Positions 1 to 63,217 of a stretch of 63,217 nucleotides of DNA are shown here, one piece after another. Origin of the DNA: an uncultured Bacteroidales bacterium (GTDB lineage: Bacteria; Bacteroidota; Bacteroidia; Bacteroidales; B18-G4); contig CAZDWF010000003.1 of NCBI GenBank assembly GCA_964508895.1, positions 1 through 63,217 of the forward strand, written 5' to 3'. How positions within the stretch are numbered: the stretch's first letter is position 1; each line of letters begins with the position of its first letter. The notes beneath the pieces are model-generated. The model worked only from the letters and a program-made list of their open reading frames with translations. It was not told where the DNA came from and did not search any database. A program made the translations under genes and the position numbers.

Positions 1-101
1 GATTAAGATAGAAAGATCAAAATATTTCTTGGATTTTACCACAGTTCAATGTTAAGCTTCTTAAACAAAATATTACTGAGATACATTCCTTTTACGCAAA
101 T

Positions 102-395
102 ATGGATACCAGCACCTGCACTATCCCTTTTAGAATAGAAGAGCAATATCTAAATAATAAAGAAGGCATAGTTATCTATCCAAATCCAGCTTTTAATTAT
201 ATACATTTAAAAAACACTGAAGAAAGAAATATATATAGAATTTTCAATATTACAGGGCAGGAAGTCACTACAGGAAGGATAGGTTCAAACTCCTCCATAT
301 ACATTCAGAATCTTGAATGTGGTCTTTACATATTACAAATTAAAAGCAATAATTTGCTAGAGCATATTAAGTTTATTAAGCAGGATGGTAATTGA
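102..395 (+). CDS. Stand-alone T9SS type A C-terminal sorting domain ORF (possible remnant of a larger secreted protein)
   Basis: 97-aa ORF with typical Por/T9SS CTD pattern (IVIYPNPAFNYIHL ... GLYILQIKSNN). No signal peptide. Stops in all three frames within 1-101, so no upstream cargo domain. Confidence 0.4.
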   Translation: MDTSTCTIPFRIEEQYLNNKEGIVIYPNPAFNYIHLKNTEERNIYRIFNITGQEVTTGRIGSNSSIYIQNLECGLYILQIKSNNLLEHIKFIKQDGN

Positions 396-653
396 GTTCA
401 GACAAAGGAATATTGAAAGGGGTGTGGGTTGCAGCCTTCTGCAAAATATAAGATAAAGTCGTAGAAATATTTTGCTTTACTTGAGTGTAATCTGCATAAT
501 CTGGGAGAGCTCTTCAAATTTTATGCAAACAACTTGTGAATTTACATCCATTGCTATCGCCCTTGTGTTCTTCCATAAGCTGATAATTTTGAAATAAAGT
601 TTAGAAAAGAGGGGAACTTTTTACTGGTTTTGGTATTAAGTAGTAGAAAAGAT

Positions 654-681
654 GCAGGTCGCAAGGGGCAAGTCGCAAGGG
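654..681. repeat. Heptanucleotide tandem array, 4 units (GCAGGTC GCAAGGG GCAAGTC GCAAGGG)
   Basis: Read directly; strict 7-nt register; intergenic. Confidence 0.8.
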
Positions 682-818
682 AAGAAATCTGATATTTCGC
701 AGCTGAAACTCAGTGTCTATGTGGTTTTCTTAAGACTAAGCATAAAGTTGCACAAAGAATATTACAAAGGAACACCTGTAAAATAATAATATTAGTATAA
801 AAGTTTGCTCAGCGTGTT

Positions 819-860
819 CTTGCGACTTACTCCTTGCGTCTTGCGACTTGTGACTTGAAC
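819..860. repeat. Heptanucleotide tandem array, 6 units (CTTGCGA CTTACTC CTTGCGT CTTGCGA CTTGTGA CTTGAAC), inverted relative to 654-681
   Basis: Read directly; it is the reverse-complement flavour of the GCAAGTC family and ends 14 nt before the ATG at 875. Confidence 0.8.
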
Positions 861-874
861 CTAATAAAACATCA

Positions 875-1594
875 ATGAACCCCAAACAACTCATAAAAGA
901 CTATTTCACATTCTCCCGCCGGGAATTAAATGGCATAATCATCTTGCTTTCCATCCTCACTACCCTCATTATCTTCAACCGCATGATGCCACTAATTGCA
1001 AGCACAAATGACCCATCCATAGAATTTCATAATGAGATCCAGGTCTTCCTGCAAGAGCAGAAAAAGATCAAAGATTCCATTGCCTATGCTGACAGTTTGC
1101 GTAAAGCTAAATACTCTCAGAAATATAAATATTACAATGTCGCAAAGTCGAAAAGTCTCAATGAAACTATTAAAGGCAATAAACCAACATTATCTTCCGT
1201 AGCTTCAACGAAGGAGGTAGAACTCAACTCCGCGGACACTGCTTCCCTTATTTCCATTCATGGCATTGGCCCTGTCTTTGCCTCACGCATCCTCAAATAC
1301 CGAAAACTCCTTGGAGGATATTACAAAAAAGAACAACTTCTGGAAGTATATGGAATCGACAGTTTAGTATATATAAACATTGAGAAACAAATCACGCTTG
1401 ATACAAGCTTGATCAAAAAGATCAAAGTCAACACTGCGGAATTCAAGGAACTGCTAAAACATCCATATCTCAAATATGAAGATGTAAAAGCAATATTCAA
1501 ATTAAAAAAAGGAAAGAAGAAGATCTCACAGGAAAAACTAGATAAAGTTCAACTTACTAATGAAATGATACTGAAATATTTGGTTTTCGAATAA
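875..1594 (+). CDS. ComEA-like helix-hairpin-helix DNA-binding membrane protein
   Basis: N-terminal TM segment followed by two HhH modules (LISIHGIGPVFASRILKYR; VNTAEFKELLKHPYL). Confidence 0.65.
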   Translation: MNPKQLIKDYFTFSRRELNGIIILLSILTTLIIFNRMMPLIASTNDPSIEFHNEIQVFLQEQKKIKDSIAYADSLRKAKYSQKYKYYNVAKSKSLNETIKGNKPTLSSVASTKEVELNSADTASLISIHGIGPVFASRILKYRKLLGGYYKKEQLLEVYGIDSLVYINIEKQITLDTSLIKKIKVNTAEFKELLKHPYLKYEDVKAIFKLKKGKKKISQEKLDKVQLTNEMILKYLVFE

Positions 1595-1673
1595 AGTATC
1601 TGATAGATTTGTATTGATAAAATGTCCACGAATTCTACAAATTATCAAGATGATGACTCCTAGCTTGATTCTC

Positions 1674-1764
1674 TGGCATCCGGCATCCATCATCTGGCAT
1701 CCGGCATCTGGCATCCGGCATCTGGCATCCGGCATCTGGCATCCGATATCTTGTATCCTGCATC
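1674..1764. repeat. Heptanucleotide tandem array, 13 units, consensus YGGCATC (T/C alternation gives a 14-nt super-period)
   Basis: Read directly: TGGCATC CGGCATC CATCATC TGGCATC CGGCATC ... CGATATC TTGTATC CTGCATC. Intergenic, 80 nt after the ComEA-like stop. Confidence 0.9.
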
Positions 1765-1884
1765 TCAATTCATCCCATCCATAAATCCAGTATAAATTTT
1801 ATCATTATTTGATCGTATCTTTTATACACCTTTTCGCTTCTTTCCTGCAGAACTTAATCAAATATTAATGTAAGCAATAATGCC

Positions 1885-3921
1885 ATGAATATCAGATTTA
1901 TTGCTACAGCAGCTTTACTAACACTTATAAAATGCACCCTTGCCCAACAAAAACCTCCAGTAATAGAGGATGATTACGCCAATACCCAGGCAGGAATTCC
2001 TATTGCAGTGAATGTTCTGGAAAATGATTATGGAATGCATGGTCATAAGATAAAGATCTATCATGCCATTAACGGACAGGTTACACATAATGATAGCACT
2101 ATCTTCTATAACCCACCTATATCATTTTCAGGAGAAAAAATGATCAAATATATACTCATAGATGAAACTAATGGTTTATTTTCTGAACCAGGACAACTGT
2201 GGGTTAATGTCAGCAATCAAAATTCTCAATATATCAATGCCAATAATATAGATGCAAGAATAAACTCCAGTGGAGTTCATTTTTACATTCCTGATGGATC
2301 AGGGAACTCTCACTTTTATGTTCCCAAAAATACTATAAAGTCAACCTTTTTATCTTTAAGTTTATGGATTGGGGGTCTGGATTCTAATAATATTTTACAT
2401 TTTGCTGGTGATAAATACCAGAATTATGGCATGGATTTCTTTCCAGGACCAATCTCAGATATCTACGACTCTTCATACCAGAAGAAATGGAATAAAGTAT
2501 GGAAAATGAGTACATCAGACATAGAGTACCATAAAAACAATTGGTGGAAAGATGATTATACACCTACAACTACTATTGCGACATGGCCAACTCATAGTGA
2601 TTTGCACAAAAGATCCATAGATTTAATTGCACCCTTTGAAGATGTTAACTCCAATGGAATCTACGATCCAATGGAAGGGGATTATCCTGTTATAAAAGGT
2701 GATCAGGCCATTTTCTTTATTTTAAATGATGATAAGCAGAGTCATACTGGTTCCTATGGGAATAAACTTGGAGTTGAAGTGCATGGAATAGCTTATGCGT
2801 ATGATTGTCCTTGTGACTCATCATTACAAAACACTATTTTTTTTCATTATATAATTATAAATAAATCTAATATAACCTATGATAATACTTTTATCGGGTT
2901 TTTTGCAGATATGAATATTGGTTTCTTTATGGACGACTATATGCAAACCGATGTAAAAAGAAACAGTTTAATAGGGTATAATGGCAATAATATTGATGGA
3001 ATGGGTTATATAGGAAATGAATATTTAGAGCATCCACCGGCACAATCACTTACAATTTTAAAAGGGCCATTAAATGAAGCAGATGGTATTGATAACCCAG
3101 GATCAGACATTCTGGGGAATCCATTATGTGATCATAGTTATAACGGACAATATTTTGGTGATGGTATTATTGACAATGAATGCATGGGTATTTCATATTC
3201 ATCCATCTATACAACCATATCAGGCCCAATGTCTGATCCATATACAGCCTGGGATTATTATAGAAATATGCAGGGTAAGTGGAAAGATCATTCTGTTTTT
3301 CAATATGGTGGTGATGGCTACAACCTTTCTTCTAATGTTGGACCTGATTGCAGATATCTATATCCTGGAGCCAGTGACTCAGTAAATTATGGTACAAATG
3401 GACAATCACCTATTGGTGGTTATAACACGAATGGCTTTTTCTGGACTGAAGCCAGTGAAGATAATTACCCGGGTGATCGCAGAGGATCTGTTTCAATGGG
3501 ACCAATAAACTTTAAACCTGGAGATATTAAGGAAATTGATCTTGCACTGGTTTTTGGAATTGACTATCAGAGGACAGGAAATCTGGCAGCTCTTGATATC
3601 CTGGACGATAGAATTGATAAAATTATAGAAAATTTCCAAAAGGATTCCATATCCTGTGAACCGATATCTTTTAACAATGAAGTTAAAACTAAAAAAAACA
3701 ATATTAAAATCTGGTCAACTGAAAACACAGTCCATATTACAAATCCGGAAAATGCTAAAGGCAAGATTCGTATTTACAACCTTTATGGACAAAAAATACT
3801 GGAAACTAGACTTAATGGTAATATTAATCAGGTAATCAGTTTTGATAAGCCCACTGGACATTATATAGTAAAGATTACTGGAGAGGAGTTTGTGGTGAGT
3901 ACAATAGTTCGTAGTTCGTAG
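1885..3921 (+). CDS. Secreted T9SS cargo protein of unknown function
   Basis: Signal peptide; N-terminal cadherin/VCBS-like motif (PPVIEDDYANTQAGIPIAVNVLENDY); C-terminal T9SS type A sorting domain (IRIYNLYGQKILE ... GHYIVKITGEEF). Confidence 0.7.
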   Translation: MNIRFIATAALLTLIKCTLAQQKPPVIEDDYANTQAGIPIAVNVLENDYGMHGHKIKIYHAINGQVTHNDSTIFYNPPISFSGEKMIKYILIDETNGLFSEPGQLWVNVSNQNSQYINANNIDARINSSGVHFYIPDGSGNSHFYVPKNTIKSTFLSLSLWIGGLDSNNILHFAGDKYQNYGMDFFPGPISDIYDSSYQKKWNKVWKMSTSDIEYHKNNWWKDDYTPTTTIATWPTHSDLHKRSIDLIAPFEDVNSNGIYDPMEGDYPVIKGDQAIFFILNDDKQSHTGSYGNKLGVEVHGIAYAYDCPCDSSLQNTIFFHYIIINKSNITYDNTFIGFFADMNIGFFMDDYMQTDVKRNSLIGYNGNNIDGMGYIGNEYLEHPPAQSLTILKGPLNEADGIDNPGSDILGNPLCDHSYNGQYFGDGIIDNECMGISYSSIYTTISGPMSDPYTAWDYYRNMQGKWKDHSVFQYGGDGYNLSSNVGPDCRYLYPGASDSVNYGTNGQSPIGGYNTNGFFWTEASEDNYPGDRRGSVSMGPINFKPGDIKEIDLALVFGIDYQRTGNLAALDILDDRIDKIIENFQKDSISCEPISFNNEVKTKKNNIKIWSTENTVHITNPENAKGKIRIYNLYGQKILETRLNGNINQVISFDKPTGHYIVKITGEEFVVSTIVRSS

Positions 3922-4001
3922 TTGGTAGTTAGTAGTTAGTAGTTAGTAGTTGGTAGTTAGTAGTTAGTAGTTAGTAGTTAGTAGTTGGTAGTTTGTAGAT
4001 A
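3904..4001. repeat. Heptanucleotide tandem array, 14 units, consensus GTAGTTR
   Basis: Read directly. The array starts inside the last codons of the 1885-3921 CDS and contains its TAG stop (3919-3921). Confidence 0.9.
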
Positions 4002-4043
4002 CTGGTTTATAGTAATGTTTTAATACACATTCCTAACTCTGAA

Positions 4044-4739
4044 TCACCTCATCACCTCATCATTTCTATTCCAATACGCATCTTCATCATCTATATCACC
4101 CTCACCAGCCTCTTCTTCCAGCTCCCATGAGTATTTCTTCCTCTGTGGCCCTGTATTCCTGAAATAAAAAGCCATTGAAACTCCTGCGACCATACCCAGC
4201 AAATGTGATTCCCATGAAATATTTTTTTCAGGATAAAAATCCGGAACTATTCCCCAGATAATACCACCATATAAAAAAGTGACCAACAATGTGATAGCTA
4301 ATAACTGTGGGTTTTTCCTCAGGATGCCACTTACAAATAAAAATGCAGCAAGTCCGTAGATCAAACCACTGGCTCCAATATGATATGATTCACGTCCTGC
4401 TATCCATACCCATATTGTGGAAAAAAGGTAGATCAAAAAAAAGATTTTAAAGGCTATTTTTCGATAGAAATAAAATAAAGTTGTCATCAAAACAAGTATA
4501 GGTGCAGAATTGGCATAAAGATGTTCAAAATCACCATGGATCAAAGGAGAAAATATAATTCCAGGTAATCCATATAAGGCTCTTGGGTATACACCAAGAA
4601 ATGCAAAAGACTCCCCTGTTCCCAACTCAGCAAACTTCACCAACCAGAGGATCAACACAAAGATCAAAGGAAATATTAAGCTTTGCAGTAAAAGTTTTTT
4701 ATCAGTAGCCAATTTATTCATGAAGCTTTCGTTTATCAA
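4044..4739 (-). CDS. Rhomboid family intramembrane serine protease
   Basis: Polytopic membrane protein with catalytic Ser motif GASGLIYGL and downstream His motif SHLLGMVAG; acidic C-terminal tail. Confidence 0.8.
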   Translation of the reverse strand: MINESFMNKLATDKKLLLQSLIFPLIFVLILWLVKFAELGTGESFAFLGVYPRALYGLPGIIFSPLIHGDFEHLYANSAPILVLMTTLFYFYRKIAFKIFFLIYLFSTIWVWIAGRESYHIGASGLIYGLAAFLFVSGILRKNPQLLAITLLVTFLYGGIIWGIVPDFYPEKNISWESHLLGMVAGVSMAFYFRNTGPQRKKYSWELEEEAGEGDIDDEDAYWNRNDEVMR

Positions 4740-4903
4740 TTATTGTTCCAGGGCTAATATACTGACAAAAAAGCAACTTCTTCGTAATGCGTGACACATA
4801 ACGCTTAACAGGGAAGAAAACTAATCGCCATTAATTAATATTTATCTCAGTTTTGGCAAGCAAATTATTTTTATCTTGTTAAAGTCTCAAAATTTGGTGC
4901 ATT

Positions 4904-7276
4904 ATGATTATAAGACGATCATGGATCTTAATATTTATTCTCATGTTTACATTATTTACCCGGGCAGATAATGAATCTGAAATGGTGAAATACTCTATTA
5001 ACGGGCATATTACTGATAGTAAAAATGGTGAAGACCTAATTGGCGCAACTGTTTATGTTAAGGAACTTGGCACCGGGGCTGTTACAAATGCTTATGGTTT
5101 TTATGCCATGAACCTTGCTCCCGGAACCTATAACCTTGTATTCTCTTATATAGGTTATACTTCGCAGGAAAAGACCGTTGATCTTAAAAAAGATGTTACA
5201 CTAAATATTGAACTTGATCCCGGACAGCAAATGCTCAATGAAGTTCAGGTTGTGGCAGAACGCAAAGGCGAGATGATCAAAAAACCAGAAATGAGTGTAG
5301 TCAAACTGGAAGCAAAAACAATTAAAAAGATCCCTTCCTTTTTTGGTGAGGTTGATGTTATCAAAGCACTTCAGTTGCTCCCGGGAGTTCAGTTTACTTC
5401 TGAAGGCAGTATTGGTTTCAGTGTGAGAGGTGGCAGCCCTGACCAGAACCTGATCTTACTTGATGAAGCAACAGTATACAATGCCGGACATCTTCTGGGA
5501 TTCTTTTCCGTTTTCAATAACGATGCTATCAAAGACGTTCAACTATACAAAGGGGATATTCCTGCAAGATATGGCGGAAGATTATCATCTGTGCTGGATG
5601 TTAGAATGAAAGACGGTAATGTTAAAAAACTTTCAGTAACAGGTGGTATAGGACTTATCGCCAGCAGGCTTACTATTGAAAGTCCAATAATTAAAGATAA
5701 AACATCATTTATTCTTTCAGGAAGAAGAACGTATTTCGATCTGTTCTTACCCATTTTCGGAAAGGATCAGATTAAAGATAATAAGCTCTACTTCTATGAT
5801 TTTAATGGAAAAATAAATCATAAAATAGATGAGAACAATCGCATTTACCTTTCAGGATATCTGGGAAGAGATGTATTTAAAAATCAGTTTGCTCAGATGA
5901 AGTTTGGTAACCAGACAGCAAGCCTGAGATGGAATCACCTGTTCTCAAAAAGAGTATTTAGTAATTTCACTCTTATCTATAGCAAATACTTATATTCACT
6001 GGGTACTTCAAAAGATGATGAGGAAACCTCCTTTACATGGAATTCTGACCTGAGGGATATTGGGTTCCGATCTGACCTAACCTCTTATATTGATACAAAA
6101 AATACTATACGTTTCGGATTTCATACTACCTACCACATGTTTGAACCAGGTATTGCCGAGGGTGGAGAGAACTCACTATTCAATGAATACAAACTACCCG
6201 AACAGCATGCTTTGGAATCTTCTGTTTATCTGAGCAATGAGCAAAAGTTAGGATCAAGGTTCATTCTAAAATACGGATTACGTTATACTTTGTTTAATAA
6301 TATAGGACCAACTGAAGTATATTATTTTGATAATGACTATAATTTCAGCCATACTGTAGATTATGATAAAAGAGAGGTTTATAACACTTATCATGGGCTG
6401 GAACCACGACTTGGATTTAACTACATCCTGAATAACATTTCTTCAATTAAAGCAAGCTATTCTAAAACAAATCAGTTCATTCAACTGGCTCAGAATTCAG
6501 CGGCAGGAACTCCTCTTGATGTTTGGTTTCCTGCAAGTCCTAATGTAAAACCACAGGTATGTAATCAGTTTGCATTAGGGTATTTTAGAAATTTCCTGGG
6601 GAACGGACTGGAAACATCTCTGGAAGTATATTATAAAAAAATGCAAAACACTATTGATTTTAAGGATCATGCAGAACTTTTGCTCAACAAAGAAATTGAA
6701 GGAGAACTGAGATTTGGAAAATCATGGTCTTATGGTGCCGAATTAATGCTGAGGCTTGTCGATATGCCATTATGGAAAGGAATGATCAGCGGGTGGGTGA
6801 GTTATACTTACTCCAGAACATGGAGAGAAATCGAAGATATCAATAATGGCAATAAGTATCCTGCACCCTTTGATAAACCGCATGATGTATCTGTTGTTCT
6901 GAATTATGATATTACAAAAAGACTTACTGTTTCAGCAAACTGGATATATCTTACAGGAAGGCCTGTTACAGTTCCCACAGGAAGGGCTTATATAGAAGGG
7001 AATGTACTGCCTATATATTCCGACAGAAACGATTTCCGGTACAAGGATTACCACAGAATGGATCTCTCCGTAACCTGGAGAAGTAAAGATAAAGGACAAG
7101 GATTCAAATACGACTGGAACCTTTCCATATATAATGTTTACAACAGACATAATACATGGTCGCTGAATTTTCAGCAGGATACAGAAGGTAACAATCCTGA
7201 TGCATACAAAACAAAAGTTACCAATGTTTACCTGGTAGGTATTGTGCCATCCATAACTTTCAACTTTAAGTTTTAG
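4904..7276 (+). CDS. TonB-dependent receptor with N-terminal CarboxypepD_reg-like domain
   Basis: Signal peptide; CarboxypepD_reg-like segment (ITDSKNGEDLIGATVYV ... GYTSQEKTV); plug region; long barrel ending in an aromatic residue (FNFKF). Confidence 0.85.
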   Translation: MIIRRSWILIFILMFTLFTRADNESEMVKYSINGHITDSKNGEDLIGATVYVKELGTGAVTNAYGFYAMNLAPGTYNLVFSYIGYTSQEKTVDLKKDVTLNIELDPGQQMLNEVQVVAERKGEMIKKPEMSVVKLEAKTIKKIPSFFGEVDVIKALQLLPGVQFTSEGSIGFSVRGGSPDQNLILLDEATVYNAGHLLGFFSVFNNDAIKDVQLYKGDIPARYGGRLSSVLDVRMKDGNVKKLSVTGGIGLIASRLTIESPIIKDKTSFILSGRRTYFDLFLPIFGKDQIKDNKLYFYDFNGKINHKIDENNRIYLSGYLGRDVFKNQFAQMKFGNQTASLRWNHLFSKRVFSNFTLIYSKYLYSLGTSKDDEETSFTWNSDLRDIGFRSDLTSYIDTKNTIRFGFHTTYHMFEPGIAEGGENSLFNEYKLPEQHALESSVYLSNEQKLGSRFILKYGLRYTLFNNIGPTEVYYFDNDYNFSHTVDYDKREVYNTYHGLEPRLGFNYILNNISSIKASYSKTNQFIQLAQNSAAGTPLDVWFPASPNVKPQVCNQFALGYFRNFLGNGLETSLEVYYKKMQNTIDFKDHAELLLNKEIEGELRFGKSWSYGAELMLRLVDMPLWKGMISGWVSYTYSRTWREIEDINNGNKYPAPFDKPHDVSVVLNYDITKRLTVSANWIYLTGRPVTVPTGRAYIEGNVLPIYSDRNDFRYKDYHRMDLSVTWRSKDKGQGFKYDWNLSIYNVYNRHNTWSLNFQQDTEGNNPDAYKTKVTNVYLVGIVPSITFNFKF

Positions 7277-7287
7277 GAGGAAAGAAA

Positions 7288-8178
7288 ATGAAAAAGACAA
7301 ATATATATTATCTTATAGCAATTATCCTCGGAGGACTCATTTTTCAATCCTGCGAAGAAGATATAGAAATTGTTCTGAACACTGAAGATCAAAGAAGATT
7401 GGTTCTTTATGGTTATCTGACAACGGATACAATGAAACATGAGCTGAATCTTACATACACAGCAGATTATTTCTTCAATCAACCTCCAGAAGCTGTTAAT
7501 AACTCTATAATAAAAATTATTGAATATAAGGATGCAGGATTACAAAACCCAACAGGAAGAGTGATAGAATATGAGGAAGCACCTGAAAAAGACGGGACAT
7601 ATATCACCAAAAATATCACATATTCTATTGAGGCGAAATACTATAAGCTTATAGCTGAAGTGACAGCCCCCGACATTCAAGGCACATATGAAGCAGTCTC
7701 TTATTGTCCGCCAATTAATCGTTCTGATGATTTTTATATTGAACTTGAATATCATGATGAATGGGGAAAAGATGGATATTTTGAAGTTAAGTGTTGGTAT
7801 CAGGATTTACCGACACAAGATTGGTATTTATTTAACATTTATAAAAATGGTGTATTAATAACAGATACATTGGATTCAAAACAAGTATCAGATGATTCTT
7901 TTTATAATGGCAGCAATACAAATGGAGCCGGTGTAGGCTTTCTTGATCAATCCAAAAAAAGTGAACAGCTACATCCCGGAGACACAATTCTTTTCCAGGC
8001 AGGAAGTGTTACCGAAGAATACGCAATGTTCATCTGGGAAGCACAGGAAGAGATATTTTTTGGCTCTCCACTTTTTGACGGACCACCTGCAAATATATCA
8101 AGTAATATCAGCAATGGAGCTTTTGGTTTCTTTACATCCTTCTCTACAGCCTACGCAAAAACTATCTATATACCATAA
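7288..8178 (+). CDS. DUF4249-like lipoprotein partner of the TonB-dependent receptor
   Basis: Lipoprotein signal (LIFQSC). Starts 12 nt after the receptor stop. Size and position match DUF4249 partners; family call is from memory only. Confidence 0.5.
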   Translation: MKKTNIYYLIAIILGGLIFQSCEEDIEIVLNTEDQRRLVLYGYLTTDTMKHELNLTYTADYFFNQPPEAVNNSIIKIIEYKDAGLQNPTGRVIEYEEAPEKDGTYITKNITYSIEAKYYKLIAEVTAPDIQGTYEAVSYCPPINRSDDFYIELEYHDEWGKDGYFEVKCWYQDLPTQDWYLFNIYKNGVLITDTLDSKQVSDDSFYNGSNTNGAGVGFLDQSKKSEQLHPGDTILFQAGSVTEEYAMFIWEAQEEIFFGSPLFDGPPANISSNISNGAFGFFTSFSTAYAKTIYIP

Positions 8179-8276
8179 CTTGACATGATATAAAATATTT
8201 TGTATATTGGCATAACAAATCTAAGGGCCCATCGTTCTTTAAAATATGGGAATTAAAAACAAATTCAACCAATCTT

Positions 8277-8465
8277 ATGTTAGAATACACTAAGACAATT
8301 CTCCGCAAGGTGAGTTTCGACAGGTATTTGTTCTCAAAGGAACTCAGGAAGTCATTCAAATGGCTCAAAAAAGAAGAAGTCCTCACATTATATGCCTGGT
8401 GCATGTTGACTTTTGGGGATATATACGGAGACCTTATTAAAGACACATTTAAAGCATTTATGTAA
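8277..8465 (+). CDS. Small hypothetical protein (62 aa)
   Basis: ORF followed within 10 nt by an intrinsic terminator; no family recognised with certainty. Confidence 0.4.
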   Translation: MLEYTKTILRKVSFDRYLFSKELRKSFKWLKKEEVLTLYAWCMLTFGDIYGDLIKDTFKAFM

Positions 8466-8473
8466 AACCATAC

Positions 8474-8500
8474 ACCGCTCGAAAGGGTGGTGTTTTTTTT
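8474..8500 (+). terminator. Rho-independent terminator
   Basis: 7-bp stem (ACCGCTC / GGGTGGT, two G-U pairs) with a GAAA loop, followed by an 8-T run. Confidence 0.6.
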
Positions 8501-8705
8501 ATTCCAATGGAATAAAAAAAATTGCAGAATCCAAAGTGCAGAAGAGCAAACTAATAAGTATTTTAGATTGTAAAAGAGAAAGAATGACAGAATTTAGCAG
8601 TAATCGCAAAAAAGCACAAAAAATTTCTATTCACTGTTCACTGTTCACAATAATAAATTATTAGCAAAAATTATTTAGATTTGAGGATTGTTCTACCAAG
8701 TTTTC

Positions 8706-8713
8706 TAAATTTG
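8706..8713 (+). promoter_or_regulatory. Bacteroidota -7 promoter box TAAATTTG upstream of purB
   Basis: Matches TAnnTTTG. A TTTG at 8680-8683 lies 22 nt upstream as a possible -33 element. Located 55 nt before the purB ATG. Confidence 0.4.
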
Positions 8714-8767
8714 GCATATGATTGCATTTAATGAATTTTCTGCATAGCAGATTAACAAGAAAGAATT

Positions 8768-10117
8768 ATGGAACTAACAACAGTAAGTGCCGTTTCCCCA
8801 GTTGATGGCAGGTACCACAAACAAACCGAAACCCTCTCCTATTATTTTTCAGAAGCAGCTTTTATCAATTACAGGGTTTTTGTGGAAATAGAATATTTTA
8901 TCGCTCTTTGTGAATTACCACTTCCTGAATTGAAGGATTTTGACTTATTCAGGATAGATGAATTAAGAGCTATAAGCAGGAATTTTACATTTAAAGATGC
9001 TACAGAAGTTAAGGAGATTGAGAAGATTACCAATCACGATGTAAAAGCTGTTGAATATTATCTGAAAAAGAAATTTGATAAACTGGGATTAAAAGATTAC
9101 AAGGAATTTATTCATTTCGGATTAACTTCCCAGGATGTTACAAATACAGCAATCCCATATTCTATGAAGTTATGTTTTAATGATGTGCTTCTGCCTATGT
9201 TCAAAGAACTTCTTAAAAAGATCACACAAAAATCCAAAGACTGGAAAAATATCCCTATGCTTGCCCGTACCCACGGACAACCAGCATCTCCTACCATACT
9301 TGGCAAAGAAGTTTTTGTATTTGCTGAAAGGTTCAAAAACCAGCTTGGAATGCTTCAAACATTACCATTCTCAGCCAAATTCGGTGGCGCTACAGGAAAT
9401 TTTAACGCCCATCATGTTGCCTATCCTTCAATCGACTGGCTTGAATTTTCAAATAACTTCATAAATGACCTTGGATTGAAAAGGTCAGCAACTACAACAC
9501 AAATTGAACACTATGATAGTCTTTCTGCTATTTTCGATAACCTTAAAAGAATAAATACTATTCTGATTGATTTTACCAGGGACCTCTGGACATATATCTC
9601 TATGGATTACTTCAAACAGGCAATAAAAGAAGGTGAGGTGGGATCATCCACTATGCCTCATAAAGTAAATCCAATAGATTTTGAAAATGCTGAAGGAAAC
9701 CTGGGTATAGCCAATGCTTTATATGATTATCTATCAGCCAAACTTCCTGTATCACGTTTACAAAGAGACCTCACAGATTCCACTGTTATCAGGAATATTG
9801 GAGTACCTATTGCTCATACACTTATTGCAATAAAATCAATTGTAAAAGGACTTAATAAATTGGTACTTAACGAGGAGAAGATCGATGAAGACCTGGAAAA
9901 AAACTGGGCTGTTGTTGCTGAAGCTATTCAAACAATATTAAGACGGGAAAAATTTCCAAACCCTTATGAGCAACTTAAGGAATTTACACGCGTGAATAAA
10001 GTAATCGATAAAATAAGCATCCATGCTTTTATTGATAAACTCAAAGTTTCTAAAGAGCTTAAAGAAGAACTTAAAAAGATTACTCCTCAAAATTATACAG
10101 GAATAAAACTTATTTAA
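8768..10117 (+). CDS. purB: Adenylosuccinate lyase
   Basis: N-terminal SPVDGRY motif and fumarate-lyase signature SSTMPHKVNP; 449 aa. Confidence 0.9.
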   Translation: MELTTVSAVSPVDGRYHKQTETLSYYFSEAAFINYRVFVEIEYFIALCELPLPELKDFDLFRIDELRAISRNFTFKDATEVKEIEKITNHDVKAVEYYLKKKFDKLGLKDYKEFIHFGLTSQDVTNTAIPYSMKLCFNDVLLPMFKELLKKITQKSKDWKNIPMLARTHGQPASPTILGKEVFVFAERFKNQLGMLQTLPFSAKFGGATGNFNAHHVAYPSIDWLEFSNNFINDLGLKRSATTTQIEHYDSLSAIFDNLKRINTILIDFTRDLWTYISMDYFKQAIKEGEVGSSTMPHKVNPIDFENAEGNLGIANALYDYLSAKLPVSRLQRDLTDSTVIRNIGVPIAHTLIAIKSIVKGLNKLVLNEEKIDEDLEKNWAVVAEAIQTILRREKFPNPYEQLKEFTRVNKVIDKISIHAFIDKLKVSKELKEELKKITPQNYTGIKLI

Positions 10118-10121
10118 TAAA

Positions 10122-11942
10122 ATGAAGAGTTACCTCAGGATTTTGTCATATATAAAACCTTATTGGTTTTATGCAGTGTTGAACCTCTTTTTCAACCTCT
10201 GTGTAATCCTTTTCTCATTATTTACATTTGCCTTGCTGGCTCCATTCTTAAGCCTACTATTTGGCAAAACACAGCTGGTAACTGAAACACCAGAATTTGG
10301 TTTTAGTTCTGATGCCTTGATTGAATCCCTTAATTATTATCTCAGTAAAATAATTATTGAGCAAGGACAAATGGAAGCCTTGTTGGCTATTTGTTTGATT
10401 CTGCTTGCTTCTTTTTTCCTTAGGAACCTGGCAAGATTCCTGGCCATGTTCTATCTGGCTAATGTTCGTATTGGTGCAGTTAAGGATATGAGGAATGAGA
10501 TCTACAAGAAACTGCTGATTCTTCCACTTTCCTTTTTCTCCTCAAGGAAAAAGGGTGATATAATAGCTCGTATTACCAATGATGTGCAGGAAGTTGAATA
10601 TTCCATAATGAATTATATGGAGATGATCATCAGGGATCCCATCACTATTGTGATCTATTTTATCTTCCTGTTAAGTATCAGTCCAACACTTACTCTTTTT
10701 GTAATCATTGTTTTACCAGTGATAGGATATTTAATCGGTACTATTGGTAAAACTTTAAGAAAAAAATCGAAAATTGGACAGGCAAAGTATGCCGGGATGT
10801 TATCCACTATAGAGGAATCTATTTCAGGATTAAGGATTATAAAAGCATTTAATGCCATAAACTTCCTGGATAACAGGTTTAAAGATCAGAATGAATCCTA
10901 TGCAGGAGTTTCAAAGGGAATATACAGGAGAAGAGACCTCTCATCACCATTAAGTGAATTTCTATCATCACTGGGTATTATAGCAGTTCTATGGTTCGGA
11001 GGCCGTCTTGTACTTGGTGAAGGCTCTACTGTTACTGCGGAAATATTCATTCTTTATATCCTGATTTTTTCACAGATCATCCCTCCTGCTAAAACATTTG
11101 CTACAGGGTATTACAGTATTCAAAAAGGTATTGCTGCTGCAGACAGGGTATTTGAAATACTCAATGCAGAGGAGGTAATTATAGAGAAAAAGAATGCCAT
11201 TCCTTTAAAGGAATTCAATGAATCTGTTGAATATAAAAATGTAAACTTCAAATACGAGAATGAACCGGTGCTTAAAGATATTATATTGAAAATTAATAAG
11301 GGAAAGATAATTGCACTGGTCGGGCCATCAGGAGGTGGCAAGTCAACTATGGTTGATCTTTTACCCCGATTTTACGATGTAGTTAAGGGTGAGATACTTA
11401 TTGATGGAAATAATCTGAAAGACTATAAGATCAATGATATCAGAGCTCTGATGGGAATGGTTACACAAGAAAGCATTTTATTCAATGATACTATTTTCAA
11501 CAATATAGCTTTTGGAAAAGATGATGCAAAGGAAGAAGATGTTATAGAAGCTGCTAAGATTGCCAATGCACACGACTTTATCATGCAAACGGCTGAAGGA
11601 TATCAGACAAATATTGGAGATAGAGGCACTAAACTCTCAGGGGGACAAAAACAAAGGTTGTCCATTGCCAGGGCTGTTCTTAGAAATCCTCCGATATTGA
11701 TTCTGGATGAAGCCACCTCTGCTTTGGATACTGAATCAGAAAGACTTGTACAGGACGCACTGGCTAAAGTAATGAGTCACAGAACATCCATAGTAATTGC
11801 ACACAGGCTTTCAACGATTAAATTTGCTGATGAAATAATCGTAATACAAAAAGGTGAAATTGTGGAAAGAGGCAATCATGAAGAACTCATTAAGAAAAAT
11901 GGTATTTACAGAAAATTACATGACCTGCAAACCTTTGCTTAA
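10122..11942 (+). CDS. ABC exporter, fused permease/ATPase (MsbA-like)
   Basis: Six-TM exporter domain plus Walker A GPSGGGKST, signature LSGGQKQR and Walker B ILILDEATSALD. Confidence 0.85.
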   Translation: MKSYLRILSYIKPYWFYAVLNLFFNLCVILFSLFTFALLAPFLSLLFGKTQLVTETPEFGFSSDALIESLNYYLSKIIIEQGQMEALLAICLILLASFFLRNLARFLAMFYLANVRIGAVKDMRNEIYKKLLILPLSFFSSRKKGDIIARITNDVQEVEYSIMNYMEMIIRDPITIVIYFIFLLSISPTLTLFVIIVLPVIGYLIGTIGKTLRKKSKIGQAKYAGMLSTIEESISGLRIIKAFNAINFLDNRFKDQNESYAGVSKGIYRRRDLSSPLSEFLSSLGIIAVLWFGGRLVLGEGSTVTAEIFILYILIFSQIIPPAKTFATGYYSIQKGIAAADRVFEILNAEEVIIEKKNAIPLKEFNESVEYKNVNFKYENEPVLKDIILKINKGKIIALVGPSGGGKSTMVDLLPRFYDVVKGEILIDGNNLKDYKINDIRALMGMVTQESILFNDTIFNNIAFGKDDAKEEDVIEAAKIANAHDFIMQTAEGYQTNIGDRGTKLSGGQKQRLSIARAVLRNPPILILDEATSALDTESERLVQDALAKVMSHRTSIVIAHRLSTIKFADEIIVIQKGEIVERGNHEELIKKNGIYRKLHDLQTFA

Positions 11943-11977
11943 TATCCATTTTCCTGCTTCATTATTGATTAAATTCA

Positions 11978-11985
11978 TATTTTTG
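11978..11985 (+). promoter_or_regulatory. Bacteroidota -7 promoter box TATTTTTG
   Basis: Matches TAnnTTTG, 15 nt before the ATG at 12000 (short leader). Confidence 0.35.
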
Positions 11986-11999
11986 CAAAAAATTAATTT

Positions 12000-12473
12000 A
12001 TGGACCTGACTAAGATACTTGCCATTTCGGGGAAACCAGGATTGTTTAAGATGTTATCACAAACAAAATCCGGTGCAATTGTTGAATCACTAATTGATGG
12101 AAAAAGATTTCCTGTTTTTGCCCATGAAAGGATCAGTTCTCTGGAAGAGATCAGCATTTTTACTGAAACAGATGATGTTCCTTTAAAAGATGTTTTAAAA
12201 AATATTTATGAAAATACTGAAGGAAAAGCCACTCAGGATTTCAAAGGAAACGCTGATGAAATAGCTGCGTATTTTGAAGAGATTCTACCTGATTACGATA
12301 AAGACAGGGTGTATAAATCTGACATGAAGAAAGTAATATCATGGTATAACATGCTGCTGGAAAAGGAATTACTTGACTTTACTGAAGAGGAAGAAGAATC
12401 TAAAGAGGATGAAAAAGCAGAAGATACTGCTGAGGATAAAAAAGAGAATACTGAAGAAGAAAAAACTGAATAA
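12000..12473 (+). CDS. DUF5606 domain protein with acidic C-terminal tail
   Basis: N-terminus ILAISGKPGLFKMLSQTKSGAIVESLIDGKRFPV matches my recollection of DUF5606; E/K-rich tail. Confidence 0.6.
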   Translation: MDLTKILAISGKPGLFKMLSQTKSGAIVESLIDGKRFPVFAHERISSLEEISIFTETDDVPLKDVLKNIYENTEGKATQDFKGNADEIAAYFEEILPDYDKDRVYKSDMKKVISWYNMLLEKELLDFTEEEEESKEDEKAEDTAEDKKENTEEEKTE

Positions 12474-12480
12474 TTTTATG

Positions 12481-12504
12481 GTCCCGATTACGGGACTTTT
12501 TTTT
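12481..12504 (+). terminator. Rho-independent terminator
   Basis: GTCCCG-ATTA-CGGGAC hairpin followed by 8 T. Confidence 0.75.
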
Positions 12505-12515
12505 AACAAACTTAC

Positions 12516-13283
12516 ATGAAAATAATCCAGGATTTCACAGTAAAGAATATAGAGTGGCTCAATGAAGAGAACTACATTATTGAGTTTCAGTCCGACAAAG
12601 AAATCCCGGAACTGAAACCTGGAAATTTTGCAGAAGTCGAGATCAGCAATAGCAAAGATGTTTTCCTTCGCAGGCCCTTTTCAATTTTTGATTTTAATAA
12701 ATATGAAAAAAGCATCACCTTTTTTATTAAAGTAATAGGTAAAGGAACCAAGGCTTTGGGACTGATGAATAAGGGAGAAAGAACAAGCATCATTTACCCG
12801 CTTGGAAACTCATTTGGTTTAGTTAACGAAGGACAAGTACTTTTAGTGGGTGGTGGTTCTGGTGTTGCTCCATTTTTATCTCTTGGAAGAGAATTAAAAG
12901 ATAAGGGAGCTAAAGTAGTATATCTGATTGGTGGTAAAAGTGAAAAAGACATATTATTTTATGACATTTTGAGCCAGTTTGGAGAAGTACTGGTTACTAC
13001 AGAAGATGGTACTATGGGTATAAAAGGCATGGTAACAGATCATCCTGTATTAAAAGAAGATATTGCAGAATTTAAGAAAATCTATACTTGTGGTCCTGAC
13101 CCAATGATGAAAGCAATTTCTGCTTTAGCCATGAAAAAAAACATAGAATGTGAAGCAAGCCTGGAAAACATGATGGCTTGTGGTATTGGTGCTTGCCTGT
13201 GTTGTGTAACAGAAACGCATGAAGGCAATAAGTGTGTTTGTACAGAAGGACCTGTTTTTAACGTAAAAGATCTGGCATGGTAA
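12516..13283 (+). CDS. pyrK: Dihydroorotate dehydrogenase (class 1B) electron-transfer subunit
   Basis: Ferredoxin-reductase-like fold with C-terminal 2Fe-2S cysteine cluster (CGIGACLCC ... C); 7-nt overlap with pyrD. Confidence 0.85.
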
Positions 13284-14191
13284 ACCTTAAAGTAAAAATC
13301 AAAGAACTGGAATTTAAAAATCCGGTTACCACCGCTTCCGGAACTTTTGGTTACGGAGAAGAGTTCACTGATTTTATCGACTTAAATGAAATAGGTGGAA
13401 TATTCGTAAAAGGATTAACACTTCATAATCGGGAAGGAAATGCATATCCCAGGATGGCAGAAACTGCATCAGGAATGCTTAATTCAGTAGGACTTCAAAA
13501 CAAAGGAATAGATGATTTTATTAACAATATCTTTCCCAGGATTAAAGATATTGACACACAAATAATTGCAAATGTAAATGGGAGTACAATAGAAGATTAT
13601 ATTGCTGTAAGCGAAAAGCTTAATGAGTTGGAGGGGATGGATGCTATTGAATTAAACATATCCTGCCCAAATGTTAAAGAAGGTGGTATGGCTTTTGGTA
13701 TCAATCCAAAAACTGCACGAGAGGCAACTGCAGAAGTTAGAAAGGTATATAAGAAAACTCTCATTGTAAAACTATCACCAAATGTAACAGATATTGCCAT
13801 GATGGCAAAAATTGTAGAAGATGAAGGTGCAGATGCTGTATCCCTTGTAAATACATTCCTTGGTATGGCAATAGATGCAAACACAAGAAAACCAATTCTT
13901 TCTACAATAACAGGAGGCTTATCTGGTCCTTGTATAAAACCCCTTGCATTAAGAATGGTATGGCAGGTCTATAATGCTGTAAACATTCCCGTGATAGGAT
14001 TGGGAGGTATTATGAATGCAACTGATGCATTGGAATTTATACTTGCAGGATCTTCAGCAATTCAAATAGGTACAGCCAATTTTATTGACCCAAAGGTCTC
14101 AATAAAAGTTCTTAAAGGAATAAAAGATTATTGTAAGCAGAATAATATCAGTGATATCAACGACCTGGTCGGTGCAATGATTGTAAGTTAG
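13277..14191 (+). CDS. pyrD: Dihydroorotate dehydrogenase (class 1B) catalytic subunit
   Basis: Motifs [17 protein letters not shown] and TGGLSGP. Confidence 0.9.
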
Positions 14192-14201
14192 CTTTTAGCT
14201 C

Positions 14202-14552
14202 TTAGAAGTCTTTTATCAATCCTGAAACTTCGTGCGCAATGGTCTGATTATATTCAAAAGCCAGGTCCTGGTAGTTGATAAGGTCAATAATAGTACCTAT
14301 GAGGCAGAGTCCGCCAGTAAAAAGATAAAGAATACCCATACCGATCTGTCCAACCATAAATCTCTGAACTCCAGCAACCACAACAAAACCAAGTAAGGTT
14401 GTAAGAAGAATTATCTGAGGATCCCTCCTTCTAACCCGATAGATATTTGCAAAGTTTTGTAGTTTGTCATCAGAGAGATCTTTTGTAAGGCTCTGTACAA
14501 GTGCAAGTTCACGTCCTTGCAATTCAGGTAAAAATTGAAAGATATTTGCCAT
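14202..14552 (-). CDS. TM2 domain-containing membrane protein
   Basis: Two-TM core GVQRFMVGQIGMGILYLFTGGLCLIG, typical of TM2 domains. Confidence 0.65.
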   Translation of the reverse strand: MANIFQFLPELQGRELALVQSLTKDLSDDKLQNFANIYRVRRRDPQIILLTTLLGFVVVAGVQRFMVGQIGMGILYLFTGGLCLIGTIIDLINYQDLAFEYNQTIAHEVSGLIKDF

Positions 14553-14553
14553 T

Positions 14554-14871
14554 TTATTTGGGATTTAATATATATTTTGTTTTAAAATATTTTACAAATA
14601 TGCTTACGGATCTTAGTATGAGCATAAACACTGCAAACATGCCCAATGGATGTGCATTGAATGAATTCACCACATCTCCCCTGAACAAATATGATATGGA
14701 GTGGCCCAGACCACAACCCGGACAAAAACCTAATCCCAGTGCATTGAATGGACATAAAGAACCATGATCACAGGAAGGTTCCATAAAGGCGAGCAATACA
14801 AGGGCTGTAATCCAGATTATAGCTTCCAGGTTAAATCGAGAAAACCGAATTAGTTTTTTAATAGTTATCAT
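14554..14871 (-). CDS. DUF2752 domain-containing protein
   Basis: Cysteine motif CPFNALGLGFCPGCGLGH; 1-nt gap to the TM2 gene. Confidence 0.65.
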   Translation of the reverse strand: MITIKKLIRFSRFNLEAIIWITALVLLAFMEPSCDHGSLCPFNALGLGFCPGCGLGHSISYLFRGDVVNSFNAHPLGMFAVFMLILRSVSIFVKYFKTKYILNPK

Positions 14872-14992
14872 ATAGAGTTAATGCTCTATTACAAATATAA
14901 GGATAATGAGTTGAGAATTCAAGAAAGTATTGAGAATATGAACTTGTACATTTCTATAATACTGTCCCATCTGAGAATTCTTAAAGAAAGCA

Positions 14993-16864
14993 TCACTTAA
15001 ACTTTACAATAACCTCTTTTAACTTCATCCGCATGCTATCGATGTAATCGTGCCAATAACTCTCAGTCACTTTGTAATTAGTGAAATATGGAGAAAGAAC
15101 ACAAGCTCTCATCACTCTTAATTCATGTACTTTATCCCATTCCTCTTTGGGTATTCCTAATCGCCTGGCAATATCAACAGGTGCATCTTTATAATCTTCA
15201 TAAGAGAACTCAGTATGTGATGTAATAAAATCATTTTTAAACACCGGGCCTGCAACGTAAGAACTCAGATTATAAATTTCAAGGTTGATCTGGTTCATTT
15301 TAGCCAGATCGGTATTTCCTTCAATATTAAAAGCAAAATCGACCATATTAAAATCAGGTTGAACAAGAGCCTCTAATTTAACACCCACACCATCAATATT
15401 AAATGATCTAACTGTTTGTATTTTATTATATAATCTCTTTGCACCTTCAATGCTTGCACCTATAAGTTTTCCATATCCGGTAATATTAAGAGGCAATATT
15501 CTGTGCGCTGCCCATACACTTGCTGCTGTAGCTCCTGCCTTAGAGCCTTCCATAATATAACTTCCGAGCAGGGAAGGTACATCTGTGCCTTTTTCAAAAA
15601 CATAAGCTGCAAAGAATGAAATTGCATCAAGCATGCGTTTGTCGCTGATAACAATACCTCCAGCTGAATAAGGAACATATCCCATCTTATGTGGATCGAT
15701 GGTTATTGAGTTAGTCTGTGACATTGCTTTAAATGCATTGTAGACATCTATTTTTGGCCACTCAATATCATCCTGTTTAATGATCCCATCTTCATGTAGT
15801 CTATCCTTTAATTCATCATAAGGTATAAACTCGCTATCTTCATCCAGGAAAATAGAGCGGGCATATCCACCATAAGCGGCATCTGCATGTACATAAAATG
15901 AAACACCTTCTTTTTCAAACTCTTCTCTTAATGCAATTATTTTATCCATGTGATCAATGGCACCCTCTTCAGTACTGCCCATAACACCCACAATACCCAT
16001 AATCGGAATTTTCTTTTCAGCAAGTTCGGTAATTGTTTTACGAAGGACATCAATATCCATTCTGTAATTGTCATCTACCTGAATTGATATTATATTGTTC
16101 AAGCCAATTCCCATAATATCAACACCTTTCACCCATGAGTAATGCTTTGTTTGTGGTACAATCCATTTACCCAATTGATTTTCTATTACTCCTGTTCCCC
16201 TAACTGAATTATCACGGATCTCATCCCAAACATCTTTTACTTTAGCAGCCAGATCAAGGATGTCAGGTACAGACATATTAGCAAGCTGCCATTCACTCAT
16301 GCCTTTGACGAGTTCAGGTTTTACTTTTTTAACAGCAAATGGTATAGACTTTATATTGCGAGCATACCATAAAGCTTCAATATTTGCTATACTACCATCT
16401 GTACAAATATGGCCCCAGGCCTTATTAAGATCATAACCCATCAGTTTTGCAAAATCCATACCCACTTCAAGCTCCAATGGAGAAGTTGCAGTGGATGCTT
16501 CATAAGCAACATTATTTGGATTATATAACATTGCTGCAACATATGCCATTACTGATGGCATTAAAATATCCGCATTCATATGCCCAAGGTAGCGGGGAGA
16601 ATGCCAGGGCATTGATGTTAATTTCAATTTCGAACATAATTTCTGAAGCACTTCAACAGTTTTTTGTTCTGTTTCTCTAAAATCTTTTTGATTCTGGTTG
16701 TCCATGGTTATGATAGGATCATCTTCAGGATGAAAATCTTTTCTCCAGAACAAATGCTCATTAATAAGCTCAGTAATTGTTTCTTTCAAAAATCTTCCGT
16801 TTTCTGATTTCGGGCCTAAAAACAATGCATCGATATTAATTTCTTTATTTGTATTATCTTTCAT
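14993..16864 (-). CDS. Long-form group II PLP-dependent decarboxylase, tyrosine decarboxylase (TDC) family
   Basis: 623 aa. Extended similarity, from memory, to Enterococcus/Lactobacillus TDC (LFLGPKSENG, MPWHSPRYLGHMN, VPQTKHYSW, GSTEEGAID, HADAAYGGY). PLP-lysine motif DPHKMGY is present. Confidence 0.8.
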   Translation of the reverse strand: MKDNTNKEINIDALFLGPKSENGRFLKETITELINEHLFWRKDFHPEDDPIITMDNQNQKDFRETEQKTVEVLQKLCSKLKLTSMPWHSPRYLGHMNADILMPSVMAYVAAMLYNPNNVAYEASTATSPLELEVGMDFAKLMGYDLNKAWGHICTDGSIANIEALWYARNIKSIPFAVKKVKPELVKGMSEWQLANMSVPDILDLAAKVKDVWDEIRDNSVRGTGVIENQLGKWIVPQTKHYSWVKGVDIMGIGLNNIISIQVDDNYRMDIDVLRKTITELAEKKIPIMGIVGVMGSTEEGAIDHMDKIIALREEFEKEGVSFYVHADAAYGGYARSIFLDEDSEFIPYDELKDRLHEDGIIKQDDIEWPKIDVYNAFKAMSQTNSITIDPHKMGYVPYSAGGIVISDKRMLDAISFFAAYVFEKGTDVPSLLGSYIMEGSKAGATAASVWAAHRILPLNITGYGKLIGASIEGAKRLYNKIQTVRSFNIDGVGVKLEALVQPDFNMVDFAFNIEGNTDLAKMNQINLEIYNLSSYVAGPVFKNDFITSHTEFSYEDYKDAPVDIARRLGIPKEEWDKVHELRVMRACVLSPYFTNYKVTESYWHDYIDSMRMKLKEVIVKFK

Positions 16865-16929
16865 ATCTATATTATTATTTTTGAATTATTATATATGTCC
16901 TTTTTGCACTAAGTATTATTAAAAAGCTA

Positions 16930-18345
16930 TTAATCCTCAATATCTGCATCTTCAGCTTTCCATGAGGGTTTTCTCATGGAATAAATGATAATTGGAATGA
17001 TCAAGAAGATCAGCAATCCTCCTAATTGGAATATCACATAAAAAGTTGGACTACCAATACTTAAACTTTCAGGAGGTATCACGCTAACTATTATAGTAAA
17101 TACCATACCAATTAATCCTAAGCCAGCAACTAACCATATACCCAGTTTTCCACCAGGGATAGTATATGCTCTTTTCACATCAGGATATTTATACCGAAGT
17201 TTGATGCCAGAAGCATACATTAATATATACATAATGGCATATAGTATCGTTGTTAGGATGAGGACCATAAAGAAACCTGCATTAACTGAAGGAACAACAA
17301 CATAAAGGAGAGCTACAAGAGTAATAACTGTAGCCTGAACTAATAAGAACCTTACAGGAACTTCTTCCTTATTGGTTTTATGCCACCATTTTGGCATATA
17401 ACCATTTTTAGCAACCTGTAACATGGCTTTCGAAGGACCAAGCACCCACGTACTCAATTGTCCAAAAGCACCAATTCCTATCATTAAAGCCATTACCGGT
17501 TTTAACCATGCAAAACCTTCAGCTTCGAGAATCTTTGTAAAAGCCTGCATGATACCTGAAGCCAGGTTAATATCATTACGTGGTTCGGAAATTTCTATGG
17601 CAAAGGCACCAAATACATTCAAAGAAATCAACAAAATAGCTGCAATTAACATGGCCAGGGGGTAATTTCTTCTCACATTACTAACCTGATTGGCATGCAC
17701 GGATGAAACTTCAACACCTGCATATACAAAGATGAATCCGGCAAAGAGTGAAAGGTTGCCCATGCTGGTAAAATCAGGAATTGCTCTTTCCCATGAGAAT
17801 GGAGGAAGCTGTATAGGGTTACTCCCCATATAGTAAGCAATACCGAAAATCAAAATAAGAGCAAACGGGATCAACACACCAACAACAAATCCTACGGAAC
17901 TAATTATAGCTCCTGATCGGAGACCTTTGAAGTTAAGCAGTGTGACAATCCAATAGAGCACTATTATCACTGCAGCGATATAATAGTTATTGCTTGCCAA
18001 AGCAGGATCAAAAATATAGGCTATCATTGCTGCAATAAAAGAACCTATCATAACCATTCCGAAAAACATTTGTACCCAAAGCATCCAGGCACCAATAAAA
18101 GCTAATCGGTCACCAAATGCCAGTTTTATCCATTGATAAACACCACCGGCTTTTGGCCATCCGGTTGCCAGTTCAGCTGATAATAATGCAGTCGGTATCA
18201 GGAAGACGACAGCTGCAAGAACCATGAAAAAAACTTGTTGCCAACCTGTTTCGGCAAGTAAAGGAAGATTTCTGATACTCATAATGAATGCCAGGGTGAT
18301 CATTATGAGTTTGAAAAGATTAAGTGTAGTTTCTTTTTTACTCAT
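16930..18345 (-). CDS. APC-superfamily amino acid:amine antiporter (GadC/TyrP-like)
   Basis: About 12 TM helices. N-terminal region resembles glutamate:GABA / tyrosine:tyramine antiporters. Lies 65 nt upstream of the decarboxylase on the same strand. Confidence 0.7.
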   Translation of the reverse strand: MSKKETTLNLFKLIMITLAFIMSIRNLPLLAETGWQQVFFMVLAAVVFLIPTALLSAELATGWPKAGGVYQWIKLAFGDRLAFIGAWMLWVQMFFGMVMIGSFIAAMIAYIFDPALASNNYYIAAVIIVLYWIVTLLNFKGLRSGAIISSVGFVVGVLIPFALILIFGIAYYMGSNPIQLPPFSWERAIPDFTSMGNLSLFAGFIFVYAGVEVSSVHANQVSNVRRNYPLAMLIAAILLISLNVFGAFAIEISEPRNDINLASGIMQAFTKILEAEGFAWLKPVMALMIGIGAFGQLSTWVLGPSKAMLQVAKNGYMPKWWHKTNKEEVPVRFLLVQATVITLVALLYVVVPSVNAGFFMVLILTTILYAIMYILMYASGIKLRYKYPDVKRAYTIPGGKLGIWLVAGLGLIGMVFTIIVSVIPPESLSIGSPTFYVIFQLGGLLIFLIIPIIIYSMRKPSWKAEDADIED

Positions 18346-18441
18346 GTTATATGTTTATTGATGATGATTATTCTGATTAATTAGTAATAAAATATCAATT
18401 ATCATTTCTTTAGCTATATTAATACAAAATTTGTTCACTTC

Positions 18442-19458
18442 CTAAATAACTATAACTTCTCTCTCCAATAATACCCCAAACATATCTTTCACATTTTCAA
18501 TTATTATCTCGGAGAATTCCAGGATCTCTAAGCCATTAGCATTGCCATAATTTACAATTACCAATGCCTGATCTTTATGAATCCCCACATCACCAAGCCT
18601 GTATCCTTTTAAACCACACTGATTGATCAGCCACCCTGCAGCTAGTTTTATATTTCCATCTTCCTGTTGATAGCCAATAATGTCAGGATAATCAGTCTTA
18701 AGTGATTCAAATTTCACTAAACCGACAACAGGATTTTTAAAGAAACTACCCGCATTTTTTATTTCTTCGGGATCAGGAAGTTTACGCGAACGTATGGACC
18801 TTACTGCTTCAGAAATATCTTTTATAGTCAGGTCACTTATGTTCTTCCCTGATAGCTCTTTCTGCAGAGCTTCATAGGTGAGATTGATTATTGGGAATTT
18901 ATCCAGCATAAAATACACATCGGTAATAAGGCATTTGCCTTTTAATTCATTTTTGAATATGCTGTCTCTGTATCCAAAAAAACAATCAGGTTTTGATATG
19001 CTTATTCTTTCTCCTGTTTCAAGTTTAATACAATCAAGTTTAATAAAGCTTTCTTCCATCTCGGTGCCATAAGCACCAATATTTTGAATCGGGCTTGCTC
19101 CTACTTTTCCAGGGATCATACTAAGATTTTCAAGTCCTCCATAATTATTATCCAAACAATAATTTATTAAGTTATCCCAATCCTCCCCCGCAGCAACTCT
19201 GAGTATAACATCATTCTCATTTTCCTGATAAACATCAATCCCTCTGGTGTTTATCTTTACCACCATTCCATCATAATCACCTAAAAATAAAAGATTTGAA
19301 CCACCACCCAGTATTAACTTTTTCGAATTCTTAAATCCTGGAAAAGAAAAAAACTGATCATAATCCTCATTATTTTCAATTTCCACCATGTATCTTGCAA
19401 TAACATCAACACCAAATGTGTTATATTCTTTTAAAGAAATATTTTCCTGAATAATCAT
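18442..19458 (-). CDS. murB: UDP-N-acetylenolpyruvoylglucosamine reductase
   Basis: FAD-binding domain (LILGGGSNLLF) and C-terminal MurB segment (AAGWLINQCGLKG). Confidence 0.85.
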   Translation of the reverse strand: MIIQENISLKEYNTFGVDVIARYMVEIENNEDYDQFFSFPGFKNSKKLILGGGSNLLFLGDYDGMVVKINTRGIDVYQENENDVILRVAAGEDWDNLINYCLDNNYGGLENLSMIPGKVGASPIQNIGAYGTEMEESFIKLDCIKLETGERISISKPDCFFGYRDSIFKNELKGKCLITDVYFMLDKFPIINLTYEALQKELSGKNISDLTIKDISEAVRSIRSRKLPDPEEIKNAGSFFKNPVVGLVKFESLKTDYPDIIGYQQEDGNIKLAAGWLINQCGLKGYRLGDVGIHKDQALVIVNYGNANGLEILEFSEIIIENVKDMFGVLLEREVIVI

Positions 19459-19567
19459 AGCTATAGAATTATATCAAAGATATTTTATTTATTTAGGATT
19501 AAAAAGGAATCTTTAAAGCAGAAGTATTATTTTAGCCTGAATAATTTATTAAGCAAAGATAGAAGTA

Positions 19568-20683
19568 TTGAAAAGAATTGTACTTTCTGTAACTAATGAT
19601 CTTACCACAGACCAAAGACTACACAGAGTTTGCACTACTTTAAACTCACTAGGATTTGATGTATTGCTTATTGGCAGAAAGAAAAGAGACAGCTTACCCC
19701 TGGATGATCGAACATACAGGATGAAGCGAATGAGGCTTTTGTTTGAAAAAGGCCCATTTTTCTATGCAGAATATATCTTAAGATTATTTTTTCTTTTATT
19801 AATAACAAAGACAGACCTTTTAGTATCAAACGACCTCGATACTCTGCTGTCGAATTTCCTGTTATCAAGGATTAAAAGGAAAGTCCTTTTTTACGACACT
19901 CATGAATACTACACCGAAACACCTGAATTGGTTAACAGAAGAAGAGTTAAAAAAATATGGGAAAGTATTGAGAGGAATATATTTCCTAAACTAAAACATG
20001 TTTACACGGTAAATGACTCTATTGCTGGTCTTTATCGAAAAAAATACGGTGTAGAAATAGAGGTTATCCGCAACTTTCCATTAAAAAAGAATTATGAGAT
20101 CAATAAAACAAGGAAAGAGCTCCGACTACCTGAAAACAAAAAGATAATATTACTACAGGGTGCAGGAATCAATATTCAAAGAGGAGCTGAAGAAATGGTA
20201 GAAGCAATGCAATATATTGATAATGCTGTTTTTGTGATCCTGGGAGGTGGTGATGTACTGGGAATGTTAAAAATAAAGGTAAACCAGCTTCAGCTTCAGG
20301 AAAAAGTGATGTTCATTCCAAAGCAGCCATTAGACAAAGTTTTTCAGTACACAGTTCATGCTGACCTGGGAATTACCCTTGATAAAGACACTAACCTAAA
20401 CTACAGATTCAGTCTTCCAAATAAGATCTTCGATTATATTCAGGCCAGGGTTCCTGTTTTGGCATCTCCACTGATTGAGATCCGGAAAGTAATTGAAAAA
20501 TATGATATTGGAACTATGATTGATGATCATAAACCTGAACATATTGCAAAAAAGGTATCTGATATATTTGATGATGCTAAAACACTGAGTGTTTGGAAAG
20601 AAAACCTTACATTTGCGTCCGAAGAACTATGCTGGGAGAAAGAAGAACAAAAATTAATCAAAATCTATAAGCCATTTGCCTGA
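19568..20683 (+). CDS. Glycosyltransferase (GT-B fold, family 1/4-like)
   Basis: C-terminal sugar-nucleotide binding region (FSLPNKIFDYIQARVPVLAS); TTG start. Confidence 0.6.
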   Translation: MKRIVLSVTNDLTTDQRLHRVCTTLNSLGFDVLLIGRKKRDSLPLDDRTYRMKRMRLLFEKGPFFYAEYILRLFFLLLITKTDLLVSNDLDTLLSNFLLSRIKRKVLFYDTHEYYTETPELVNRRRVKKIWESIERNIFPKLKHVYTVNDSIAGLYRKKYGVEIEVIRNFPLKKNYEINKTRKELRLPENKKIILLQGAGINIQRGAEEMVEAMQYIDNAVFVILGGGDVLGMLKIKVNQLQLQEKVMFIPKQPLDKVFQYTVHADLGITLDKDTNLNYRFSLPNKIFDYIQARVPVLASPLIEIRKVIEKYDIGTMIDDHKPEHIAKKVSDIFDDAKTLSVWKENLTFASEELCWEKEEQKLIKIYKPFA

Positions 20684-21803
20684 TCGACATCTGCATATCA
20701 TTTCCTTTGATGTCCCCTACCCACCAAATTATGGCGGAGTAATCGATGTTTACTATAAACTCAAAGCACTTCATGAGAAAGGGATTAAAATACACTTACA
20801 TTGTATTGAATATCCTGGAAGGGATAGATCCAGCGAATTAAATAAATTCTGTGAAGAGGTTAAATATTATCCCAGGAGAATGGGAATAAAATCAGCTCTA
20901 AGTGTTAAACCTTATATCGTTTCCAGCCGACGGTCGGAGAAGATGATCAGGAACTTACTAAATGATGATTTTCCTATTCTTTTTGAAGGATTGCACTCAT
21001 GTTTTTACATAAATGATCACAGGATCAGAAGTAGAAAAAAAATATACAGAGAAAGTAATATTGAACATAAATACTATTTCAATCTCTTTAAAGCTGATAA
21101 AAAGTTTAAGAACAAGCTGTATTTTCTTTTTGCAAGTTTCAAATTAAGACTTTATCAAAAAGTTTTAAAGTATGCTGATCTAATGCTTGTTGTATCTCAA
21201 AAAGACACCATTTATCTTAAGCGGCAATTTAGGAACAATAAGGTTTTTTATCTTCCAAGTTTTCACCTTAACAATAAGGTAACTGCTATTACAGGAAAAG
21301 GTGATTATGTTCTGTATCATGGGAATATTGAGGTTCCTGAAAATACAAGAGCGGCAGAATATCTTATCAATGAGGTTTTTTCAGGAATGGATTCAAAACT
21401 TATTATTGCAGGAATGAATCCGCCTAAGGAGATAATAAAGTTGTGTAAGAAGCATGAAAATATCGAGGTCATCTCCAATCCGGATGATGAAAAAATGTTT
21501 GAATTGATTAAGAATGCCCATATAAACATTCTTGTTACATTCCAGGCTACAGGATTAAAACTTAAACTCCTGAACACTTTATATAATGGCCGTTTCTGTC
21601 TTGTAAATGATAAAATGCTGAACGGCACCCGATTAGATGACTTATGTGTTATCGGGAATAATCCAGCTGAATTAAAACAAAAAATAAAAGAATTATTTAA
21701 GGAAGAATTTGATAAGGAAGAGATCAAGATAAGAGAAGAAACATTAAAGAAACTTTATTCCAACGAGACGAATGCATCTCAATTAATAGACCTGATCTAC
21801 TAA
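20676..21803 (+). CDS. Glycosyltransferase (GT-B fold, family 1/4-like)
   Basis: N-terminal HIISFDVPYPPNYGG motif; TTG start overlapping the upstream stop by 8 nt. Confidence 0.55.
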   Translation: MPDRHLHIISFDVPYPPNYGGVIDVYYKLKALHEKGIKIHLHCIEYPGRDRSSELNKFCEEVKYYPRRMGIKSALSVKPYIVSSRRSEKMIRNLLNDDFPILFEGLHSCFYINDHRIRSRKKIYRESNIEHKYYFNLFKADKKFKNKLYFLFASFKLRLYQKVLKYADLMLVVSQKDTIYLKRQFRNNKVFYLPSFHLNNKVTAITGKGDYVLYHGNIEVPENTRAAEYLINEVFSGMDSKLIIAGMNPPKEIIKLCKKHENIEVISNPDDEKMFELIKNAHINILVTFQATGLKLKLLNTLYNGRFCLVNDKMLNGTRLDDLCVIGNNPAELKQKIKELFKEEFDKEEIKIREETLKKLYSNETNASQLIDLIY

Positions 21804-22487
21804 TTCAATCAGATTTCCATTCTCACATTTTAAAGTCCGAGCTTTAAAGTCCTGGAACAGCGAATAATCGTGTGTAGCCATAACAACTGCTCTGCCTGAT
21901 GATCTGATCTCAAACAGAAGGTTCATAATTCCAACAGATGTTTCAGGATCGAGATTACCGGTTGGCTCATCAGCCAGGATAATATCAGGATCATTTATCA
22001 ATGCCCGGCCAATAGCAATCCTTTGCTGTTCACCCTGAGAAAGTTGGTGAGGCATCTTATGATCTTTTGTGTCAAGCCCTACTCTTTTTAAAACACCCTG
22101 CAATCTTTCATTCATAATCACTTTGTCTTTCCATCCTGTAGCTTTCATAATAAACAGCAGGTTATCCCTGACACTTCTATCTGTGAGCAATTGAAAATCC
22201 TGAAATACTATTCCCAATTTTCTTCTTAGCATAGGAATCTCCTTATCTTTTATCTTCTTCAGGTCATATCCTGCAACAATTGCTGAACCTGCTGTCACCG
22301 GCAACTCAGCATAAATAGTTTTTAGTAAGCTACTTTTACCTGTACCTGTACGACCAATAATATAAACGAAATCGTCTTTAGAAATCTCAAATGAAGCATT
22401 GTTTAAAACCAGGTTACTCTTTTGAAAAACAGGGACATTTTTAAACTCTATAATAGTGTCGAGCGACATAAGATCACAATTATTCAT
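21783..22487 (-). CDS. ftsE: Cell-division ABC ATPase FtsE-like
   Basis: Walker A GRTGTGKSS, signature LSQGEQQR, Walker B IILADEPTGNLD. The 3' end overlaps the convergent glycosyltransferase gene by 21 nt. Confidence 0.65.
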   Translation of the reverse strand: MNNCDLMSLDTIIEFKNVPVFQKSNLVLNNASFEISKDDFVYIIGRTGTGKSSLLKTIYAELPVTAGSAIVAGYDLKKIKDKEIPMLRRKLGIVFQDFQLLTDRSVRDNLLFIMKATGWKDKVIMNERLQGVLKRVGLDTKDHKMPHQLSQGEQQRIAIGRALINDPDIILADEPTGNLDPETSVGIMNLLFEIRSSGRAVVMATHDYSLFQDFKARTLKCENGNLIELVDQVY

Positions 22488-22543
22488 TAATATTATAACA
22501 AATATAAAGAGTATTCTTTAGAATGGGAATAGAATTGGGAAAT

Positions 22544-22578
22544 AAGTCGCAAGGGGCAAGGAGCAAAATGCAAGAGAT
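22544..22578. repeat. Heptanucleotide tandem array, 5 units (AAGTCGC AAGGGGC AAGGAGC AAAATGC AAGAGAT)
   Basis: Read directly; lies between the ftsE start and the rnfA stop. Confidence 0.7.
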
Positions 22579-22670
22579 ACAGGGTGGAAATTTAATATCT
22601 GAAATCAGTTCGATCTCGTTAAAAACGAGACGAAAACCGACAAACGACAGTCGTCCAATTCTATTAAATA

Positions 22671-23243
22671 TTATACCAAGCCAGTGAAACCCATAAAAGC
22701 TAATGCTAAAATTCCCGCAGCGACAAGAGCGATTGGAACTCCTCTCATGCCTTTTGGAACCTCCATAAGATCGAGATGTTCTCGCAATCCAGCGAAGAGA
22801 ATCATTGCCAGCCCGAATCCAATTGCATTGGCAATAGCAAATACAACACCTTCCAGAAGATTATATTCTTTCCCAATGGCAAGAAGGGCAACACCCATAA
22901 CAGCACAGTTGGTTGTGATCAATGGAAGAAATATTCCAAGTGCCTGGTAAAGCGGAGGGCTGATCTTTTTAAGGATGATTTCCACCATTTGTACCAGGGA
23001 TGCAATCACCAGAATAAAACTGATGGTTTGCAGGAATGTAATGTTCAAGGGTGCAAGAACATAATTATAAATCAACCAGGTAACGATAGTAGCTATTGTC
23101 ATTACAAACAATACAGCTCCACTCATACCCATTGCGGTATCTACCTTGTTTGAGACTCCAAGGAAAGGACATATTCCAAGAAATTGTGCAAGAACAATGT
23201 TGGAAACGAATATGGCCGATATGATAATTAAGAAATATTCCAT
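22671..23243 (-). CDS. rnfA: Rnf electron-transport complex subunit A
   Basis: 190-aa six-TM protein with N-terminal [17 protein letters not shown] motif. Confidence 0.9.
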
Positions 23244-23254
23244 GAGCTATATCT

Positions 23255-23839
23255 TTATGCTGTTTTTTTAATTCTGTTGAAAAATGCGATCAGGTAACCA
23301 AGAACGATGAAAGCACCTGGTTGCAGGATGAAGAGTAATATGGTATCACCTTCAACAAAGCTATATCCGAATATAGATCCATTACCCAGCATTTCTCTGA
23401 TTGCACCAAGCAATGTTAAAGCGAAAGTAAAGCCAAATCCCATTCCTAAACCATCAACCAATGATGAAGTAAAGTTTTGTTTTGAAGCAAATCCTTCTGC
23501 TCTACCAAGTACGAGGCAGTTCACAACAATCAAAGGGATAAAAATTCCGAGTGCTTTGAATAATGAAGGAGCATATGCCTGCATAAGCAACTCAACGATG
23601 GTTACAAAAGAAGCAATAATCACAATGAATGATGGGATCCTGACTTTATCAGGAATATAGTTTTTAACCATTGAAACAACTATATTTGAGCATATCAGCA
23701 CAAATGTTGTAGCTATACCCATTCCAAAGCCATTAAATGCCGATGAAGTCACTGCTAATGTAGGACAAAGCCCTAGCAGCAGAGTGAATACCGGGTTTTC
23801 CTTTATAAAACCCTTTGTAAAGTTTTGCCACTGATTCAT
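23255..23839 (-). CDS. rnfE: Rnf electron-transport complex subunit E
   Basis: NPVFTLLLGLCPTLAVTSSA motif. Confidence 0.9.
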   Translation of the reverse strand: MNQWQNFTKGFIKENPVFTLLLGLCPTLAVTSSAFNGFGMGIATTFVLICSNIVVSMVKNYIPDKVRIPSFIVIIASFVTIVELLMQAYAPSLFKALGIFIPLIVVNCLVLGRAEGFASKQNFTSSLVDGLGMGFGFTFALTLLGAIREMLGNGSIFGYSFVEGDTILLFILQPGAFIVLGYLIAFFNRIKKTA

Positions 23840-24414
23840 TTCTGATCCTCCATATATTTTTCGTAAGTGGAATATGCCAGGCGAACAGCATCACAAAAAG
23901 CTCTTGAGCTTATGGTTGCTGCTGTAATTGCATCAACATCTCCCCCATCCTTTTTAACTTTAAGAATAAATATTTTGGGATTCGTATTCATGAACTGATC
24001 CCTGAAGGAAGGCAATTCAATCTTTGTTCCCAGTCCGGGTGTCTCCTTTTGCTGGATTACCTGAGTATTGTTAATATTTCCATCAGGACCAATTCCGACC
24101 ATTATTTTTATTATTGTTGGATCGTAACCATTTTTTGTATAGGATAATATTGCAGTTCCTATAATTTCACCATCTTTGATACCCTGGTTAAATACAAGAG
24201 AATCAAATTCACCTTCCGGTTTTACCTTGAATATTTTTAATTCATCAAAAGCTGGTATCACTTCTTTGATAGCCGCTTCCCTTGCCAATTTCTCAGCCAG
24301 TGCAATAGGTTCCTTAGTTAAATTGTAAATCCCCCCTAATGCAAATGCAGCCACAAGGGTTACAATGAATAAGGTCAACACCATGTTTCTAAATGAAGAT
24401 TCAACTTTTGCCAT
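23836..24414 (-). CDS. rnfG: Rnf electron-transport complex subunit G
   Basis: N-terminal TM helix, FMN-binding domain, flavinylation-site-like AITAATISS. Confidence 0.85.
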   Translation of the reverse strand: MAKVESSFRNMVLTLFIVTLVAAFALGGIYNLTKEPIALAEKLAREAAIKEVIPAFDELKIFKVKPEGEFDSLVFNQGIKDGEIIGTAILSYTKNGYDPTIIKIMVGIGPDGNINNTQVIQQKETPGLGTKIELPSFRDQFMNTNPKIFILKVKKDGGDVDAITAATISSRAFCDAVRLAYSTYEKYMEDQK

Positions 24415-24443
24415 ATCTTTTAGCCTGTTTTATTGTTGAATAA

Positions 24444-25454
24444 TTAAGCTGTTGCTACTTCTTCCCCAAATCGCTTTGGTTTAATATATCTGTTAATAAG
24501 AGGTGTAAAAGCATTCATAATTAATATTGCAAATGCTACTCCTTCAGGATATCCTCCCCAGACTCTGATCAATACTGTTAAAACACCACTACCAATACCG
24601 AAGATCAACATTCCTTTATATGTTACAGGAGAAGTAACCATATCTGTTGCCATAAAGAACGCACCCAGCATCAAACCACCTGTTAATAGGTGAAACCAGG
24701 GAGTTGCATATATCATTGGGTCGATTAGGTATAGAATTCCTGTAAAAATAAATACTGTAAACAAGTATGAAAATGGAATATGCCAGCTAATGATCTTCCT
24801 GAACATCATATAGAGTCCACCGATAATCAAAGCAACAGCCGATATCTCACCTGCACATCCAGCCATATTACCAACAAATTCATTCATATATGTTGGGATC
24901 TCAGGCATCAACTCAGGAATTGTCTTGCCCATTTTTAGTCCTTCCTTCAGAAAACCCAAAGGGGTTGGGCCAGTAAGAGCATCTGTAACTGCTTCTGCGC
25001 CAAAAAGTGGTTTTGGTATTGGCCATACTGATCCAGCCATCTTTGCAGGAAAGGATATTAAAAGGAAGATCCTTCCAACGAGTGCTGGATTGAATGGATT
25101 TTTACCCAGTCCGCCAAACGACATTTTAGCAATTGCTACAGTTACAAAAGCACCGATGATCAGCATCCACAATGGATAATTTGCCGGCACATTAAAGGCA
25201 AGCAATATACCAGCCACCAAGGCTGAACCATCATTTATGGTATTCGGTCCTTTAATAAGGAATTTCTGGATTACCCATTCAAAAAAGAGACATGATACAG
25301 ATGAAACCAGCAATACCCATAAGGCATCCAATCCGAAGAAATAAATGGATACCAGTATTGCAGGGATCATTGCGATCACAACGCCATACATGATCTTTTT
25401 TACTGAATCGTCTCCATGTATGTGAGGAGAACCCGATACTGTTAACATATTCAT
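24444..25454 (-). CDS. rnfD: Rnf electron-transport complex subunit D
   Basis: SGSPHIH N-terminal motif; polytopic NqrB/RnfD-type protein. Confidence 0.9.
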   Translation of the reverse strand: MNMLTVSGSPHIHGDDSVKKIMYGVVIAMIPAILVSIYFFGLDALWVLLVSSVSCLFFEWVIQKFLIKGPNTINDGSALVAGILLAFNVPANYPLWMLIIGAFVTVAIAKMSFGGLGKNPFNPALVGRIFLLISFPAKMAGSVWPIPKPLFGAEAVTDALTGPTPLGFLKEGLKMGKTIPELMPEIPTYMNEFVGNMAGCAGEISAVALIIGGLYMMFRKIISWHIPFSYLFTVFIFTGILYLIDPMIYATPWFHLLTGGLMLGAFFMATDMVTSPVTYKGMLIFGIGSGVLTVLIRVWGGYPEGVAFAILIMNAFTPLINRYIKPKRFGEEVATA

Positions 25455-25457
25455 ATC

Positions 25458-26798
25458 TTAATTTTTTCCTCTGTTTCTAATAATTTGACCAACTTTACTT
25501 TTGCCCAACCTGATATAGTCAAGTAATGGTCTTCCTGAAGGACAAGTATAATGGCATGAACCGCATTCTATACAATCCATGATCTTTTCTTTTTCTGCAT
25601 CTTCCCACATCTCCTGCTTGGCATATTGCGCCAGGAGAATTGGTTCAAGTCCCATAGGACAAACAGTTACGCATCTTCCACATCTTATACAAGACTGAAC
25701 ATCAGTTCTTGCAGATTCATTCTTACGCATGATAAGAATACCAGATGTACCTTTTACAACAGGAGTTTCAAGAGATAAAAGTGCCTTACCCATCATAGGT
25801 CCGCCGCTGATGATCTTTCCGGTATCCACTGGAAGTCCACCTGCCTTTTCAATTAGCTGATTGACCGGAGTTCCTAACCGAACCAGGAAGTTAGATGGAT
25901 TTTTAACTGATTTTCCTGTAACAGTAACTATTCTTTCCAGAAGAGGTTTATTTTTTTGAACTGCTTCGTAAACAGCAAATGCAGTACCTACATTATTTAC
26001 AACCGCACCTACCTCGATAGGAAGTTTTCCTGAAGGAACTTCACGCTTGATAACCGCATTAATCAACTGCTTCTCACCCCCCTGCGGGTATTTTACTTTT
26101 AAAGGAGTTATTTCAATACCCTCATAACTGGCAGCTATTTCTTTCAAATGCTTAATGGCATCTGGCTTATTGTTTTCAATACCAATAAAAGCTTTACGAA
26201 CACCAAGTCCCATCATTAAGATCTTCGTTCCAATGATGATCTCTTCACCTTTGCTCATCATAAGCTGATGGTCAGAGGTAAGGTAAGGCTCACATTCAAC
26301 ACCATTGATAAGAAGCACTTCAGCTTTTTTCCCTTTAGGAACCATGAGTTTAACATGTGATGGGAAAGTTGCTCCACCGAGTCCGACTATACCCATCTCC
26401 TTGATTTTTTCAATGATCTCTTTCTGAGTAAGATTAATCTCTTTCCTGATCTCATCTGACCTGATAATATCAGACTCCCATTCATCTCCCTCAACATTCA
26501 CAATCATACACGGGCGTTTATATCCTGAAGTATCCATGATGTTATCAAATTTCAGAACCTTTCCTGAAACTGATGAATGAATATTAGAGGAAATAAAAGC
26601 TTCTCCTTTAGCTATCATCTGACCAACTTTTAAAGTATCACCCTTAGCCACTAATGGATTAGCAGGTGCACCCAGGTTTTGATTCAATGGGATGACAGCT
26701 TGTTCAGGTAATTCCATGACTTCAATAGCTCTACCAGCAGATATCTTATTTTCTGCCGGGTGAACTCCTCCTAACTTAAAAGTCTTTAAAACACTCAT
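25458..26798 (-). CDS. rnfC: Rnf electron-transport complex subunit C
   Basis: Two 4Fe-4S motifs (CIRCGRCVTVCP, CIECGSCHYTCP) and an NADH/FMN-binding-like core (GLGGATFP). Confidence 0.9.
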   Translation of the reverse strand: MSVLKTFKLGGVHPAENKISAGRAIEVMELPEQAVIPLNQNLGAPANPLVAKGDTLKVGQMIAKGEAFISSNIHSSVSGKVLKFDNIMDTSGYKRPCMIVNVEGDEWESDIIRSDEIRKEINLTQKEIIEKIKEMGIVGLGGATFPSHVKLMVPKGKKAEVLLINGVECEPYLTSDHQLMMSKGEEIIIGTKILMMGLGVRKAFIGIENNKPDAIKHLKEIAASYEGIEITPLKVKYPQGGEKQLINAVIKREVPSGKLPIEVGAVVNNVGTAFAVYEAVQKNKPLLERIVTVTGKSVKNPSNFLVRLGTPVNQLIEKAGGLPVDTGKIISGGPMMGKALLSLETPVVKGTSGILIMRKNESARTDVQSCIRCGRCVTVCPMGLEPILLAQYAKQEMWEDAEKEKIMDCIECGSCHYTCPSGRPLLDYIRLGKSKVGQIIRNRGKN

Positions 26799-26833
26799 CC
26801 TGTATATATTGGATTAATATATTACTTAATTTA

Positions 26834-27742
26834 TTATGCTTGTTGAGCTTCGTTACCACCATCTTTTTCAACCTTTTCAACTTCTTTTTTTTCTTCCGGA
26901 GCTGGTTTTGGTTTTCGCGGGGGGAAGTTTAATTCGTGAATTGCAGCTGTTGGACAAACCTCCACACATTTCCTGCAAAGCTTGCATTTCTCAGCATCTA
27001 TATATGCAAGATTATTTTCTATAGTGATGGCATCAAATTTACATACCTTAAAACATTTACCACAGCCGATACAAGCAACGGCACAATTCTTTTTTGCAGG
27101 GCCACCTTTTTCAGTATTTACACAACTTACAAATATTCTGCGTTCTTTCTTTCCTACCGGACGAAGTTCTATAATATCTCTTGGACAAGCTTTAACACAA
27201 GCACCGCAGGCAACACATTTTTCATTAACAACTGGCAAGCCAGTCTCTTCGGACATCTCGATTGCATCAAACTGACAAGCAGCAACACAGTCGCCTAATC
27301 CGAGACAGCCATTCGGGCAACCACTTTCTCCACTAGAAAGGCTATGAGCAAAAGCACATGTTGCCGGTCCATCATATTTAATCTTTGCAGGTGCATTTAC
27401 TCTTGATCCACTACAACGAATTACAGCGATTAATGGATCGCTTTCTTCAACAGCAAGCCCAACAACATCTGCAACCAGTTTCATTACATCAGCTCCGCCT
27501 ACAGGACAGTTGAGCCCTTCAATACTTCCGCTGGCTGAAGATTTCACAATTGCTTCTGCAAAGTTTCTACATCCCGGATAACCACAACCACCACAGTTTG
27601 CAGCAGGCAATTCCTCTTCAACCTCATCTATCTTCGGGTCTTCAATAACCTTGAATTTTTGCGCAACACCAAAAAGCACCACGGCAGCAACAATTCCTAT
27701 GGCACTTAATGAGATAACTGAGAAAATCAATACTTCATTCAC
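26834..27742 (-). CDS. rnfB: Rnf electron-transport complex subunit B
   Basis: N-terminal TM helix, CGGCGYPGC motif and multiple ferredoxin-type Cys clusters. Confidence 0.9.
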
Positions 27743-27860
27743 GATTTATCCTTTTTAAGGTTTATATAAGGAAACATCATTGTTTTCCGCTTAACAAGTG
27801 GCAAAATTAAAATAATTTGCTTCTAAATTATATAGCTGACAATAATTTAGAAAGTTTTTA

Positions 27861-27937
27861 TTTAGCGTTTTGCTTTTAGCCTTTAGCTTTTTGTCTGAGA
27901 ACACCTAGTCACCAGTACCCAGTACCTAGAACCTATT
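27861..27937. repeat. Composite heptanucleotide array, 11 units: TTTAGCY-type x5, one transition unit, ACCYAGT-type x5, all in one register
   Basis: Read directly. The last units contain the stop codon (27933-27935) of the 805-aa minus-strand gene. Confidence 0.8.
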
Positions 27938-30350
27938 TTATGATTACCGGTAAGGTTTTCACAAACTCTTCATTCTGAACTCGCAGGTAGTATGTTCCTT
28001 TATTCAGCAAATGCAGATCGAATGATTTTATAAATCCTTCAGTAATACCTTCAATTGTTTGGGAGAAAAGCAAGCGTCCGCCTATGCTAAGCACAGATAT
28101 TTCTGTTGCAGATTTAATCTCTTCATTTATTTCCAGATAAAAAACACCATTGTTTGGATTTGGATATACAGAAACATCAAATTTCGCATCTGATCTCTCA
28201 TCAATCCCAAAGCATGGATCAAAAGTTAGCATCATTGAACTTGATGCTGTATCTTCACAATGAAGACTAATTGCTTTTATAAAAAGTTCCACTGATCCCA
28301 CAGCAGTATCAGAAATTCCCGGAGTATAAACAGGATTAACAGATGATGCATCATCAAAAGTACCATCACCAGCAGTAATCCACTTTATTTTAGTATAATT
28401 ATCTGCCCATCCATGTAATTGGAGAGAATTATAATTACAGATCATAGTGTCATTACCGGCATGGACAACAGGTAGGGAATCAATAAATACAATTAGTGAA
28501 TCGCTGGCAATCTGTCCTTGAAGATAACCTTTTATAGTGCAATAAAGCTTTACAGATCCATTAATAACATCCTGAGGACCTCTTAAATAAGCAATATTTA
28601 AACTGCGGGGATTTTGAATTATACCATCACCTGATGTAGTCCACATAGCATCTTTATAAAACTCTGCATAAGGATCTCTATAAAATACAACTTCATTGCA
28701 AATAGTATCATTGGGGCCAATATTCAGGATTGGATCCGGTATTGGTCCAAAATCAAAAGAGAAAACCCTTGTTCTCCAACCACCTATTGAATACTCATTG
28801 GTATGCCAGAACGTTTTGTCATCAGATGGATCAACTGACAAGCAGGAATAATCACCCCAGCGGTGGTAGCTTCCTTGCGAACCTATTCCTGTTATTACTT
28901 CAATTTCATTATAATTCATTTCACCCAATGGAGCATCTTCTGACCGTCCTACATATCTGATAGAAGGATTGATAGTATCTGAAGAGATTGTAAATCCAAT
29001 TGCAATAGTTCCTTCTCCATTCATTGCGATACTTCCCATCCAGCGACTGTTATCATCAGGTGAATAAGTCCCTTGCTGGTATATACTCCAGCCATTACCA
29101 TCGAAATGATCCCTGAGTTCATACCAGCGGATCCCTGCCTTACCAAAGCCATCGGCATTTACAGTATGATTAACAACCATGGTGGAATAAGTATTCCAAT
29201 TCCTGTATTGCAAGCGAAACATGAGCCTGTCATTCAAGGCTTCAAGCATTGTACTGGTGTTTGGCTGCGGGATACATTGCCAACGCGGTGCATCACAAAG
29301 CTTGGCTTTAAAAGGAGCTGTTTCCAGGATAGCGACCTCAGCAAATGTCGAGTTATTTGGATAATCCCAGTCAGAAACAAATTCCCATATTTGAAGTTGA
29401 TCTGTTGAAAATCCCCATTCATCATCTTTGAAAAATGCAAAATAATTTGGAGTACCATCAGGAGGAGGCGGTCCGTCGAAATCAGAAGGCAGACAGTTCC
29501 AGACAACAGATCCTTCCGGCATATCAAAAAGTATCATCCTGGCATTTGGATCTCCAACTAACATTTTATCTCTTTCAAAAGAAGATATGGCAGCACGGTT
29601 ATAATCCTGGCTGAATATATTAAAACTGGCATAATAACCATCAGACCAGATACCCATTTTAGGATAATCATTAAATCCGGGAAACTGAAATGCATATTGA
29701 TAATATGCACCCAGGGGGTCACCTGTTTCAGAAACGGCAATCAATTGCCAGTAAGTTCCATTGGAAGTATTGATGGCAAACTGGCTGGCCATCCATCTGT
29801 CAGCTTCTTCATCATATAAAACTATTGGGTCACCATCATTGGTACCTGTCCAGGGACCGATAAAGCCATACCACAGAGTACTATTATCAACAGGACCGTA
29901 TAATTTATTGCCATCTTTATCCCAAATTGCAAAAGCCAGGTTGATCATCTGAAAATAATGATCAGGGCCAACATCTCCATCCGTATCAGGAGGATACACA
30001 CCACTAACATTACCTACACCATCGAAGTTCAACAATGGGCCACGATGAGATCTTTCACCATCATAATCCTGAAGAACAGGATCAACACCAATAGGTTGAG
30101 CATTTTCCACACTGCCATCACCTATAAAAGTATTGACTTCATTCCTGATTATTCCATCTTTCCAGCTTCTGTCTCTTTCACCGGGAAGTATAACCTTCAT
30201 ATCGCGAAGAGGAATTGTTTTACGAAAGTGTTTTGCTTTTTCTATCCTGGAAGGCTTATAAATTTCTTTCTGAGAAATTGATGGTAAGGCAAATAACAAA
30301 GTGCATGCAATCACCATTATGGAACGCAATAAGTTCATTTTAAGCTTCAT
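27933..30350 (-). CDS. Secreted T9SS cargo protein, paralog A (unknown conserved N-terminal domain)
   Basis: Signal peptide; about 500-aa conserved domain (GVYPPDTDGDVGPDHYFQMINLA ... SETGDPLG); three GPNDT/AGNDT ... W.T.GDG.F repeat modules; T9SS type A CTD (VSVYPNPNNGVFYLE). Confidence 0.75.
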   Translation of the reverse strand: MKLKMNLLRSIMVIACTLLFALPSISQKEIYKPSRIEKAKHFRKTIPLRDMKVILPGERDRSWKDGIIRNEVNTFIGDGSVENAQPIGVDPVLQDYDGERSHRGPLLNFDGVGNVSGVYPPDTDGDVGPDHYFQMINLAFAIWDKDGNKLYGPVDNSTLWYGFIGPWTGTNDGDPIVLYDEEADRWMASQFAINTSNGTYWQLIAVSETGDPLGAYYQYAFQFPGFNDYPKMGIWSDGYYASFNIFSQDYNRAAISSFERDKMLVGDPNARMILFDMPEGSVVWNCLPSDFDGPPPPDGTPNYFAFFKDDEWGFSTDQLQIWEFVSDWDYPNNSTFAEVAILETAPFKAKLCDAPRWQCIPQPNTSTMLEALNDRLMFRLQYRNWNTYSTMVVNHTVNADGFGKAGIRWYELRDHFDGNGWSIYQQGTYSPDDNSRWMGSIAMNGEGTIAIGFTISSDTINPSIRYVGRSEDAPLGEMNYNEIEVITGIGSQGSYHRWGDYSCLSVDPSDDKTFWHTNEYSIGGWRTRVFSFDFGPIPDPILNIGPNDTICNEVVFYRDPYAEFYKDAMWTTSGDGIIQNPRSLNIAYLRGPQDVINGSVKLYCTIKGYLQGQIASDSLIVFIDSLPVVHAGNDTMICNYNSLQLHGWADNYTKIKWITAGDGTFDDASSVNPVYTPGISDTAVGSVELFIKAISLHCEDTASSSMMLTFDPCFGIDERSDAKFDVSVYPNPNNGVFYLEINEEIKSATEISVLSIGGRLLFSQTIEGITEGFIKSFDLHLLNKGTYYLRVQNEEFVKTLPVIIK

Positions 30351-30495
30351 TTAGTTAGTTAAATATTATCGTGCTATTAAAGGGCTGGTAAAGATACAAA
30401 TAATTACCAGACAGCAGAATAAAAAGCTCTGACTGGCTTTATGTAACGTATAGGATTGATCACGTATTAAAATTGACTTTAAAAGAATAATTACA

Positions 30496-30503
30496 TAATT
30501 TTG
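30496..30503 (+). promoter_or_regulatory. Bacteroidota -7 promoter box TAATTTTG
   Basis: Matches TAnnTTTG, 30 nt before the ATG at 30533. Confidence 0.4.
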
Positions 30504-30532
30504 TATTTACAGATAGCTTTAAAATTCATAAG

Positions 30533-31438
30533 ATGAGATATTTTTTACTTTCTCTGATTACAGGATATCTTACACTTGGTTTCATTAATGTTTCAGCACA
30601 AGATACAATCATATTAGAAGCTTCGAAAGATGCTTTGATCAGATATTATGATTTATCAGGTGACACTAACAATTATGGTGATTATGAATATTTAAATATG
30701 CATGCCTGGACAAATAGCGGGAAATATATCGTACATCGCAGCCTGATTGATTTTGATCTTTCTGAAATAACTTGCGATTCTATTAATTCAGCAACATTAT
30801 TGTTATTCAGTGATACTTTATCGCAGCAGTATCCAGAAGGACATATATATTTATATTACTGGCCTGATAATGCTTGTATTATTCAGAGAATTATTGAACC
30901 CTGGGAAGAGTTTGAAGTTAACTGGATTAATCGTGCCGATGTAACATTTCAGAATGAAATATATGTTGGTCCCAGTTCCAAGAGTTTTCAAAACTATATG
31001 ATAAATGTTACTGATCTTGTTCAGGATATGATAAATGAACCTGATAAAAGTCATGGCTTTTCCATAAGATTAAGAGTTGAAAGCTATTATTCCAGGATGG
31101 TATTTGCTTCTTCAGATAATGCGTCAGAAGAATTCCATCCAAAATTAAAAATTGAGTGTCTGACAACGAAAATCAATGAACTTGCGGTTGATTCCAAATT
31201 TCATATATATCCAAACCCTGCATCAGATATTTGTACTATTACTCTCAATAAGGAAGAAACTGACATACCATATTTTATAAGAATATCTAATAGTGCAGGT
31301 CAAATAATCAGACGATTTGATAATGTAGTAAGCAATAAATTAAAATTGAATATAAGCGATTTAGATAAAGGCATATACACTATTTCAGCTTATCAGAACA
31401 ATGCTATATGTGGTACAGCATCTTTGGTGGTTCAATAA
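30533..31438 (+). CDS. DNRLRE-like domain secreted protein with T9SS type A CTD
   Basis: N-terminal module (EASKDALIRYYD ... NYGDYEYLNMHAWT ... HRSLIDFDLS ... ATLLLF) shared with the ORFs at 48727 and 50588; CTD HIYPNPASDICTI. Confidence 0.6.
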   Translation: MRYFLLSLITGYLTLGFINVSAQDTIILEASKDALIRYYDLSGDTNNYGDYEYLNMHAWTNSGKYIVHRSLIDFDLSEITCDSINSATLLLFSDTLSQQYPEGHIYLYYWPDNACIIQRIIEPWEEFEVNWINRADVTFQNEIYVGPSSKSFQNYMINVTDLVQDMINEPDKSHGFSIRLRVESYYSRMVFASSDNASEEFHPKLKIECLTTKINELAVDSKFHIYPNPASDICTITLNKEETDIPYFIRISNSAGQIIRRFDNVVSNKLKLNISDLDKGIYTISAYQNNAICGTASLVVQ

Positions 31439-31486
31439 AAAAATCGGACATTAACCTCGTTACACCTTCCGCGTCACGATTTAAAA

Positions 31487-33844
31487 CTAATAAGTAACAA
31501 ACTTCACTGTTTCGCTACCTCTTCCATTCTCCACAGTTACAAAATAAACACCTTTTGGATAATTACTCATGTTTATGGTATTGGTATAACTACCATTGAT
31601 CTTTCCTAATCTGAAAGTGAAAACATTTTGTCCTTCCACGCTAAAGATCTTCATTGTGACATCACTTTCATAATCTGATGAAACTGAAATATTAAACAAA
31701 CCATTATTCGGATTTGGAATTACTTTCAGGCCAATCTTTTCTGCATTTGCTTCATTAACTCCTGTACATTCATCAACAGTAACAAAGATATCATCAGTAT
31801 CGGGATCATCTGCACATTCAAGGCTTTTTGCAGTTAGTGATAAAACTACATTTCCTGCAGAAATATCCCCAGGGCCTGCTGTATAAATTGCGTTCAGAAG
31901 AATATCATCATCAAATGTTCCATCTCCGTTCGTAGTCCATAGTAAGGAATCGTAATTACTTGCTGTTGCACCTGCCAGCAATAATGTTTCGCCAATACAA
32001 TATAAAGTATCATTTCCTGCAAAAGCTTCTGGCAAAAGATCGATATAAACGATCAGGCTATCTGATGCCACAAAATTTGGTTCATATCCCTGAGCAGTTA
32101 GCTTCAGCTGAACCTCTCCATTTATAATATCATCATTTCCCCTTAAATAAAAAGTATTAACAGATGAAGCATTCTGAAAAATACCATCACCGGTAGTTGT
32201 CCATAGTACCGAAGACTGGCTTGTAACAACAGCATTTGTATTATAAAGTTCTTCTTCACAAACTGTATCATTGGGTCCAACATCTACAGTAGGTGGCATC
32301 AATGGTGACAGGTCGAAAGAAGAAATACGCGTTCCCCACCCTGATGCTTTCCTGTATTCCTGTGTAAACCAGAAAGTTGAATCGTCGACAGGATCTACTG
32401 ACATGCAGGCATAATCTCCCCAGCGGCTAATTCCCGACTGAGAACTAAGCCCACTAACCAATTCAATCTCGGCAAAAGTCATTTGTCCTAAGGGATCACC
32501 TGCTCTTCTAGCGGTATATCTGATTGAAGGATAAACAGAAGAACTTGACACGGAATATCCAATAGCAATATCTCCATTGCCATTCATAGCAGCGCTACCC
32601 ATCCATCGGTTCTCCCCATCAGGAGAATATGTACTCTGCTGGTAAATTGACCAGTCTGAAGCAGTCTTTCTCATCTCATACCATCTAACTCCTGCCTTGC
32701 TACTATGATTCACAGTATGGTTGGTAACAAGAGTTTCGTAAGATCCGAAGTTTCTGTATTGTAATCTGTTCATCAGAAAAAATGCCAGGTCATCAAGTTT
32801 TGTGCTGGTTCCTGGCTGTGAGATTCCATTCAAACTTGAGTTATATGATGTTGGAGATAAAGTGTTCTTCAAAGTAAAAGTTGAATTACTAGTATTATTC
32901 CAATCTACATCAAACTCATAGATCTCCAGGTTATGATTCCCACTAGTAAGAAGATGAGCATAATAACAAGGTGCCCCGGTTGGCGGAGGAGTACCATCAA
33001 AATCTGAGGGAAGCATACCAAATGTACCTGCAGGTCTATCGAAATAAACCATATTGGCGTTTGGGTCACCTACAAGCATCTTATCTCTTTCCAGGGCAGC
33101 AACACCAACCCTTGTGTAAGATCCAAACATATTAAAGGAAAAATAATATCCATCAGGCCAGATTGCCATTTTGGGGTAATCGTTAAAAGCAAAAAACTGA
33201 AATGCATATCTGTAATAAGAACCCAGAGGGTCACCTGTTTCAGAAACTGCAATCAGCTCCCAATATGTACCATTACTTGTATTTATTGCAAACTGTGTTG
33301 CAACCCAACGATCAGCAAGCTCATCATACATGACAATTGGATCGCCATCGTTAGTACCTGTCCACGGTCCAATAAATCCCTGCCAGAGAGTACTGTTATC
33401 CACAGGTCCATATAATTTATTTCCATTTTTATCCCAGATGGCATAAGCAAGGTTGATCATTTGAAAATAATGATCAGGGCCAACATCTCCGTCAGTATCA
33501 GGAGGGTATACTCCACTTACATTACCAACACCATCGAAGTTAAGCAATGGTCCGGTAACTCCTCTTGAAGAGCGATTTGTTTGAATGGCACCATCAGGAG
33601 CGTTATTTGGATTATTCCGAACTGATTCATGCATCTTTTCTTCAAAAAGTGATTCATTAGGTATTATATTGTCTTTCCAGCTTCTGTCTCTTTCTCCTGG
33701 CATGATAATAGGCATATCACGTAAAGGAGGAGTTTTGTCAAAGTAAACAGCTTTCTGAACATAAGTGGGGCCATCAGGATTATCCTGAGAAAAAACCACA
33801 ACAGCAATAAAGAAAGCCAGTAGTAATAAGGTTGTTTGTTTCAT
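31487..33844 (-). CDS. Secreted T9SS cargo protein, paralog B (unknown conserved N-terminal domain)
   Basis: Same architecture as 27933-30350, with long identical peptide runs (GPLLNFDGVGNVSGVYPPDTDGDVGPDHYFQMINLA; GPWTGTNDGDPIV); T9SS type A CTD. Confidence 0.75.
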   Translation of the reverse strand: MKQTTLLLLAFFIAVVVFSQDNPDGPTYVQKAVYFDKTPPLRDMPIIMPGERDRSWKDNIIPNESLFEEKMHESVRNNPNNAPDGAIQTNRSSRGVTGPLLNFDGVGNVSGVYPPDTDGDVGPDHYFQMINLAYAIWDKNGNKLYGPVDNSTLWQGFIGPWTGTNDGDPIVMYDELADRWVATQFAINTSNGTYWELIAVSETGDPLGSYYRYAFQFFAFNDYPKMAIWPDGYYFSFNMFGSYTRVGVAALERDKMLVGDPNANMVYFDRPAGTFGMLPSDFDGTPPPTGAPCYYAHLLTSGNHNLEIYEFDVDWNNTSNSTFTLKNTLSPTSYNSSLNGISQPGTSTKLDDLAFFLMNRLQYRNFGSYETLVTNHTVNHSSKAGVRWYEMRKTASDWSIYQQSTYSPDGENRWMGSAAMNGNGDIAIGYSVSSSSVYPSIRYTARRAGDPLGQMTFAEIELVSGLSSQSGISRWGDYACMSVDPVDDSTFWFTQEYRKASGWGTRISSFDLSPLMPPTVDVGPNDTVCEEELYNTNAVVTSQSSVLWTTTGDGIFQNASSVNTFYLRGNDDIINGEVQLKLTAQGYEPNFVASDSLIVYIDLLPEAFAGNDTLYCIGETLLLAGATASNYDSLLWTTNGDGTFDDDILLNAIYTAGPGDISAGNVVLSLTAKSLECADDPDTDDIFVTVDECTGVNEANAEKIGLKVIPNPNNGLFNISVSSDYESDVTMKIFSVEGQNVFTFRLGKINGSYTNTINMSNYPKGVYFVTVENGRGSETVKFVTY

Positions 33845-33929
33845 AGTTGAAATAATATTATTTTAATAATCAACAATAAATTGAATGAAAAGTTTAATAA
33901 ATAAGGTGTAATATTTTCTTTTGGCAGGC

Positions 33930-34349
33930 TTAATAAACTTTGAAAATATAAGTTTTGCTAAGTTTATTTTTGAGCAAATATAGAATAAAATAATAAGGTA
34001 TTAAAGTAAGTAGTGAAACTATTCCAGCAACTGCTTCATCTTTTGTCAATTCTAAAAGAATTATTAAAGTTGCAAGCAATATTATGAAAGGAAGAAAATA
34101 AGCATAAAGTACAGCTTTGTTTCCTAATGATTTCTCCATATAAACATTTACCTGATCACCTACTTTATATTCTTTATCAGATTTTTTTCTAACATTTATG
34201 GTCTTTTCCTTCATATCTGCAATATTGCACATTGATTTGGCATGGCATGAAGCACAAGCTGATTGTGCCAGTATCATTACTTTGAGTTTATCCTGCTCTA
34301 TTTCCATTATTATTCCAGGATGAGATACAATAGCTTTTTCTTTAGTCAT
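33930..34349 (-). CDS. RseC/MucC family (SoxR-reducing system) protein
   Basis: CASCHAKSMC cysteine motif followed by two TM helices; 139 aa. Confidence 0.7.
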   Translation of the reverse strand: MTKEKAIVSHPGIIMEIEQDKLKVMILAQSACASCHAKSMCNIADMKEKTINVRKKSDKEYKVGDQVNVYMEKSLGNKAVLYAYFLPFIILLATLIILLELTKDEAVAGIVSLLTLIPYYFILYLLKNKLSKTYIFKVY

Positions 34350-34352
34350 GCA

Positions 34353-35063
34353 TTAAGGTATTGAAACTGAAACAGGTAATACTTTACCATTAAAAAATCT
34401 GTTTCCTGTTTGGGCAAAATTACAGATAAATTCAGACATTTCCTCTGCAGTTAAAGGTGGTTTATAATTTGGAAAGGCCTTACGAAGCATTTCTGTATCC
34501 GCTGCACCCAGAGCCAGACAATTGATACTGATGTCTGATTCTTTAAGTTCTTCAGCAAGAGCTTCGGTTAGAATTGCGAGTGCTCCTTTACTTGCGCTGT
34601 ATATTGATAATCCAGGGAACTTCATACTTCCCTGATATCCACCCATACTGCCGATATTAACTATATGTGCCTTTTTGGAAAAATACGGAAACAGGGATTT
34701 GATAAGTTCAAACGGGGCTTTTAGATTCACGTTAAAGGTTTTATCAAAATCGCTGCTACTTATTTCGAAGAAAGGTTTGTTTATAAGAATCCCTGCGTTG
34801 TTAACTAAAATATTCACCTTGCTGATGAATTTTAATATTTCAGGAATTAATTCATCTTCAATCTCTCCGGATGTAATATCGTATTTTATGGCTTGAACTT
34901 TTGTATGCTCATTAATATTCTTACACACTCCCTGTAATGTATGTAAATCCTTAATATTCCTGGAGATCACAATGATTTCATTATTATCATCTCGCGCAAA
35001 CTGTTTCACCAATTCAAACCCAATTCCCCTGCTGGCTCCGGTAATAACGATATTCATATCCAC
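34353..35063 (-). CDS. Short-chain dehydrogenase/reductase (SDR)
   Basis: Cofactor motif TGASRGIG, NNAG, catalytic YSASK. Confidence 0.8.
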   Translation of the reverse strand: MDMNIVITGASRGIGFELVKQFARDDNNEIIVISRNIKDLHTLQGVCKNINEHTKVQAIKYDITSGEIEDELIPEILKFISKVNILVNNAGILINKPFFEISSSDFDKTFNVNLKAPFELIKSLFPYFSKKAHIVNIGSMGGYQGSMKFPGLSIYSASKGALAILTEALAEELKESDISINCLALGAADTEMLRKAFPNYKPPLTAEEMSEFICNFAQTGNRFFNGKVLPVSVSIP

Positions 35064-35100
35064 TAGTTTTATTAAGAATAAAGATAGCTCTTTTTTTTCA

Positions 35101-35108
35101 TATCTTTG
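35101..35108 (+). promoter_or_regulatory. Bacteroidota -7 promoter box TATCTTTG
   Basis: Matches TAnnTTTG, 25 nt before the ATG at 35133. Confidence 0.4.
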
Positions 35109-35132
35109 CTTAAATAGTTAACATCTGCTATT

Positions 35133-35522
35133 ATGAAACAAACAACACTCATAATCAGTTTCATTCTCTTCACTACCATAAACTTAATGGCTCAGGAAGA
35201 TGTCAAGAAAGACATATTTGATGCACTTAACCAGGAAGACATTGAAAAGCTACACCAGAACTTCTATACTACAATAGATCTATCCATTCCAGGATATGAG
35301 AACTCTGCCAGCAAAAATCATGCGAAGCAGATCCTGAAGGAGTTTGTAGGCAAACACCCTTTGAAAACCTATAAACAAAATCATTACGGTACTTCCAAGG
35401 ACGGATCTGTTTACATTATCGGTACATTAAAGGCTGGAAGCAAGACATACAGAACATATTTTTTAATCAAGAAATTTGATGAGAAATTTTATATTGTGCA
35501 ATTGCAATTTGAAGAGCAATAA
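35133..35522 (+). CDS. DUF4783 domain-containing secreted protein
   Basis: Signal peptide. Pattern and position directly upstream of nadC match my recollection of DUF4783. Confidence 0.55.
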   Translation: MKQTTLIISFILFTTINLMAQEDVKKDIFDALNQEDIEKLHQNFYTTIDLSIPGYENSASKNHAKQILKEFVGKHPLKTYKQNHYGTSKDGSVYIIGTLKAGSKTYRTYFLIKKFDEKFYIVQLQFEEQ

Positions 35523-35594
35523 AATTCAGAAGTTTCTGTGATGCGTTTCGCCTCACCATAAATCACCATTAATCACTACAAATAACTTTTTACT

Positions 35595-36434
35595 ATGACA
35601 ACTGAAGAAATCATTGCCGAAGCACTAAGAGAAGACCTTGGTGATGGTGATCACACTTCTATGAGCACTATCCCTGGAACAGCTATTGGTAAAGCTCAGC
35701 TTTTGATAAAAGAAGAAGGAATCCTGGCAGGTGTTAAGCTTGCTCGTATGGTATTCGAAAAAGTAGATAAAGAAATACATTTTAATGAATTTATTCATGA
35801 TGGAGAAACTGTAGAACCTGGCAATGTAGCCTTTATTGTTGAAGGAAAGATTATTTCCCTATTATCCTCCGAAAGGCTTGCACTTAATTTCATGCAAAGA
35901 ATGAGTGGCATTGCATCATATACTCATAAACTTGTTGACTTGATTAAAGATACTAATGCTAAGATACTGGACACCAGGAAAACTACTCCTTTATTAAGAT
36001 ATCTGGAAAAAGAAGCCGTAAAAATTGGTGGAGGCTATAACCACAGAATGGGATTATATGATATGATAATGATAAAAGATAATCATGTTGATTTTGCAGG
36101 AGGAATAAGAGATGCTATTGCAGCAACGCAGGAATATCTAGAAAAAAAAGATAAAAAACTGAAGATAGAAATTGAGGTTAGAAATATTAATGAAATTGAT
36201 GCAGTATTAGAAACAGGTGGTGTCGACCGTATAATGTTCGATAACTTCACGCCCGACATGACAAGAATTGCTGTCAGAATGATAGATGGCAAATATGAAA
36301 CAGAATCATCAGGAGGGATAACTGAAGAAAACATTAGAGCATTTGCAGAGGCAGGAGTTGATTTTATCTCTGTAGGTGCATTAACACATCAGATCAAAAG
36401 TCTTGACATGAGCCTAAAAGCCCTCGGTGAATGA
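35595..36434 (+). CDS. nadC: Nicotinate-nucleotide pyrophosphorylase (carboxylating)
   Basis: QPRTase motifs LDTRKTTP, GGGYNHR, IMIKDNH. Confidence 0.9.
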   Translation: MTTEEIIAEALREDLGDGDHTSMSTIPGTAIGKAQLLIKEEGILAGVKLARMVFEKVDKEIHFNEFIHDGETVEPGNVAFIVEGKIISLLSSERLALNFMQRMSGIASYTHKLVDLIKDTNAKILDTRKTTPLLRYLEKEAVKIGGGYNHRMGLYDMIMIKDNHVDFAGGIRDAIAATQEYLEKKDKKLKIEIEVRNINEIDAVLETGGVDRIMFDNFTPDMTRIAVRMIDGKYETESSGGITEENIRAFAEAGVDFISVGALTHQIKSLDMSLKALGE

Positions 36435-37375
36435 TTGCAAAAAAATCTAAATACAAGGGTTTGATGAAGATCAGGTTGGTAAGGAAGATGAAGGTGGTCG
36501 GTGAGAGATTAGCCCGGAAAATAATTCTGCCTGGCTTCGATGGAATACCACTTTACGATGTAATCTTATTCTTTTTCAAAGGAATTAGAAAAAGTTCCCT
36601 GATCTCAAGGGCCAATAGCCTTTCTTTTACGTTTATGCTTGCAATATTCCCTGCTATCATTTTCTTTTTCACATTAATCCCATATATCCCTGTTGATAAT
36701 CTTCAGGAAACAATACTTCAAAGTCTTTCGAATATAATGCCTGAAAATGCATTTAAAACTGTTGAAAGTACAATCCGTGATCTTATAAGTCTGCACCGTG
36801 GGGGATTATTATCACTGGGATTTTTAATGGCAATATACTTCTCTTCCAACGGAGTGATGGGTATAATGAAAGCCTTCAACCGAACGTCTCATACCATAGA
36901 AACAAGGTCTACACTAATGCTCATTGTAATATCAATTGTTCTGGTAGCCATTATTGTAAGCATTTTGATCATTGCAACTTCATTATTAATTTTTGCTTCA
37001 TACCTTATTAAGCAATATGCCAGTGAAGGCTTAAGTGATGATGGTATTACGCCTATATTAATAATTATTGGAAAATGGGTGTTTACATATTTGTTGATCT
37101 TTATCGTTATATCATTCATCTATTATCTTGCTCCAGCAGGAAAGAGACATTTCAAATTTATTTCTGCCGGATCAACTCTGGCAACTATACTATCACTTCT
37201 TTTTATGATGGGCTTTAATTATTACATCGATAATTTCGCACAATACAATAAATTATATGGATCACTTGGAACACTAATAATACTCATGATCTGGATCAAC
37301 CTCAATGCAATAGCACTATTGATAGGGTTTGAGTTGAATGCCAGCATATTGGATGCAAAGAGGAAAGGCGCATAA
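36431..37375 (+). CDS. YihY/BrkB family membrane protein
   Basis: Polytopic protein with LSFTFMLAIFPAIIFFFTLIPYIP and C-terminal LIGFELNA motifs; 4-nt overlap with nadC. Confidence 0.75.
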   Translation: MIAKKSKYKGLMKIRLVRKMKVVGERLARKIILPGFDGIPLYDVILFFFKGIRKSSLISRANSLSFTFMLAIFPAIIFFFTLIPYIPVDNLQETILQSLSNIMPENAFKTVESTIRDLISLHRGGLLSLGFLMAIYFSSNGVMGIMKAFNRTSHTIETRSTLMLIVISIVLVAIIVSILIIATSLLIFASYLIKQYASEGLSDDGITPILIIIGKWVFTYLLIFIVISFIYYLAPAGKRHFKFISAGSTLATILSLLFMMGFNYYIDNFAQYNKLYGSLGTLIILMIWINLNAIALLIGFELNASILDAKRKGA

Positions 37376-37451
37376 AGATAATGGCATTGATATAAATATT
37401 AGCATCTGAGATTTCTTTTTAACTTTGTATTTAAATAATCGCATAGCATAA

Positions 37452-38333
37452 ATGAAAACCATTTTCCCGAATCTTAATCCTGAAACAATAAAATGGTTTC
37501 TTGAATTCGGTATCCCCAGAAAAAAAATAACTGCACTACAACTCAGAGCAAGTGGATTTAATGAACTTCCTTCTCCTGTATTTTTTCTTTCAACAGGAAG
37601 ATGTGGAACAAAATGGTTTTCAGAACTATTAAAAAAAGGTGATAAGATAAAGGTTTTACATAATCCATATCCCAATCTATTTATTCAGGGAAAAAGAGTT
37701 TATGAAGAATATTGCAGGGATAATGAGAATAGCAGATCTGACTTGATCAAAGAGATATATTTTGCAGGAAGAGAAGAATACCTCAGGTATGCTTATAAAA
37801 CAGAAAAGAGGTTAATTGAAACCAATAATGGTATCACCTTCTTTGCTCCTATACTTGCTGAGTTATTCCCTACTGCATTATTCGTTCATTTATACCGACA
37901 TCCTGGAGAATTTATCAGATCAGGAATCAGAAGAGATTATTTCACTGACAGTGTTGAAGATATCAGGAGAATTTCCCCCCCGGAGGGCTCTCCGGAATAT
38001 AGCAAATGGAAATCATCAGACCAGATTGAAAAAACTTCCTGGTTATGGAATGAAACTAACAGATTTATAGAAAGCTTTAAAGCAAATCATGGACAGCACA
38101 GAACATTTGATTTAAACTTCAATGAATTAAAAGAAGAGAGCGTTCATCAGTTGATCGATTTTCTTGGAATTTCAGGAATTTGTGAACGCAAAGTAAGTAA
38201 CATGCTGTCGAAGAAAATTAATGTTCAGAAATCAGGTAGTTTTAACAAATATGAAAGCTGGAAAGATAAGGATAAAGAGAAGGTAAGGAGAATTTGCGGG
38301 GAATTGGCTGAGAGGTATGGGTATGAGTTGTAA
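37452..38333 (+). CDS. Sulfotransferase family protein
   Basis: PAPS 5'-phosphosulfate-binding loop-like TGRCGTKWF and 3'-phosphate-binding-like LYRHPGEFIRSGIRR. Confidence 0.55.
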   Translation: MKTIFPNLNPETIKWFLEFGIPRKKITALQLRASGFNELPSPVFFLSTGRCGTKWFSELLKKGDKIKVLHNPYPNLFIQGKRVYEEYCRDNENSRSDLIKEIYFAGREEYLRYAYKTEKRLIETNNGITFFAPILAELFPTALFVHLYRHPGEFIRSGIRRDYFTDSVEDIRRISPPEGSPEYSKWKSSDQIEKTSWLWNETNRFIESFKANHGQHRTFDLNFNELKEESVHQLIDFLGISGICERKVSNMLSKKINVQKSGSFNKYESWKDKDKEKVRRICGELAERYGYEL

Positions 38334-38382
38334 TATGTGCACAATTATTAATAAGCAATACCAGGAATAAATTTGTATAATA

Positions 38383-39576
38383 GTGAATCAGAAATTGAGT
38401 GTTACAGAATATCAGAATATATTTCATAAACTCGGAAACTGGATAAAACAAAATGATTATAAGAGTTTTGATGTTTGCGATATAAGCTCCACAAAACTTT
38501 ATTTAACATTAATTGATATTCATAAAAGAAATAAATATGGTAAGTATTTATACTTCCCTTTTGAACAGATAAATAAAAAAGCCCCCTCAACTCTGCGCAA
38601 AATTGCGAACTCAAAAAAGAAGGAATATGCACAAGCATATGCAGTGATATCAAGAGCTTATTCTAATGCATACAAAAAGAATAAAGATAAAGGCTATTTA
38701 GATAATGCAACCCAAGCTATTGAAAAACTATTACCATTAAGGTCTGAAGGATTTGAAAATTATTGCTGGGGACAACCATATGATTGGTATTCAAGAAAGC
38801 TCATACCTTTTAATACTCCACGCGCAACAGTTACATCCCAGGTTGGTTCTGCCCTCCTTGATATATATGAGATCAATAATGATGAAAGATTGCTCAATAT
38901 TGCTAATAGCACGGGGAATTTCTTTATCGAAGACATGGAGATATACAAAGATACTGATGGACATATTTGTTTTCCGTATACTGCAATTGACAATTATAAA
39001 ATCCATAATGCAAGTATGCTTGCTGCAGCATTTTTATACAGGCTTTCCATTTTGACTTCAAATAAAAATTTCCTGGATTATTCCATAAATGCATCTGAAT
39101 TTACCATAAAACATCAAAGGGAAGATGGAGCCTGGCACTATATGGCTCCTCCACACAAAACATTAGGAAAAATAGATAATTATCATACAGGATTTGTTCT
39201 TGAAGCTTTTCTTGATATTAAGAAAGCAGATCCAGACAATTTTCCCTACGATGAAGAGCTGAAAAAAGGCATGAACTTCTATTTACAAAACTTCTTTATT
39301 GATGAGACAATACCCAAAATGACTCCAAAGAAAACCTATCCTCTAGATATACAAAGCTGTGCTCAAAGTATTATCACTCTCGAAGAAGCAAAAATTGTTA
39401 TGGATCTAAATACTAATATTCCAAAAAAGACAACACAATGGACTATTGAGAATTTCTGGGATGATAATAATGATTACTTTTATTATAGGAAATATAAGAG
39501 TGGAAAAATAGATGAAAGTGCTTACATAAGATGGTCTGAATCATGGATGTTAAGAGCATTATCTTACATGATCTAA
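38383..39576 (+). CDS. Hypothetical protein, possibly alpha/alpha-barrel enzyme of glycan metabolism
   Basis: CWGQPYDWYSR ... TSQVGSALLDIYE ... EDGAWHY ... YHTGFVLEAF pattern recalls alpha/alpha toroid proteins found in polysaccharide loci. No confident family call. Confidence 0.3.
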   Translation: MNQKLSVTEYQNIFHKLGNWIKQNDYKSFDVCDISSTKLYLTLIDIHKRNKYGKYLYFPFEQINKKAPSTLRKIANSKKKEYAQAYAVISRAYSNAYKKNKDKGYLDNATQAIEKLLPLRSEGFENYCWGQPYDWYSRKLIPFNTPRATVTSQVGSALLDIYEINNDERLLNIANSTGNFFIEDMEIYKDTDGHICFPYTAIDNYKIHNASMLAAAFLYRLSILTSNKNFLDYSINASEFTIKHQREDGAWHYMAPPHKTLGKIDNYHTGFVLEAFLDIKKADPDNFPYDEELKKGMNFYLQNFFIDETIPKMTPKKTYPLDIQSCAQSIITLEEAKIVMDLNTNIPKKTTQWTIENFWDDNNDYFYYRKYKSGKIDESAYIRWSESWMLRALSYMI

Positions 39577-39583
39577 TCAAATA

Positions 39584-40432
39584 ATGAAAAGAATAATATT
39601 ATCGGTAAATAGCATATATAATAGAATGAGAATTACTAAAAAAGTAAATTCTCTTAAAATCATTGAGTCGTACGTTGATGATGATAAAGCCTTTATTAAA
39701 CTTGATAACGGTCTGCTATTCTATGGTTTAAAAAGTCGGAAAAAAGAGTTCAAATACTATAAACACCTAATCTCAAAAGAAATAAAAAGAATTCTTCCAT
39801 TTGATTGTTACAACCTGGCACTAAATATCATTATTCGATATTATGAAGGCGGCTTGAAATTTGGTGGTCCTGCCAAAGAATTATATTACAAAGTCAAAGA
39901 AGGAGATACTGTTGCTGAAATGGGTGCTTACCTTGGGCATTACACAATGTATCTTGCCTTGAAAGCTGGCAAATCAGGGAAAGTAATTGCCATTGAACCT
40001 ATGCCGGATAACCTGGAATTCCTTAAAAACAATATAAAGCAAAACTCCTTTGAAAATGTCACCATTATACCAAAAGGAGTATGGGATAAAACAGATGAAC
40101 TTGAAATCTTCCAGGAGAAAGACGATCATCAGTCTGCCAGTCTCGTAATAAAAAACGATAACAAGAACAAGATCAAAATCCCTGTTGATTCACTGGATAA
40201 TATTCTCACTCCGTTGGTTGATGACAAAATCGATTTTATGATAATTCAATTAAATGGTGTTGAACTAAAGGCTTTGCAGGGATTAGAAAAGTATAAACCT
40301 AAAAATATTGCAATAGCTGCAAGATATGACAATATTCAAAAGGAGATTGTAAAGCTATTGGATCAAAGAGGTTATAGAACAATTGTAGAATCCGGGAAGT
40401 ATATCTTTGCAGAATTAATAGAAGATGAATAA
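39584..40432 (+). CDS. FkbM family methyltransferase
   Basis: SAM-binding region VAEMGAYLGHYTMYLA ... VIAIEPMPDNLEFLKNNI. Confidence 0.6.
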   Translation: MKRIILSVNSIYNRMRITKKVNSLKIIESYVDDDKAFIKLDNGLLFYGLKSRKKEFKYYKHLISKEIKRILPFDCYNLALNIIIRYYEGGLKFGGPAKELYYKVKEGDTVAEMGAYLGHYTMYLALKAGKSGKVIAIEPMPDNLEFLKNNIKQNSFENVTIIPKGVWDKTDELEIFQEKDDHQSASLVIKNDNKNKIKIPVDSLDNILTPLVDDKIDFMIIQLNGVELKALQGLEKYKPKNIAIAARYDNIQKEIVKLLDQRGYRTIVESGKYIFAELIEDE

Positions 40433-41150
40433 TAAATTGATCAAAATATCTGTGATTGGCAATTCTGTTGCTATCAGGGTGAGGCCTCCGCAAAAACATC
40501 CCGATAACCGGAATTATACTCAATTATTAGAGGAGATTCTTAATAAGGATTTTTCAAAGCAATTAATATTGATAAATAGTATTGCTAATGGTGGTGATAC
40601 AGTTAATGATATGCTATCGAGTCTTGATCATTATGTAAGAAGCTTTCCTGATATATATATCCTCAACATTGGGGTTGTAGATGCTTCTACCAGGGAAATA
40701 CCAAAATGGTTCTTTAATATAATAAACAACAAGAAAGAAGGCTATTGCAGGAACTTCCTCAAACTTCTCTACAATGGGTTTATTAAAAAACACAGAAGAA
40801 AGCTTGTTTTATTATGTGGTAAAAAAACATGGATAAGTAAATTAAGATTTCGAAAAGCTTATACTACATTGGTATCTAATCTTATTAAAGAAACTAATGC
40901 ACGCGTTATTACCTTATCAATCAATAGAGGAAACGCCAGAATTGAGGAAGAAGTTCCTGGTTCTAATAAGAATTACAAACTATATTCCGAGATTATTAAA
41001 GAAGTATCAGAGGAGTTTGGTGCAATCTATATTTTATTAGATGACATAGAAAGTGATGCTCATTACCCTGATGGAGTTCATTTTTCAAAAGAAGGCCATA
41101 AAATTGTGGCTGATAAATTAGCAAGAGTTATTAAACCATTGCTCAAATAA
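40425..41150 (+). CDS. SGNH/GDSL-like hydrolase or acyl-esterase
   Basis: Block I ISVIGNSVA, block III NGGDT, block V DGVHFSKEGH; 8-nt overlap with the upstream gene. Confidence 0.55.
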   Translation: MNNKLIKISVIGNSVAIRVRPPQKHPDNRNYTQLLEEILNKDFSKQLILINSIANGGDTVNDMLSSLDHYVRSFPDIYILNIGVVDASTREIPKWFFNIINNKKEGYCRNFLKLLYNGFIKKHRRKLVLLCGKKTWISKLRFRKAYTTLVSNLIKETNARVITLSINRGNARIEEEVPGSNKNYKLYSEIIKEVSEEFGAIYILLDDIESDAHYPDGVHFSKEGHKIVADKLARVIKPLLK

Positions 41151-41166
41151 TTAAACCATCTCTTTA

Positions 41167-42549
41167 ATGGAAGGTGTACTTAATAAAAATAAAATCAATT
41201 ATATTTTATATCACTTATCATTAATAGTTGATTTAGAGCATCTTAAAAAATATAAGATGCTAAATTTTGTTAATGGAAGTACTTCCAAACAGGCCTCTGA
41301 TCCAGGTATTTATTTTAAGCTCTCAGATAGCAATCTCGATTCAAGTAAAATAAAATCTATAGATGACATTCCCGTGTTATTTCCTTTATCTGACATAAAA
41401 GATGTGTATTATTTTGATAATGGCAATTTATATTTCAGAGATGACCTGTTAAAATCTGCATTTTACTTTTTATCAGGATTTCAGGAATATAATTCAGTGG
41501 AAAAGGATGAGCTGGGAAGGTTTCCATATATGACTTCCATTCAGAACAAACTAAATATAACTCATATTCCTGTTGTAAACTATTACTTCGATTGGATAAA
41601 GAAAGGTATAGAAGAATTTTGCTCAATCCATGAAATTAAGCTTAAACCAAAAACAAGGCTTGAACCTTTCACATTCTTTCTAACACATGATATTGACAGG
41701 ATAAAATTCTATTCATTTAACAATTTGTTGCAAAGGTTAAAAGACATTCTTGGATTAACCCAAAACAGGCAAAGCACAAAAAAATCAATAAAACAGTTTT
41801 TCAGTATATTATTTCATCTGTTAAGGATATGCAACAAGCAGGATCCATGGTGGAATTTTAATTATTTATTGAAACTTGAAGAAAAATATAATGTTAAGTC
41901 AACATTTTTTTTCCTGCATAAAGATATGAAGCACAAAGATTCTTATTATTCTTTTAATGATCATAAAATTAGAACCCTAATACATGAATTATTAACTAAA
42001 AAATTCGATGTAGGAATTCATGGAACTATAAGGTCTGCATCAGATTTGGATAATATGATATGGCAGAAAGATGAAATGGAGAAAATAATTACAGACAAGG
42101 TTTACGGTATAAGGCAACATAATCTTGTTTATATGAATCCGGAAACATCATTTATTCAACAAGATGCTGGGTTTAAGTATGATAGCAGTCTTGGCTTTGC
42201 AGAACATGAAGGATTCAGAAATTCATACTGTATGCCTTTTAAATTATATAATTTTCAGGAAGATAAGGCGTTTGATTGCTGGGAAATTCCTCTAAACGTA
42301 ATGGATGTAACATTATTTCACTACAGGAAACTTGATTTAACAAAAGCAAAAAATAATATTCTGGGGCTTATTTCCGAAATTATGAAGTTCAATGGAATTT
42401 TCACTCTTCTGTGGCATAATAATCACTTTAATGAAGATTTAATTCCAGGCATTACAGACTTTTATGAGACACTCATTAATGATATAATGAATATGGGTCC
42501 TGTTTCATCAACAGGGAAAGAAATTATTTCAAAAATTAATAACTCTTAA
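41167..42549 (+). CDS. Polysaccharide deacetylase-like protein with N-terminal extra domain
   Basis: FFLTHDIDR, GIHGT and GIRQH ... YDSSLGF motifs resemble divergent NodB/CE4-like deacetylases. Confidence 0.45.
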   Translation: MEGVLNKNKINYILYHLSLIVDLEHLKKYKMLNFVNGSTSKQASDPGIYFKLSDSNLDSSKIKSIDDIPVLFPLSDIKDVYYFDNGNLYFRDDLLKSAFYFLSGFQEYNSVEKDELGRFPYMTSIQNKLNITHIPVVNYYFDWIKKGIEEFCSIHEIKLKPKTRLEPFTFFLTHDIDRIKFYSFNNLLQRLKDILGLTQNRQSTKKSIKQFFSILFHLLRICNKQDPWWNFNYLLKLEEKYNVKSTFFFLHKDMKHKDSYYSFNDHKIRTLIHELLTKKFDVGIHGTIRSASDLDNMIWQKDEMEKIITDKVYGIRQHNLVYMNPETSFIQQDAGFKYDSSLGFAEHEGFRNSYCMPFKLYNFQEDKAFDCWEIPLNVMDVTLFHYRKLDLTKAKNNILGLISEIMKFNGIFTLLWHNNHFNEDLIPGITDFYETLINDIMNMGPVSSTGKEIISKINNS

Positions 42550-42562
42550 ATTTAGCTTTAGC

Positions 42563-44074
42563 TTGCTGGATAAGTTAAGACATACAATAAGGCAAACAGC
42601 CATTTATGGAATAGGTAAATTGGGCACCAAACTTATTGGGCTAATATTATTACCTCTTTACACAGATTATTTAACAACATCCCAATATGGTATCCTGTCA
42701 TTGCTGGAAGTAACATCTCAGATTATGATCGGAATACTTGGATTCCGGCTTTCCAATGCTATGATGAGATGGATGGCTGGAGAAAAAGATCCTGAAAAGA
42801 AAAAGACTATTGTATTTACAACCTATCTCTCAACTATTGCTATAGTTCTAATTTCCTGGACATTATTAATCCCGTTTACTGATCAGTTTTCATTATGGTA
42901 TTTTGAATCAAATGAGTTTTCAACCTATTTTCTGATCCTATTCTTGTCAGTTGGTTTTGAGATCCTGAACCATATTACTTTTGACCTTATCAGGATGGCC
43001 GAAAAGGCTGTATTCTTTATTATTATCGTATCTGTAAAGCTTGCTGCAATACTTGGACTTAATATTTACTTTATTATTGCTTTAGAACTTGGTGTTAAGG
43101 GAATTATCCTTAGTATGTTAATAGGAAATCTACTAATGCTGGTGATTTCCATACCATTTATTCTTAAAAGAATTAACCTTCATTATGACAGGATAATATT
43201 CGGTCAGATGTTCCGTTTTGGATTTCCAATAATATTTTCAGGACTATCGGTAATGATATTATCTTTTGCAGACCGATTCATCCTGAAACAATTAAAAGAT
43301 CTTTCAGAAGTGGGGATATATACTACAGGATATAAAATTGCTGGCGTAATTAATGTATTATTATTGCAATCCTTTCAAACTGGCTTTCTCCCTATTGCTT
43401 ATAAAATGTTTGACAGGAAAGATGCGAGCCGTTTCTTTGCAAAAGTGCTCACCTACCTCACCTATGTGTTAATGATTGCAGTATTGGTATTATCATTATT
43501 TTCAAAGGAATTTATAATGCTCTTTATTTCAAATAAAAGCTATTGGAGTGCCTATACTATAGTTCCACTAATAAGCCTGACTTTTCTGATTAAAGGATGG
43601 CAATATGTTTTTGTTCTGGGTTTACACTATTCAAAGAACACTAAGTATATTGCCTACATTGTTTTATTGGCTGTTGGAGTAAATATTGGATTGAACTATT
43701 TATTGATACCTTACTGGGGAATTTATGGTGCAGCTGTAACTTCAATATTCTCAACATTGATAAATGTAATACTGATCTATCGCTACTCTCAAAAATTCTA
43801 TGCAATAAAATATGAATTTTCAAAGCTCATAAAGATTGTAATTATGGGTTTGGCAATCCTGGCTGTATATTATTTTATTAATGACTTAAATATTTACATT
43901 CGCATTCCTGTTAAAGTTATTCTGATAATCTCTTTCCCAATCGGTTTATATTTTATGAATTTCTACGATAAAATTGAAATTGAACGATTCAAGGATTTCC
44001 GGGATACCTGGAGACATCCTGGAAAATGGAAAGAGAATGTTAGCAGACTTAGAAAGTCTAAACTTTCTGATTAG
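42563..44074 (+). CDS. Oligosaccharide flippase (Wzx / MOP superfamily)
   Basis: 503 aa, about 12-14 TM helices, typical polysaccharide biosynthesis protein N-terminus (GKLGTKLIGLILLPLYT); TTG start. Confidence 0.7.
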   Translation: MLDKLRHTIRQTAIYGIGKLGTKLIGLILLPLYTDYLTTSQYGILSLLEVTSQIMIGILGFRLSNAMMRWMAGEKDPEKKKTIVFTTYLSTIAIVLISWTLLIPFTDQFSLWYFESNEFSTYFLILFLSVGFEILNHITFDLIRMAEKAVFFIIIVSVKLAAILGLNIYFIIALELGVKGIILSMLIGNLLMLVISIPFILKRINLHYDRIIFGQMFRFGFPIIFSGLSVMILSFADRFILKQLKDLSEVGIYTTGYKIAGVINVLLLQSFQTGFLPIAYKMFDRKDASRFFAKVLTYLTYVLMIAVLVLSLFSKEFIMLFISNKSYWSAYTIVPLISLTFLIKGWQYVFVLGLHYSKNTKYIAYIVLLAVGVNIGLNYLLIPYWGIYGAAVTSIFSTLINVILIYRYSQKFYAIKYEFSKLIKIVIMGLAILAVYYFINDLNIYIRIPVKVILIISFPIGLYFMNFYDKIEIERFKDFRDTWRHPGKWKENVSRLRKSKLSD

Positions 44075-44131
44075 TACTACATATAAACAAAGTTGAAAAT
44101 GCATTCACTTTGAGGTTATTGTGAAAAGTTA

Positions 44132-44139
44132 TACATTTG
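44132..44139 (+). promoter_or_regulatory. Bacteroidota -7 promoter box TACATTTG
   Basis: Matches TAnnTTTG, 76 nt before the ATG at 44215. Confidence 0.3.
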
Positions 44140-44214
44140 GGGTTGCTTTAAAAGGTCATAGCTTGCGTTAGAAAGATGATGCTATGATTTACACTTAAAT
44201 GCTAAGAATACTCA

Positions 44215-45216
44215 ATGACAGATAAACTAAAAAATATATGTTTTATAGGAGCAGGGAATATTGGCACTTCCCTGGGTAACAGACTTGCATTCAGGAAGAA
44301 CCTGAATATTCAACTTCTCACAATAGAGAAAGATGTTGTTAAGCCTATTAACAAATACCACATAAATCAGAAGTATTTTCCAAAACTTAAGCTTAATAAA
44401 AACTTAAAAGCCACATTAGACCCTCAGGTTCTTACACAAGCACAGGTTATTTTTATAGCTATACCTTCAGGAATAACTGTTAATTATCTTAAAGAGAATT
44501 ATAATTTTATAGAGCAGGATGCTATCCTTGTTAATCTAGCAAAAGGCTTCGCTCCTGATGGAAGAACCATCAATGAATGTCTTATCGACACCTTTCCAAA
44601 TCCTGTATGTTCTTTAAAAGGGCCAACATTCGCAAGAGATATAGTAAACTCCGCTCCCACTGCATTTACTTTCGCTGCAAAAGACAAATCATTATTTCCT
44701 GTATTCAGGTCACTTTTTGACAAAACAGAAATATACCTTGATTTTACTACGGATGTAATTGGAATAGAAATACTAAGTATCCTGAAAAATATTTATGCCA
44801 TAGTAATTGGAATTGTTGATGCTCACTTTAATTCTCCAAACCTGAGGTTTTTAATATTAACCAAGGCATTTAATGAGATGCACAGTATTTTATTATTATT
44901 GAAAGGTGAGAGTGAAACTCTGTTCCACTATTGTGGTTTCGGGGATTTTAGTCTTACAGCATTGAATGATTTAAGCAGAAACAGAACCTTAGGTTTATTG
45001 ATTGGAAAAGGTTTCTTTATTGATGACATTTCAGATAAAGTGGTACTGGAAGGAAAAAATGCTGTAAATGTTATTGTTGACAAGCTTCATAAATTAAATA
45101 AAGACGAATCAGACTTCCCTATTTTATGCGAATTATTTAAAGTATTTAATAATAATTACAACGTATCAAATTTTGTCAATCGTCTTCTTAAGAGAATAGA
45201 TTCCAGGATAGATTAA
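44215..45216 (+). CDS. GpsA-like NAD(P)H-dependent glycerol-3-phosphate dehydrogenase family protein
   Basis: Rossmann motif FIGAGNIGTSLG, LAKGF and KGPTFARDI segments parallel GpsA motifs. Confidence 0.6.
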   Translation: MTDKLKNICFIGAGNIGTSLGNRLAFRKNLNIQLLTIEKDVVKPINKYHINQKYFPKLKLNKNLKATLDPQVLTQAQVIFIAIPSGITVNYLKENYNFIEQDAILVNLAKGFAPDGRTINECLIDTFPNPVCSLKGPTFARDIVNSAPTAFTFAAKDKSLFPVFRSLFDKTEIYLDFTTDVIGIEILSILKNIYAIVIGIVDAHFNSPNLRFLILTKAFNEMHSILLLLKGESETLFHYCGFGDFSLTALNDLSRNRTLGLLIGKGFFIDDISDKVVLEGKNAVNVIVDKLHKLNKDESDFPILCELFKVFNNNYNVSNFVNRLLKRIDSRID

Positions 45217-45223
45217 TCAATTA

Positions 45224-45880
45224 TTGAAAAAACATTTATTGAATATGCAATTTGATAGCAATAATATACTTGTTCTGGCACCTCATACAGATGATGGTGA
45301 ATTAGGCTGCGGCGGCAGTATAGCAAAATATCTTGAAGAAGGTAAAAATGTATATTACGCTGCATTTTCAACAGCTAAAGAATCATTACCAGAAGAATTA
45401 CCCGATAACACTCTGGAAAAGGAAGTTAAGGAAGCAACTAAAAGGTTGGGCATTCCTGAAGAAAACCTTATCATCTTTGGTTTCCAGGTAAGAAAGCTCA
45501 ATTATGAACGTCAGAATGTTTTAGAAGAACTCGTTAAACTAAAGAAAGATATCTTACCAGGAATGGTATTCATGCCATCCCCTAATGATCTGCATCAGGA
45601 TCATTTTACTATTGCCACTGAATGCATGAGGGCATTTAAGGAAACAAGTATACTTGCCTATGAATTACCATGGAATAATATAACTTTTAACACTCAGGCT
45701 TTTGTTACACTGGAAGAAAGACATGTAGAGAAAAAGGTTTATGCTCTTGATGCATATAATTCACAAAAGAAAAGATCTTATCTAAACAAAGAATTCATTT
45801 ACAGCTGGGCAAGAACAAGAGGTGTACAAATCAAAACTAATTTTGCTGAAACATTTGAAGTTATTAGATGGATTATCTAA
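45224..45880 (+). CDS. PIG-L/LmbE family de-N-acetylase
   Basis: APHTDDGELGCGG and HQDH zinc-site motifs; TTG start. Confidence 0.75.
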   Translation: MKKHLLNMQFDSNNILVLAPHTDDGELGCGGSIAKYLEEGKNVYYAAFSTAKESLPEELPDNTLEKEVKEATKRLGIPEENLIIFGFQVRKLNYERQNVLEELVKLKKDILPGMVFMPSPNDLHQDHFTIATECMRAFKETSILAYELPWNNITFNTQAFVTLEERHVEKKVYALDAYNSQKKRSYLNKEFIYSWARTRGVQIKTNFAETFEVIRWII

Positions 45881-45887
45881 TGTAGCT

Positions 45888-46886
45888 ATGTCAAATAAAA
45901 GCTTACAGGATTTTAACAGATTACGCAAAAAGGAGCATTATAAAGATGAATCCCAGGAAAACTACCTTCTTGATCTCAATAAAGTTTTACAGGAGAAAGA
46001 AATTGAAAAGTATTTAGACCTGGAAGAAGAGTATCCAAGTATTTTTGTATTTGGACTGCCAAGATCAGGTACCACATTTATGACTCAGCTCATTGCGCAT
46101 TCTTTTAATATAGGATACATTAATAATTTCATGGCCCGTTTCTGGCTGGCCCCTGTCACAGGAATAAAACTTTCCAATATTATTTACGGGCAAGAAAGCA
46201 ATGCATATTTCGATTCTGATTATGCATCCACGAAAAGCATGACGGATATCCATGAATTTGGTTATTTCTGGAGAAACTGGCTAAAGAAAGACAGCATTCC
46301 GGAAATTATACGGTCAAAAGAGAATGAAGAAATAATTGACTGGGCAGGATTAAAAAAATGCATTCTAAATATCCATAATGCATTTGGAAAAGCCTGGATA
46401 TGCAAGAATATTTTTGGGGCTTATCACATTGAAAAGCTTTCTCAATTATTAAAGAAGTCATTGTTTGTATATATTGAAAGGGATCCTTTGGATAACGCTA
46501 TTTCAATATTGGATGCACGCAAAAAATTCTATTCGGATATAAATTTATGGTGGAGCACAGTCCCTTATGAGTATGAAGACCTTAAAGATCTTCCAGTTAT
46601 GGAACAGATCACCGGCCAGGTACATTATTTAAGAGAGTTCTATGCAAATGAACTTTCAAAACTACCTGATAACCGTTATATGATCATTGATTACAAAGAT
46701 GTAACTACTTCTCCTTACAATACCGTTGAAAAAATCAAAGATAAACTGGATCAGCTAACATCTTATGATAATGAACTCCTTGGCAATGCAAGAATGATTT
46801 CCAGTGAAAATGTTATTTTCAGAACCTACAAAAACAGAGATTCAGAGAAACATATATTTAATATCTTATTAAACAGGTTTAGGTAG
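45888..46886 (+). CDS. Sulfotransferase family protein
   Basis: PAPS-binding loop GLPRSGTTF and YIERDPLDNAIS. I prefer the in-frame ATG at 45888 (8 nt after the PIG-L stop) over the ORF-track start at 45822, which overlaps the PIG-L gene by 59 nt. Confidence 0.65.
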   Translation: MSNKSLQDFNRLRKKEHYKDESQENYLLDLNKVLQEKEIEKYLDLEEEYPSIFVFGLPRSGTTFMTQLIAHSFNIGYINNFMARFWLAPVTGIKLSNIIYGQESNAYFDSDYASTKSMTDIHEFGYFWRNWLKKDSIPEIIRSKENEEIIDWAGLKKCILNIHNAFGKAWICKNIFGAYHIEKLSQLLKKSLFVYIERDPLDNAISILDARKKFYSDINLWWSTVPYEYEDLKDLPVMEQITGQVHYLREFYANELSKLPDNRYMIIDYKDVTTSPYNTVEKIKDKLDQLTSYDNELLGNARMISSENVIFRTYKNRDSEKHIFNILLNRFR

Positions 46887-46899
46887 TATAACCAGTAAG

Positions 46900-47892
46900 T
46901 TAATGCTTCAGAATTTTTTGTTTCCCGATTAAAGTTCCTGATTGATTATAAAGAAGTATAAAATATATTCCAGCTTTGAAGTTTGAAATATTAATTCTGG
47001 AAATATTTGTATAAGTGGCAAGCCTGTTTCCTGAAATAGTATAAAATTCAACCTCCTTAGCATCAGCATTATTAATGTATATTATATCTCTTGCAGGATT
47101 GGGATAAACTGAGATTTGGTTCTCTTTCTCCTTTTCCAGGATTGAAGTAAGCTGCATATTGTATAATTGCCAAACTTCTATTGAATCAAGAGCTCCGGCA
47201 AAAACAATCAGCTCATCAATATCTCCGTTAAATGCACCTTGAACCTGTGAGAAGAAATGATGTGCGCCTATACTAACCCAATCAATGTTTGTATGAAAAT
47301 TGCCAACCTGAATGAATGGTTCAATAATAACCATCTCTGTATCCAGGAACATTCTCATCATATCATCAGTAGTATCACAGGTTATAACATAATGATGCCA
47401 TTCACCATAATCAAAAGATGGATATCTGATTTGAATTGGATAAGGGCTGGGAGGATAATAACCTCTTAAAGAAAACTCAATGAACCCTGTTTGGTCTTCA
47501 GCAGTTAATGCTATTGTTGATCCTGCAGATTGTGAAGCATCATTACATCTTTGTTCAAAGACCATATTATTGCCATTTCCTCCACCCGGACCATCCATTT
47601 TGGCCCATACGGATAAAGTAAATTCCATTACAGTAATAATAGCTGAATCATTATTAAGCTGTATCCTGCTTGAAATACCATCAAAATTATAAGCATTATT
47701 TGGATATCCCAACATGTCGTTCGTTAATGTTGCACCCTCGGATATACCATGATACTCATTTCCGCTAATATCATTCGCATTATTATGAAATGGATAGTAT
47801 GCTATTATACTATCAAATTGAAACTGAGCAATACTAAAGCTATTAAAGAGGATCAACAATAAGCTCAATAAGAGTAAGTTCTTGATTTTCAT
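46900..47892 (-). CDS. LamG/concanavalin-like domain secreted protein with T9SS type A CTD
   Basis: NAYNFDG ... FTLSVWAKMDG LamG-type pattern; CTD ISVYPNPARDIIYI ... GIYFILLYN. Confidence 0.65.
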   Translation of the reverse strand: MKIKNLLLLSLLLILFNSFSIAQFQFDSIIAYYPFHNNANDISGNEYHGISEGATLTNDMLGYPNNAYNFDGISSRIQLNNDSAIITVMEFTLSVWAKMDGPGGGNGNNMVFEQRCNDASQSAGSTIALTAEDQTGFIEFSLRGYYPPSPYPIQIRYPSFDYGEWHHYVITCDTTDDMMRMFLDTEMVIIEPFIQVGNFHTNIDWVSIGAHHFFSQVQGAFNGDIDELIVFAGALDSIEVWQLYNMQLTSILEKEKENQISVYPNPARDIIYINNADAKEVEFYTISGNRLATYTNISRINISNFKAGIYFILLYNQSGTLIGKQKILKH

Positions 47893-48019
47893 AATTATTT
47901 AAATTAAAAATGGTTTATTAACTTTAAAGTTACAAATTATTTAAATGATATTAAATATTAATTAAAATCCTTCAGGGACTAAAAAAATTCTCAACGAATA
48001 TTCGTATTTTTGATACTCA

Positions 48020-48715
48020 ATGAAAGAAAGCAAAATAGTTGCCATACATCAACCCAATTTTTTGCCTTGGCTTGGGTATTTTCATAAGATTATGGAAAGT
48101 GATGTTTTTGTCTTACTTGATGACGTTGAATATACTAAGAATGGTTTCATTAACAGAAATAAGATTAAAACTCCACAGGGGGAACAATGGATCACTGTTC
48201 CTGTAAATTATTCAGGGAAGTCAAAACAAAAAATAAATGAAGTAGATATTTTTAATCCTGAAAAATTTAAAAAGAAGATTCTGGCTACAATTGAAATGAA
48301 TTATAAGAAAGCTGATTATTTTAATAATTATTTTGAAGAACTTGCTGAAGTCTTTTATAATAGCAATCAAAAACTTTCAAAACTAAATATTCTATTAATT
48401 AAATGGATTTGTGAAAAACTTGACATAGAATCACTAATCTATACCTCATCTGAGTTAGATATTATAGAGGATGACCCATCAGCAAAATTAATAGCTATTT
48501 GTAAAGAGTTTAATGGAAACCAGTATCTCTCTGGTTTTGGTGGGGATAATTATCAGGAGCACCAAAAATTCGAAGAAGCAGGAATTGAATTAATCCAATC
48601 AAAATTTAAACAAACTGAATACTCTCAAAAATGGGGAGAGTTTATTCCTTATTTGTCAGTGATTGACGGACTACTGAATTTAGGGGATAAGCTAAAAGAG
48701 GTAATCTCCAAATAG
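48020..48715 (+). CDS. WbqC family protein
   Basis: N-terminal AIHQPNFLPWLGYFHKI motif. Confidence 0.65.
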   Translation: MKESKIVAIHQPNFLPWLGYFHKIMESDVFVLLDDVEYTKNGFINRNKIKTPQGEQWITVPVNYSGKSKQKINEVDIFNPEKFKKKILATIEMNYKKADYFNNYFEELAEVFYNSNQKLSKLNILLIKWICEKLDIESLIYTSSELDIIEDDPSAKLIAICKEFNGNQYLSGFGGDNYQEHQKFEEAGIELIQSKFKQTEYSQKWGEFIPYLSVIDGLLNLGDKLKEVISK

Positions 48716-48726
48716 AAATAGTTCAT

Positions 48727-50475
48727 TTATCTTACAAGAATCAAAGTTCCTGATTTTCTGAAATCTGCACTTATTCCTAATTCATCCTTTGCTTTAAAGT
48801 CGATAATATATACGTATGAACCTGTAGGACATTGCTTTCCATTCATTTCACCATCCCATAAATCAGAAATACTGAAAGACTCGAAAACTTTTGTACCTCT
48901 TTTATTATATATCAGAATATGAAATGAGGAAATACTATTTCCCTTTGGCTCGAACTCATCATTAAGTCCATCTCCATTTGGTGAAAATGCATTAGGTATA
49001 TACAAGCTTGATTTGTATTCACTAATATATACTGTATCAGACAGTGCTACACCAATTTTTTCAACATCAACCCAATATTTACCTCCCTTTGTTACCACAA
49101 AAGTTTGATTATGAGATCCATCTTGCCAAGTATATGTATCAAATCCTGACCCTGCATCAAGAACAATCTTATCTCCAAGAATAAGATTAGTATCAGGACC
49201 AAGAATACTCTCAGGTGGAAACATAATACCTACAAATATGCTATCATATCCATAACCACATTCATTTTCAACCCTAACATGATATATCCCGGTGGTGCTT
49301 ACTGAATAAAATTGGCCAAAACTATGATCCTGCCACAAATAACTTAAATATCCTGAACCAGCATCTAAAATCAATGTATCGTTGTACCAAATTGTAGTGT
49401 CATTTCCCAGAAATACCTGTGGTAAATAATCAAATGATACATAAATAGAATCACTTGAAAAACACATTCCATCTGTAATTATAACCCAATATAATCCAGG
49501 ACTAGTAACTATATAGAATGAGTTGGTTGTACTATCTTGCCATATATATGACACATTAGGCAGTCCAGGATTAAGTATCAAGCTGGCATTCTCACAAATT
49601 GTAGTATCCTTACCAAGATTTACCTGAGGAATATTATTAATTTGAACATAAACTGAATCCATGCAATATTCATTTCCTAATGTAACTTCAACCCAATATA
49701 TTCCTTGGTGGGTTACTATCAAACTATCATTTGTGCTTCCATCCTGCCATAAATAAGTATCATAATTATTCCCCGGACTTAAAACAACAGATGAACCACT
49801 ACATATTGTTGTATCATTTCCCAAAGAGCAGTTCAGTGAACCACCTTGACTGTCGTAGACAATAGTAAGTTTTGGATGGAGATCAGGAATAATATAATCA
49901 CTGGAAGCAAAATCTAAAGCCCTATATTTTTCTTCTGTATTTAGTTTAAGCATGAATCCAAAACTAGAATCAGGATTCAGTATCATATCCTGTACTAATT
50001 CCGTAACATCAATATTTGGATATGACTGATCTATGCTATCGCTTATAGGAAGTATCCCGGGATTATCGGTTGAATAAGGTGGTTGATTATTCCAGGTAAG
50101 AACATGTTCATCCCAATCCTCAAGGATCCTATACAATGAAGATTCATTATCACCATATTGACCTGGAGGATTATTCATCAAATCATCAGCAAAATATAAA
50201 CTTAATGTGGCTTGAAGAATTATATCATCGATTGAAAACATTGAAAGATCAAATTGGATAAAGGACCTGGAAAAGTTCGGATTACCATTCATTGTCCAAG
50301 CATGGGCTGTCAAATCCTCATAATCACCAAGATTGTTATTTGGATTCATAAATTGAATCTTGGAATCTTTGCCAATCTCCGAACCTGGTTGTAATATTAA
50401 AGTATCTTGCGAATGAGAATAACTAATAAAAAATATTAGGATAATAGCAATGGAAAAATTCTTCATATTGACCAT
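48727..50475 (-). CDS. DNRLRE-like domain secreted protein with four about 66-aa repeat modules and T9SS type B (gliding-associated) C-terminal domain
   Basis: N-terminal module shared with the ORFs at 30533 and 50588. Four LG.DTT.C ... Y.WQDGS ... G.YWV modules. C-terminus YIPNAFSPNGDGLNDEF ... WDG. Confidence 0.65.
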   Translation of the reverse strand: MVNMKNFSIAIILIFFISYSHSQDTLILQPGSEIGKDSKIQFMNPNNNLGDYEDLTAHAWTMNGNPNFSRSFIQFDLSMFSIDDIILQATLSLYFADDLMNNPPGQYGDNESSLYRILEDWDEHVLTWNNQPPYSTDNPGILPISDSIDQSYPNIDVTELVQDMILNPDSSFGFMLKLNTEEKYRALDFASSDYIIPDLHPKLTIVYDSQGGSLNCSLGNDTTICSGSSVVLSPGNNYDTYLWQDGSTNDSLIVTHQGIYWVEVTLGNEYCMDSVYVQINNIPQVNLGKDTTICENASLILNPGLPNVSYIWQDSTTNSFYIVTSPGLYWVIITDGMCFSSDSIYVSFDYLPQVFLGNDTTIWYNDTLILDAGSGYLSYLWQDHSFGQFYSVSTTGIYHVRVENECGYGYDSIFVGIMFPPESILGPDTNLILGDKIVLDAGSGFDTYTWQDGSHNQTFVVTKGGKYWVDVEKIGVALSDTVYISEYKSSLYIPNAFSPNGDGLNDEFEPKGNSISSFHILIYNKRGTKVFESFSISDLWDGEMNGKQCPTGSYVYIIDFKAKDELGISADFRKSGTLILVR

Positions 50476-50587
50476 TTTTATTAGTAAGCACTATAAAATT
50501 ATATAATACTGTTTCCAATAGCAAGATTTATAAATGAAATTTAGCTATTCTTACTTGTAAAAGTTCTTTCTAAACCTGATAACTAGA

Positions 50588-51934
50588 TTACTTAATGATT
50601 TGAATTTTTCTACTTTTTGATTTAATTCCATCTGATAAATTTAGCAGATATATTCCTGGTTTAAAACCTGATAAATCAATTTCTTGCAATACATCAATCC
50701 CGAAGTAAATATCCCTATCCAATAAATTTTTCCCCATCATGTCGTGTAATCCAATTCTCAACTTCATACTTATATTACTTCTATTTTTAATGTATATAAT
50801 AATTGATGCAGGATTTGGATAAACTAAAATGTTATCCAGGCTTATCTTTTCTTCCTTTATACTGGTAAGTTCAATCGATTCACATAAAGTATCAACGGAA
50901 CACTCATTATTAACGGTGAGGCAGACATCATATGTCCCATGTGAACCATAATAGTGAAATGGATTTTCCAATATAGTTCCATATCCATCTCCAAAATCCC
51001 AGTAATATGTTAATGCATTGCTGGAAAGGTTTATAAATATTACTGTATCACCTTGTATTAGGTATTGAAATTTTGCTTTTACAAGTGGGCAAACATTTAT
51101 TGAATCACAATATGTGGACTCACCATTTACATTGAACCCTGTTAAACAAACATTATATTTATCATATGAAGTATAATGGTGTATAGGATTTTCTAATGTT
51201 GATGAAAATCCATCTCCGAAATCCCAGTAATAAGTATCAGCATCCACAGATTCATTAGTAAATATTATTGAGTCCCCAAGTCTGTAAAAAGAATACAAAG
51301 GAGATGGTAGTATAGGTGGGAAATAAACAATTTCAAGTTTTGGCCTTAAATCAGAATTTGAATAATCACTGGAAGCAAAACAAATTGTTTTATGAGCAAT
51401 TTCTTCATATAATTTGAACATAATACCAAAATTACTATCTGGATTATGCACTAAGAATTCAATAATATCAGTTACATCTATATCAGGATAATTTTGAAGG
51501 TTATTGGTGCTTTTTGGCAAATTAACCTCATCTAAAGTAGTCGAAGAGGGTTGATTATTCCAGGTTACCTGATCTTCACCCCATGTTTCGGTTACTCGCC
51601 TGATACACCACTCATTCTCACCACTTTGTCCTGGTGGATAATTTGGCAAATCTGATGCAATAAATAATGAAAGTTTTGCTTCAAAAATAATGCTACTAGG
51701 AGGAAGTGCTGATAAATCAAACTCTATAAAGGACCTTGTATAATTAGTATCCGATCCAAGATCAAAAGCATGTGCTGTTATATCAGTACTATATCCCAAA
51801 TTCTGATCAGGACTCATACTTTTCACCTTAGCATCTTTTCCATCAGCAGTACCAGGTTGAATCACAATAGTATCCTGTGAAAAAGCTGAGAGCATAAATA
51901 AAATAAAAAAGGAAACAATAGGTAATCTTTTCAT
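50588..51934 (-). CDS. DNRLRE-like domain secreted protein with two PKD-like domains and T9SS type A CTD
   Basis: N-terminal module RSFIEFDLS ... AKLSLF; two YYWDFGDG PKD motifs; CTD ILVYPNPASIIIYI. Confidence 0.65.
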   Translation of the reverse strand: MKRLPIVSFFILFMLSAFSQDTIVIQPGTADGKDAKVKSMSPDQNLGYSTDITAHAFDLGSDTNYTRSFIEFDLSALPPSSIIFEAKLSLFIASDLPNYPPGQSGENEWCIRRVTETWGEDQVTWNNQPSSTTLDEVNLPKSTNNLQNYPDIDVTDIIEFLVHNPDSNFGIMFKLYEEIAHKTICFASSDYSNSDLRPKLEIVYFPPILPSPLYSFYRLGDSIIFTNESVDADTYYWDFGDGFSSTLENPIHHYTSYDKYNVCLTGFNVNGESTYCDSINVCPLVKAKFQYLIQGDTVIFINLSSNALTYYWDFGDGYGTILENPFHYYGSHGTYDVCLTVNNECSVDTLCESIELTSIKEEKISLDNILVYPNPASIIIYIKNRSNISMKLRIGLHDMMGKNLLDRDIYFGIDVLQEIDLSGFKPGIYLLNLSDGIKSKSRKIQIIK

Positions 51935-51977
51935 ACTTATAAACTTTAAATTTGGAGTTTATAAATATATTAAAAAA

Positions 51978-53279
51978 TCAAATATCATTAATGATACCGG
52001 AGATTTTATTCGCTAAAGCATTTCTTGAATATTTCAAATATACAGGATTTCTGGAATCAAGATTCTTATTCCCTTTCCAATGATTAAATAGTTCAGTCAA
52101 ATATTCTTTGAAAGCACTTTTATTCTCATAATCAATTACTCTGCCAGCCTTGCATTCTTTAATGACATCATTCACATTCCCATCTTCCGGTCCAATGCAG
52201 ATAATTGGTTTTCTGGAGCCTATATAATCAAATATTTTCCCTGATACAATTCCTTTGTTTTTCGGATTCCGTCTTATTGTGGAAAAACAAGCAGTGCTTT
52301 CCATTAAATATTTCACAGACTCTTCATGAGGAACGTATGGAATAAACTCAAGAATGTGGTCAATTTCAAATTTCGCAAACACCTCCCTTACACTATCATC
52401 AATGTTTCCTACAAACCTGAATAATACCGGAACGTCAGGATTATCAGCCATAACTTCATAAAGAGCTTCCACAAAAACATCCATCTTATTGGCATCATTG
52501 GCAAGAGAACCTGTAAAAGTGATCAGGAATTTATCCCTGGGAGGGCTGGAAGGTATATTGAAATCTTCTTCATCAAAACCATTGGGTATTATCTGTATCT
52601 TATCCTGGCTGATCTTCTTACTTTTTTTCTGTAACAATTGTTTTAAAGCATCACTTACAATCGTAATCCTGTCAGCTCTTTCTATTACTTTTCTTTCCAG
52701 GGATGCATCATATTTTTTTGCCAGGGCAGTATGATAAAATGCATCGTAATAAAAAATATCTGTCCAGGGATCGCGAAAATCAGCAATCCAATTAACAGCT
52801 GTTCTTTTTTTCAACTCAAGTCCTGAAAGGTGCACTGATTGAGGCGGACCTGTAGTTATAACCGTATCAATATTATGTTCTGCAATAATTTCCAGGGCTT
52901 TTTTCACTACATAGGGCTTCCACCCTACCCTTGCATCAGGAATGAATAAGTTTCCTCTGATAAAGCGGCTGAATTTCTGTGCAAGTGAAGGATTTGTTTC
53001 ATTATCGAAACTACTATGAGGATATTTCCCTTTACCTATCAACTTTCTGTATATATCGAATATCTCAAAAGTTTTGGTTTTATATACAATTAAATCTTGA
53101 GGTATTTCCTTTTCAAGGGATTTATCTATTACAGGATAGTTTGCTTTCTCAGGATCGACAGTCAGAACAAAGGGCTTTACTCCAAATTCAGGCAGGTATT
53201 TTACAAACTTAAGCCATCGCTGAACACCGGAGCCTCCACTGGGTGGCCAGTAATATGTTATGACCAGTACCCGCTTCAT
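51978..53279 (-). CDS. Glycosyltransferase family 4-like
   Basis: N-terminus VLVITYYWPPSGGSGVQRW; GT-B architecture; its start overlaps the upstream YfhO gene's stop by 4 nt. Confidence 0.65.
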   Translation of the reverse strand: MKRVLVITYYWPPSGGSGVQRWLKFVKYLPEFGVKPFVLTVDPEKANYPVIDKSLEKEIPQDLIVYKTKTFEIFDIYRKLIGKGKYPHSSFDNETNPSLAQKFSRFIRGNLFIPDARVGWKPYVVKKALEIIAEHNIDTVITTGPPQSVHLSGLELKKRTAVNWIADFRDPWTDIFYYDAFYHTALAKKYDASLERKVIERADRITIVSDALKQLLQKKSKKISQDKIQIIPNGFDEEDFNIPSSPPRDKFLITFTGSLANDANKMDVFVEALYEVMADNPDVPVLFRFVGNIDDSVREVFAKFEIDHILEFIPYVPHEESVKYLMESTACFSTIRRNPKNKGIVSGKIFDYIGSRKPIICIGPEDGNVNDVIKECKAGRVIDYENKSAFKEYLTELFNHWKGNKNLDSRNPVYLKYSRNALANKISGIINDI

Positions 53280-55756
53280 TTTTTAGCTTTTAATGCTTTT
53301 AATATCTCATACCCACCAACTCCAACAACAAGTAATATTAATAGCAATGAACTTGCCAGTGAAACAGCTTCTCCCTTTTTATAAATCTCCGGTTCAAATT
53401 TGAATTCTATGGTATGGCTCCCTTCAGGTACCACCATTGCCCTTAGCACATAGTTAACCCTGAAATGAGGATAAAGTTCTCCATCAATATAAGCATTCCA
53501 GCCATCTTTATAATAGATCTCTGAGAAGACAGCAAGCTGATCAGATTTTGTATTTGAAGTATATTTTAGATAGTTAGGCTTATATTCCAGGAAGGAAATG
53601 GCTGCAAGACTGTCATTTGCAATTTTTAATCCGTTTAGCTCATCTTCAAATCTTTTATCAATTATTGCTGTTGTTGCAGGATCAAATCCTGTTAAAGCCA
53701 TGATCTCTTCATCAGCATTATTAACGATCTGGTAATCATCCACTAACCAAACATTTCCTAATGCATTCCTGTTTATTATTGGCTGTGATTGAGGATTTAC
53801 AATAATGTATCTGGTATTCAACATATTCAACACTGGAAGTCCGGCCAATATATTTTCAGCATCCTGCATGGTCTTTGCATTTTGTAAAGCTCGTGAGAAC
53901 TTCTCAATTTCAGGAGATATCTGGTATTCAATTAATTCCTGGTACCTTCCCAGTTTAGCTCCATGGTATCCGCCTATTGATTTATGGAAATAGGGTGTGT
54001 TTCCATCATTAAAAGGACTGACTGACAGATTAAGAACCTTAAAGTTGGGATCTTTATCGTTAAGAATAAAATTATCTGCCACAGTAGGTTGATAAGGTTT
54101 CTCAAGTTTTGATTTCCGGACAAAGTTATCCTGATCAAGATATCTTCTATTCACAGACCACATGTCAGCGAGTATTAATACTCCGAGTATAAGTAAGACA
54201 TAAGTGTAGTTGATCTTCTTAGAGACCCATAACCATATCAAGCCAAATGAAAGACCGATAAAGATCAGTGAACGTAATGAATCCATTCTCAGTATGTATT
54301 TACGATCAACAATCAAAGCATCTATCAGAGGCTTTTGCAGTTGTCCGTCCTGAATTCCATTAAAGTTAAAAAACATGCCAGGCACTAAAATAAACAGCAG
54401 TAAAACAGCTCCAAGAATATAGGCTGCATATTTCATATACTTAAGCAGATCTTTTTTCTCAATATCACCCTTTAATATTTTTGATATTCCAATTATTGCA
54501 AGCAATGGAATGGCAAGTTCGGCCATAACCAGAATAATCGTAACTGCTCTGAATTTGCTGTATCCCGGAACATAGTCCAGGAAGAAATCCGTAAAGACCA
54601 TAAAGTTTTTACCCCAGGATAAAAAGATTGATAAAATAGCGACTGATAATAACCACCATTTATACTTTCCTTTCACAATAAACAATGCCAGCACAAAAAA
54701 GAAGAATACTATAGCGCCAACATATACAGGTCCTGAAGTAAAAGGTTGTGTTCCCCAGTAAACAGGAAGCTGTTTAATATAATTATTCGCCTGTGCAATC
54801 GGAACATTATTATCTCTTAATACCTTATAGAATTCAGAATTCTTTGACAATTCACTGGTTGTGCTACCTCCCATAAAGTCTGGGATAAACAAAGTGAAAG
54901 TCTCTGCAACACCATAACTCCAGGCTGTAACATAATCCCTGCCCAGTCCTGAAGTTTGGTTTGTTTCGTTCATAGTAAGCTCAGATTTTCCACGGGTTGT
55001 ATATTGAGAATGATCAGAAGCTATCCAAAGATTTGTTGCATGAGTTAACACAGCTATAAAGGCTGCTATTAACAGAATACCAAAAGCCTTAAAAAATCTT
55101 GCATAGGTCTTATGTCTGATCGTTTCAACAAGCTCATATATTCCGTAGATAACTACAATTAATAAGAGATAGTAAGTTATCTGAAGGTGATTTGCTTTAA
55201 GTTCAAGGGCAAGGAACAGGGCTGTAAGTATGGCACCTATTATATATTTACCTCTGAATGCCAGTATAATTCCTGCTAAGACCGGGGCCATATAAGCAAT
55301 AGCTACTGCTTTTGTATTATGACCGGCCTCAATTATTACAAAAAAATACGATGAAAAGGCAAAAGCAAACGATCCTATTAAACTTAGCCATGGATTTACC
55401 CTCAGCACTAATAGCAGAATAAAAAAACCAATGAAATAAAGGAAAACATAATCTGCCGGATGAGGTAAACCAAGTCTTATAATTCTATCAACATGAGTTA
55501 TCAGGTTTCCCGGATATTTCACAGAGGTCATATATGCCGGCATCCCTGAGAACATATTGTTAGCCCACAGGGCTTCTTCACCAGTTTCGGTCCTGTAATC
55601 AACAAGTTCTTTCGACATGCCTTTGAAACGTGTGATATCTCCCTGTTGTAATCTTTTCCCCTGAATTACAGGATAGAAAAATGCCAGGCTGAGGATAATA
55701 AATAAAAGAATTGCGACTAAATACGGGGCTAGGTCTTTAAATGAAGGAAATTTCAT
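53276..55756 (-). CDS. YfhO family membrane protein (putative lipid-linked glycosyltransferase)
   Basis: 826 aa. N-terminal multi-TM region with FFYPVIQGKRLQQGDI start typical of YfhO; large C-terminal extracytoplasmic part plus a terminal TM helix. Confidence 0.65.
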   Translation of the reverse strand: MKFPSFKDLAPYLVAILLFIILSLAFFYPVIQGKRLQQGDITRFKGMSKELVDYRTETGEEALWANNMFSGMPAYMTSVKYPGNLITHVDRIIRLGLPHPADYVFLYFIGFFILLLVLRVNPWLSLIGSFAFAFSSYFFVIIEAGHNTKAVAIAYMAPVLAGIILAFRGKYIIGAILTALFLALELKANHLQITYYLLLIVVIYGIYELVETIRHKTYARFFKAFGILLIAAFIAVLTHATNLWIASDHSQYTTRGKSELTMNETNQTSGLGRDYVTAWSYGVAETFTLFIPDFMGGSTTSELSKNSEFYKVLRDNNVPIAQANNYIKQLPVYWGTQPFTSGPVYVGAIVFFFFVLALFIVKGKYKWWLLSVAILSIFLSWGKNFMVFTDFFLDYVPGYSKFRAVTIILVMAELAIPLLAIIGISKILKGDIEKKDLLKYMKYAAYILGAVLLLFILVPGMFFNFNGIQDGQLQKPLIDALIVDRKYILRMDSLRSLIFIGLSFGLIWLWVSKKINYTYVLLILGVLILADMWSVNRRYLDQDNFVRKSKLEKPYQPTVADNFILNDKDPNFKVLNLSVSPFNDGNTPYFHKSIGGYHGAKLGRYQELIEYQISPEIEKFSRALQNAKTMQDAENILAGLPVLNMLNTRYIIVNPQSQPIINRNALGNVWLVDDYQIVNNADEEIMALTGFDPATTAIIDKRFEDELNGLKIANDSLAAISFLEYKPNYLKYTSNTKSDQLAVFSEIYYKDGWNAYIDGELYPHFRVNYVLRAMVVPEGSHTIEFKFEPEIYKKGEAVSLASSLLLILLVVGVGGYEILKALKAKK

Positions 55757-55782
55757 ATCGATAGTTTTGGTATTTTACATCG

Positions 55783-56031
55783 TTATTTATCATCATCCAT
55801 ATCCTCAAAATCAACATATTCACCAACATCAGGATCAAGATGACCCTTATTGTCACCATCTTTCTTTATCCTTATCTCACCTTCTCTTTGATTGCTATTA
55901 TAAAATTGCTCTTGTTGTTTCTGTTTTTTCTTCACGTACCTGTAGAGGATAAATGGCAATATATATCTGAAAAACAACTGAAACAGAAGTCCTAATAAAA
56001 ATAATGCCAGAAGAAAGTACAGAAAACCCAT
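55783..56031 (-). CDS. DUF4834 family small membrane protein
   Basis: N-terminal TM helix, K/Q-rich linker, acidic C-terminus GEYVDFEDMDDDK. Confidence 0.55.
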   Translation of the reverse strand: MGFLYFLLALFLLGLLFQLFFRYILPFILYRYVKKKQKQQEQFYNSNQREGEIRIKKDGDNKGHLDPDVGEYVDFEDMDDDK

Positions 56032-56183
56032 TTTAACAAATTTTCTTTGTGGTTCTTTGTGATCCCGATAACTATCGGGATTGTGTGACTTTGTGGTTTA
56101 TTTATTTAAATACGAAGATAAAAAAAAGAAGATAATGAAATCATTATCTTCTTCTTAAATATTGTTAATCCTATGATAAGGAA

Positions 56184-56333
56184 TTATCTCATTTCATCAG
56201 AAACGCTAAGCCTTTTCCTTCCTTTTGCTCTTCTGGATCTAATAATTTTCATTCCATTAACACTCGACATTCTTTTCCTGAATCCGTGTTTGTTCTTTCT
56301 CTTTCTGTTTGATGGCTGAAATGTACGTTTCAT
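56184..56333 (-). CDS. rpmH: 50S ribosomal protein L34
   Basis: My own translation of the minus strand gives [49 protein letters not shown] (49 aa), the canonical L34 sequence. It falls below the ORF-track length cutoff. Confidence 0.92.
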
Positions 56334-56360
56334 AACTCTGTTATCTTAATTTTGGGTGTG

Positions 56361-56391
56361 CAAAAGTAAAGAAAATTTTTTTCTAAACAAA
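56361..56391 (-). promoter_or_regulatory. Bacteroidota promoter of rpmH (-33 TTTG, -7 TACTTTTG)
   Basis: On the minus strand, TACTTTTG (plus coordinates 56361-56368) matches TAnnTTTG. A TTTG at 56388-56391 lies 19 nt upstream. The box ends 27 nt before the rpmH ATG. Confidence 0.5.
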
Positions 56392-56416
56392 TTATTTTTG
56401 TAAATATTTTAGGATT

Positions 56417-56479
56417 CAAGGAGCAAGGAGCAAGTCGCAAGGAGCAAGTCGCAAGTCGCAAGGGACAAGGAGCAAGGAG
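56417..56479. repeat. Heptanucleotide tandem array, 9 units (CAAGGAG / CAAGTCG / CAAGGGA)
   Basis: Read directly. 56431-56455 is the exact reverse complement of 57043-57067. Confidence 0.9.
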
Positions 56480-56516
56480 AGCCTAGTGTGTAGAAAGTTA
56501 GAGCATTGCATATTTT

Positions 56517-56879
56517 TCAACTTCTATTTTCAAGATAACCTAAAAAGCCATACAGCACCTTACCTAATTCAAGTAGTTGATCATGAAGATCTTTATATAG
56601 TTGTAAATCAAGCAATGATTTTGTTTCGTATAAAGTTTCAAGATGATCGATAGTTTCATCTTTACTGGCAATCGCATATATAATAAACCTTATATAATCC
56701 TTTGTATATTTTTTCCTTCCATATCCTTCGACAATATTTGATCTAATTGATTTTGATGATCTTCTTATTTGACTTCCTGTTTCATATAATTCTATACTGG
56801 GCAAATGAAGAGACATATTATGTATTTCAATACTGACTTCCTTTGCTTTTTTCCAAACTTGCAAATCTTTGTAACTCAT
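56517..56879 (-). CDS. Four-helix-bundle protein (23S rRNA intervening-sequence protein / Avd family)
   Basis: 120 aa with [17 protein letters not shown] ... [21 protein letters not shown] ... [16 protein letters not shown] pattern typical of this family. Confidence 0.8.
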
Positions 56880-56913
56880 GATTTCATCTATTTGATACTT
56901 AATACCAAATCAT

Positions 56914-56947
56914 AAAAAAAGTCCCGCTAAAAACGGGACATTTTATT
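56914..56947 (-). terminator. Rho-independent terminator downstream of pepD (potentially bidirectional)
   Basis: GTCCCG-CTAAAAA-CGGGAC hairpin flanked by a 7-A run on the plus strand, which gives a T run after the stem on the minus strand. Confidence 0.6.
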
Positions 56948-57042
56948 AATCAACTTCTCAATGCATTGATAACGAGCCGATTAGTGATCTTTTCGGGATT
57001 TTAAAAGTGTCAATAAACACCACATCCCAGCCCAAAGCACCC

Positions 57043-57070
57043 CTTGCGACTTGCTCCTTGCGACTTGCAT
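57043..57070. repeat. Heptanucleotide tandem array, 4 units (CTTGCGA CTTGCTC CTTGCGA CTTGCAT), inverted partner of 56417-56479
   Basis: Read directly; abuts the pepD stop codon (57071-57073). Confidence 0.85.
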
Positions 57071-58531
57071 CTATTTCACAGGAATATTCTTAAGCGTCTC
57101 AATCAGAAACTCCCAGAATAATTCAACTGTCCTGATATTAACCATTTCATCAGGTGAGTGTGGGTTCCTGATTGTTGGCCCGAATGAGATCATATCCCAG
57201 TGTGGATATTTTGATCCAAGTATACCGCATTCCAATCCTGCATGTATAACTTTCACTTCAGGAACTTTACCATATTTATTATTATAGATCTCTTTCATCT
57301 CATGTAATACAGAAGATTCAATATTTGGCTTCCATCCTGGGTAATCACCTGATACTTCAACTTCAGCACCGGCATCTGCAAAAGCTTTCACAGTATCTTT
57401 TGAGAGATTATCCTTTTCATCATCTACCTGGCTTCTCTGTAATGTAGCTAATTCAAAGTATCCATCTTCAGATTTCACAATTGCAAGGTTAGTTGAGGTT
57501 TGAACAACTCCAGGCATATCGGGTTCCATGCTGATAACACCATTCGGACAATCTTCAACTGCTTTAAAAAGATTTGCCTGTGCTTCAGTATTAACTACAT
57601 GCAAAGGCATCTTTGTCCTGTCTATCTTTATTATTAATCCAGGATCAGCATCTTTATAAATTTCTTTTTGTTCTTCTTCAAATTTCGCATGCAGGTCTTT
57701 AAATGCATCCTTTTTATTATCAGGAACAACAACTACAGCAAATGATTCTCTTGGAATTGCATTACGAAGGCTACCCCCATCAATTTCAGAAAGCCTTAAT
57801 CCATAATTCTCGGCTCCTTCCATTAAAAGTGCATTCATTATCTTATTTGCATTTCCTCTGCCAAGATGAATATCAAGACCTGAGTGCCCTCCTTTAAGTC
57901 CCATCACAGATATTTTATAAGGAGTAACATTTGCAGGAACCTCCATATTCTCAAAAGGAAGTTTGGCATTTGTATTAACACCACCGGCACAGCCAATATA
58001 AAGTTCACCTTCATCTTCTGAGTCAAGGTTTATCAATATGTCTCCATCCAGTTCACCTGCCTGCAATCCGTTAGCGCCAGTCATTCCGGTTTCCTCATCA
58101 GCAGTTAAAAGTGCTTCTATAGGGCCATGGACAATATCATCAGACATAAAAACGGCCATGGCTGCAGCAGCTCCTATTCCATTATCTGCTCCCAGGGTAG
58201 TATCTTTTGCTTTCACCCATTCTCCATCAATCCATGCATCAATAGGGTCGGTTTCGAAAATATGTTGTTTGCTTGAATTCTTCTGTGGAACCATATCAAG
58301 GTGGGCTTGCAGTATAACACCTTTCCTGTTTTCCATACCAGGAGTAGCAGCTTTTTTCATAATAATATTTCCAACTGCATCCTCTTTGGTTTCAATACCA
58401 TGCTTTTTACCAAATTCATTCATAAATGCACGGATCTTTTCCTCATGTTTTGAGGGTCTTGGAATCTGTGTCAGCTCATAAAAATTCTCCCAAAGAAGTT
58501 TGGGTTCAATATCCATTATTTCTTTTCCCAT
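57071..58531 (-). CDS. pepD: Xaa-His dipeptidase (aminoacyl-histidine dipeptidase, M20C)
   Basis: LWENFYELTQIPRPSKHE N-terminus; metal-site motifs QAHLDMV and GADNGIG; 486 aa. Confidence 0.85.
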   Translation of the reverse strand: MGKEIMDIEPKLLWENFYELTQIPRPSKHEEKIRAFMNEFGKKHGIETKEDAVGNIIMKKAATPGMENRKGVILQAHLDMVPQKNSSKQHIFETDPIDAWIDGEWVKAKDTTLGADNGIGAAAAMAVFMSDDIVHGPIEALLTADEETGMTGANGLQAGELDGDILINLDSEDEGELYIGCAGGVNTNAKLPFENMEVPANVTPYKISVMGLKGGHSGLDIHLGRGNANKIMNALLMEGAENYGLRLSEIDGGSLRNAIPRESFAVVVVPDNKKDAFKDLHAKFEEEQKEIYKDADPGLIIKIDRTKMPLHVVNTEAQANLFKAVEDCPNGVISMEPDMPGVVQTSTNLAIVKSEDGYFELATLQRSQVDDEKDNLSKDTVKAFADAGAEVEVSGDYPGWKPNIESSVLHEMKEIYNNKYGKVPEVKVIHAGLECGILGSKYPHWDMISFGPTIRNPHSPDEMVNIRTVELFWEFLIETLKNIPVK

Positions 58532-58573
58532 GATTGTATTTGTTTATAGTGATTGTAATTCTATTAAGGAATA

Positions 58574-58581
58574 CAAAAGTA
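58574..58581 (-). promoter_or_regulatory. Bacteroidota -7 promoter box (TACTTTTG on minus strand) upstream of pepD
   Basis: Matches TAnnTTTG, 42 nt upstream of the pepD ATG. It lies between pepD and the 58619-58723 array. Confidence 0.4.
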
Positions 58582-58618
58582 AATAAAGTTGCTGATTGAG
58601 CAAGGGGAAGATGATAAA

Positions 58619-58723
58619 AGTCGCCAGTCGCCAGTCGCCAGTCGCCAGTTTCCAGTCGCAAGTTTCCAGTCGCAAGTCGCAAGTCGCCAGATGCCAGATG
58701 CCAGATACCGGATGCAAGATACA
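58619..58723. repeat. Composite heptanucleotide array, 15 units: AGTCGCC x4, AGTTTCC, AGTCGCA, AGTTTCC, AGTCGCA x2, AGTCGCC, AGATGCC x2, AGATACC, GGATGCA, AGATACA
   Basis: Read directly; single 7-nt register throughout. Lies between the MFS terminator and the pepD promoter. Confidence 0.9.
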
Positions 58724-58743
58724 TTTACTTGTCGTTAGATAAT

Positions 58744-58769
58744 AAAAAAGCCCCACGTTAATGTGAGGC
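58744..58769 (-). terminator. Rho-independent terminator after the MFS transporter gene
   Basis: Stem GCCCCAC / GTGAGGC (one mismatch) with a 6-nt loop; a 6-A run on the plus strand gives a T run after the stem on the minus strand. Confidence 0.5.
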
Positions 58770-58775
58770 TTTGTG

Positions 58776-58810
58776 TCTATAATCTATAATCTATAATCTA
58801 GAATCTATTC
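58776..58810. repeat. Heptanucleotide tandem array, 5 units (TCTATAA x3, TCTAGAA, TCTATTC)
   Basis: Read directly; contains the stop codon of the MFS gene (58805-58807). Confidence 0.8.
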
Positions 58811-60478
58811 AAGATTAGCTTTTTCTATAGCTTCTCTGTCTTTTTGTGATTCCGCTCCTGAAGGAAGTTCCAGTCCGTATCCTTGTTTCTTATCTGCTCT
58901 TCTAAGCATAAATGCCAGGAATAAAGCAACCACACCCAAGCCTACAAGCATTAAAATAGGATTTGTATAATCAAATGCCGGAATTTCATGTGTTAGCTGT
59001 TGCATTTCCTGCAGTTTGGCACTTATTTCAACTCTTGACAATCCTTGCGCTTCAAGTGAAGCTCTTGTTGTTTCAAGCTTATCAACTACAATTGGGTTAG
59101 ACTTATCAAGTACCCAACCAATTCCTTTAAAGAAAATGTTCAATCCCCAGTTCTGGATCGTAAACATGGCAGCATACGCTGTTCCCAGTCTGTTTTCTGC
59201 AACAATCTTAGCAACTGATGGCCACATAGCTGCAGGAACAAGTGAAAACGCAATTCCAAGTGCCAGGAGCCCAAAATATCCAAGGACTACATTATCTAAT
59301 AATGATAAGGTTAAGTGAGCAAATATCAGAAGCAATGCCCCCAGTATCATCAAAGAAGCTGCTTTACCTTTTGTATCAACAAGTTTCCCGAATATTGGGG
59401 TGAAAAGGATGGAACCCAGAGGTATTAAACTTGCTGTTTTAGGACCGTTTTGCAACCATAATTCCAGTGTATCAGATAATGAATAAATAAACAGTACAAA
59501 GAGCAATAGGATAATAACTAATGATATCCTCTTTCCTGATTTATTTTTTATAAAAGTGGGGACCAAAGTAACAGCTAATGCAAAGATGAATAATCCAATG
59601 AATATCGAAGCATTTCCCAAAGTAGTACTTCCAAATAATACTACATCTGCACTTGCTGGCAGTTCATAAGTGAATCCAAATTTATTGATCAATAAATCAG
59701 GAGCATATTGCATAAATGGGAAAACTGCAGAGTAAAATGTAACACAGAGTAATGCAATAAGAATAAATGAACGATTTGTAACAAGCTTAATAAGATCTGA
59801 GAATCTAAAGGGTTCCTCATCTTCATCTCCTGCTTGTCCTTTCATCTGCCTGTCAAGCTTAATATCAAACATAATATATATAAGGAACATGATAAGACCA
59901 ATTCCAATTAGTGTAGCTGCAAAGTTCACAGCCGGAGAAACGATACCACCACCAATATCAATTGATAAAGCTTGTCCTAAGGTAGATCCAAGTCTTCCAA
60001 ATCCCATATTGATTGCCATAGCCAATGCCAGTTCATAACCTTTAAACCACTTCACAATGGTTCTCATAGCAATAACACAAACTATCTCTAATCCTGATCC
60101 GAACAATAAACGGCCAATCATCATTACCCACATTTGTGAATTGACATCATCAGAAAATATTCCTGCCGCACCCATTGCAGTTAATGATGCTCCAATTACC
60201 GCAAGCAAACCAAACACAATACCAGTTCTTCGTATGCCCCATTTATCGAGGATAATACCACCAATAATTATCATTCCAAATACGTTGGCCCATGTAGTCC
60301 ACTGGATCAATGTACCAAACTGACTGGATGTAATACCCATTTCAGTAATCATCAATGGCTTGATTCCTGAAAAGAAATCCTGGAACCAATAGGTGCCAAA
60401 AGTAAGTCCACTGATAAGAATCAACACAAGCCATCTTGCTGCTGCCGAGTCTTTTAAAGTTCTTTTAATTGTTTCCAT
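58805..60478 (-). CDS. MFS transporter
   Basis: 557 aa, about 12 TM helices with a central charged loop; adjacent to pepD, so a peptide substrate is possible but unproven. Confidence 0.7.
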   Translation of the reverse strand: METIKRTLKDSAAARWLVLILISGLTFGTYWFQDFFSGIKPLMITEMGITSSQFGTLIQWTTWANVFGMIIIGGIILDKWGIRRTGIVFGLLAVIGASLTAMGAAGIFSDDVNSQMWVMMIGRLLFGSGLEIVCVIAMRTIVKWFKGYELALAMAINMGFGRLGSTLGQALSIDIGGGIVSPAVNFAATLIGIGLIMFLIYIMFDIKLDRQMKGQAGDEDEEPFRFSDLIKLVTNRSFILIALLCVTFYSAVFPFMQYAPDLLINKFGFTYELPASADVVLFGSTTLGNASIFIGLFIFALAVTLVPTFIKNKSGKRISLVIILLLFVLFIYSLSDTLELWLQNGPKTASLIPLGSILFTPIFGKLVDTKGKAASLMILGALLLIFAHLTLSLLDNVVLGYFGLLALGIAFSLVPAAMWPSVAKIVAENRLGTAYAAMFTIQNWGLNIFFKGIGWVLDKSNPIVVDKLETTRASLEAQGLSRVEISAKLQEMQQLTHEIPAFDYTNPILMLVGLGVVALFLAFMLRRADKKQGYGLELPSGAESQKDREAIEKANLE

Positions 60479-60533
60479 ATTATTTTTGCTTATTTGTATT
60501 TTGGGATAAGCTGGCTAAAATAGGAAAAATATT

Positions 60534-60645
60534 CAAGATACAAGTAACAAGATTCAAGATACTGGATACCGGATGCCGGATGCCGGATACCTGATGCCGG
60601 ATGATTCTATGAACTAATCCAGAATCTATGATCTATGATCTATAT
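60534..60645. repeat. Composite heptanucleotide array, 16 units: CAAGATA-type x4, CYGGATR-type x6, three degenerate units, TCTATGA-type x3
   Basis: Read directly; one register throughout. The last units contain the rsmG stop codon (60640-60642). Confidence 0.85.
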
Positions 60646-61260
60646 ACTAATATGTACGATTTTCTTCGTTTCAAAAAAGTCTTCTTCAAAATGATCTGAG
60701 ATATTAAAAACTTCAGATCGGTATTTAATGCTTTTAAGTTCATCCTGAAAATCTCCTCCTTTTAAATAAAGAATGCCATTGGAGAGTTCATTTTTTGAAC
60801 GGGGATAGATCTTGTTTTTTATCCAGGATGTAAATACCGGTAAATTTGTTACTGCCCTGCTGACTATAAAATCAAATTTTTGATCCAGGTTTTCAGCTCG
60901 CAAATTTAATGCTCTCACATTTATTAATCCTAACTCTTCTACAAGCTCTTCGACCACATTGATCTTTTTTCCAATTGAATCGATCAGGAGAAATTCAACC
61001 TTCGGGAATAAAATTGCAAGTGGGATTCCGGGAAAGCCTCCTCCTGTTCCTACATCACATATGCTGCTGTTGCTATGAAAGTTGATACTCTTAGCAATAC
61101 TTAAGGAATGTAATACATGGTTCACCTCAAGATTATCTATATCTTTCCTGGAAATCACATTTATCCTGGAATTCCAGTATTCGTATAATTCAGGAAGCAT
61201 ATCAAATTTTTCATACTGCTCATCCTGCAAATCCTCAAAATATTTTCTAACTAACTCCAT
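60640..61260 (-). CDS. rsmG: 16S rRNA (guanine527-N7)-methyltransferase
   Basis: SAM motif DVGTGGGFPGIPLAI; 206 aa. Confidence 0.85.
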   Translation of the reverse strand: MELVRKYFEDLQDEQYEKFDMLPELYEYWNSRINVISRKDIDNLEVNHVLHSLSIAKSINFHSNSSICDVGTGGGFPGIPLAILFPKVEFLLIDSIGKKINVVEELVEELGLINVRALNLRAENLDQKFDFIVSRAVTNLPVFTSWIKNKIYPRSKNELSNGILYLKGGDFQDELKSIKYRSEVFNISDHFEEDFFETKKIVHISI

Positions 61261-61374
61261 AAATTTTCACTTTTGCCTTTTGCTTGCTTTCTTCTGTTAC
61301 GCGTTACGTTTTTTAATAACATTTCTTTGTGAAAAAAAAACCTGCACACAATAAAAACCCAATAAAAGCTATTC

Positions 61375-61382
61375 TATTTTTG
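61375..61382 (+). promoter_or_regulatory. Bacteroidota -7 promoter box TATTTTTG
   Basis: Matches TAnnTTTG, 26 nt before the ATG at 61408. Confidence 0.4.
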
Positions 61383-61407
61383 TAATATCAAAGATATCCA
61401 AAAACTT

Positions 61408-62373
61408 ATGATTAGTCGTCTGATACCAATATTTATAAGCATATTTCTAATTATGTCCTCAATAAGCCTGGTGGCGCAGAAGAAGATAACTTATAAAGAA
61501 TATGTGGAAACCTACAAGGATATCGCTATCAGAAAAATGCATGAATATAAGATCCCGGCCAGCATAACTCTTGCCCAAGGCATTCTGGAGTCTGGTAGTG
61601 GCAACAGTGAACTGGCCAAAAGAGCTAATAATCATTTTGGGATAAAATGCCATAAAGGCTGGACAGGCAAGACTTTCATAATGGATGATGATGAGAAAAA
61701 TGAATGTTTCAGGAAGTATAAATCCGCTGAAGATTCTTACCGGGATCATTCCTTGTTCCTGACTGAACGCCAGCGCTATTCTGATCTTTTCAACCTAAAG
61801 GTTACAGATTATAAAGGCTGGGCATATGGATTAAAAAAGGCAGGTTATGCTACCAATCCAAAATACCCACAGTTACTTATCAAGATCATTGAAGAGAACA
61901 GATTGTATTCATATGATTCAAAAAAGCCAGGAAAAGAAAGCAAACACATAGATAAGATCCCACAGGAATTAATTGATAACTCCAGAGTATTGCTGAAACC
62001 TCTGAAAATAAACGGTACTTTTTATAAAACAGGTCCTGATGAAAGAAAAATTTATAAGAATAACGGTGTGAAATACATACTGGCAAGAGATGGTGATAAC
62101 TTCGAATCTATTGCAGATGTATTTAACATTTATACATTCCAGGTTTATAAGAATAATGATCTTGAAAAAAATGATAAATTGAGTGAAGGACAAGTTATTT
62201 ATCTTGAAAAGAAGAAAAATAAGCATAAAAAGAAATATCATCTTGTTCAGAAAAACGAGACCATGTACTATATTTCACAGCTATATGGTGTTAAGCTGAA
62301 AAAACTATATAAACGCAATGGCATACAGGAGGGCATGGAACCGATAGTTGGGAAGAAAGTTAAGTTACGATAG
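61408..62373 (+). CDS. Glucosaminidase (GH73-like) domain protein with C-terminal LysM domains
   Basis: LAQGILESGSGNSELAKRANNHFGIK muramidase/glucosaminidase motif; LysM-like YILARDGDNFESIADVF and HLVQKNETMYYISQLYGV. Confidence 0.75.
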   Translation: MISRLIPIFISIFLIMSSISLVAQKKITYKEYVETYKDIAIRKMHEYKIPASITLAQGILESGSGNSELAKRANNHFGIKCHKGWTGKTFIMDDDEKNECFRKYKSAEDSYRDHSLFLTERQRYSDLFNLKVTDYKGWAYGLKKAGYATNPKYPQLLIKIIEENRLYSYDSKKPGKESKHIDKIPQELIDNSRVLLKPLKINGTFYKTGPDERKIYKNNGVKYILARDGDNFESIADVFNIYTFQVYKNNDLEKNDKLSEGQVIYLEKKKNKHKKKYHLVQKNETMYYISQLYGVKLKKLYKRNGIQEGMEPIVGKKVKLR

Positions 62374-62452
62374 TTCGTGGTATAATTTCCGATTCCATAC
62401 TCCATATTTAGGTGCGCATCGGTTGTCTTTTTGTTACAAATCGTAAATAGGA

Positions 62453-62487
62453 AATCATCCGGCATCAGGCATCCGATATCCGGCATC
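62453..62487. repeat. Heptanucleotide tandem array, 5 units (AATCATC CGGCATC AGGCATC CGATATC CGGCATC)
   Basis: Read directly. Same flavour and orientation as 1674-1764, inverted relative to 60562-60603. Overlaps the stop codon at 62486-62488. Confidence 0.8.
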
Positions 62488-63217
62488 ATATCTCTTCCAT
62501 CAACTCCTCAAACAACACTATCATATCCTTCTCTGCTATTGCAGCCCGCATTATTATATCTTTAATATCAAAAGGCTCAAGATTATCCGGATCACACTCA
62601 TCAGTGATCACCGAGATCGCAGCACAGGGCAATCCCATATGATTGGCAACAATAACTTCAGGAATGGTTGACATACCGATCACATCTGCTCCAATCTTTC
62701 TCATATATCTGTATTCAGCTCTTGTTTCAAGACTCGGTCCGGGAACAGCCAGGTAAACTCCCTCATTCAGGTGTATATTTTTCCTTTTAGCAATTTCTCT
62801 GATTTTATTATTTAAGTCCTTGGAATAGGGTTGCGACATATCAGGAAATCGAGAGCCTAACTCATCGTAATTTTCACCAATCAATGGATTGTCAGGCAAA
62901 AGATTAATATGATCAGTGATCAGCATAATACTACCTTTTTTGAAATCAAGGTTTACTGCACCGCAGGCATTAGAGATCAATAAATATTTTATTCCCAGAA
63001 GTTTCATTATTCTTACAGGATATGTAACCTCCTTTAATGTATATCCTTCATAATAATGAAATCTGCCTTTCATTGCTAACACTTTCTTACCATTATAACT
63101 ACCGTAAAGTAATCTGCCATGATGAGACTCTACAGTTGAAATAGGAAAATGAAGGATTTCCTCGTAATCAATCTCAAGCTCAACATCAATATCATTAGCC
63201 ATATTCCCTAATCCTGT
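62486..63217 (-). CDS. Purine nucleoside phosphorylase (trimeric PNP family), N-terminus beyond the window
   Basis: GRFHYYEGY and MSTIPEV motifs. The reading frame continues upstream of the listed Met (TGLGN encoded at 63203-63217), so the gene is truncated by the window edge. Confidence 0.85.
   Translation of the reverse strand, partial: TGLGNMANDIDVELEIDYEEILHFPISTVESHHGRLLYGSYNGKKVLAMKGRFHYYEGYTLKEVTYPVRIMKLLGIKYLLISNACGAVNLDFKKGSIMLITDHINLLPDNPLIGENYDELGSRFPDMSQPYSKDLNNKIREIAKRKNIHLNEGVYLAVPGPSLETRAEYRYMRKIGADVIGMSTIPEVIVANHMGLPCAAISVITDECDPDNLEPFDIKDIIMRAAIAEKDMIVLFEELMEEI

Follow-up and report, generated by a model that had tools for sequence, protein, structure and literature searches.

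The 63,217-nt stretch of DNA analysed here (the window) carries 16 tandem arrays of seven-nucleotide units, which are best read, with an estimated probability of about 0.5, as a dispersed heptanucleotide SSR family that is shaped by slippage and copying between spacers and kept where insertions are harmless. Arrays were called with Tandem Repeats Finder (TRF) and degenerate arrays were added by eye. At period 7, 13 arrays of at least three units were observed, whereas 200 third-order Markov shuffles gave a mean of 0.35 per window. At periods 5, 6 and 8 nothing in the 63,217-nt window reached three units, the corresponding shuffle means being 0.18-0.37; the non-redundant TRF arrays of at least three copies comprised the 13 of period 7 and one of period 15. 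Period 7 is the sole enriched period in the window, in agreement with the original prediction of a strictly seven-nucleotide step. The complete set of 16 consists of the TRF calls together with 22544-22575 and 14188-14208, two degenerate arrays with a TRF score below 30 that were detected by eye only (Table 1). The 12 loci and both weaker cases listed previously were all located in the sequence where they had been placed. A density of one array per 5 kb had been claimed, which holds as an average (approximately one per 4-5 kb) but conceals an uneven, clustered distribution, with 12 of the 16 arrays lying within 0-4 kb and 56-63 kb. Every array is non-coding, being either intergenic or overlapping just the last codons or stop codon of a gene, as had been proposed. 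Spacers between the units are absent and the arrays are therefore not CRISPR, again as predicted.

Table 1. Heptamer arrays and associated features of the window.
Feature	Position	Strand	Units or motif	Identified by	Setting
Array	654..681	+	GCAGGTC GCAAGGG GCAAGTC GCAAGGG; GCAAGNN flavour	TRF	Left arm of inverted pair
Array	818..857	-	Complement of GCAAGNN (TCTTGCG ACTTACT CCTTGCG ...)	TRF	Right arm of inverted pair
Array	1675..1765	-	13 units, GGCATCC/GGCATCT alternating (period-14 superstructure); complement of RGATGCC	TRF	Spacer from comEA-like gene to next gene
Array	3905..3998	+	13.4 units, TAGTTCG/TAGTTGG/TAGTTAG	TRF	Start lies 14 nt within gene 1885-3921, and TAG of unit 3 is the stop of that gene; occupies 77% of a convergent spacer
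Weak array	8630..8648	n/a	TTCACTG x2.7, perfect	TRF	120 nt upstream of purB-like gene, upstream of its -7 boxes
Mini-array	14188..14208	+	TAGCTTT TAGCTCT TAGAAGT	Read directly from sequence	First TAG is stop codon of pyrD-like gene 13277-14191; covers 10-nt convergent spacer
Degenerate GCAAGNN array	22544..22575	+	AAGTCGC AAGGGGC AAGGAGC AAAATGC	By eye	From Rnf-subunit gene end to ABC ATPase gene promoter; ends 38 nt upstream of TATATTTG -7 box
Array	27861..27891	n/a	TTTAGCG TTTTGCT TTTAGCC TTTAGCT	TRF	
Array	27905..27932	-	Gene sense TAGGTTC TAGGTAC TGGGTAC TGGTGAC TAGGTGT	By eye (TRF 27912-27926)	Unit 1 opens with TAG stop codon of T9SS-tail gene 27933-30350
Array	56417..56479	+	9 units, GCAAGGA/GCAAGTC (period-21 superstructure)	TRF	Distal arm of inverted pair flanking IVP cassette; ends 49 nt upstream of rpmH -7 box
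IVP gene, 23S_rRNA_IVP family (four-helix bundle)	56517..56879	-		Pfam scan	With terminator-like hairpin 56921-56939, a ~590-nt segment exactly between complementary GCAAGNN arrays
Array	57042..57068	-	Gene sense (TAGAT)GCAAGTC GCAAGGA GCAAGTC GCAAGGG	TRF	Proximal arm of IVP-flanking pair; begins 2 nt past TAG stop codon of M20 dipeptidase gene 57071-58531
Compound array	58619..58720	+	~14.6 units, AGTCGCC -> AGTTTCC/AGTCGCA -> AGATGCC -> AGATACC -> AGATACA	TRF	Between MFS terminator and M20 promoter (TACTTTTG at -50); ends 38 nt upstream of the TACTTTTG box
Terminator-like hairpin of MFS gene (intrinsic type)	58747..58772	-			Between arrays 58776-58808 (stop-abutting) and 58619-58720 (promoter-proximal); kept in L174
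Array	58776..58808	-	Gene sense TAGATTC TAGATTA x3 TAGACAC	TRF	Unit 1 opens with TAG stop codon of MFS gene 58805-60478; occupies entire stop-to-terminator gap
Compound array	60534..60603	+	CAAGATA/CAAGTAA/CAAGATT, then CTGGATA CCGGATG CCGGATG CCGGATA CCTGATG CCGGATG	TRF	
Array	60624..60643	-	Gene sense TAGATCA TAGATCA TAGATTC	TRF	Unit 1 opens with TAG stop codon of rsmG (60640-61260)
Array	62456..62487	-	Gene sense TGATGCC GGATATC GGATGCC TGATGCC GGATGAT	TRF	Unit 1 opens with TGA stop codon of PNP gene 62486-63202

Assembly artefact, a possibility raised together with the original prediction, does not account for the arrays. Logan contigs from three run series (SRR243024xx, SRR318028xx and SRR8146440) reproduced the arrays at 654, 818, 56417, 57042, 58776, 60534-60643 and 62456 base for base, gap-free and at 100% identity. 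Short-read contigs ended inside three long arrays (at 1720, 58621/58647 and 60573), and these are therefore excluded from the independent confirmation of copy number. No copy-number difference was seen among the near-identical populations of the three run series for the seven arrays compared, a comparison that does not extend to the long arrays, where variation is likeliest, because contigs break there. The window encodes T9SS Por_Secre_tail domains according to a Pfam scan, and its nearest genomes are Bacteroidales and Prolixibacteraceae MAGs, both of which place the organism in Bacteroidota, as originally assumed. The heptamer excess was repeated in 41 related Bacteroidota loci, which held 25 period-7 arrays of many different motifs, and in 120 metagenome loci of 31-75% GC, where period 7 accounted for 210 arrays, period 6 for 41 and period 8 for 16. 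The recurrence of the excess across these loci with diverse motifs indicates that the bias is a property of the genome and is not tied to one motif.

Comparison of orthologous spacers, suggested at the outset, revealed turnover of the arrays. A congeneric locus (L174, 92% identity in the M20 dipeptidase) keeps the array architecture, with either altered unit numbers and variants or one motif exchanged for another of those in the window. The orthologous MFS-M20 arrays have 11 units against 15 in the window, with different variants expanded, and the Gluc-rsmG spacer has four units against two. The rsmG-MFS arrays are replaced in L174 by the motif found at 3905 in the window, which recurs there at the rsmG stop codon. 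No array is present at the PNP stop of L174. The MFS arrangement of stop, array and terminator is shared with L174 and, with another motif, with a further locus (L175), and the full layout of stop, sense array, terminator, inverted array and promoter is repeated in three congeners with two unrelated motifs. Relatives at 70-73% identity (L001 and L036) carry unrelated motifs in the same spacers, and the corresponding spacer of Prolixibacteraceae is 35-45 nt long and has no array.

Mapping of the arrays against stop codons, terminators and promoters, another of the original proposals, showed a marked preference in placement. Of the 14 non-divergent spacers that are 100 nt or longer, 11 held arrays, against none of five divergent spacers. 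A stop codon was touched by seven of the 16 arrays, against a null expectation of about 1.9 (1.86; P = 5e-5), and was often the first triplet of unit 1; other arrays ended 30-55 nt upstream of Bacteroidetes -7 boxes (TAnnTTTG). The PNP and M20 stop positions match those of their orthologues, so these arrays abut the stop without changing the proteins. The flanking genes are housekeeping genes of many classes (rsmG, purB, pyrD, Rnf, PNP and dipeptidase). In arrays not abutting a stop the motifs run both ways relative to transcription, and single arrays are no more structured than shuffled sequences (z = +1.1 and +1.3), both of which argue against a strand-specific RNA function.

It is possible, though somewhat unlikely, that the arrays are functional 3'-end modules composed of a sense array at the stop and an inverted partner beyond the terminator. 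Stops in all three frames would then catch frameshifted or read-through ribosomes, and/or the array would form an unstructured protein-binding platform in the 3' UTR, while the inverted partner would lengthen the hairpin and so stabilise the transcript or insulate the next promoter. Candidate binders would be single-strand-binding proteins with a footprint of approximately 7 nt, and the RRM proteins of Bacteroidota are suggested here. Cold-shock-protein or S1-type OB folds have been proposed as heptamer binders (PMC4679880). Besides the excess at stop codons, such a role is favoured by the presence of TAG in most units, in gene sense, at rsmG, MFS, 27933-30350, pyrD and 1885-3921, and likewise at Gluc, rsmG and MFS of L174, MFS of L175 (TAAGCAA) and rsmG of L036 (TAGCAAA). 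In the window, L174, L175 and L015 there are arrays that follow the stop codon and precede an intrinsic terminator, and these are thus transcribed. The order of stop, array, terminator and inverted array stays constant in the three congeners as the motif changes, inverted partners are enriched, and the predicted RNA fold of 640-870, in which the two arrays form the stem, is more stable than shuffles (z = -4.5). However, folding of most spacers is no better than that of shuffles, and some stop-abutting arrays have a stop in unit 1 alone (M20: TAG, then AAG x4) or in some units only (PNP: TGA, GGA, GGA, TGA). Arrays away from stops lack stop codons and occur in both orientations relative to transcription. 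The absence of arrays from the same gene ends in Prolixibacteraceae and from the PNP stop of L174 has no visible compensation. A neutral route would also yield in-register abutment, since arrays can persist only downstream of the stop, and the stop codon can be absorbed into any unit that has a stop triplet. No regulatory effect emerged from the Xanthomonas study (PMC4692102).

Sequence is shared between arrays far above chance and in both orientations, bearing out the recurring flavours described in the original prediction. A 12-mer was common to 13 of 120 array pairs in the window, against 0.2-0.3 expected; array 1675-1765, for example, has 12-mers in common with those at 58619, 60534 and 62456. 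Of nine L174 arrays, eight have an 11-mer in common with arrays of the window, in many cases from spacers that are not orthologous. Among 40 arrays, 13 had an inverted partner within 250 nt and three a direct partner, and several window arrays form inverted pairs. This sharing would suit active mobilisation, in which the arrays are the ends or footprints of mobile elements or the products of a templated repeat-adding enzyme. REP/BIME-like or MITE-like units, with heptamer arrays as terminal inverted repeats, would have spread a genome-specific motif repertoire, sometimes taking along a terminator, the IVP gene or similar cargo. The inverted pairs are matched in flavour (56430-56455 and 57043-57068, flanking IVP, 26 nt at 100%; 60572-60606 and 62453-62487, 35 nt at 91%; 649-679 and 819-849, 31 nt at 81%). 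The IVP gene is missing from the orthologous spacer of L174, L001 and L036, and the cassette is an insertion relative to them, exactly at a junction of arrays in opposite orientation. The array at the PNP stop, missing in L174, has its match 1.85 kb away, and the match extends into 3-4 flanking bases; in Xanthomonas some 185 arrays follow one consensus, and 70-75 of these are convergently paired (PMC4692102). Mobilisation is nevertheless improbable. What lies between paired arrays is always unique sequence, with no internal similarity from pair to pair, and no second IVP copy was found. The 1.85-kb pair is not an insertion, since two conserved, syntenic housekeeping genes lie within it. A Pfam scan of 20 window ORFs yielded no transposase or RAYT-like protein. 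Growth in place from a two-unit seed is visible in CGTAACG, with two units in the window and four in L174, and orthologous spacers at ~70% identity hold unrelated motifs.

A role as contingency loci, where unit number switches the expression of neighbours by phase variation like the short SSRs of host-adapted pathogens, is very improbable: intergenic SSRs can alter promoter spacing (PMC4679880), and 818-857 stops 18 nt short of the ATG at 875 and 60534-60603 stops 56 nt short of a start codon, but the arrays are placed at 3' ends or upstream of the -33 region and not amid promoter elements or 5' coding sequence, their neighbours are housekeeping genes and not surface antigens, and seven arrays showed no unit-number difference across three run series.

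Under the favoured explanation, a dispersed SSR family kept where it is harmless, a mutational bias at the level of the lineage would cause whole 7-nt units to be gained and lost by slipped-strand mispairing or unequal exchange. Array segments would now and then be copied to other spacers, often inverted, perhaps by template switching or gene conversion between arrays, so that a few related motifs recur (AG-ATGCC, AG-TCGCC, AG-TCGCA, AG-GAGCA, AG-ATACA, TAGATYA and TAGTTNG). Purifying selection would clear arrays from core promoters, divergent promoter regions and coding sequence, the last because a 7-nt step shifts the reading frame. Arrays would therefore build up in a tolerated zone comprising the stop codon, 3' UTR and terminator surroundings, up to the -33 element of the next promoter. 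Pushed against the boundaries of constraint, they would often have the stop as the first triplet of unit 1; the stop is sometimes a one-base variant of the unit (TAG for AAG, TGA for GGA). Simple slippage leaves unexplained the exact 7-nt step, the recurrence of a small motif repertoire across loci and genomes, and the surplus of inverted over direct partners within 250 nt. Exact abutment to stops and a layout repeated in three congeners could equally mean a selected function.

The original prediction likened the arrays in form to the STRR (short tandemly repeated repetitive) sequences of heterocystous cyanobacteria, reportedly described by Mazel et al. in 1990, and the likeness is sound: both are tandem heptanucleotides with many dispersed intergenic copies, and each genome has a few related motifs. 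A single base separates ACCCAGT at 27912 from STRR1 (CCCCAGT). Strict STRR membership was rejected, since the motifs differ from the defining STRR1-3 motifs; the host is not cyanobacterial. The resemblance is one of form, not of membership. REP/BIME extragenic palindromes of enterobacteria and pseudomonads are likewise short elements dispersed at gene 3' ends, often in inverted hairpin-capable pairs, and vary between strains. REP units, however, are imperfect palindromes of 20-40 nt associated with RAYT transposases, whereas the window elements are tandem heptamers, and fold comparison with shuffles gave no internal dyad symmetry in single arrays.

The same anatomy was reported in Xanthomonas (GGGAATC type) and Nostoc PCC 7120 (GGGGAYT type) by Rehm et al. 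(2015), who found no function (PMC4692102); heptanucleotides of Calothrix are among those cited there. Like the window arrays, these have exact 7-nt units, a degenerate genome-specific consensus and many dispersed loci, approximately 90% of them intergenic. They lie far nearer the upstream ORF end than the next start, are rare between divergent genes, use both strands with frequent convergent inverted pairs, differ in length and sequence in the same spacers of close species, and have neighbours of unbiased function (PMC4692102). The window differs in phylum, low GC (about 35%), the use of several linked motifs in place of one, and a stop that is often the first triplet of unit 1 where the published mean distance is 28 nt (PMC4692102). 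Its motifs also lack G-tracts, and G-quadruplex formation, the focus of that study, is therefore inapplicable.

The original statement that no equivalent had been described in Bacteroidota does not stand. MacGregor (2015) reported direct repeats of heptamers in Beggiatoaceae, Cyanobacteria and five Bacteroidetes, namely Flexibacter litoralis, Paludibacter propionicigenes, Gramella forsetii, Aequorivita sublithincola and Elizabethkingia anophelis; the Bacteroidetes cases include long arrays with 'other heptamer direct repeats' in the same spacers (PMC4679880). These share with the window an intergenic tandem form, several flavours per spacer, close relatives with shorter, repeat-free spacers, and draft contigs that stop within the repeat region (PMC4679880). 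The TAACTGA repeats of that study are absent from the window, whose organism, of an uncultured Bacteroidales-like lineage, falls outside its set. In 'Maribeggiatoa' most sets comprise 2-6 units directly upstream of start codons, in contrast to the 3' ends or positions upstream of promoters seen here (PMC4679880). Mrazek et al. (2007), according to the summary in PMC4679880, found that heptanucleotides ranked first in abundance among long-SSR classes in most genomes, and hypothesised polymerase slippage for the 7-nt step.

The match to the Xanthomonas and Nostoc anatomy and the five Bacteroidetes reports together identify the window arrays as a further case of a repeat class for which cyanobacteria, Xanthomonas and a few Bacteroidetes had already provided examples, and not as a new kind. 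They most likely correspond, in Bacteroidota, to the heptameric SSR or STRR-type arrays of Nostoc, Calothrix, Xanthomonas, Beggiatoaceae and a few Bacteroidetes. Most would be neutral or selfish filler, with possible side effects that include longer spacers, longer terminator hairpin arms and, because 7 = 2x3+1, stop codons in all three frames past the gene.

TRF (Tandem Repeats Finder) returned a period-7 array at every locus named in the original prediction, and the sequences of these arrays are unambiguous. Further arrays and sub-arrays were split out by the same program (see Table), while the arrays at 22544 and 14188 are degenerate, comprise 3-5 units with TRF scores below 30, and were recognised by eye. 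The claim of a strict 7-nt period was upheld: once overlapping rows had been collapsed, 13 of the 14 arrays in the window with at least three copies had a period of 7, and none had a period of 5, 6 or 8. In 200 third-order Markov shuffles the expectation per window was 0.35 period-7 arrays and 0.18-0.37 arrays for periods 5, 6 and 8, yielding, for the window, an approximately 37-fold excess that is confined to period 7. The observation stands confirmed, with strong statistical support. A period detector of our own (match +1, mismatch -3) proved too strict, finding 6 arrays, and TRF with shuffles was used instead. CRISPR arrays are composed of repeats of approximately 23-50 nt with unique spacers of similar length between them, and cas genes are usually near. 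A CRISPR array can be excluded here, as the 7-nt units are contiguous and no Cas protein was detected among 20 window ORFs scanned against Pfam.

Absence of the arrays from independent assemblies or reads of the organism would have pointed to an assembly artefact. Logan contigs, which are short-read assemblies, from three independent run series (SRR243024xx, SRR318028xx and SRR8146440) reproduced them with 100% identity and without gaps over seven array sites, at 654, 818, 56417, 57042, 58776, 60534-60643 and 62456, and an artefact is therefore excluded. In several samples the Logan contigs of this organism terminated within the three longest arrays, at 1720, 58621/58647 and 60573. Copy number at these three is thus without independent confirmation, and the recurrence of such ends across samples indicates that heptamer repeats fragment assemblies systematically. 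Breakage of draft assemblies in heptamer repeats was likewise noted by MacGregor for Elizabethkingia (PMC4679880).

Placement was assessed against a gene model of 54 genes taken from the ORF list. All 16 arrays were intergenic or overlapped only the stop codon or last few codons of a gene, which agrees with the predicted non-coding location and excludes coding repeats. Among spacers of at least 100 nt, arrays were present in 11 of 14 tandem or convergent spacers compared with none of five divergent (promoter-promoter) spacers (P ~0.005 by our own hypergeometric calculation). The Bacteroidetes-type -7 box has the sequence TAnnTTTG. Where spacers with such a box 19-67 nt before the start codon were scored for promoter distance, the nearest array ended 30-55 nt upstream of the box, beyond the -33 element, in five spacers. 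A scan for sigma-70 promoters yielded no more than shuffled sequence did and was dropped, that model not being applicable to Bacteroidota promoters.

At their other boundary the arrays are associated with stop codons. Seven of the 16 touched or included a stop codon, against 1.86 ± 0.84 expected when each array was placed at random in its own spacer (P = 5e-5). For rsmG, the MFS transporter gene, the purine-nucleoside-phosphorylase-family gene (PNP), gene 27933-30350 and the pyrD-like gene, unit 1 opens with the stop codon when read in gene sense, and in the M20 dipeptidase gene the stop precedes an array that is offset by a single base change (see Table). Gene 1885-3921 extends 14 nt into its own array and terminates at the TAG of the third unit. 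In PNP and M20 the stop falls at the same position as in the orthologues of two relatives, L001 and L036, so that the arrays abut the ancestral stop and the proteins are unaltered. The MFS array occupies the entire gap between the stop and an intrinsic-terminator-like hairpin and therefore lies in the 3' UTR. Among the relatives L001-L041, 8 of 28 arrays started between -18 and +7 nt from a stop, as did 9 of 44 arrays (-21 to +7 nt) in low-GC metagenome loci; the metagenome analysis was limited to this subset because the spurious long open frames of high-GC loci end in any TAG-containing array. As read from the sequence and gene map, arrays not abutting a stop were of mixed orientation relative to local transcription.

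Table. Coordinates of arrays, inverted pairs, neighbouring genes and other features of the window
Feature	Position	Strand	Units (gene sense) or remark
Additional array	27912		27905-27932 by eye
Additional array or sub-array	58686-58720		
Additional array or sub-array	60558-60603		
Additional array or sub-array	60624-60643		
rsmG	60640-61260	-	Stop array TAGATCA TAGATCA TAGATTC
MFS transporter	58805-60478	-	Stop array TAGATTC TAGATTA x3
PNP	62486-63202	-	Stop array TGATGCC GGATATC GGATGCC TGATGCC
M20 dipeptidase	57071-58531	-	Stop, then array, TAGATGC AAGTCGC AAGGAGC...
Gene 27933-30350	27933-30350		Stop array TAGGTTC TAGGTAC TGGGTAC
pyrD-like			Stop array TAGCTTT TAGCTCT
Terminator-like hairpin, MFS	58772-58747		
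Inverted pair	649-679 / 819-849		81% complementary, 139 nt apart
Inverted pair	56430-56455 / 57043-57068		100% complementary over 26 nt, 587 nt apart
Inverted pair	60572-60606 / 62453-62487		91% complementary over 35 nt, incl. 3-4 flank bases, 1846 nt apart
rpmH	56184-56333	-	Ribosomal protein L34, 49 aa, below ORF-list size
IVP segment	57041-56480		~590 nt
IVP segment with both arrays	56417-57068		~650 nt
Terminator-like hairpin, IVP segment	56921-56939		
23S_rRNA_IVP-family gene	56517-56879	-	Four-helix bundle
Purine-rich period-18 and period-15 repeats	12384-12470		GAAGAGGAAGAAAAAGCA; AAGAAAAAACTGAAG; 3' end of ORF 12000-12473
Low-GC stretch	~38000-52000		GC 30-33%, tightly packed genes, almost no spacers, 0 heptamer arrays
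Glyco_transf_4 glycosyltransferase	51978-53279		
YfhO-like protein	53276-55756		

The genes adjoining the arrays are ordinary housekeeping genes, comprising rsmG, PNP, rpmH, a comEA-like gene, purB-like and pyrD-like genes, and the genes for an N-acetylglucosaminidase, the MFS transporter, the M20 dipeptidase, Rnf subunits and an ABC ATPase. The promoter and leader of rpmH (TACTTTTGCACACCCAAAATT) were kept in L001, L036, L174 and a further related locus, L007. The window has a GC content of approximately 35%, and T9SS C-terminal sorting domains occur in proteins that it encodes; the nearest counterparts of its M20 dipeptidase are from uncultured Bacteroidales MAGs (71-73% identity), followed by Prolixibacteraceae (~60%). 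No tRNA genes were found in the window and no Rfam family matched it at gathering threshold. The low-GC stretch is probably a surface-polysaccharide cluster, with the glycosyltransferase gene at its distal end and the YfhO-like gene just beyond. The period-18 and period-15 repeats are in-frame coding sequence, unrelated to the heptamers.

The arrays are related to one another. An identical 12-mer on either strand was common to 13 of 120 array pairs, the expected number being 0.19 with segments taken at random from the window and 0.29 with arrays assembled from random, independent units; shared 7-mers were dropped as a measure of relatedness, as random segments share as many. When written from the AG dinucleotide, most units form a network of single mutational steps (AGATGCC, AGATACC, AGATACA, AGATTCA, AGTCGCC, AGTCGCA, AGGAGCA, AGGGGCA), a pattern recognised by eye and not statistically, and the compound array 58619-58720 passes through several of them. 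Inverted pairs of matching flavour occurred at three places in the window. Across the window and 41 related loci, 13 of 40 arrays had an inverted partner (at least 12 of 14 nt matching) within 250 nt, compared with three of 40 for a direct partner.

Apart from one exception, only the 640-870 spacer folded significantly better than shuffles (z = -4.5), the stem being formed by its two arrays. No better fold than shuffles was obtained for spacers with single arrays, z being +1.1 and +1.3 for those with one long array, and the other array-containing spacers gave values of -0.2 to -1.8. The structure of the exception, 22488-22670 (z = -5.7), came from hairpins outside the array. The 137 nt at 682-817, enclosed by inverted arrays 654-681/818-857, matched no Rfam family at gathering threshold and did not resemble the interior of the cassette described below. 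REP/BIME elements are built from an imperfectly palindromic unit of 20-40 nt, with an associated Y1 (RAYT) transposase in the genome. Single arrays of the window differ from that unit in showing no dyad symmetry, as the two positive z values indicate, and no RAYT-like protein was seen among the 20 window ORFs scanned against Pfam.

The segment carrying a terminator-like hairpin and a gene of the 23S_rRNA_IVP family lies exactly between the two arrays of the fully complementary pair. The orthologous M20-rpmH spacer measures 57-62 nt and has no array in L001 and L036, and in the congener L174 it contains approximately 160 nt of arrays with no IVP gene. A stem of 26 bp could loop the IVP gene out of a read-through transcript, a configuration that recalls rRNA intervening sequences. 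No further IVP gene was found beside arrays in 41 related loci, with one partial match in locus L090; the use of heptamer ends by IVP cassettes is therefore a single case.

Turnover was followed through a series of relatives with protein identities of 100%, 92%, 90%, about 72% and about 60%. The closer comparisons were with L174 (92% M20 identity) and the fragment L175 (90%). L001 and L036 (~72% M20 identity) are fully syntenic with 51-63 kb of the window. The MFS-M20 spacer is 273 nt long in the window, where arrays make up approximately half of it, 225 nt in L174, and 35-45 nt with no array in Prolixibacteraceae. In both the window and L174 the MFS stop carries five units of TAGATYA, followed by a conserved terminator and then by a second, orthologous array. 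With 15 units in the window against 11 in L174, this second array shows the unit-number variation sought in orthologous spacers. The variants expanded in this second array were GGCGACT and GGCATCT in the window and TGTATCT and TGCATCT in L174. The layout of stop, array, terminator, inverted array and promoter was kept in L175 with an unrelated, mutually complementary motif (TAAGCAA, and TTGCTTA x19). In the MFS-M20 spacer of L036, at 9700-9860, two copies of an approximately 55-nt hairpin-containing element (GTGGAGCGAGGCAAAGCCGAGGGACATCCCGCCGAAGGCGGGG) lie inside purine-rich heptamer arrays, which looks like a different small repeat nested in them.

In the rsmG-MFS spacer, the TAGATCA, GGCATCC and CTTGTAT arrays of the window give way in L174 to TAGTTCG on the rsmG stop together with an inverted copy, TAGTTCG being the motif of window array 3905. 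A TAGATCA array is present on the Gluc stop in L174 and none in the window; an array is present on the PNP stop in the window and none in L174; and a CGTAACG seed in the Gluc-rsmG spacer has two units in the window and four in L174. Arrays in L001 and L036 occupy the same spacers with unrelated motifs (AGTCCAG; TAGCAAA, AGAGAAA, AATACTA). An 11-mer was common to eight of nine L174 arrays and some window array, often at a non-orthologous spacer. As species diverge, arrays are thus acquired, changed in length, exchanged for others and lost, and their motifs come from a genus-wide repertoire. On the shorter scale of the three run series, the arrays were stable at the seven verified sites.

Period-7 arrays with many motifs were also present in the 41 related loci (25 arrays). 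A metagenome scan with one pattern, five units of AGNNGCN, recovered at least 120 loci with GC contents of 31% to 75%. The period-7 arrays in 120 such loci numbered 210, which is 90 beyond the 120 loci selected for, and periods 6, 8 and 9 were represented by 41, 16 and 24 arrays, respectively. A bias towards heptamers thus characterises many genomes across many lineages. The window unit variants AGTCGCC, AGTTGCC, AGATGCC and GCAAGGA also occurred in Bacteroidota MAGs of approximately 57% M20 identity and in low-GC metagenome contigs (L025 at ~12310-12345, L027 at 5422-5459, L169, L157 and L163). Locus L039 (JAFRTJ010000070.1, goat-rumen Bacteroidaceae) showed no nucleotide similarity to the window. 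AGT/ACT is also present in many unrelated motifs, by our own count in approximately 17 of 37, against roughly 20% expected. This content recalls the CAGT core of STRR1 and STRR3, and likewise TAACTGA.

The STRR1-3 repeats of heterocystous cyanobacteria have the units CCCCAGT, TTGGTCA and CAACAGT. Window motifs differ from these, the closest being ACCCAGT at 27912, and the host belongs to the Bacteroidota, so that the arrays are not STRRs in the strict sense. The direct repeats of the TAACTGA network lie mostly just upstream of start codons (MacGregor 2015), whereas window arrays are found at 3' ends or upstream of promoters, and no match to the TAACTGA repeat (TAACTGATAACTGA) was obtained in the window with up to 2 mismatches. 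According to Mrazek et al. 2007, as cited in PMC4679880, heptanucleotides are the most abundant class of long SSR in most genomes, and approximately 7 nt of DNA interacting with the polymerase was proposed to favour slippage. Heptamer direct repeats were described by MacGregor (2015) from Beggiatoaceae, 15 cyanobacteria and five Bacteroidetes; Gramella and Aequorivita have long arrays accompanied in their spacers by different heptamers, and in close relatives the spacers are shorter and free of repeats (PMC4679880). The likeness in form to STRRs and the distinction from CRISPR made in the original prediction stand; the suggestion that such repeats are undescribed in Bacteroidota does not, in view of those five Bacteroidetes.

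Rehm et al. (2015) reported approximately 185 arrays per Xanthomonas genome with the degenerate consensus GGGANTN, on both strands, of which 89-93% were intergenic and 7-8% lay between divergent ORFs, the mean distance being 28 nt to the upstream ORF and 160 nt to the following one (PMC4692102). Two nearby repeat sites, convergent and inverted, occurred in 70-75 cases, array length and sequence differed in the same spacers of Xcc and Xac, and there was neither functional bias nor a demonstrable regulatory role (PMC4692102). The features that define heptameric SSRs (Mrazek 2007; Rehm 2015) are all reproduced here: head-to-tail 7-nt units, at least three and without spacers; over-representation of period 7 in the window relative to neighbouring periods and chance; a non-coding bias near the upstream 3' end, with rarity between divergent ORFs; dispersed loci on both strands with a degenerate, genome-specific consensus and frequent inverted pairs; and variation in length and sequence at conserved spacers of close relatives (L174, L175, L001 and L036). 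The window thus belongs to this known class, as a representative from the Bacteroidota.

A passive model of slippage, spread and selective filtering explains the arrays with a probability that we place at about 0.5. Units would be gained and lost in 7-nt steps by slipped-strand mispairing, array segments may spread between spacers by template switching or gene conversion, and selection would filter the arrays since a 7-nt insertion shifts a coding frame and disturbs promoters. The stop-codon register could arise without function if arrays persist only downstream of a stop and a unit containing, or one base from, a stop triplet absorbs the stop codon. The hybrids of unit 1 (TAG/AAG, TGA/GGA, TAA/CAA) fit this picture.

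The passive model does not explain why the step is 7, why a small set of motifs is shared, why inverted pairs are in excess or why the same architecture recurs around terminators, and these gaps keep two alternatives alive. That the arrays are functional 3'-end modules is unlikely, and that they are products of active mobilisation is quite improbable. A broader reading, which we regard as very doubtful, would make them not passive microsatellites but an actively generated, sequence-family-specific genomic system common to distant phyla. Arrays at the stop codon and flanking the terminator would then be seeded by a dedicated activity, for example an enzyme that adds repeats or switches template, or a protein that binds with a 7-nt footprint, and the same activity would insert small cassettes, such as the IVP gene, at junctions of oppositely oriented arrays. 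Were this so, the arrays would make a three-frame stop and an extended terminator hairpin. Phase-variable contingency SSRs show unit-number polymorphism within a population that alters promoter spacing or reading frame, and such a role is highly improbable for arrays that lie outside the core promoter and coding sequence and of which seven were identical in three independent run series.

Heptanucleotide arrays have received too little study in bacterial genomes, and the window adds a dense and clean example from an uncultured Bacteroidales-like lineage. Such arrays are already precedented in Bacteroidota, and the novelty lies in the stop-codon register, with arrays often starting on the stop, in the bracketing of terminators, in the halt short of the -33 region and in the series of turnover and replacement. 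In practical terms, the arrays cause predictable breaks in short-read assemblies and inflate spacers that can be mistaken for regulatory regions. The series of relatives allows the birth of arrays, the turnover of their units, the replacement of motifs and their loss to be traced spacer by spacer.

Follow-up and report, generated by a model that had tools for sequence, protein, structure and literature searches.

A two-cassette sulfotransferase island as the variable part of a predicted YfhO-associated glycosylation locus in an uncultured Bacteroidales bacterium

The window, i.e. the whole stretch of 63,217 nucleotides that was analysed, originates from an uncultured Bacteroidales bacterium. 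ORF calling bore out the original prediction of nine co-directional, tightly packed genes at 37452–46886, with intergenic gaps of −8 to 49 bp and a single 140-bp gap before the GpsA-like gene, and profile searches with Pfam and NCBIfam agreed with its list of families (sulfotransferases, FkbM, SGNH, deacetylase, Wzx, GpsA-like, PIG-L, and WbqC). The nine-gene island is real, yet it is the variable tailoring and export section within a larger, conserved glycosylation locus (approximately 37452–56391), which is organized around a constant rpmH-DUF4834-YfhO(GT-C)-GT4 unit, with cassettes filling a variable slot beside it. The island is composed of two cassettes rather than one unit, each found without the other elsewhere: cassette 1, ST1-barrel-FkbM-SGNH-deacetylase-Wzx, with ST1 as its first and Wzx as its last gene, and cassette 2, GpsA-PIG-L-ST2-WbqC. 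YfhO-GT4 and the cassettes lie on opposite strands of the window, with WbqC and three T9SS cargo genes between, and so do not form a single operon. Within the island's one large gap, a sequence at 44109–44139 (+ strand), 76 bp ahead of the GpsA-like start, fits the promoter motif of Bacteroidota (TTTG-N19-TAnnTTTG) and may serve as an internal promoter of cassette 2. Its position is suggestive and not significant, since the window holds four such matches versus 3.8 expected by chance.

Both cassettes contain a soluble PAPS-type sulfotransferase. ST1 (37452–38333, + strand; cassette 1) matched Pfam Sulfotransfer_3 (E 3e-09, 37.9 bits, cut-off 27), and alignment of 21 homologues revealed an invariant LSTGRxG 5'-phosphosulfate loop together with invariant R149, P151, and S157. 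The ST1 subfamily comprised 186 representatives at E ≤ 1e-30, and the family profile retrieved only sulfotransferases from the PDB, the best being the CurM ST (4gbm, E 4e-07). ST2 (45888–46886, + strand; cassette 2) matched Sulfotransfer_3 (E 1.2e-17, 65.3 bits) and Sulfotransfer_1 (E 3e-07). In its PRSGTT loop, G56, P58, R59, T62, and T63 were invariant among 37 homologues and S60 and G61 were conserved in at least 90%, with R198, D202, and S206 also invariant; PDB matches were to tyrosylprotein sulfotransferases and an Stf-like protein, again sulfotransferases only. The ST2 start is most likely ATG 45888 rather than GTG 45822, because homologues are 328–333 aa long. ST2 was flanked by PIG-L and WbqC in five relatives (L001, L085, L086, L087, and L088). 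With scores above the Pfam thresholds, retained PAPS-binding motifs, and PDB profile matches to sulfotransferases only, the two sulfotransferases of the original prediction are, judged from sequence, genuine members of the PAPS-sulfotransferase superfamily. PAPS-synthesis genes were absent from the window and from every locus inspected.

Between ST1 and FkbM lies a cytoplasmic protein of 397 aa (38383–39576, + strand) with neither signal peptide nor transmembrane segment. Its description as alpha/alpha-barrel-like was confirmed by a confident AlphaFold2 model of an (alpha/alpha)6 barrel (pLDDT 95.6, pTM 0.94), for which Foldseek placed cellobiose, glucose, and GlcNAc 2-epimerases on top, followed by GH76 and GH88 (E about 1e-08, TM about 0.6). 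Among 48 family members, 31 matched Pfam C5-epim_C and 30 matched GH88; the window protein itself scored 15.6 bits against C5-epim_C, below the cut-off of 23.3. It is predicted from its fold to be a sugar epimerase/isomerase-like enzyme of unassigned specificity, closest to the AGE-type sugar 2-epimerases. A glucuronyl C5-epimerase was not demonstrable, given the sub-threshold C5-epim_C score, the AGE-type best fold matches, and no match to Glce in the PDB profile search or the best 50 Foldseek matches. Deacetylase, sulfotransferase, and epimerase-like barrel do recur together, with ST1 and DUF7033 each present in 20/24 tier-1 loci (barrel at least 35% identical; the 24 loci with at least 15 kb of sequence were counted). 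The proposed likeness to heparan sulfate maturation is not supported, as animal heparan sulfate employs a C5-epimerase and the window barrel best matches AGE-type 2-epimerases.

Cassette 1 continues with an FkbM-family SAM methyltransferase (39584–40432, + strand; Pfam Methyltransf_21, E 6.7e-12; NCBIfam TIGR01444, 78.3 bits, cut-off 37.7), which was present in 21/24 tier-1 loci and adjoined the barrel in 21/24, and an SGNH/GDSL esterase or acyl-hydrolase (40425–41150, + strand; Lipase_GDSL_2, E 1.4e-11), found in 14/24. These are followed by a VimE-related sugar deacetylase with DUF7033 and WbmS-like parts (41167–42549, + strand; Pfam DUF7033, E 5e-17), which matched the NCBIfam VimE model with E 1e-39 and 136.5 bits, under the 440-bit equivalog cut-off, and by a Wzx-type flippase for lipid-linked oligosaccharides of the MOP superfamily (42563–44074, + strand; Polysacc_synt, E 1.7e-14, and Polysacc_synt_3), with multiple hydrophobic segments and YfhO as a neighbor in many relatives. 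Cassette 2 opens with a GpsA-like NAD(P)H glycerol-3-phosphate dehydrogenase (44215–45216, + strand) carrying both GpsA Pfam domains (E 1e-28 and 2e-30; best NCBIfam model 196 bits, cut-off 257). In L001, L085, L086, and L088 it lies between Wzx and PIG-L, and in L002 and L090 it stands apart or on the opposite strand. The gene could serve the pathway or could be the housekeeping gpsA caught in the operon. The PIG-L family de-N-acetylase (45224–45880, + strand; Pfam PIG-L, E 1.3e-17), which probably starts near 45245, is 73–80% identical to its homologues in L085, L086, and L088; its identification as BshB was rejected (BshB1 model, 64.6 bits, cut-off 182.5). The WbqC-family protein (48020–48715, + strand; Pfam WbqC, E 1e-74) directly follows an ST2 homologue in L085, L086, L087, and L088. 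None of the tailoring enzymes had transmembrane segments or signal peptides, which fits cytoplasmic use of PAPS and SAM.

The absence of glycosyltransferases from the original prediction is a boundary artefact, since a GT4 and a YfhO-family GT-C sit just outside the interval it had covered, 3.3 kb past WbqC and in the same conserved locus in relatives. The GT4 (51978–53279, − strand; Glyco_transf_4, E 4.8e-12, and Glyco_trans_1_4) overlaps YfhO by 4 bp and follows it in L002, L085, L087, L088, L089, and L090. YfhO (53276–55756, − strand) is a polytopic membrane protein of 826 aa and a predicted GT-C, with approximately 11 hydrophobic segments, an invariant D40, and 54–67% identity to more than 100 Bacteroidales proteins; its Pfam YfhO match (32.2 bits, cut-off 28.5) spans only the last ~80 residues. 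The best 11 Foldseek matches of its AlphaFold2 model (pLDDT 80) were all GT-C enzymes (PglB, STT3, AftD, and EmbB), with the oligosaccharyltransferases PglB and STT3 ranking best, and were weak (E 1.6e-03 to 5e-02, TM 0.2–0.3). Firmicutes YfhO is a GT-C using lipid-linked sugars outside the membrane (PMC5836110), and a 2026 preprint assigned the role of the missing protein O-oligosaccharyltransferase to Bacteroidota YfhO by in silico prediction (10.64898/2026.07.27.740950). The window YfhO is the candidate transferase of the flipped glycan. Upstream of YfhO lie an ORF of 82 aa, hydrophobic near its N-terminus (55783–56031, − strand), assigned by position as the DUF4834-like small membrane protein found at the same place in L002, L088, and L089, and rpmH (56184–56333, − strand; ribosomal protein L34, read directly from the ORF translation). 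Together with a Bacteroidota promoter motif upstream of it (56361–56391, − strand), rpmH forms the start of the rpmH-DUF4834-YfhO-GT4 unit, whose order is common to L088, L089, and L090.

Three T9SS cargo genes lie between the two parts of the locus. The first (46900–47892, − strand; Laminin_G_3, i.e. LamG, and a type A C-terminal sorting domain, Por_Secre_tail) has a homologue of 71% identity in L001 and has probably just been carried along in the variable slot. Domain searches identified the others as CBM96/DNRLRE with a type B CTD (48727–50475, − strand) and CBM96 and PKD with a type A CTD (50588–51934, − strand); a 45%-identity homologue lies between WbqC and GT4 in L085, and both genes are missing from the equivalent position in L001.

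The cassette genes are kept together in related genomes, co-occurring across the compared loci (L001, L002, L004, and L085–L088). GT4 and YfhO were found directly beside the tailoring genes in relatives from the Bacteroidales (L002, YfhO-GT4-GT4-ST1-barrel-FkbM-SGNH-DUF7033-Wzx), Cytophagales (Ekhidna lutea, L004, YfhO-Wzx-GT4-DUF7033-ST1-barrel-FkbM-SGNH, with WbpD/B/E-like genes), and Balneolaceae (Gracilimonas, L087, YfhO-GT4-ST2-WbqC-PIG-L-DUF7033-GT4-ST-ST-Wzx). GT4 was present in 16/24 tier-1 loci. A search begun from YfhO retrieved L088, which holds most of both cassettes. YfhO-GT4 is constant and slot content differs in L085, L089, and L090, L089 having YfhO-GT4 and no cassettes.

The region at 37452–55756 is indeed more AT-rich, with 32.0% GC versus 36.0% outside it (gene-wise Mann-Whitney p = 5e-5); the shift lies at codon positions 1 and 2, and GC3 is alike (0.282 versus 0.298, p = 0.11), so that the amino-acid composition of the proteins, and not codon usage of foreign origin, explains the AT-richness. 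Recent acquisition of the block as a foreign genomic island would account for GC four points below the rest of the contig and for the varying slot content among relatives, but we consider it very improbable: recent transfer is not indicated, because GC3 is unshifted and the slot is common to relatives. L001 and L085 share the flanks (adh_short-DUF4783-nadC-BrkB on one side and GT4-YfhO-M20 peptidase on the other), and the window ST2 shares 81% and 58% identity, respectively, with theirs; no tRNA gene was found on the contig, and the ORFs covered by Pfam or NCBIfam scans included no integrase or transposase. The island had been regarded as a tailoring module. As a stand-alone module, it would decorate an O-antigen, capsule, or exopolysaccharide with backbone genes elsewhere, YfhO-GT4 would be unrelated housekeeping genes, and the cassettes would sit beside them at a recombination hot spot. 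The opposite strands with cargo genes between, the hypervariability of the slot, which also takes up unrelated genes (L089 and L090), and the placement of more distant barrel homologues within nucleotide-sugar clusters of the classical type (38 loci with a WecB-type epimerase, 14 with DegT, and 10 with a UDP-sugar dehydrogenase) are compatible with such a module, and sulfated capsules and exopolysaccharides are known from other bacteria, with sulfotransferases within Wzx-type clusters (PMC8205485, PMC11641403). We nevertheless consider it unlikely. The two cassettes occur independently of each other, and linkage to YfhO-GT4, which touches them directly in relatives, recurs across three groups in different gene orders, so that one shared hot spot is a hard explanation. 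The island has its own Wzx, which argues for export of a complete lipid-linked unit rather than mere decoration of another pathway's glycan. Profile searches confirmed the reported absence of a polymerase and chain-length regulator (Wzy, Wzz, and Wza absent from 33.9–63.2 kb), and none of Wzy, Wzz, Wza, or Wzc was seen in the window or among the loci listed.

It is also doubtful that the locus makes an anionic glycan or linking sugar for T9SS cargo, as a counterpart of the Porphyromonas gingivalis Wbp/Vim pathway, the negative charge coming from sulfate. There, the cargo-linking sugar requires VimE, the glycosyltransferase VimF, and Wbp genes (PMC7468200); VimE is the closest NCBIfam relative of the DUF7033 deacetylase, WbpB/D/E-like genes occur in the Ekhidna locus, cargo genes lie inside the locus in the window, L001, L002, L085, and L090, and PorP/SprF genes lie near it in 10 distant relatives. 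However, no VimA-like aminoacyl transferase is present, and the VimE score falls far under the equivalog cut-off (136 versus 440 bits); P. gingivalis, the model for cargo anchoring, lacks YfhO (10.64898/2026.07.27.740950). No WaaL or PorU-related genes lie nearby, and cargo genes are common on the contig (6 of ~55), their enrichment within the locus (3/15 versus 3/40) not being significant (Fisher p = 0.33). The MshA/MshB, BshA/BshB, and PIG-A/PIG-L pathways are defined by the action of a GT4 and then of a PIG-L deacetylase. By the logic of mycothiol, bacillithiol, and GPI, cassette 2 and GT4 would make a small sulfated glycoside or glycolipid rather than a glycan for transfer: GT4 would add GlcNAc to a small alcohol, e.g. 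glycerol-3-phosphate from GpsA, PIG-L would de-N-acetylate it, and WbqC and ST2 would modify the freed amine or a hydroxyl. This too is improbable, even with BshB1 as the best NCBIfam match of PIG-L, the unusual conservation of PIG-L, and a tight GpsA-PIG-L-ST2-WbqC block conserved in L001, L085, L086, and L088. The BshB1 score is far under the cut-off, the GpsA-like enzyme may be housekeeping, cysteine ligase and lipid-synthesis genes are absent, and Wzx and YfhO, for which a small molecule of the cytoplasm would have no use, always accompany the block.

We give about an even chance to a Wzx/YfhO-dependent lipid-linked oligosaccharide pathway with a sulfated product that YfhO transfers to a surface target, for which we infer every step. 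On the cytoplasmic side of the membrane, GT4 and an initiating transferase encoded elsewhere would build a short oligosaccharide, probably of N-acetylated amino or uronic sugars, on polyprenyl phosphate as carrier; the locus has no initiating phosphoglycosyl transferase. Soluble enzymes of both cassettes would then tailor it in the cytoplasm: cassette 1 by sulfation (ST1), epimerization or isomerization (barrel), O-methylation (FkbM), de-O-acylation (SGNH), and de-N-acetylation (VimE-like DUF7033), and cassette 2 by another round of de-N-acetylation (PIG-L) and of sulfation (ST2) and by a WbqC step of unspecified chemistry, possibly drawing on glycerol-3-phosphate from the GpsA-like enzyme. 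Wzx would flip the finished lipid-linked glycan, and YfhO would move it, unpolymerized, onto a periplasmic acceptor, most likely the Ser/Thr residues of envelope proteins that the general O-glycosylation system of Bacteroidota modifies; the lack of Wzy, Wzz, and Wza in the window fits an unpolymerized oligosaccharide. The glycan so made would carry sulfate and methyl groups and would be de-N-acetylated in part. According to a 2025 review, the OTase, ligase, and core-glycan flippase of Bacteroidota O-glycosylation are still unknown (PMC12871550). Against this pathway, YfhO is present in just 13/24 tier-1 loci, its fold matches are weak, and P. gingivalis O-glycosylates proteins (PMC8729774) and yet, by the account of the 2026 preprint, lacks YfhO. 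Sulfate, moreover, is not listed in the review among the reported modifications of Bacteroidota O-glycans.

Pfam and NCBIfam profile searches reproduced the gene list of the original prediction. Nine co-directional ORFs occupy positions 37452-46886 of the plus strand, with intergenic gaps of -8 to 49 bp and a sole larger gap of 140 bp ahead of the seventh gene. They encode, in order, a Sulfotransfer_3 protein (ST1, 37452-38333), a 397-aa protein to which these searches assigned no family (the barrel, 38383-39576), an FkbM methyltransferase, a GDSL/SGNH hydrolase, a DUF7033 plus WbmS-like deacetylase with VimE as its top NCBIfam model, a Wzx flippase, a GpsA-like dehydrogenase, a PIG-L deacetylase and a second Sulfotransfer_3 protein (ST2). 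The start of ST2 is most likely the ATG at 45888, because its homologues are 328-333 aa long. A WbqC gene (48020-48715) follows on the plus strand. WbqC-like proteins may transfer glycine; a usable account of WbqC function was not found in the literature. The GpsA-like gene may be just a housekeeping gpsA. The closest relatives of the window are uncultured Bacteroidales MAGs. A gene for a BrkB/YihY-family membrane protein (36431-37375, plus strand) lies 76 bp 5' of ST1 in the same direction; a homologue also adjoins the locus in two related genomes (L001 and L085) and in two Cryomorphaceae loci (L017 and L023, 38% identity), and this gene may be more than a flank of the locus.

Both ST1 (37.9 bits) and ST2 (65.3 bits) scored above the Pfam Sulfotransfer_3 cut-off of 27. 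An alignment of 21 homologues revealed that LSTGRxG within the ST1 loop LSTGRCGTK is invariant, together with R149, P151 and S157. The corresponding loop of ST2 is LPRSGTT, in which G56, P58, R59, T62 and T63 are invariant across 37 homologues and S60 and G61 are kept in at least 90% of them; R198, D202 and S206 are likewise invariant. These residues represent the 5'-phosphosulfate (PKxGTT-like) and 3'-phosphate (R...S) motifs of PAPS-dependent enzymes. Single-sequence searches of the PDB with ST1, ST2 and WbqC gave nothing useful, and family profiles were needed for the two sulfotransferases. Against all PDB sequences, the best match of the ST1 profile was the CurM sulfotransferase (E 4e-07), and the ST2 profile matched tyrosylprotein sulfotransferases (E 7e-04 to 4e-03). 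Sulfotransferase matches across both profiles comprised CurM ST, OLS ST, TPST1/2 and cytosolic SULTs; apart from these, ClpX and ORC were the sole P-loop proteins matched, at E > 0.1. Since the PDB matches of weight were sulfotransferases only, the searches gave no assignment to a different P-loop family, and the original sulfotransferase calls hold. As far as can be judged from sequence, ST1 and ST2 are genuine PAPS-type sulfotransferases. The classic carbohydrate sulfotransferases are NodH and Stf0; the ST1 and ST2 subfamilies are uncharacterised, and the former is small, with 186 cluster representatives at E<=1e-30 among 1.84 billion. Genes for PAPS synthesis (ATP sulfurylase, APS kinase) were found neither in the 63-kb contig nor in the inspected loci.

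AlphaFold2, run with a 48-sequence alignment, modelled the barrel protein as a twelve-helix toroid, that is, an (alpha/alpha)6 barrel (pLDDT 95.6, pTM 0.94), and sequence prediction gave neither a signal peptide nor a membrane segment. The top 16 Foldseek matches in the PDB were cellobiose, glucose and related (GlcNAc) sugar 2-epimerases (AGE-type; E about 1e-08, TM 0.57-0.63, identity 10-13%), with GH76 and GH88 hydrolases next after the AGE superfamily; the fold is generic, being common to GH88, GH76 and AGE enzymes. H268 is invariant and H208 is kept in at least 90% of the family, as judged by sequence alignment, making the two residues candidate counterparts of the catalytic histidines of AGE enzymes. 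The Pfam C5-epim_C model was matched by 31/48 family members at sub-threshold to moderate scores (best E 7.7e-09), and GH88 by 30/48. The protein from the window scored 15.6 bits against C5-epim_C (PF06662), below the cut-off of 23.3, and a Glce chain was absent both from the 25 PDB profile matches at E<=10 and from the listed Foldseek top 50. We therefore rejected a specific C5-epimerase identity as unproven, the score being sub-threshold and the matches being shared with the GH88, GH76, pectate lyase, AGE and LanC families. Of the possible epimerase-like fold originally proposed by analogy to heparan sulfate, the general fold survives, with AGE-type enzymes as best matches, and the D-glucuronyl C5-epimerase is not established. 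On the predicted structure, the barrel is nearer in fold to AGE-type 2-epimerases than to C5-epimerase. The family is present in bacteria and archaea: members with 35-48% identity occur on four contigs assigned to Archaea (L011, L027, L029 and L030) and as protein P0084, the lineages being Thermoplasmatales, Heimdallarchaeota, Odinarchaeota, Methanomassiliicoccales and Thermococcus. The L011 contig, with a 48% identical barrel and adjoining FkbM, may be a mis-binned bacterial contig. The analysis defines three uncharacterised enzyme families, namely the ST1 subfamily, the ST2 subfamily and the cytoplasmic (alpha/alpha)6 barrel.

The DUF7033 deacetylase aligned over residues 61-441 with NF053580, the model for VimE (UDP-2,3-diacetamido-2,3-dideoxy-glucuronate deacetylase), at 136.5 bits and E 1e-39. 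This score is below the equivalog cut-off of 440 bits, and VimE equivalog identity was rejected; the profile match marks the protein as a predicted VimE homologue that shares the DUF7033 + WbmS-like architecture without being an equivalog. In L001, the DUF7033 gene (5138-6531) was called in two pieces (311 aa and 86 aa), compared with 460 aa in the window, which may reflect a frameshift, a pseudogene or an assembly error.

The claim that the island is without a glycosyltransferase had to be withdrawn, as two candidates lie just outside the region originally considered. A GT4 glycosyltransferase gene (51978-53279, minus strand) is located 3.3 kb past WbqC and overlaps by 4 bp with a gene for an 826-aa YfhO-family membrane protein of predicted GT-C type (53276-55756, minus strand). 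A small DUF4834-like ORF (55783-56031) lies 5' of YfhO on the same strand, and rpmH (56184-56333) is 5' of this ORF, also on the minus strand. The Pfam YfhO match (32.2 bits; cut-off 28.5) aligned residues 722-799 only; homologues carry precomputed PF09586 matches, and about 11 hydrophobic segments were counted in the protein. With the predicted structure (pLDDT 80) as query, all of the first 11 Foldseek matches in the PDB were GT-C enzymes (PglB, STT3, AftD, EmbA/B), and these matches were weak (E 1.6e-03 to 5e-02, TM 0.21-0.32); searching the PDB with a family profile revealed no relative. D40, a candidate for the conserved acidic residue that GT-C enzymes carry in their first external loop, does not vary among 34 sequences and lies in a region modelled at pLDDT <50. 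The protein is 54-67% identical to >100 Bacteroidales proteins and is therefore more conserved than the tailoring genes. Two neighbouring features were also recorded. Between an M20 dipeptidase gene and rpmH lies a gene for a 120-aa TIGR02436 four-helix-bundle protein (56517-56879, minus strand, GC 28.9%), a family often found in 23S rRNA intervening sequences; no gene occupies this position in L002, L088 and L089. Elsewhere in the window (18442-21803), murB precedes genes for a second GT4 (19568-20683) and for a protein of 375 aa without a Pfam match that appears GT-B-like by eye. In L089, the same trio, including a 376-aa protein 55% identical to that of the window, is directly 5' of rpmH-DUF4834-YfhO-GT4; it may thus share the functional neighbourhood of YfhO and have been displaced by 33 kb in the window.

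The genome neighborhoods of the homologous loci were then compared. The closest relative, L001, encodes a barrel 83% identical to that of the window and has the same gene order, BrkB-ST1-...-ST2-(LamG cargo)-WbqC-(GT4), but lacks the pair of CBM96 cargo genes. YfhO and GT4 directly abut the tailoring genes in more distant genomes: the order is YfhO-GT4-GT4-ST1-barrel-FkbM-SGNH-DUF7033-Wzx in a Bacteroidales locus (L002), YfhO-Wzx-(GT4)-DUF7033-ST1-barrel-FkbM-SGNH followed by WbpD-, WbpB- and WbpE-like genes in Ekhidna lutea (L004, NZ_FZPD01000006.1:169608-190780), and YfhO-GT4-ST2-WbqC-(PIG-L)-DUF7033-GT4-ST-ST-Wzx in Gracilimonas (Balneolaceae, L087). In L088, which was found from YfhO, rpmH-DUF4834-YfhO-GT4 faces WbqC-ST2-PIG-L-GpsA-Wzx-DUF7033-SGNH-ST1. 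Complete genomes with the cassettes include that of Ekhidna sp. (NZ_OZ243102.1). Among 24 distinct loci of at least 15 kb each with a barrel at least 35% identical, FkbM was present in 21, ST1 and DUF7033 in 20 each, GT4 in 16, SGNH in 14 and YfhO in 13. Loci with barrels of ~30% identity lack ST1, FkbM, SGNH and DUF7033; Wzx adjoins in 18 and YfhO in 10 of 28 such loci, and other neighbours are WecB-type epimerases, DegT aminotransferases and a 709-aa fused oxidoreductase. This fusion of a zinc-type alcohol dehydrogenase and a GFO/IDH/MocA oxidoreductase (7828-9957 in L081) occurs in 43 loci with ~30% barrels, mostly accompanied by a WecB-type UDP-GlcNAc 2-epimerase, a conserved module for which we found no description.

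The island consists of two separable cassettes. One, ST1-barrel-FkbM-SGNH-DUF7033-Wzx, is found in L002, L003 and L004, which lack ST2 and WbqC; the other, GpsA-PIG-L-ST2-WbqC, is found in L085, L086 and L088, which lack the barrel and FkbM. L085 shares the flanks of the window, adh_short-DUF4783-nadC-BrkB and, at the opposite end, GT4-YfhO-M20 peptidase, and differs in the content between them; L089 has YfhO-GT4 and no cassette, and L090 retains only PIG-L and a distant GpsA. Because the content differs among these three loci, we regard rpmH-DUF4834-YfhO-GT4 as the constant element and the island as a variable slot. In the window, the cassettes point towards YfhO-GT4, which runs in the opposite direction, and cargo genes lie between them. 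A Bacteroidota promoter motif is found at 44109-44139, within the 140-bp gap between the cassettes, and another 5' of rpmH. The motif has 4 matches in the window compared with 3.8 expected by chance, so these calls are only suggestive; a scan of the window for sigma-70 promoters and terminators performed no better than on shuffled sequence.

The AT-richness of the island, previously judged by eye, was confirmed by calculation: its GC content is 32.0%, compared with 36.0% outside 37452-55756 (by gene, p = 5e-5) and 35.1% for the window over 63,217 bp. Such a composition might be expected of a foreign genomic island, but GC3 does not deviate (0.282 in the island and 0.298 outside, p = 0.11), and the shift resides in codon positions 1 and 2, therefore reflecting protein composition. 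Searches of the window for Rfam families and tRNAs gave none, no integrase or transposase occurred among the ORFs scanned with Pfam/NCBIfam, and L001 and L085 share this slot and its flanks. A recent foreign origin was accordingly rejected, and we consider a foreign island highly improbable.

Several further features of the window were noted. A gene for a tyrosine-decarboxylase-type PLP decarboxylase (623 aa) adjoins an amino-acid permease gene (14993-18345, minus strand), a pair resembling decarboxylase/antiporter systems for acid resistance or amine production. An rnf-type cluster of six ORFs (22671-27742, minus strand) was read from the ORF layout and the original prediction; a RseC/MucC-family gene (33930-34349) lies 6 kb from it, with three type IX secretion (T9SS) cargo genes in between.

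Taken together, the genes make up a probable glycosylation locus of the Wzx/GT-C type, with a set of tailoring enzymes rich in sulfation functions. By prediction, every tailoring enzyme is a soluble protein of the cytoplasm, the compartment that supplies PAPS and SAM. Wzy, Wzz, Wzc and Wza were not found among the main non-overlapping ORFs at 33.9-63.2 kb and most ORFs elsewhere in the window by Pfam/NCBIfam searches, which a divergent Wzy can escape; a Wzx/Wzy-dependent O-antigen or capsule locus was rejected, as no polymerase, chain-length regulator or export protein was found. Given the soluble tailoring enzymes, Wzx, the linked GT-C protein and the lack of detected Wzy, Wzz and Wza, the simplest model is a Wzx/YfhO pathway. 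A short oligosaccharide would be assembled and tailored on a polyprenyl carrier at the cytoplasmic side, with two sulfations, one methylation, two deacetylations, an epimerisation or isomerisation and a WbqC step. Wzx would then flip the tailored glycan, and YfhO would pass it on to an acceptor in the periplasm without polymerisation. N-acetylated amino-uronic sugars are suggested as substrates, among others, by the VimE-like deacetylase and by the Wbp-type genes of relatives.

In its most specific form, the Wzx/YfhO model would make the locus a complete, linked general protein O-glycosylation machinery (YfhO as OTase, GT4, Wzx and tailoring enzymes) of an environmental Bacteroidales clade with counterparts in Cytophagales and Balneolaceae, a possibility that we put forward only tentatively. 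No initiating phosphoglycosyl transferase was found in the contig or in any inspected locus. It is unlikely that the block, now with GT4 and YfhO as neighbours, stands alone as a module that tailors a polymer of other origin in the cell. Many T9SS cargo genes are present on the contig, which marks it as coming from a member of Bacteroidota, and those embedded in the locus would fit a Wbp/Vim-type glycan that anchors T9SS cargo; however, cargo genes are not significantly enriched in the locus within the window (Fisher p = 0.33), and we find this explanation improbable. Production of a small sulfated glycoside or glycolipid, following the mycothiol-like logic of GT4 plus PIG-L, also seems quite doubtful. 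The six cargo genes on the 63-kb contig lie at 27933-33844 and 46900-51934. Three of them contain CBM96/DNRLRE (30533-31438, 48727-50475 and 50588-51934), one has a type B (CHU_C) sorting domain, and no PorP/SprF was seen among the scanned ORFs nearby; PorP/SprF-family genes occur within a few kb of a barrel-Wzx-YfhO core in ten distant Bacteroidales loci (for example, L069 15392-16420).

The Wzx/YfhO model shares elements with several known systems. The enzyme that links O-glycans to Bacteroidota proteins has been missing for over 15 years; a 2025 review lists the OTase, ligase and core-glycan flippase as unidentified (PMC12871550), and YfhO was proposed only in 2026, from sequence analysis alone, when a July preprint predicted it as the missing O-oligosaccharyltransferase of a phylum-wide system (10.64898/2026.07.27.740950). 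YfhO cannot be the universal OTase, because P. gingivalis O-glycosylates proteins (PMC8729774) and reportedly lacks YfhO (10.64898/2026.07.27.740950). Like the Bacteroidota protein O-glycosylation (LFG) loci, the present locus combines Wzx, several GT-B enzymes, species-variable tailoring (for example, by methyltransferases) and predicted assembly on a lipid carrier without a polymerase, and its YfhO, above the Pfam threshold, is physically linked to the flippase and glycosyltransferases. The metG-wzx...GT-GT organisation of LFG loci, which has variable glycosyltransferases after wzx and two conserved ones at the end, is absent: wzx and GT4 are present, but the window has no metG and its genes are ordered differently. 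LFG loci are not reported to contain sulfotransferases, PIG-L, VimE-like deacetylases or the barrel, all present here. In gut Bacteroides, yfhO is found beside sahH or mtnN-luxS, away from glycan genes, whereas it is contiguous with them in the lineages found here.

Firmicutes YfhO enzymes move sugars from lipid carriers to lipoteichoic acid (LTA) (PMC5836110). In these YfhO/GtlB systems of Bacillus and Listeria (CsbB/GtlA GT2 + GtcA + YfhO/GtlB; PMC5836110), as in our model, the GT-C protein is expected to use an outer-face lipid-linked donor, with a cytoplasmic glycosyltransferase and a flippase as partners. The partners there are a GT2 and the small GtcA, acting on a single sugar with LTA as acceptor; here they are a GT4 and a 12-TM-class Wzx, which points to an oligosaccharide. 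The host here is Gram-negative and without LTA, and extensive cytoplasmic tailoring is added. Halobacterium salinarum N-glycosylation (Agl30/Agl31; PMC11980604) likewise clusters two sulfotransferase genes with glycosyltransferases, a flippase and a GT-C oligosaccharyltransferase, and its product is a doubly sulfated short protein glycan with uronic and iduronic acid (PMC11980604). That system is archaeal and N-linked, with AglB and dolichol phosphate, and Agl30/Agl31 have an alkaline-phosphatase/sulfatase-like fold instead of Sulfotransfer_3.

The Wbp/Vim pathway of P. gingivalis and T. forsythia (VimE, VimA, VimF, WbpA/B/D/E; PMC7468200) resembles the locus in its VimE-type DUF7033/CE4-like deacetylase and glycosyltransferase, and relatives such as Ekhidna carry Wbp-type genes for 2,3-diacetamido uronic acids; VimA is missing here, and sulfotransferases and YfhO are foreign to the Vim pathway. 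PAPS-type sulfotransferases also reside in Wzx-type clusters for synechan (xss, Synechocystis; PMC8205485) and the sulfated CPS of Vibrio sp. KMM 8419 (PMC11641403), which have Wzy and Wzc/Wza-type export and make long polymers, whereas none of these export and polymerisation proteins was found here and a GT-C protein is linked instead. As in animal heparan sulfate maturation (NDST, GLCE, O-sulfotransferases), a de-N-acetylase, sulfotransferases and an (alpha/alpha)6 barrel are encoded together; the deacetylases are PIG-L and DUF7033/CE4-like, there is no heparosan-type synthase, and the predicted tailoring acts on a cytoplasmic lipid-linked oligosaccharide, not on a polymer in the Golgi lumen.

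The value of the locus lies in the physical tie of yfhO to a flippase and glycan genes across several orders and in the prediction of sulfated envelope glycans for Bacteroidota. With yfhO contiguous with Wzx, GT4 and tailoring genes, the YfhO hypothesis becomes directly testable by genetics in Ekhidna lutea. If the protein O-glycosylation reading is true, such tests could use the cultured strain Ekhidna lutea DSM 19307, the repeated occurrence of yfhO together with wzx, GT4 and tailoring genes would give the first evidence from genomic context for YfhO as the Bacteroidota O-oligosaccharyltransferase, and the glycan made would be the first protein O-glycan of bacteria to carry sulfate. O-glycan modifications listed for Bacteroidota are methyl, acetyl, phosphate, amino and glycero, and do not include sulfate (PMC12871550). 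The predicted chemistry would be new for Bacteroidota envelope glycans, comprising sulfate esters, possibly on de-N-acetylated or uronic sugars. In sediment and marine Bacteroidota, sulfate on surface glycans would influence charge, recognition by phages and lectins, and the cycling of sulfur.

Follow-up and report, generated by a model that had tools for sequence, protein, structure and literature searches.

The window analysed here, a 63,217-nt stretch of DNA from an uncultured Bacteroidales bacterium, carries a gene for a PIG-L-type de-N-acetylase immediately followed by a gene for a sulfotransferase. In order along the window, this pair and the genes around it are:

37452..38333, + strand: second sulfotransferase (Sulfotransfer_3), of a different subfamily (Pfam PF13469, E=3e-9)
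38383..41150, + strand: three tailoring genes, for an unknown 397-aa protein, an FkbM-family methyltransferase and an SGNH/GDSL hydrolase or acyltransferase (Pfam, NCBIfam)
41167..42549, + strand: DUF7033 plus WbmS/VimE-like polysaccharide-deacetylase-fold protein, the cluster's second deacetylase (Pfam DUF7033, WbmS-like)
42563..44074, + strand: Wzx-type (Polysacc_synt) flippase (Pfam PF01943 and PF13440)
44215..45216, + strand: GpsA-like NAD(P)-dependent dehydrogenase paralogue (Pfam NAD_Gly3P_dh_N and _C)
45224..45880, + strand: PIG-L/LmbE-family (CE14) zinc de-N-acetylase (Pfam PF02585, HxDD and HxxH motifs)
45888..46886, + strand: PAPS-dependent sulfotransferase, 332 aa (Pfam PF13469 and PF00685, AF2 model)
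46900..47892, - strand: T9SS-secreted LamG/ConA-like lectin-fold protein (Pfam Laminin_G_3 and Por_Secre_tail)
48020..48715, + strand: WbqC-family protein, 231 aa (Pfam PF08889, E=1e-74)
51978..53279, - strand: GT4 glycosyltransferase, 433 aa (Pfam Glyco_transf_4 and Glyco_trans_1_4)
53276..55756, - strand: YfhO-like large membrane glycosyltransferase, GT-C type (Pfam PF09586)

Both genes of the pair are real. The PIG-L reading frame opens with a TTG at 45224 (218 aa), and its start is probably the ATG at 45245 (211 aa), on which the database gene call and homologues of ~210 aa agree. The protein matches Pfam PF02585 at E=1.3e-17 (65 bits against a cut-off of 28.2) and retains intact zinc and catalytic motifs, APHTDDGELGCGG (PHTDD; HxDD) and LHQDH (HxxH). 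In the PDB it is closest to TT1542, BshB and diacetylchitobiose deacetylase, and the AHPDD and HPDH regions of TT1542 align with PHTDD and HQDH of the window enzyme. We found at least 7861 homologues, the best 120 of which are ~210 aa long and 65–97% identical to it. The sulfotransferase matches PF13469 (Sulfotransfer_3) at E=1.6e-17 as well as PF00685, scoring 65 bits against a cut-off of 27; its 5'-phosphosulfate loop reads GLPRSGTTF and its 3'-phosphate motif YIERDPLDNAISI (RDPLDxAIS), and R59, S60, T62, T63, R198 and S206 are invariant in an alignment of 35 homologues. The original prediction of zinc motifs in the one protein and a sulfotransferase loop in the other is thus confirmed by PF02585 and PF13469, with the reading frames lying where it had placed them. 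Of the two sulfotransferase starts it allowed, the ATG at 45888, 7 nt beyond the PIG-L stop codon, is the one that stands, because all 35 aligned homologues are ~330 aa long and have N termini that fall a few residues at most from MSNK; these homologue starts rule out the GTG at 45822, which would overlap PIG-L. By eye, no hydrophobic N-terminal stretch is visible in PIG-L, the sulfotransferase or WbqC, which suggests that all three are cytoplasmic, where PAPS is.

The wider cluster is rich in glycan genes. The second sulfotransferase opens a co-directional run (37452–46886), and its homologues co-occur with VimE-like genes in three other loci (L016, L040, L070); the order of the three tailoring genes after it is repeated in the window's closest relative (L081). 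The second deacetylase scores 136.5 bits against NCBIfam VimE (cut-off 440), which makes it related but below equivalog level, and HHalign relates it to a deacetylase-like domain fused to the sulfotransferase family elsewhere. With two deacetylases and two sulfotransferases present, pairings inside the cluster are ambiguous; the original prediction had included neither of these second enzymes. Homologues of the Wzx flippase are present in several related loci. The GpsA-like gene (best NCBIfam match 195.9 bits against a cut-off of 257) lies directly upstream of PIG-L, a position kept only in Bacteroidales relatives (L001–L004, L081). Between the sulfotransferase and WbqC, the window has the lectin-fold gene, which is outside the conserved module: it is kept in L081 and absent in L002–L004, where the sulfotransferase and WbqC are 4 nt apart. 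The YfhO-like gene overlaps the GT4 gene. A search of the window for PAPS-synthesis genes and for a C5-epimerase homologue found none, and it contains no detected DegT homologue and no VimA or Wbp genes.

To place the pair in a broader context, we compared 71 loci of the sulfotransferase family from many phyla, each with 10-kb flanks. The original prediction hinged on the two genes being neighbours elsewhere, and they are: PIG-L abuts the sulfotransferase upstream in 28 of the 71 loci, and in 13 more it lies just past WbqC on the opposite strand, at most 1.4 kb away. A further seven have PIG-L at 1.6–7 kb, and the fetched flanks of the remaining 23, mostly from Actinomycetota and including some short contigs, lack it. 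This recurrence in dozens of unrelated genomes shows that the pairing is not a chance adjacency; PIG-L and the sulfotransferase are parts of a module that many bacterial phyla have in common. Candidate cultivable carriers are Halalkalibaculum sp. DA3122 (L040) and a Gracilimonas isolate. Compact operons of GT4, PIG-L, sulfotransferase and WbqC occur in L091, L050, L030, L035 and L008; in about half of the 71 loci, an orthologue of the window GT4 (>100 bits) is no more than 1.3 kb from the sulfotransferase, frequently coming immediately before PIG-L or the sulfotransferase itself. The YfhO–GT4 pair accompanies the module in L002, L003, L008, L014, L022, L026, L045, L050, L060, L086 and others. 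Conserved neighbours besides Wzx and YfhO include C5-epimerase-like and Asn-synthase-like genes, and a glucuronyl C5-epimerase homologue (PF06662) adjoins the module in several related loci. Among the loci whose flanks lack PIG-L, L025 has the sulfotransferase beside genes for SDRs and an MBL-fold protein and a transketolase-like gene.

The tightest partner of the sulfotransferase, above PIG-L, is WbqC, which is near-obligate: it lies directly downstream in 60 of the 61 evaluable loci, an association that the original prediction had not included. The sulfotransferase–WbqC pair is also found in Actinomycetota without any amine-generating enzyme nearby. The AF2 model of WbqC is confident (pLDDT 93.5), and Foldseek against the PDB returned no significant relative (best E=5e-3, TM<0.35); sequence search of the PDB found none either, and the best profile match was at E=0.049. 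We found nothing usable on its function in the literature. At other loci, WbqC accompanies N-modifying enzymes, namely a SAM methyltransferase, an Antibiotic_NAT N-acetyltransferase and GCV_T. The family name comes from the O121 cluster of E. coli, and the sugar of this cluster apparently bears an N-acetylglycyl group, a hint that WbqC itself may handle the amine.

Judged by gene content, PIG-L and GT4 are the module's constant core. The same PIG-L orthogroup is elsewhere paired with an ATP-grasp ligase, or with a small SAM methyltransferase and WbqC, and no PIG-L clade is specific to sulfotransferase-linked loci; many sulfotransferase-linked PIG-Ls are more distant from the window PIG-L than those that go with ATP-grasp or methyltransferase genes. 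The methyltransferases that take the place of the sulfotransferase have phosphoethanolamine and ToxA N-methyltransferases as their best PDB matches, a likeness confined to the SAM-binding core. In L060, the sulfotransferase–WbqC pair sits between PIG-L and the ATP-grasp ligase, and the same operon occurs without the pair in L086 and L092, which argues that the sulfotransferase is not a simple replacement of an amine-acylating enzyme.

PIG-L is not the only amine-generating enzyme found at this sulfotransferase. In L068 (Leptonemataceae) and L069 (Burkholderiales), both without PIG-L, a different gene of ~260 aa abuts the sulfotransferase, and in the proteins P0363 and P0378 the same domain is fused to the N terminus of the sulfotransferase. 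HHalign matches this domain to VimE/WbmS-like polysaccharide deacetylases (probability 95.8%, E=6.6e-9). It has no significant Pfam match (Polysacc_deac_1, E=0.19) and no PDB match as a single sequence, a profile reaching just E≈0.25 with peptidoglycan GlcNAc deacetylases; BLAST showed no significant similarity to the VimE-like protein of the window, and the clear link to VimE-like deacetylases comes from profile–profile HHalign only. The P0363 cluster also encodes Pfam domains matching four Wbp enzymes (WbpA/B/E/D-like) and an Asn-synthase-like gene, and WbqC follows the fusion gene after 6 nt. In addition, members of the sulfotransferase family occur as fusions with DegT sugar aminotransferases, with either domain first (P0388, P0401, P0412, P0402), and L067 and L061 have a DegT gene between the sulfotransferase and WbqC. 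By sequence assignment, then, three different amine-generating enzymes (PIG-L, a VimE-like deacetylase and DegT) occur at one sulfotransferase family, and the second, non-homologous deacetylase type together with the aminotransferase fusions lends independent comparative support to N-sulfation.

The sulfotransferase belongs to a distinct, well-conserved family with the motifs PRSGTT, NNxxARFW, HEFGYFW and WWS (389 homologues; 1194 cluster representatives at E<1e-30). The second-last of these is part of an invariant DIHEFGYFW stretch, in which D120, H122 and E123 are candidates for the catalytic base. Its AF2 model (pLDDT 92.5) has a sulfotransferase fold, matching 21 PDB sulfotransferases at E<=1e-3. 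In Foldseek the best match was 2zq5 (E=7.5e-8, TM 0.53), and the nearest folds are Mtb Stf1, TPST1/2, Stf9 and CurM; TPST is also the best PDB match by sequence. With Stf1/Stf9 and TPST the window enzyme shares the PAPS-binding fold and the PRSGTT-type loop, although identity is just 12–17% and its acceptor-binding parts are family-specific. The fold is unable to tell N- from O-sulfation.

The original prediction had read the pair as a possible split version of animal NDST, the bifunctional N-deacetylase/N-sulfotransferase. The analogy in two-step logic holds, a metal-dependent de-N-acetylase followed by a PAPS sulfotransferase, both predicted here from genes; homology does not. The deacetylase of NDST1 folds as an Agd3-related (beta/alpha)7 barrel (PMC10864358). 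This CE18/CE4-like domain has a His-His-Asp metal triad, whereas the window enzyme is a PIG-L (CE14) protein. The NDST sulfotransferase belongs to the heparan sulfate NST/3-OST group, which the window enzyme, with its Arg-type PRSGTT loop, resembles neither in sequence nor in fold: 3-OST5 ranks 27th among its Foldseek matches (E=1.8e-3), NDST is absent from the top 50, and neither single-sequence nor profile searches of the PDB matched NDST. NDST is also a single polypeptide in the Golgi lumen without a WbqC-type partner, whereas the window has two genes for apparently cytoplasmic proteins in a module where WbqC is near-obligate; the P0363 and P0378 fusions use another deacetylase-like domain. 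The window system would therefore work like animal NDST while being built from non-homologous parts.

Taken together, the comparative evidence suggests that the module puts sulfate on a sugar nitrogen, and we give a probability of roughly 45% to the reading that the window sulfotransferase N-sulfates the sugar amine exposed by PIG-L. In this model, the GT4–PIG-L–sulfotransferase–WbqC module, usually with a YfhO-type transferase and Wzx, would decorate a cell-surface glycan or glycolipid. GT4 would attach an N-acetyl-hexosamine, probably GlcNAc, to an acceptor, as in MshA/MshB, BshA/BshB and PIG-A/PIG-L; PIG-L would remove the N-acetyl group to leave a free amine; and the sulfotransferase would transfer sulfate from PAPS to this amine to form a sulfamate (a GlcNS-type residue), with WbqC providing an unspecified coupled step. 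Wzx would then flip the product, and YfhO would transfer it outside the membrane. The pathway would probably act on a lipid- or nucleotide-linked sugar, not on a finished heparosan chain. Gene identities, intact catalytic motifs, conserved synteny and fusions with amine-generating enzymes were observed directly; we infer the order of the steps, the identities of sugar and acceptor, and the choice of nitrogen over oxygen. By extension, there may be close to an even chance that the whole family is a bacterial glycan N-sulfotransferase which, with any amine-generating enzyme and WbqC, forms sulfamates on surface-glycan amino sugars. It is about as plausible, at somewhat under even odds, that this activity spans Bacteroidota, Calditrichota, Balneolaceae, Fidelibacterota, Chloroflexota, Actinomycetota and others as a convergent, soluble, prokaryote-native counterpart of NDST.

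A real possibility, which we judge doubtful overall, is that the enzyme is an O-sulfotransferase of the same module: the amine made by PIG-L would stay free (cationic) or be re-acylated, possibly by WbqC or an ATP-grasp ligase, and the sulfotransferase would esterify a hydroxyl on this sugar, on the residue next to it or on the new acyl group. The fold relatives point this way, being O-sulfotransferases (TPST, with Stf1 and CurM counted likewise), as do characterised bacterial carbohydrate sulfotransferases such as NodH, Stf0 and KpsS, which are O-specific (PMC11625862), the Actinomycetota loci that have sulfotransferase and WbqC without a nearby amine-maker, the sulfotransferase standing alongside an ATP-grasp ligase in L060 and L005, and the hint from O121 that WbqC may itself handle the amine. 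O-sulfation leaves unexplained, however, why PIG-L, the VimE-like deacetylase and DegT abut or are fused to the sulfotransferase and not to WbqC, and the deacetylase–sulfotransferase fusion repeats the two-step domain logic of NDST. A third arrangement, in which the sulfotransferase acts on an amine other than that of PIG-L (either a 3-/4-amino group made by DegT or, if WbqC or an ATP-grasp ligase attaches an amino acid, the alpha-amine of the latter) and PIG-L serves a parallel step, strikes us as unlikely. It would accommodate the DegT–sulfotransferase fusions, the DegT genes between sulfotransferase and WbqC, the coexistence of ligase and sulfotransferase in L060 and the N-modifying companions of WbqC elsewhere, but no DegT homologue was detected in the window, and the gap between PIG-L and sulfotransferase is just 7 nt, in an order repeated in 28 loci.

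The remaining alternative, raised in the original prediction, is that PIG-L is a small-molecule deacetylase of the bacillithiol or mycothiol type, next to the sulfotransferase by accident. Its best NCBIfam matches are indeed BshB1 and BshB2, and a GT4 gene beside a PIG-L gene, as in L091, L093, L050 and L030, also follows the logic of MshA/MshB (mycothiol), BshA/BshB (bacillithiol) and PIG-A/PIG-L (GPI anchor), implying GlcNAc transfer, deacetylation and then modification of the free amine. Both matches, however, fall far below their equivalog cut-offs (64.6 against 182.5 bits and 41 against 195.25 bits), no BshC-like gene was seen, and the adjacency persists in many phyla, with Wzx, YfhO and genes of the C5-epimerase-like and Asn-synthase-like types alongside. 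Thiol pathways use a cysteine ligase downstream, whereas this module has a sulfotransferase and WbqC, and its flippase and GT-C transferase context indicates a surface glycan rather than a cytosolic thiol. We therefore regard a thiol-type role as very improbable.

To our knowledge, no enzyme other than animal NDST is known to N-sulfate sugars, and our literature searches found no earlier description of a bacterial PIG-L and sulfotransferase pair or of a bacterial glycan N-sulfotransferase. It was stated in 2020 that no prokaryotic sulfotransferases acting on glycosaminoglycans were known, and N-sulfated hexosamine polymers have been reported, without an enzyme, from Pontiella EPS, aerobic granular sludge and anammox granules (PMC7356697). 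The EPS of Pontiella sulfatireligans F21 was reported to be 75–80% N-sulfated, by an indirect dye and nitrous-acid assay, and a putative sulfated-GAG cluster in this organism has a PF13469 sulfotransferase beside a DegT-type transaminase, with yfhO, GT4/GT2 and methyltransferase genes (PMC7356697); by description it resembles the window module, with no PIG-L or WbqC reported. If N-sulfation is correct, the family would be a candidate for the first bacterial glycan N-sulfotransferases and could provide a genetic basis for the N-sulfated glycosaminoglycan-like polymers of marine isolates and wastewater granules. In microbial heparin production, getting animal NDST expressed in bacteria has been described as the key bottleneck (PMC13353177), and groups working on it would be interested in a bacterial deacetylase and N-sulfotransferase that are soluble, or in the natural P0363 and P0378 fusions. 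Even if the sulfate goes to oxygen, these genes define a widespread, uncharacterised glycan-tailoring module (GT4, PIG-L, sulfotransferase, WbqC and YfhO) and offer a first functional handle on the WbqC family.

Several known systems parallel individual steps of the proposed pathway. SxtN, the cyanobacterial saxitoxin N-sulfotransferase, demonstrates that bacterial PAPS enzymes can make sulfamates (PMC7290730), although its acceptor, compared here by description, is a small-molecule carbamoyl nitrogen and not a sugar amine. In Porphyromonas, the UDP-GlcNAc3NAcA 2-N-deacetylase VimE has been proposed to free the C-2 amine on the Wbp product, which VimA would then re-acylate (PMC7468200). The Wbp/Vim system of Porphyromonas and Tannerella is thus a Bacteroidota precedent for removing a sugar N-acetyl group and re-functionalising the amine, and the window has a VimE-like protein; in the P0363 cluster, a sulfotransferase lies next to the deacetylase and would replace the VimA-type aminoacyl transferase. 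In the ArnC/ArnD/ArnT and CsbB/GtcA/YfhO systems, a cytoplasmic polyprenyl-phosphate sugar loses its acyl group before it is flipped and a GT-C enzyme transfers it. The window has YfhO and Wzx in common with these systems, whereas the glycosyltransferase is GT2 there and GT4 here, and the deacetylase family differs.

The PIG-L deacetylase and the sulfotransferase are, judging from their sequences, near-certain functional members of their families. The PIG-L ORF (45224-45880, 218 aa) matches Pfam PF02585 at E=1.3e-17 and 65 bits (cut-off 28.2), with PHTDD and HQDH as the family's HxDD and HxxH zinc/catalytic motifs; the start, going by database gene calls and homologues of ~210 aa, is the ATG at 45245. 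The sulfotransferase has Sulfotransfer_3 and Sulfotransfer_1 matches and carries both GLPRSGTT and RDPLDNAIS; R59, S60, T62, T63, R198 and S206 are invariant in an alignment with 35 homologues. The original prediction had read these genes correctly while leaving two sulfotransferase starts open. Because all 35 aligned homologues begin near MSNK, we assign the ATG at 45888, 7 nt past the PIG-L stop, and reject the overlapping GTG at 45822. The two genes end a co-directional run (37452-46886), followed by the other genes of the cluster:

37452-38333, +, second sulfotransferase, of a different subfamily, first gene of the run
then, in order, +, an unknown 397-aa protein, an FkbM methyltransferase and an SGNH/GDSL protein
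41167-42549, +, second deacetylase, DUF7033 and WbmS/VimE-like
next, +, Wzx flippase
44215-45216, +, GpsA-like dehydrogenase paralogue, immediately upstream of PIG-L
45224-45880, +, PIG-L deacetylase
45888-46886, +, sulfotransferase
46900-47892, opposite strand, T9SS-secreted LamG-fold cargo
48020-48715, WbqC
48727-50475 and 50588-51934, opposite strand, two T9SS-secreted cargo genes with CBM96/disaggregatase-like repeats
51978-53279, -, GT4 glycosyltransferase, overlapping the next gene
53276-55756, -, YfhO-like membrane transferase

By sequence, the sulfotransferase family is sharply defined: it has 389 close homologues, and at E<1e-30 a profile search of 1.84 billion proteins yields 1194 representative clusters. 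We compared 80 loci from species-representative genomes, 71 of them (L001-L071) from the close family, using the window's proteins to score ORFs from all six frames; all synteny counts refer to phmmer matches within 10-kb flanks of MAG contigs, where stop-to-stop ORFs are inflated in high-GC loci. The predicted pairing of PIG-L and sulfotransferase genes recurs in many phyla, so the co-occurrence check proposed originally comes out in its favour. Of the 71 loci, 28 have PIG-L abutting upstream, 13 have it on the other strand, just past WbqC and no more than 1.4 kb away, and 7 have it at 1.6-7 kb; in the fetched flanks of the remaining 23, mostly Actinomycetota plus several short contigs, it was not seen. 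The tightest partner of the sulfotransferase, however, is WbqC rather than PIG-L, directly downstream, and often overlapping, in 60 of the 61 loci whose flank was long enough. The original prediction missed this partner because a T9SS gene is inserted between the two here. Carriers span Bacteroidota, Balneolaceae, Calditrichota, Cloacimonadota, Fidelibacterota, Chloroflexota, Actinomycetota, Spirochaetota and Pseudomonadota. About half of the loci have an orthologue of the window GT4 no more than 1.3 kb away, YfhO is frequent, and GT4, PIG-L, sulfotransferase and WbqC form compact operons in L091, L050, L030, L035 and L008.

With at least 7861 matches, the best 120 of which are 65-97% identical, the PIG-L orthogroup greatly outnumbers the sulfotransferase family. 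In sampled contexts it adjoins an ATP-grasp ligase (L086, L092, L093) or a small SAM methyltransferase and WbqC (L085, L089, L094); these PIG-Ls are 64-66% identical to the window enzyme, and most sulfotransferase-linked ones 46-60%. The Fidelibacterota operon L060 (YfhO-GT4-C5epi-AsnS-PIG-L-ST-WbqC-ATPgrasp) is the same as L086/L092 save for the inserted sulfotransferase and WbqC genes. PIG-L and GT4 are the constant core, and sulfotransferase-WbqC is a cassette. PF06662 glucuronyl C5-epimerase homologues, absent from the window, follow some compact operons and neighbour the PIG-L module in taxa that include Calditrichota and Fidelibacterota (L091 8357-9355, L035 4560-5663, L010 3955-4950, L030 11825-12865, L060 6372-7382, L086 4042-5052); the resulting set of deacetylase, sulfotransferase and epimerase genes recalls heparan sulfate biosynthesis.

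On structural grounds, the split NDST proposed originally is an analogy, not a homology. [quoted passage not shown] The confident sulfotransferase model (pLDDT 92.5) is nearest in the PDB to M. tuberculosis Stf1 (E=7.5e-8, TM 0.53), with TPST1/2, Stf9 and CurM/OLS sulfotransferase domains also among the best; a heparan 3-O-sulfotransferase comes no higher than rank 27, and the best 50 do not include NDST. By sequence, PDB entries resemble the sulfotransferase only in the PRSGTT loop, which it has in common with TPST.

Profile searching also found multi-domain family members. The sulfotransferase is fused to a DegT sugar aminotransferase in both orders (P0388, P0401, P0412, P0402), to a small phosphoglycosyl transferase, Bac_transf (P0400, P0474), suggesting that it works at the first lipid-linked sugar or close by, and to an unannotated N-terminal domain of ~250 aa, X (P0363, P0378); loci L095 and L096 belong with these natural multi-domain members. 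Domain X (motifs RHD(I/V)D, STY, GHxVGLHF and FHNP) gave nothing significant in direct Pfam and PDB searches; one profile-profile match (probability 95.8%, E=6.6e-9), with motif resemblance, links it to VimE/WbmS-like deacetylases. A separate X gene abuts the sulfotransferase in L068 and L069, both without PIG-L. WbqC starts 6 nt past P0363, whose cluster has a domain set fitting the Wbp pathway plus an Asn-synthase-like gene, and also lies in the P0388 cluster. From the PIG-L, X and DegT contexts, three unrelated enzymes that make sugar amines, X being a putative one, abut or fuse to one sulfotransferase family (its sulfotransferase-domain neighbour-joining tree is unrooted and shows grouping only). 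For Porphyromonas and Tannerella, the proposal is that VimE unmasks an amine, which VimA then re-acylates (PMC7468200); here a sulfotransferase stands where the acyltransferase would be.

PIG-L and the sulfotransferase are near-certain, from this gene context, to be part of a conserved and apparently cytoplasmic surface-glycan tailoring module. By analogy with MshA/MshB, BshA/BshB and PIG-A/PIG-L, GT4 would likely add a GlcNAc-type sugar that PIG-L would then likely deacetylate. That the sulfotransferase N-sulfates the exposed amine is our leading but tentative reading, at roughly 45%. The tight adjacency to PIG-L argues for it, as does, most strongly, the pattern of displacement and fusion among its amine-making partners. 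Against it, all characterised relatives are O-sulfotransferase in character, Actinomycetota (e.g., L025) include sulfotransferase-WbqC pairs with no amine-maker nearby, an ATP-grasp ligase accompanies the sulfotransferase in L060, and WbqC itself might act on the amine; O-sulfation within the same GT4, PIG-L, sulfotransferase and WbqC module is a serious competitor, somewhat less probable. N-sulfation of a different amine is an outside chance, and a thiol-cofactor role, which the original prediction had raised, is very improbable.

We found neither a bacterial pairing of PIG-L with a sulfotransferase nor a bacterial N-sulfotransferase for glycans described in the literature. Pontiella EPS is reported to be 75-80% N-sulfated by nitrous-acid assay, and its candidate cluster, with a PF13469 sulfotransferase beside DegT-type transaminase, yfhO and GT4 genes (PMC7356697), resembles the architectures found here. 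SxtN is a bacterial PAPS enzyme making sulfamates on a small molecule (PMC7290730). In heparin bioengineering, NDST expression in bacteria is regarded as a bottleneck, and artificial fusions have been built (PMC13353177). For WbqC we found no functional literature, and neither structure nor sequence searches of the PDB gave a significant relative; its model is confident (pLDDT 93.5), and its invariant positions are polar-rich (HQPN...PW.GYF, D34, R46, K50, T51, SGxGG, Q203, W205; alignment A2). Its other partners include SAM methyltransferases, an Antibiotic_NAT acetyltransferase and a GCV_T-like protein.

With no priming transferase, Wzy or Wzz seen, the window cluster is not a classical O-antigen locus. 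Its abundant T9SS sorting domains, together with its nearest relatives, point to a Bacteroidales genome. Given the second sulfotransferase and second deacetylase in the run, it may contain two deacetylase/sulfotransferase sets; homologues of the two genes are found together in L016, L040 and L070. Of the three T9SS cargo genes, the closest relative, L081, carries the LamG gene alone, and GT4 and YfhO come straight after its WbqC, which marks the CBM96 pair as a recent insertion in the window; the LamG gene between sulfotransferase and WbqC is absent in L002-L004. The GpsA-like dehydrogenase falls below every NCBIfam GpsA cut-off, and its place directly before PIG-L is conserved in the Bacteroidales relatives (L001-L004, L081) alone. 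Its role may be to provide or alter the acceptor, e.g., glycerol phosphate, and not to make lipids. Elsewhere in the window, a tyrosine-decarboxylase-like PLP enzyme adjoins an amino-acid permease (14993-18345), a typical decarboxylation/antiport pair, and RnfB/C/D/G/E/A-like genes form an Rnf-type ion-translocating ferredoxin:NAD oxidoreductase operon (22671-27742), consistent with an anaerobic Bacteroidales host. A small PF05635 gene ("23S rRNA intervening sequence protein" family) lies at 56517-56879, between YfhO and an M20 peptidase.
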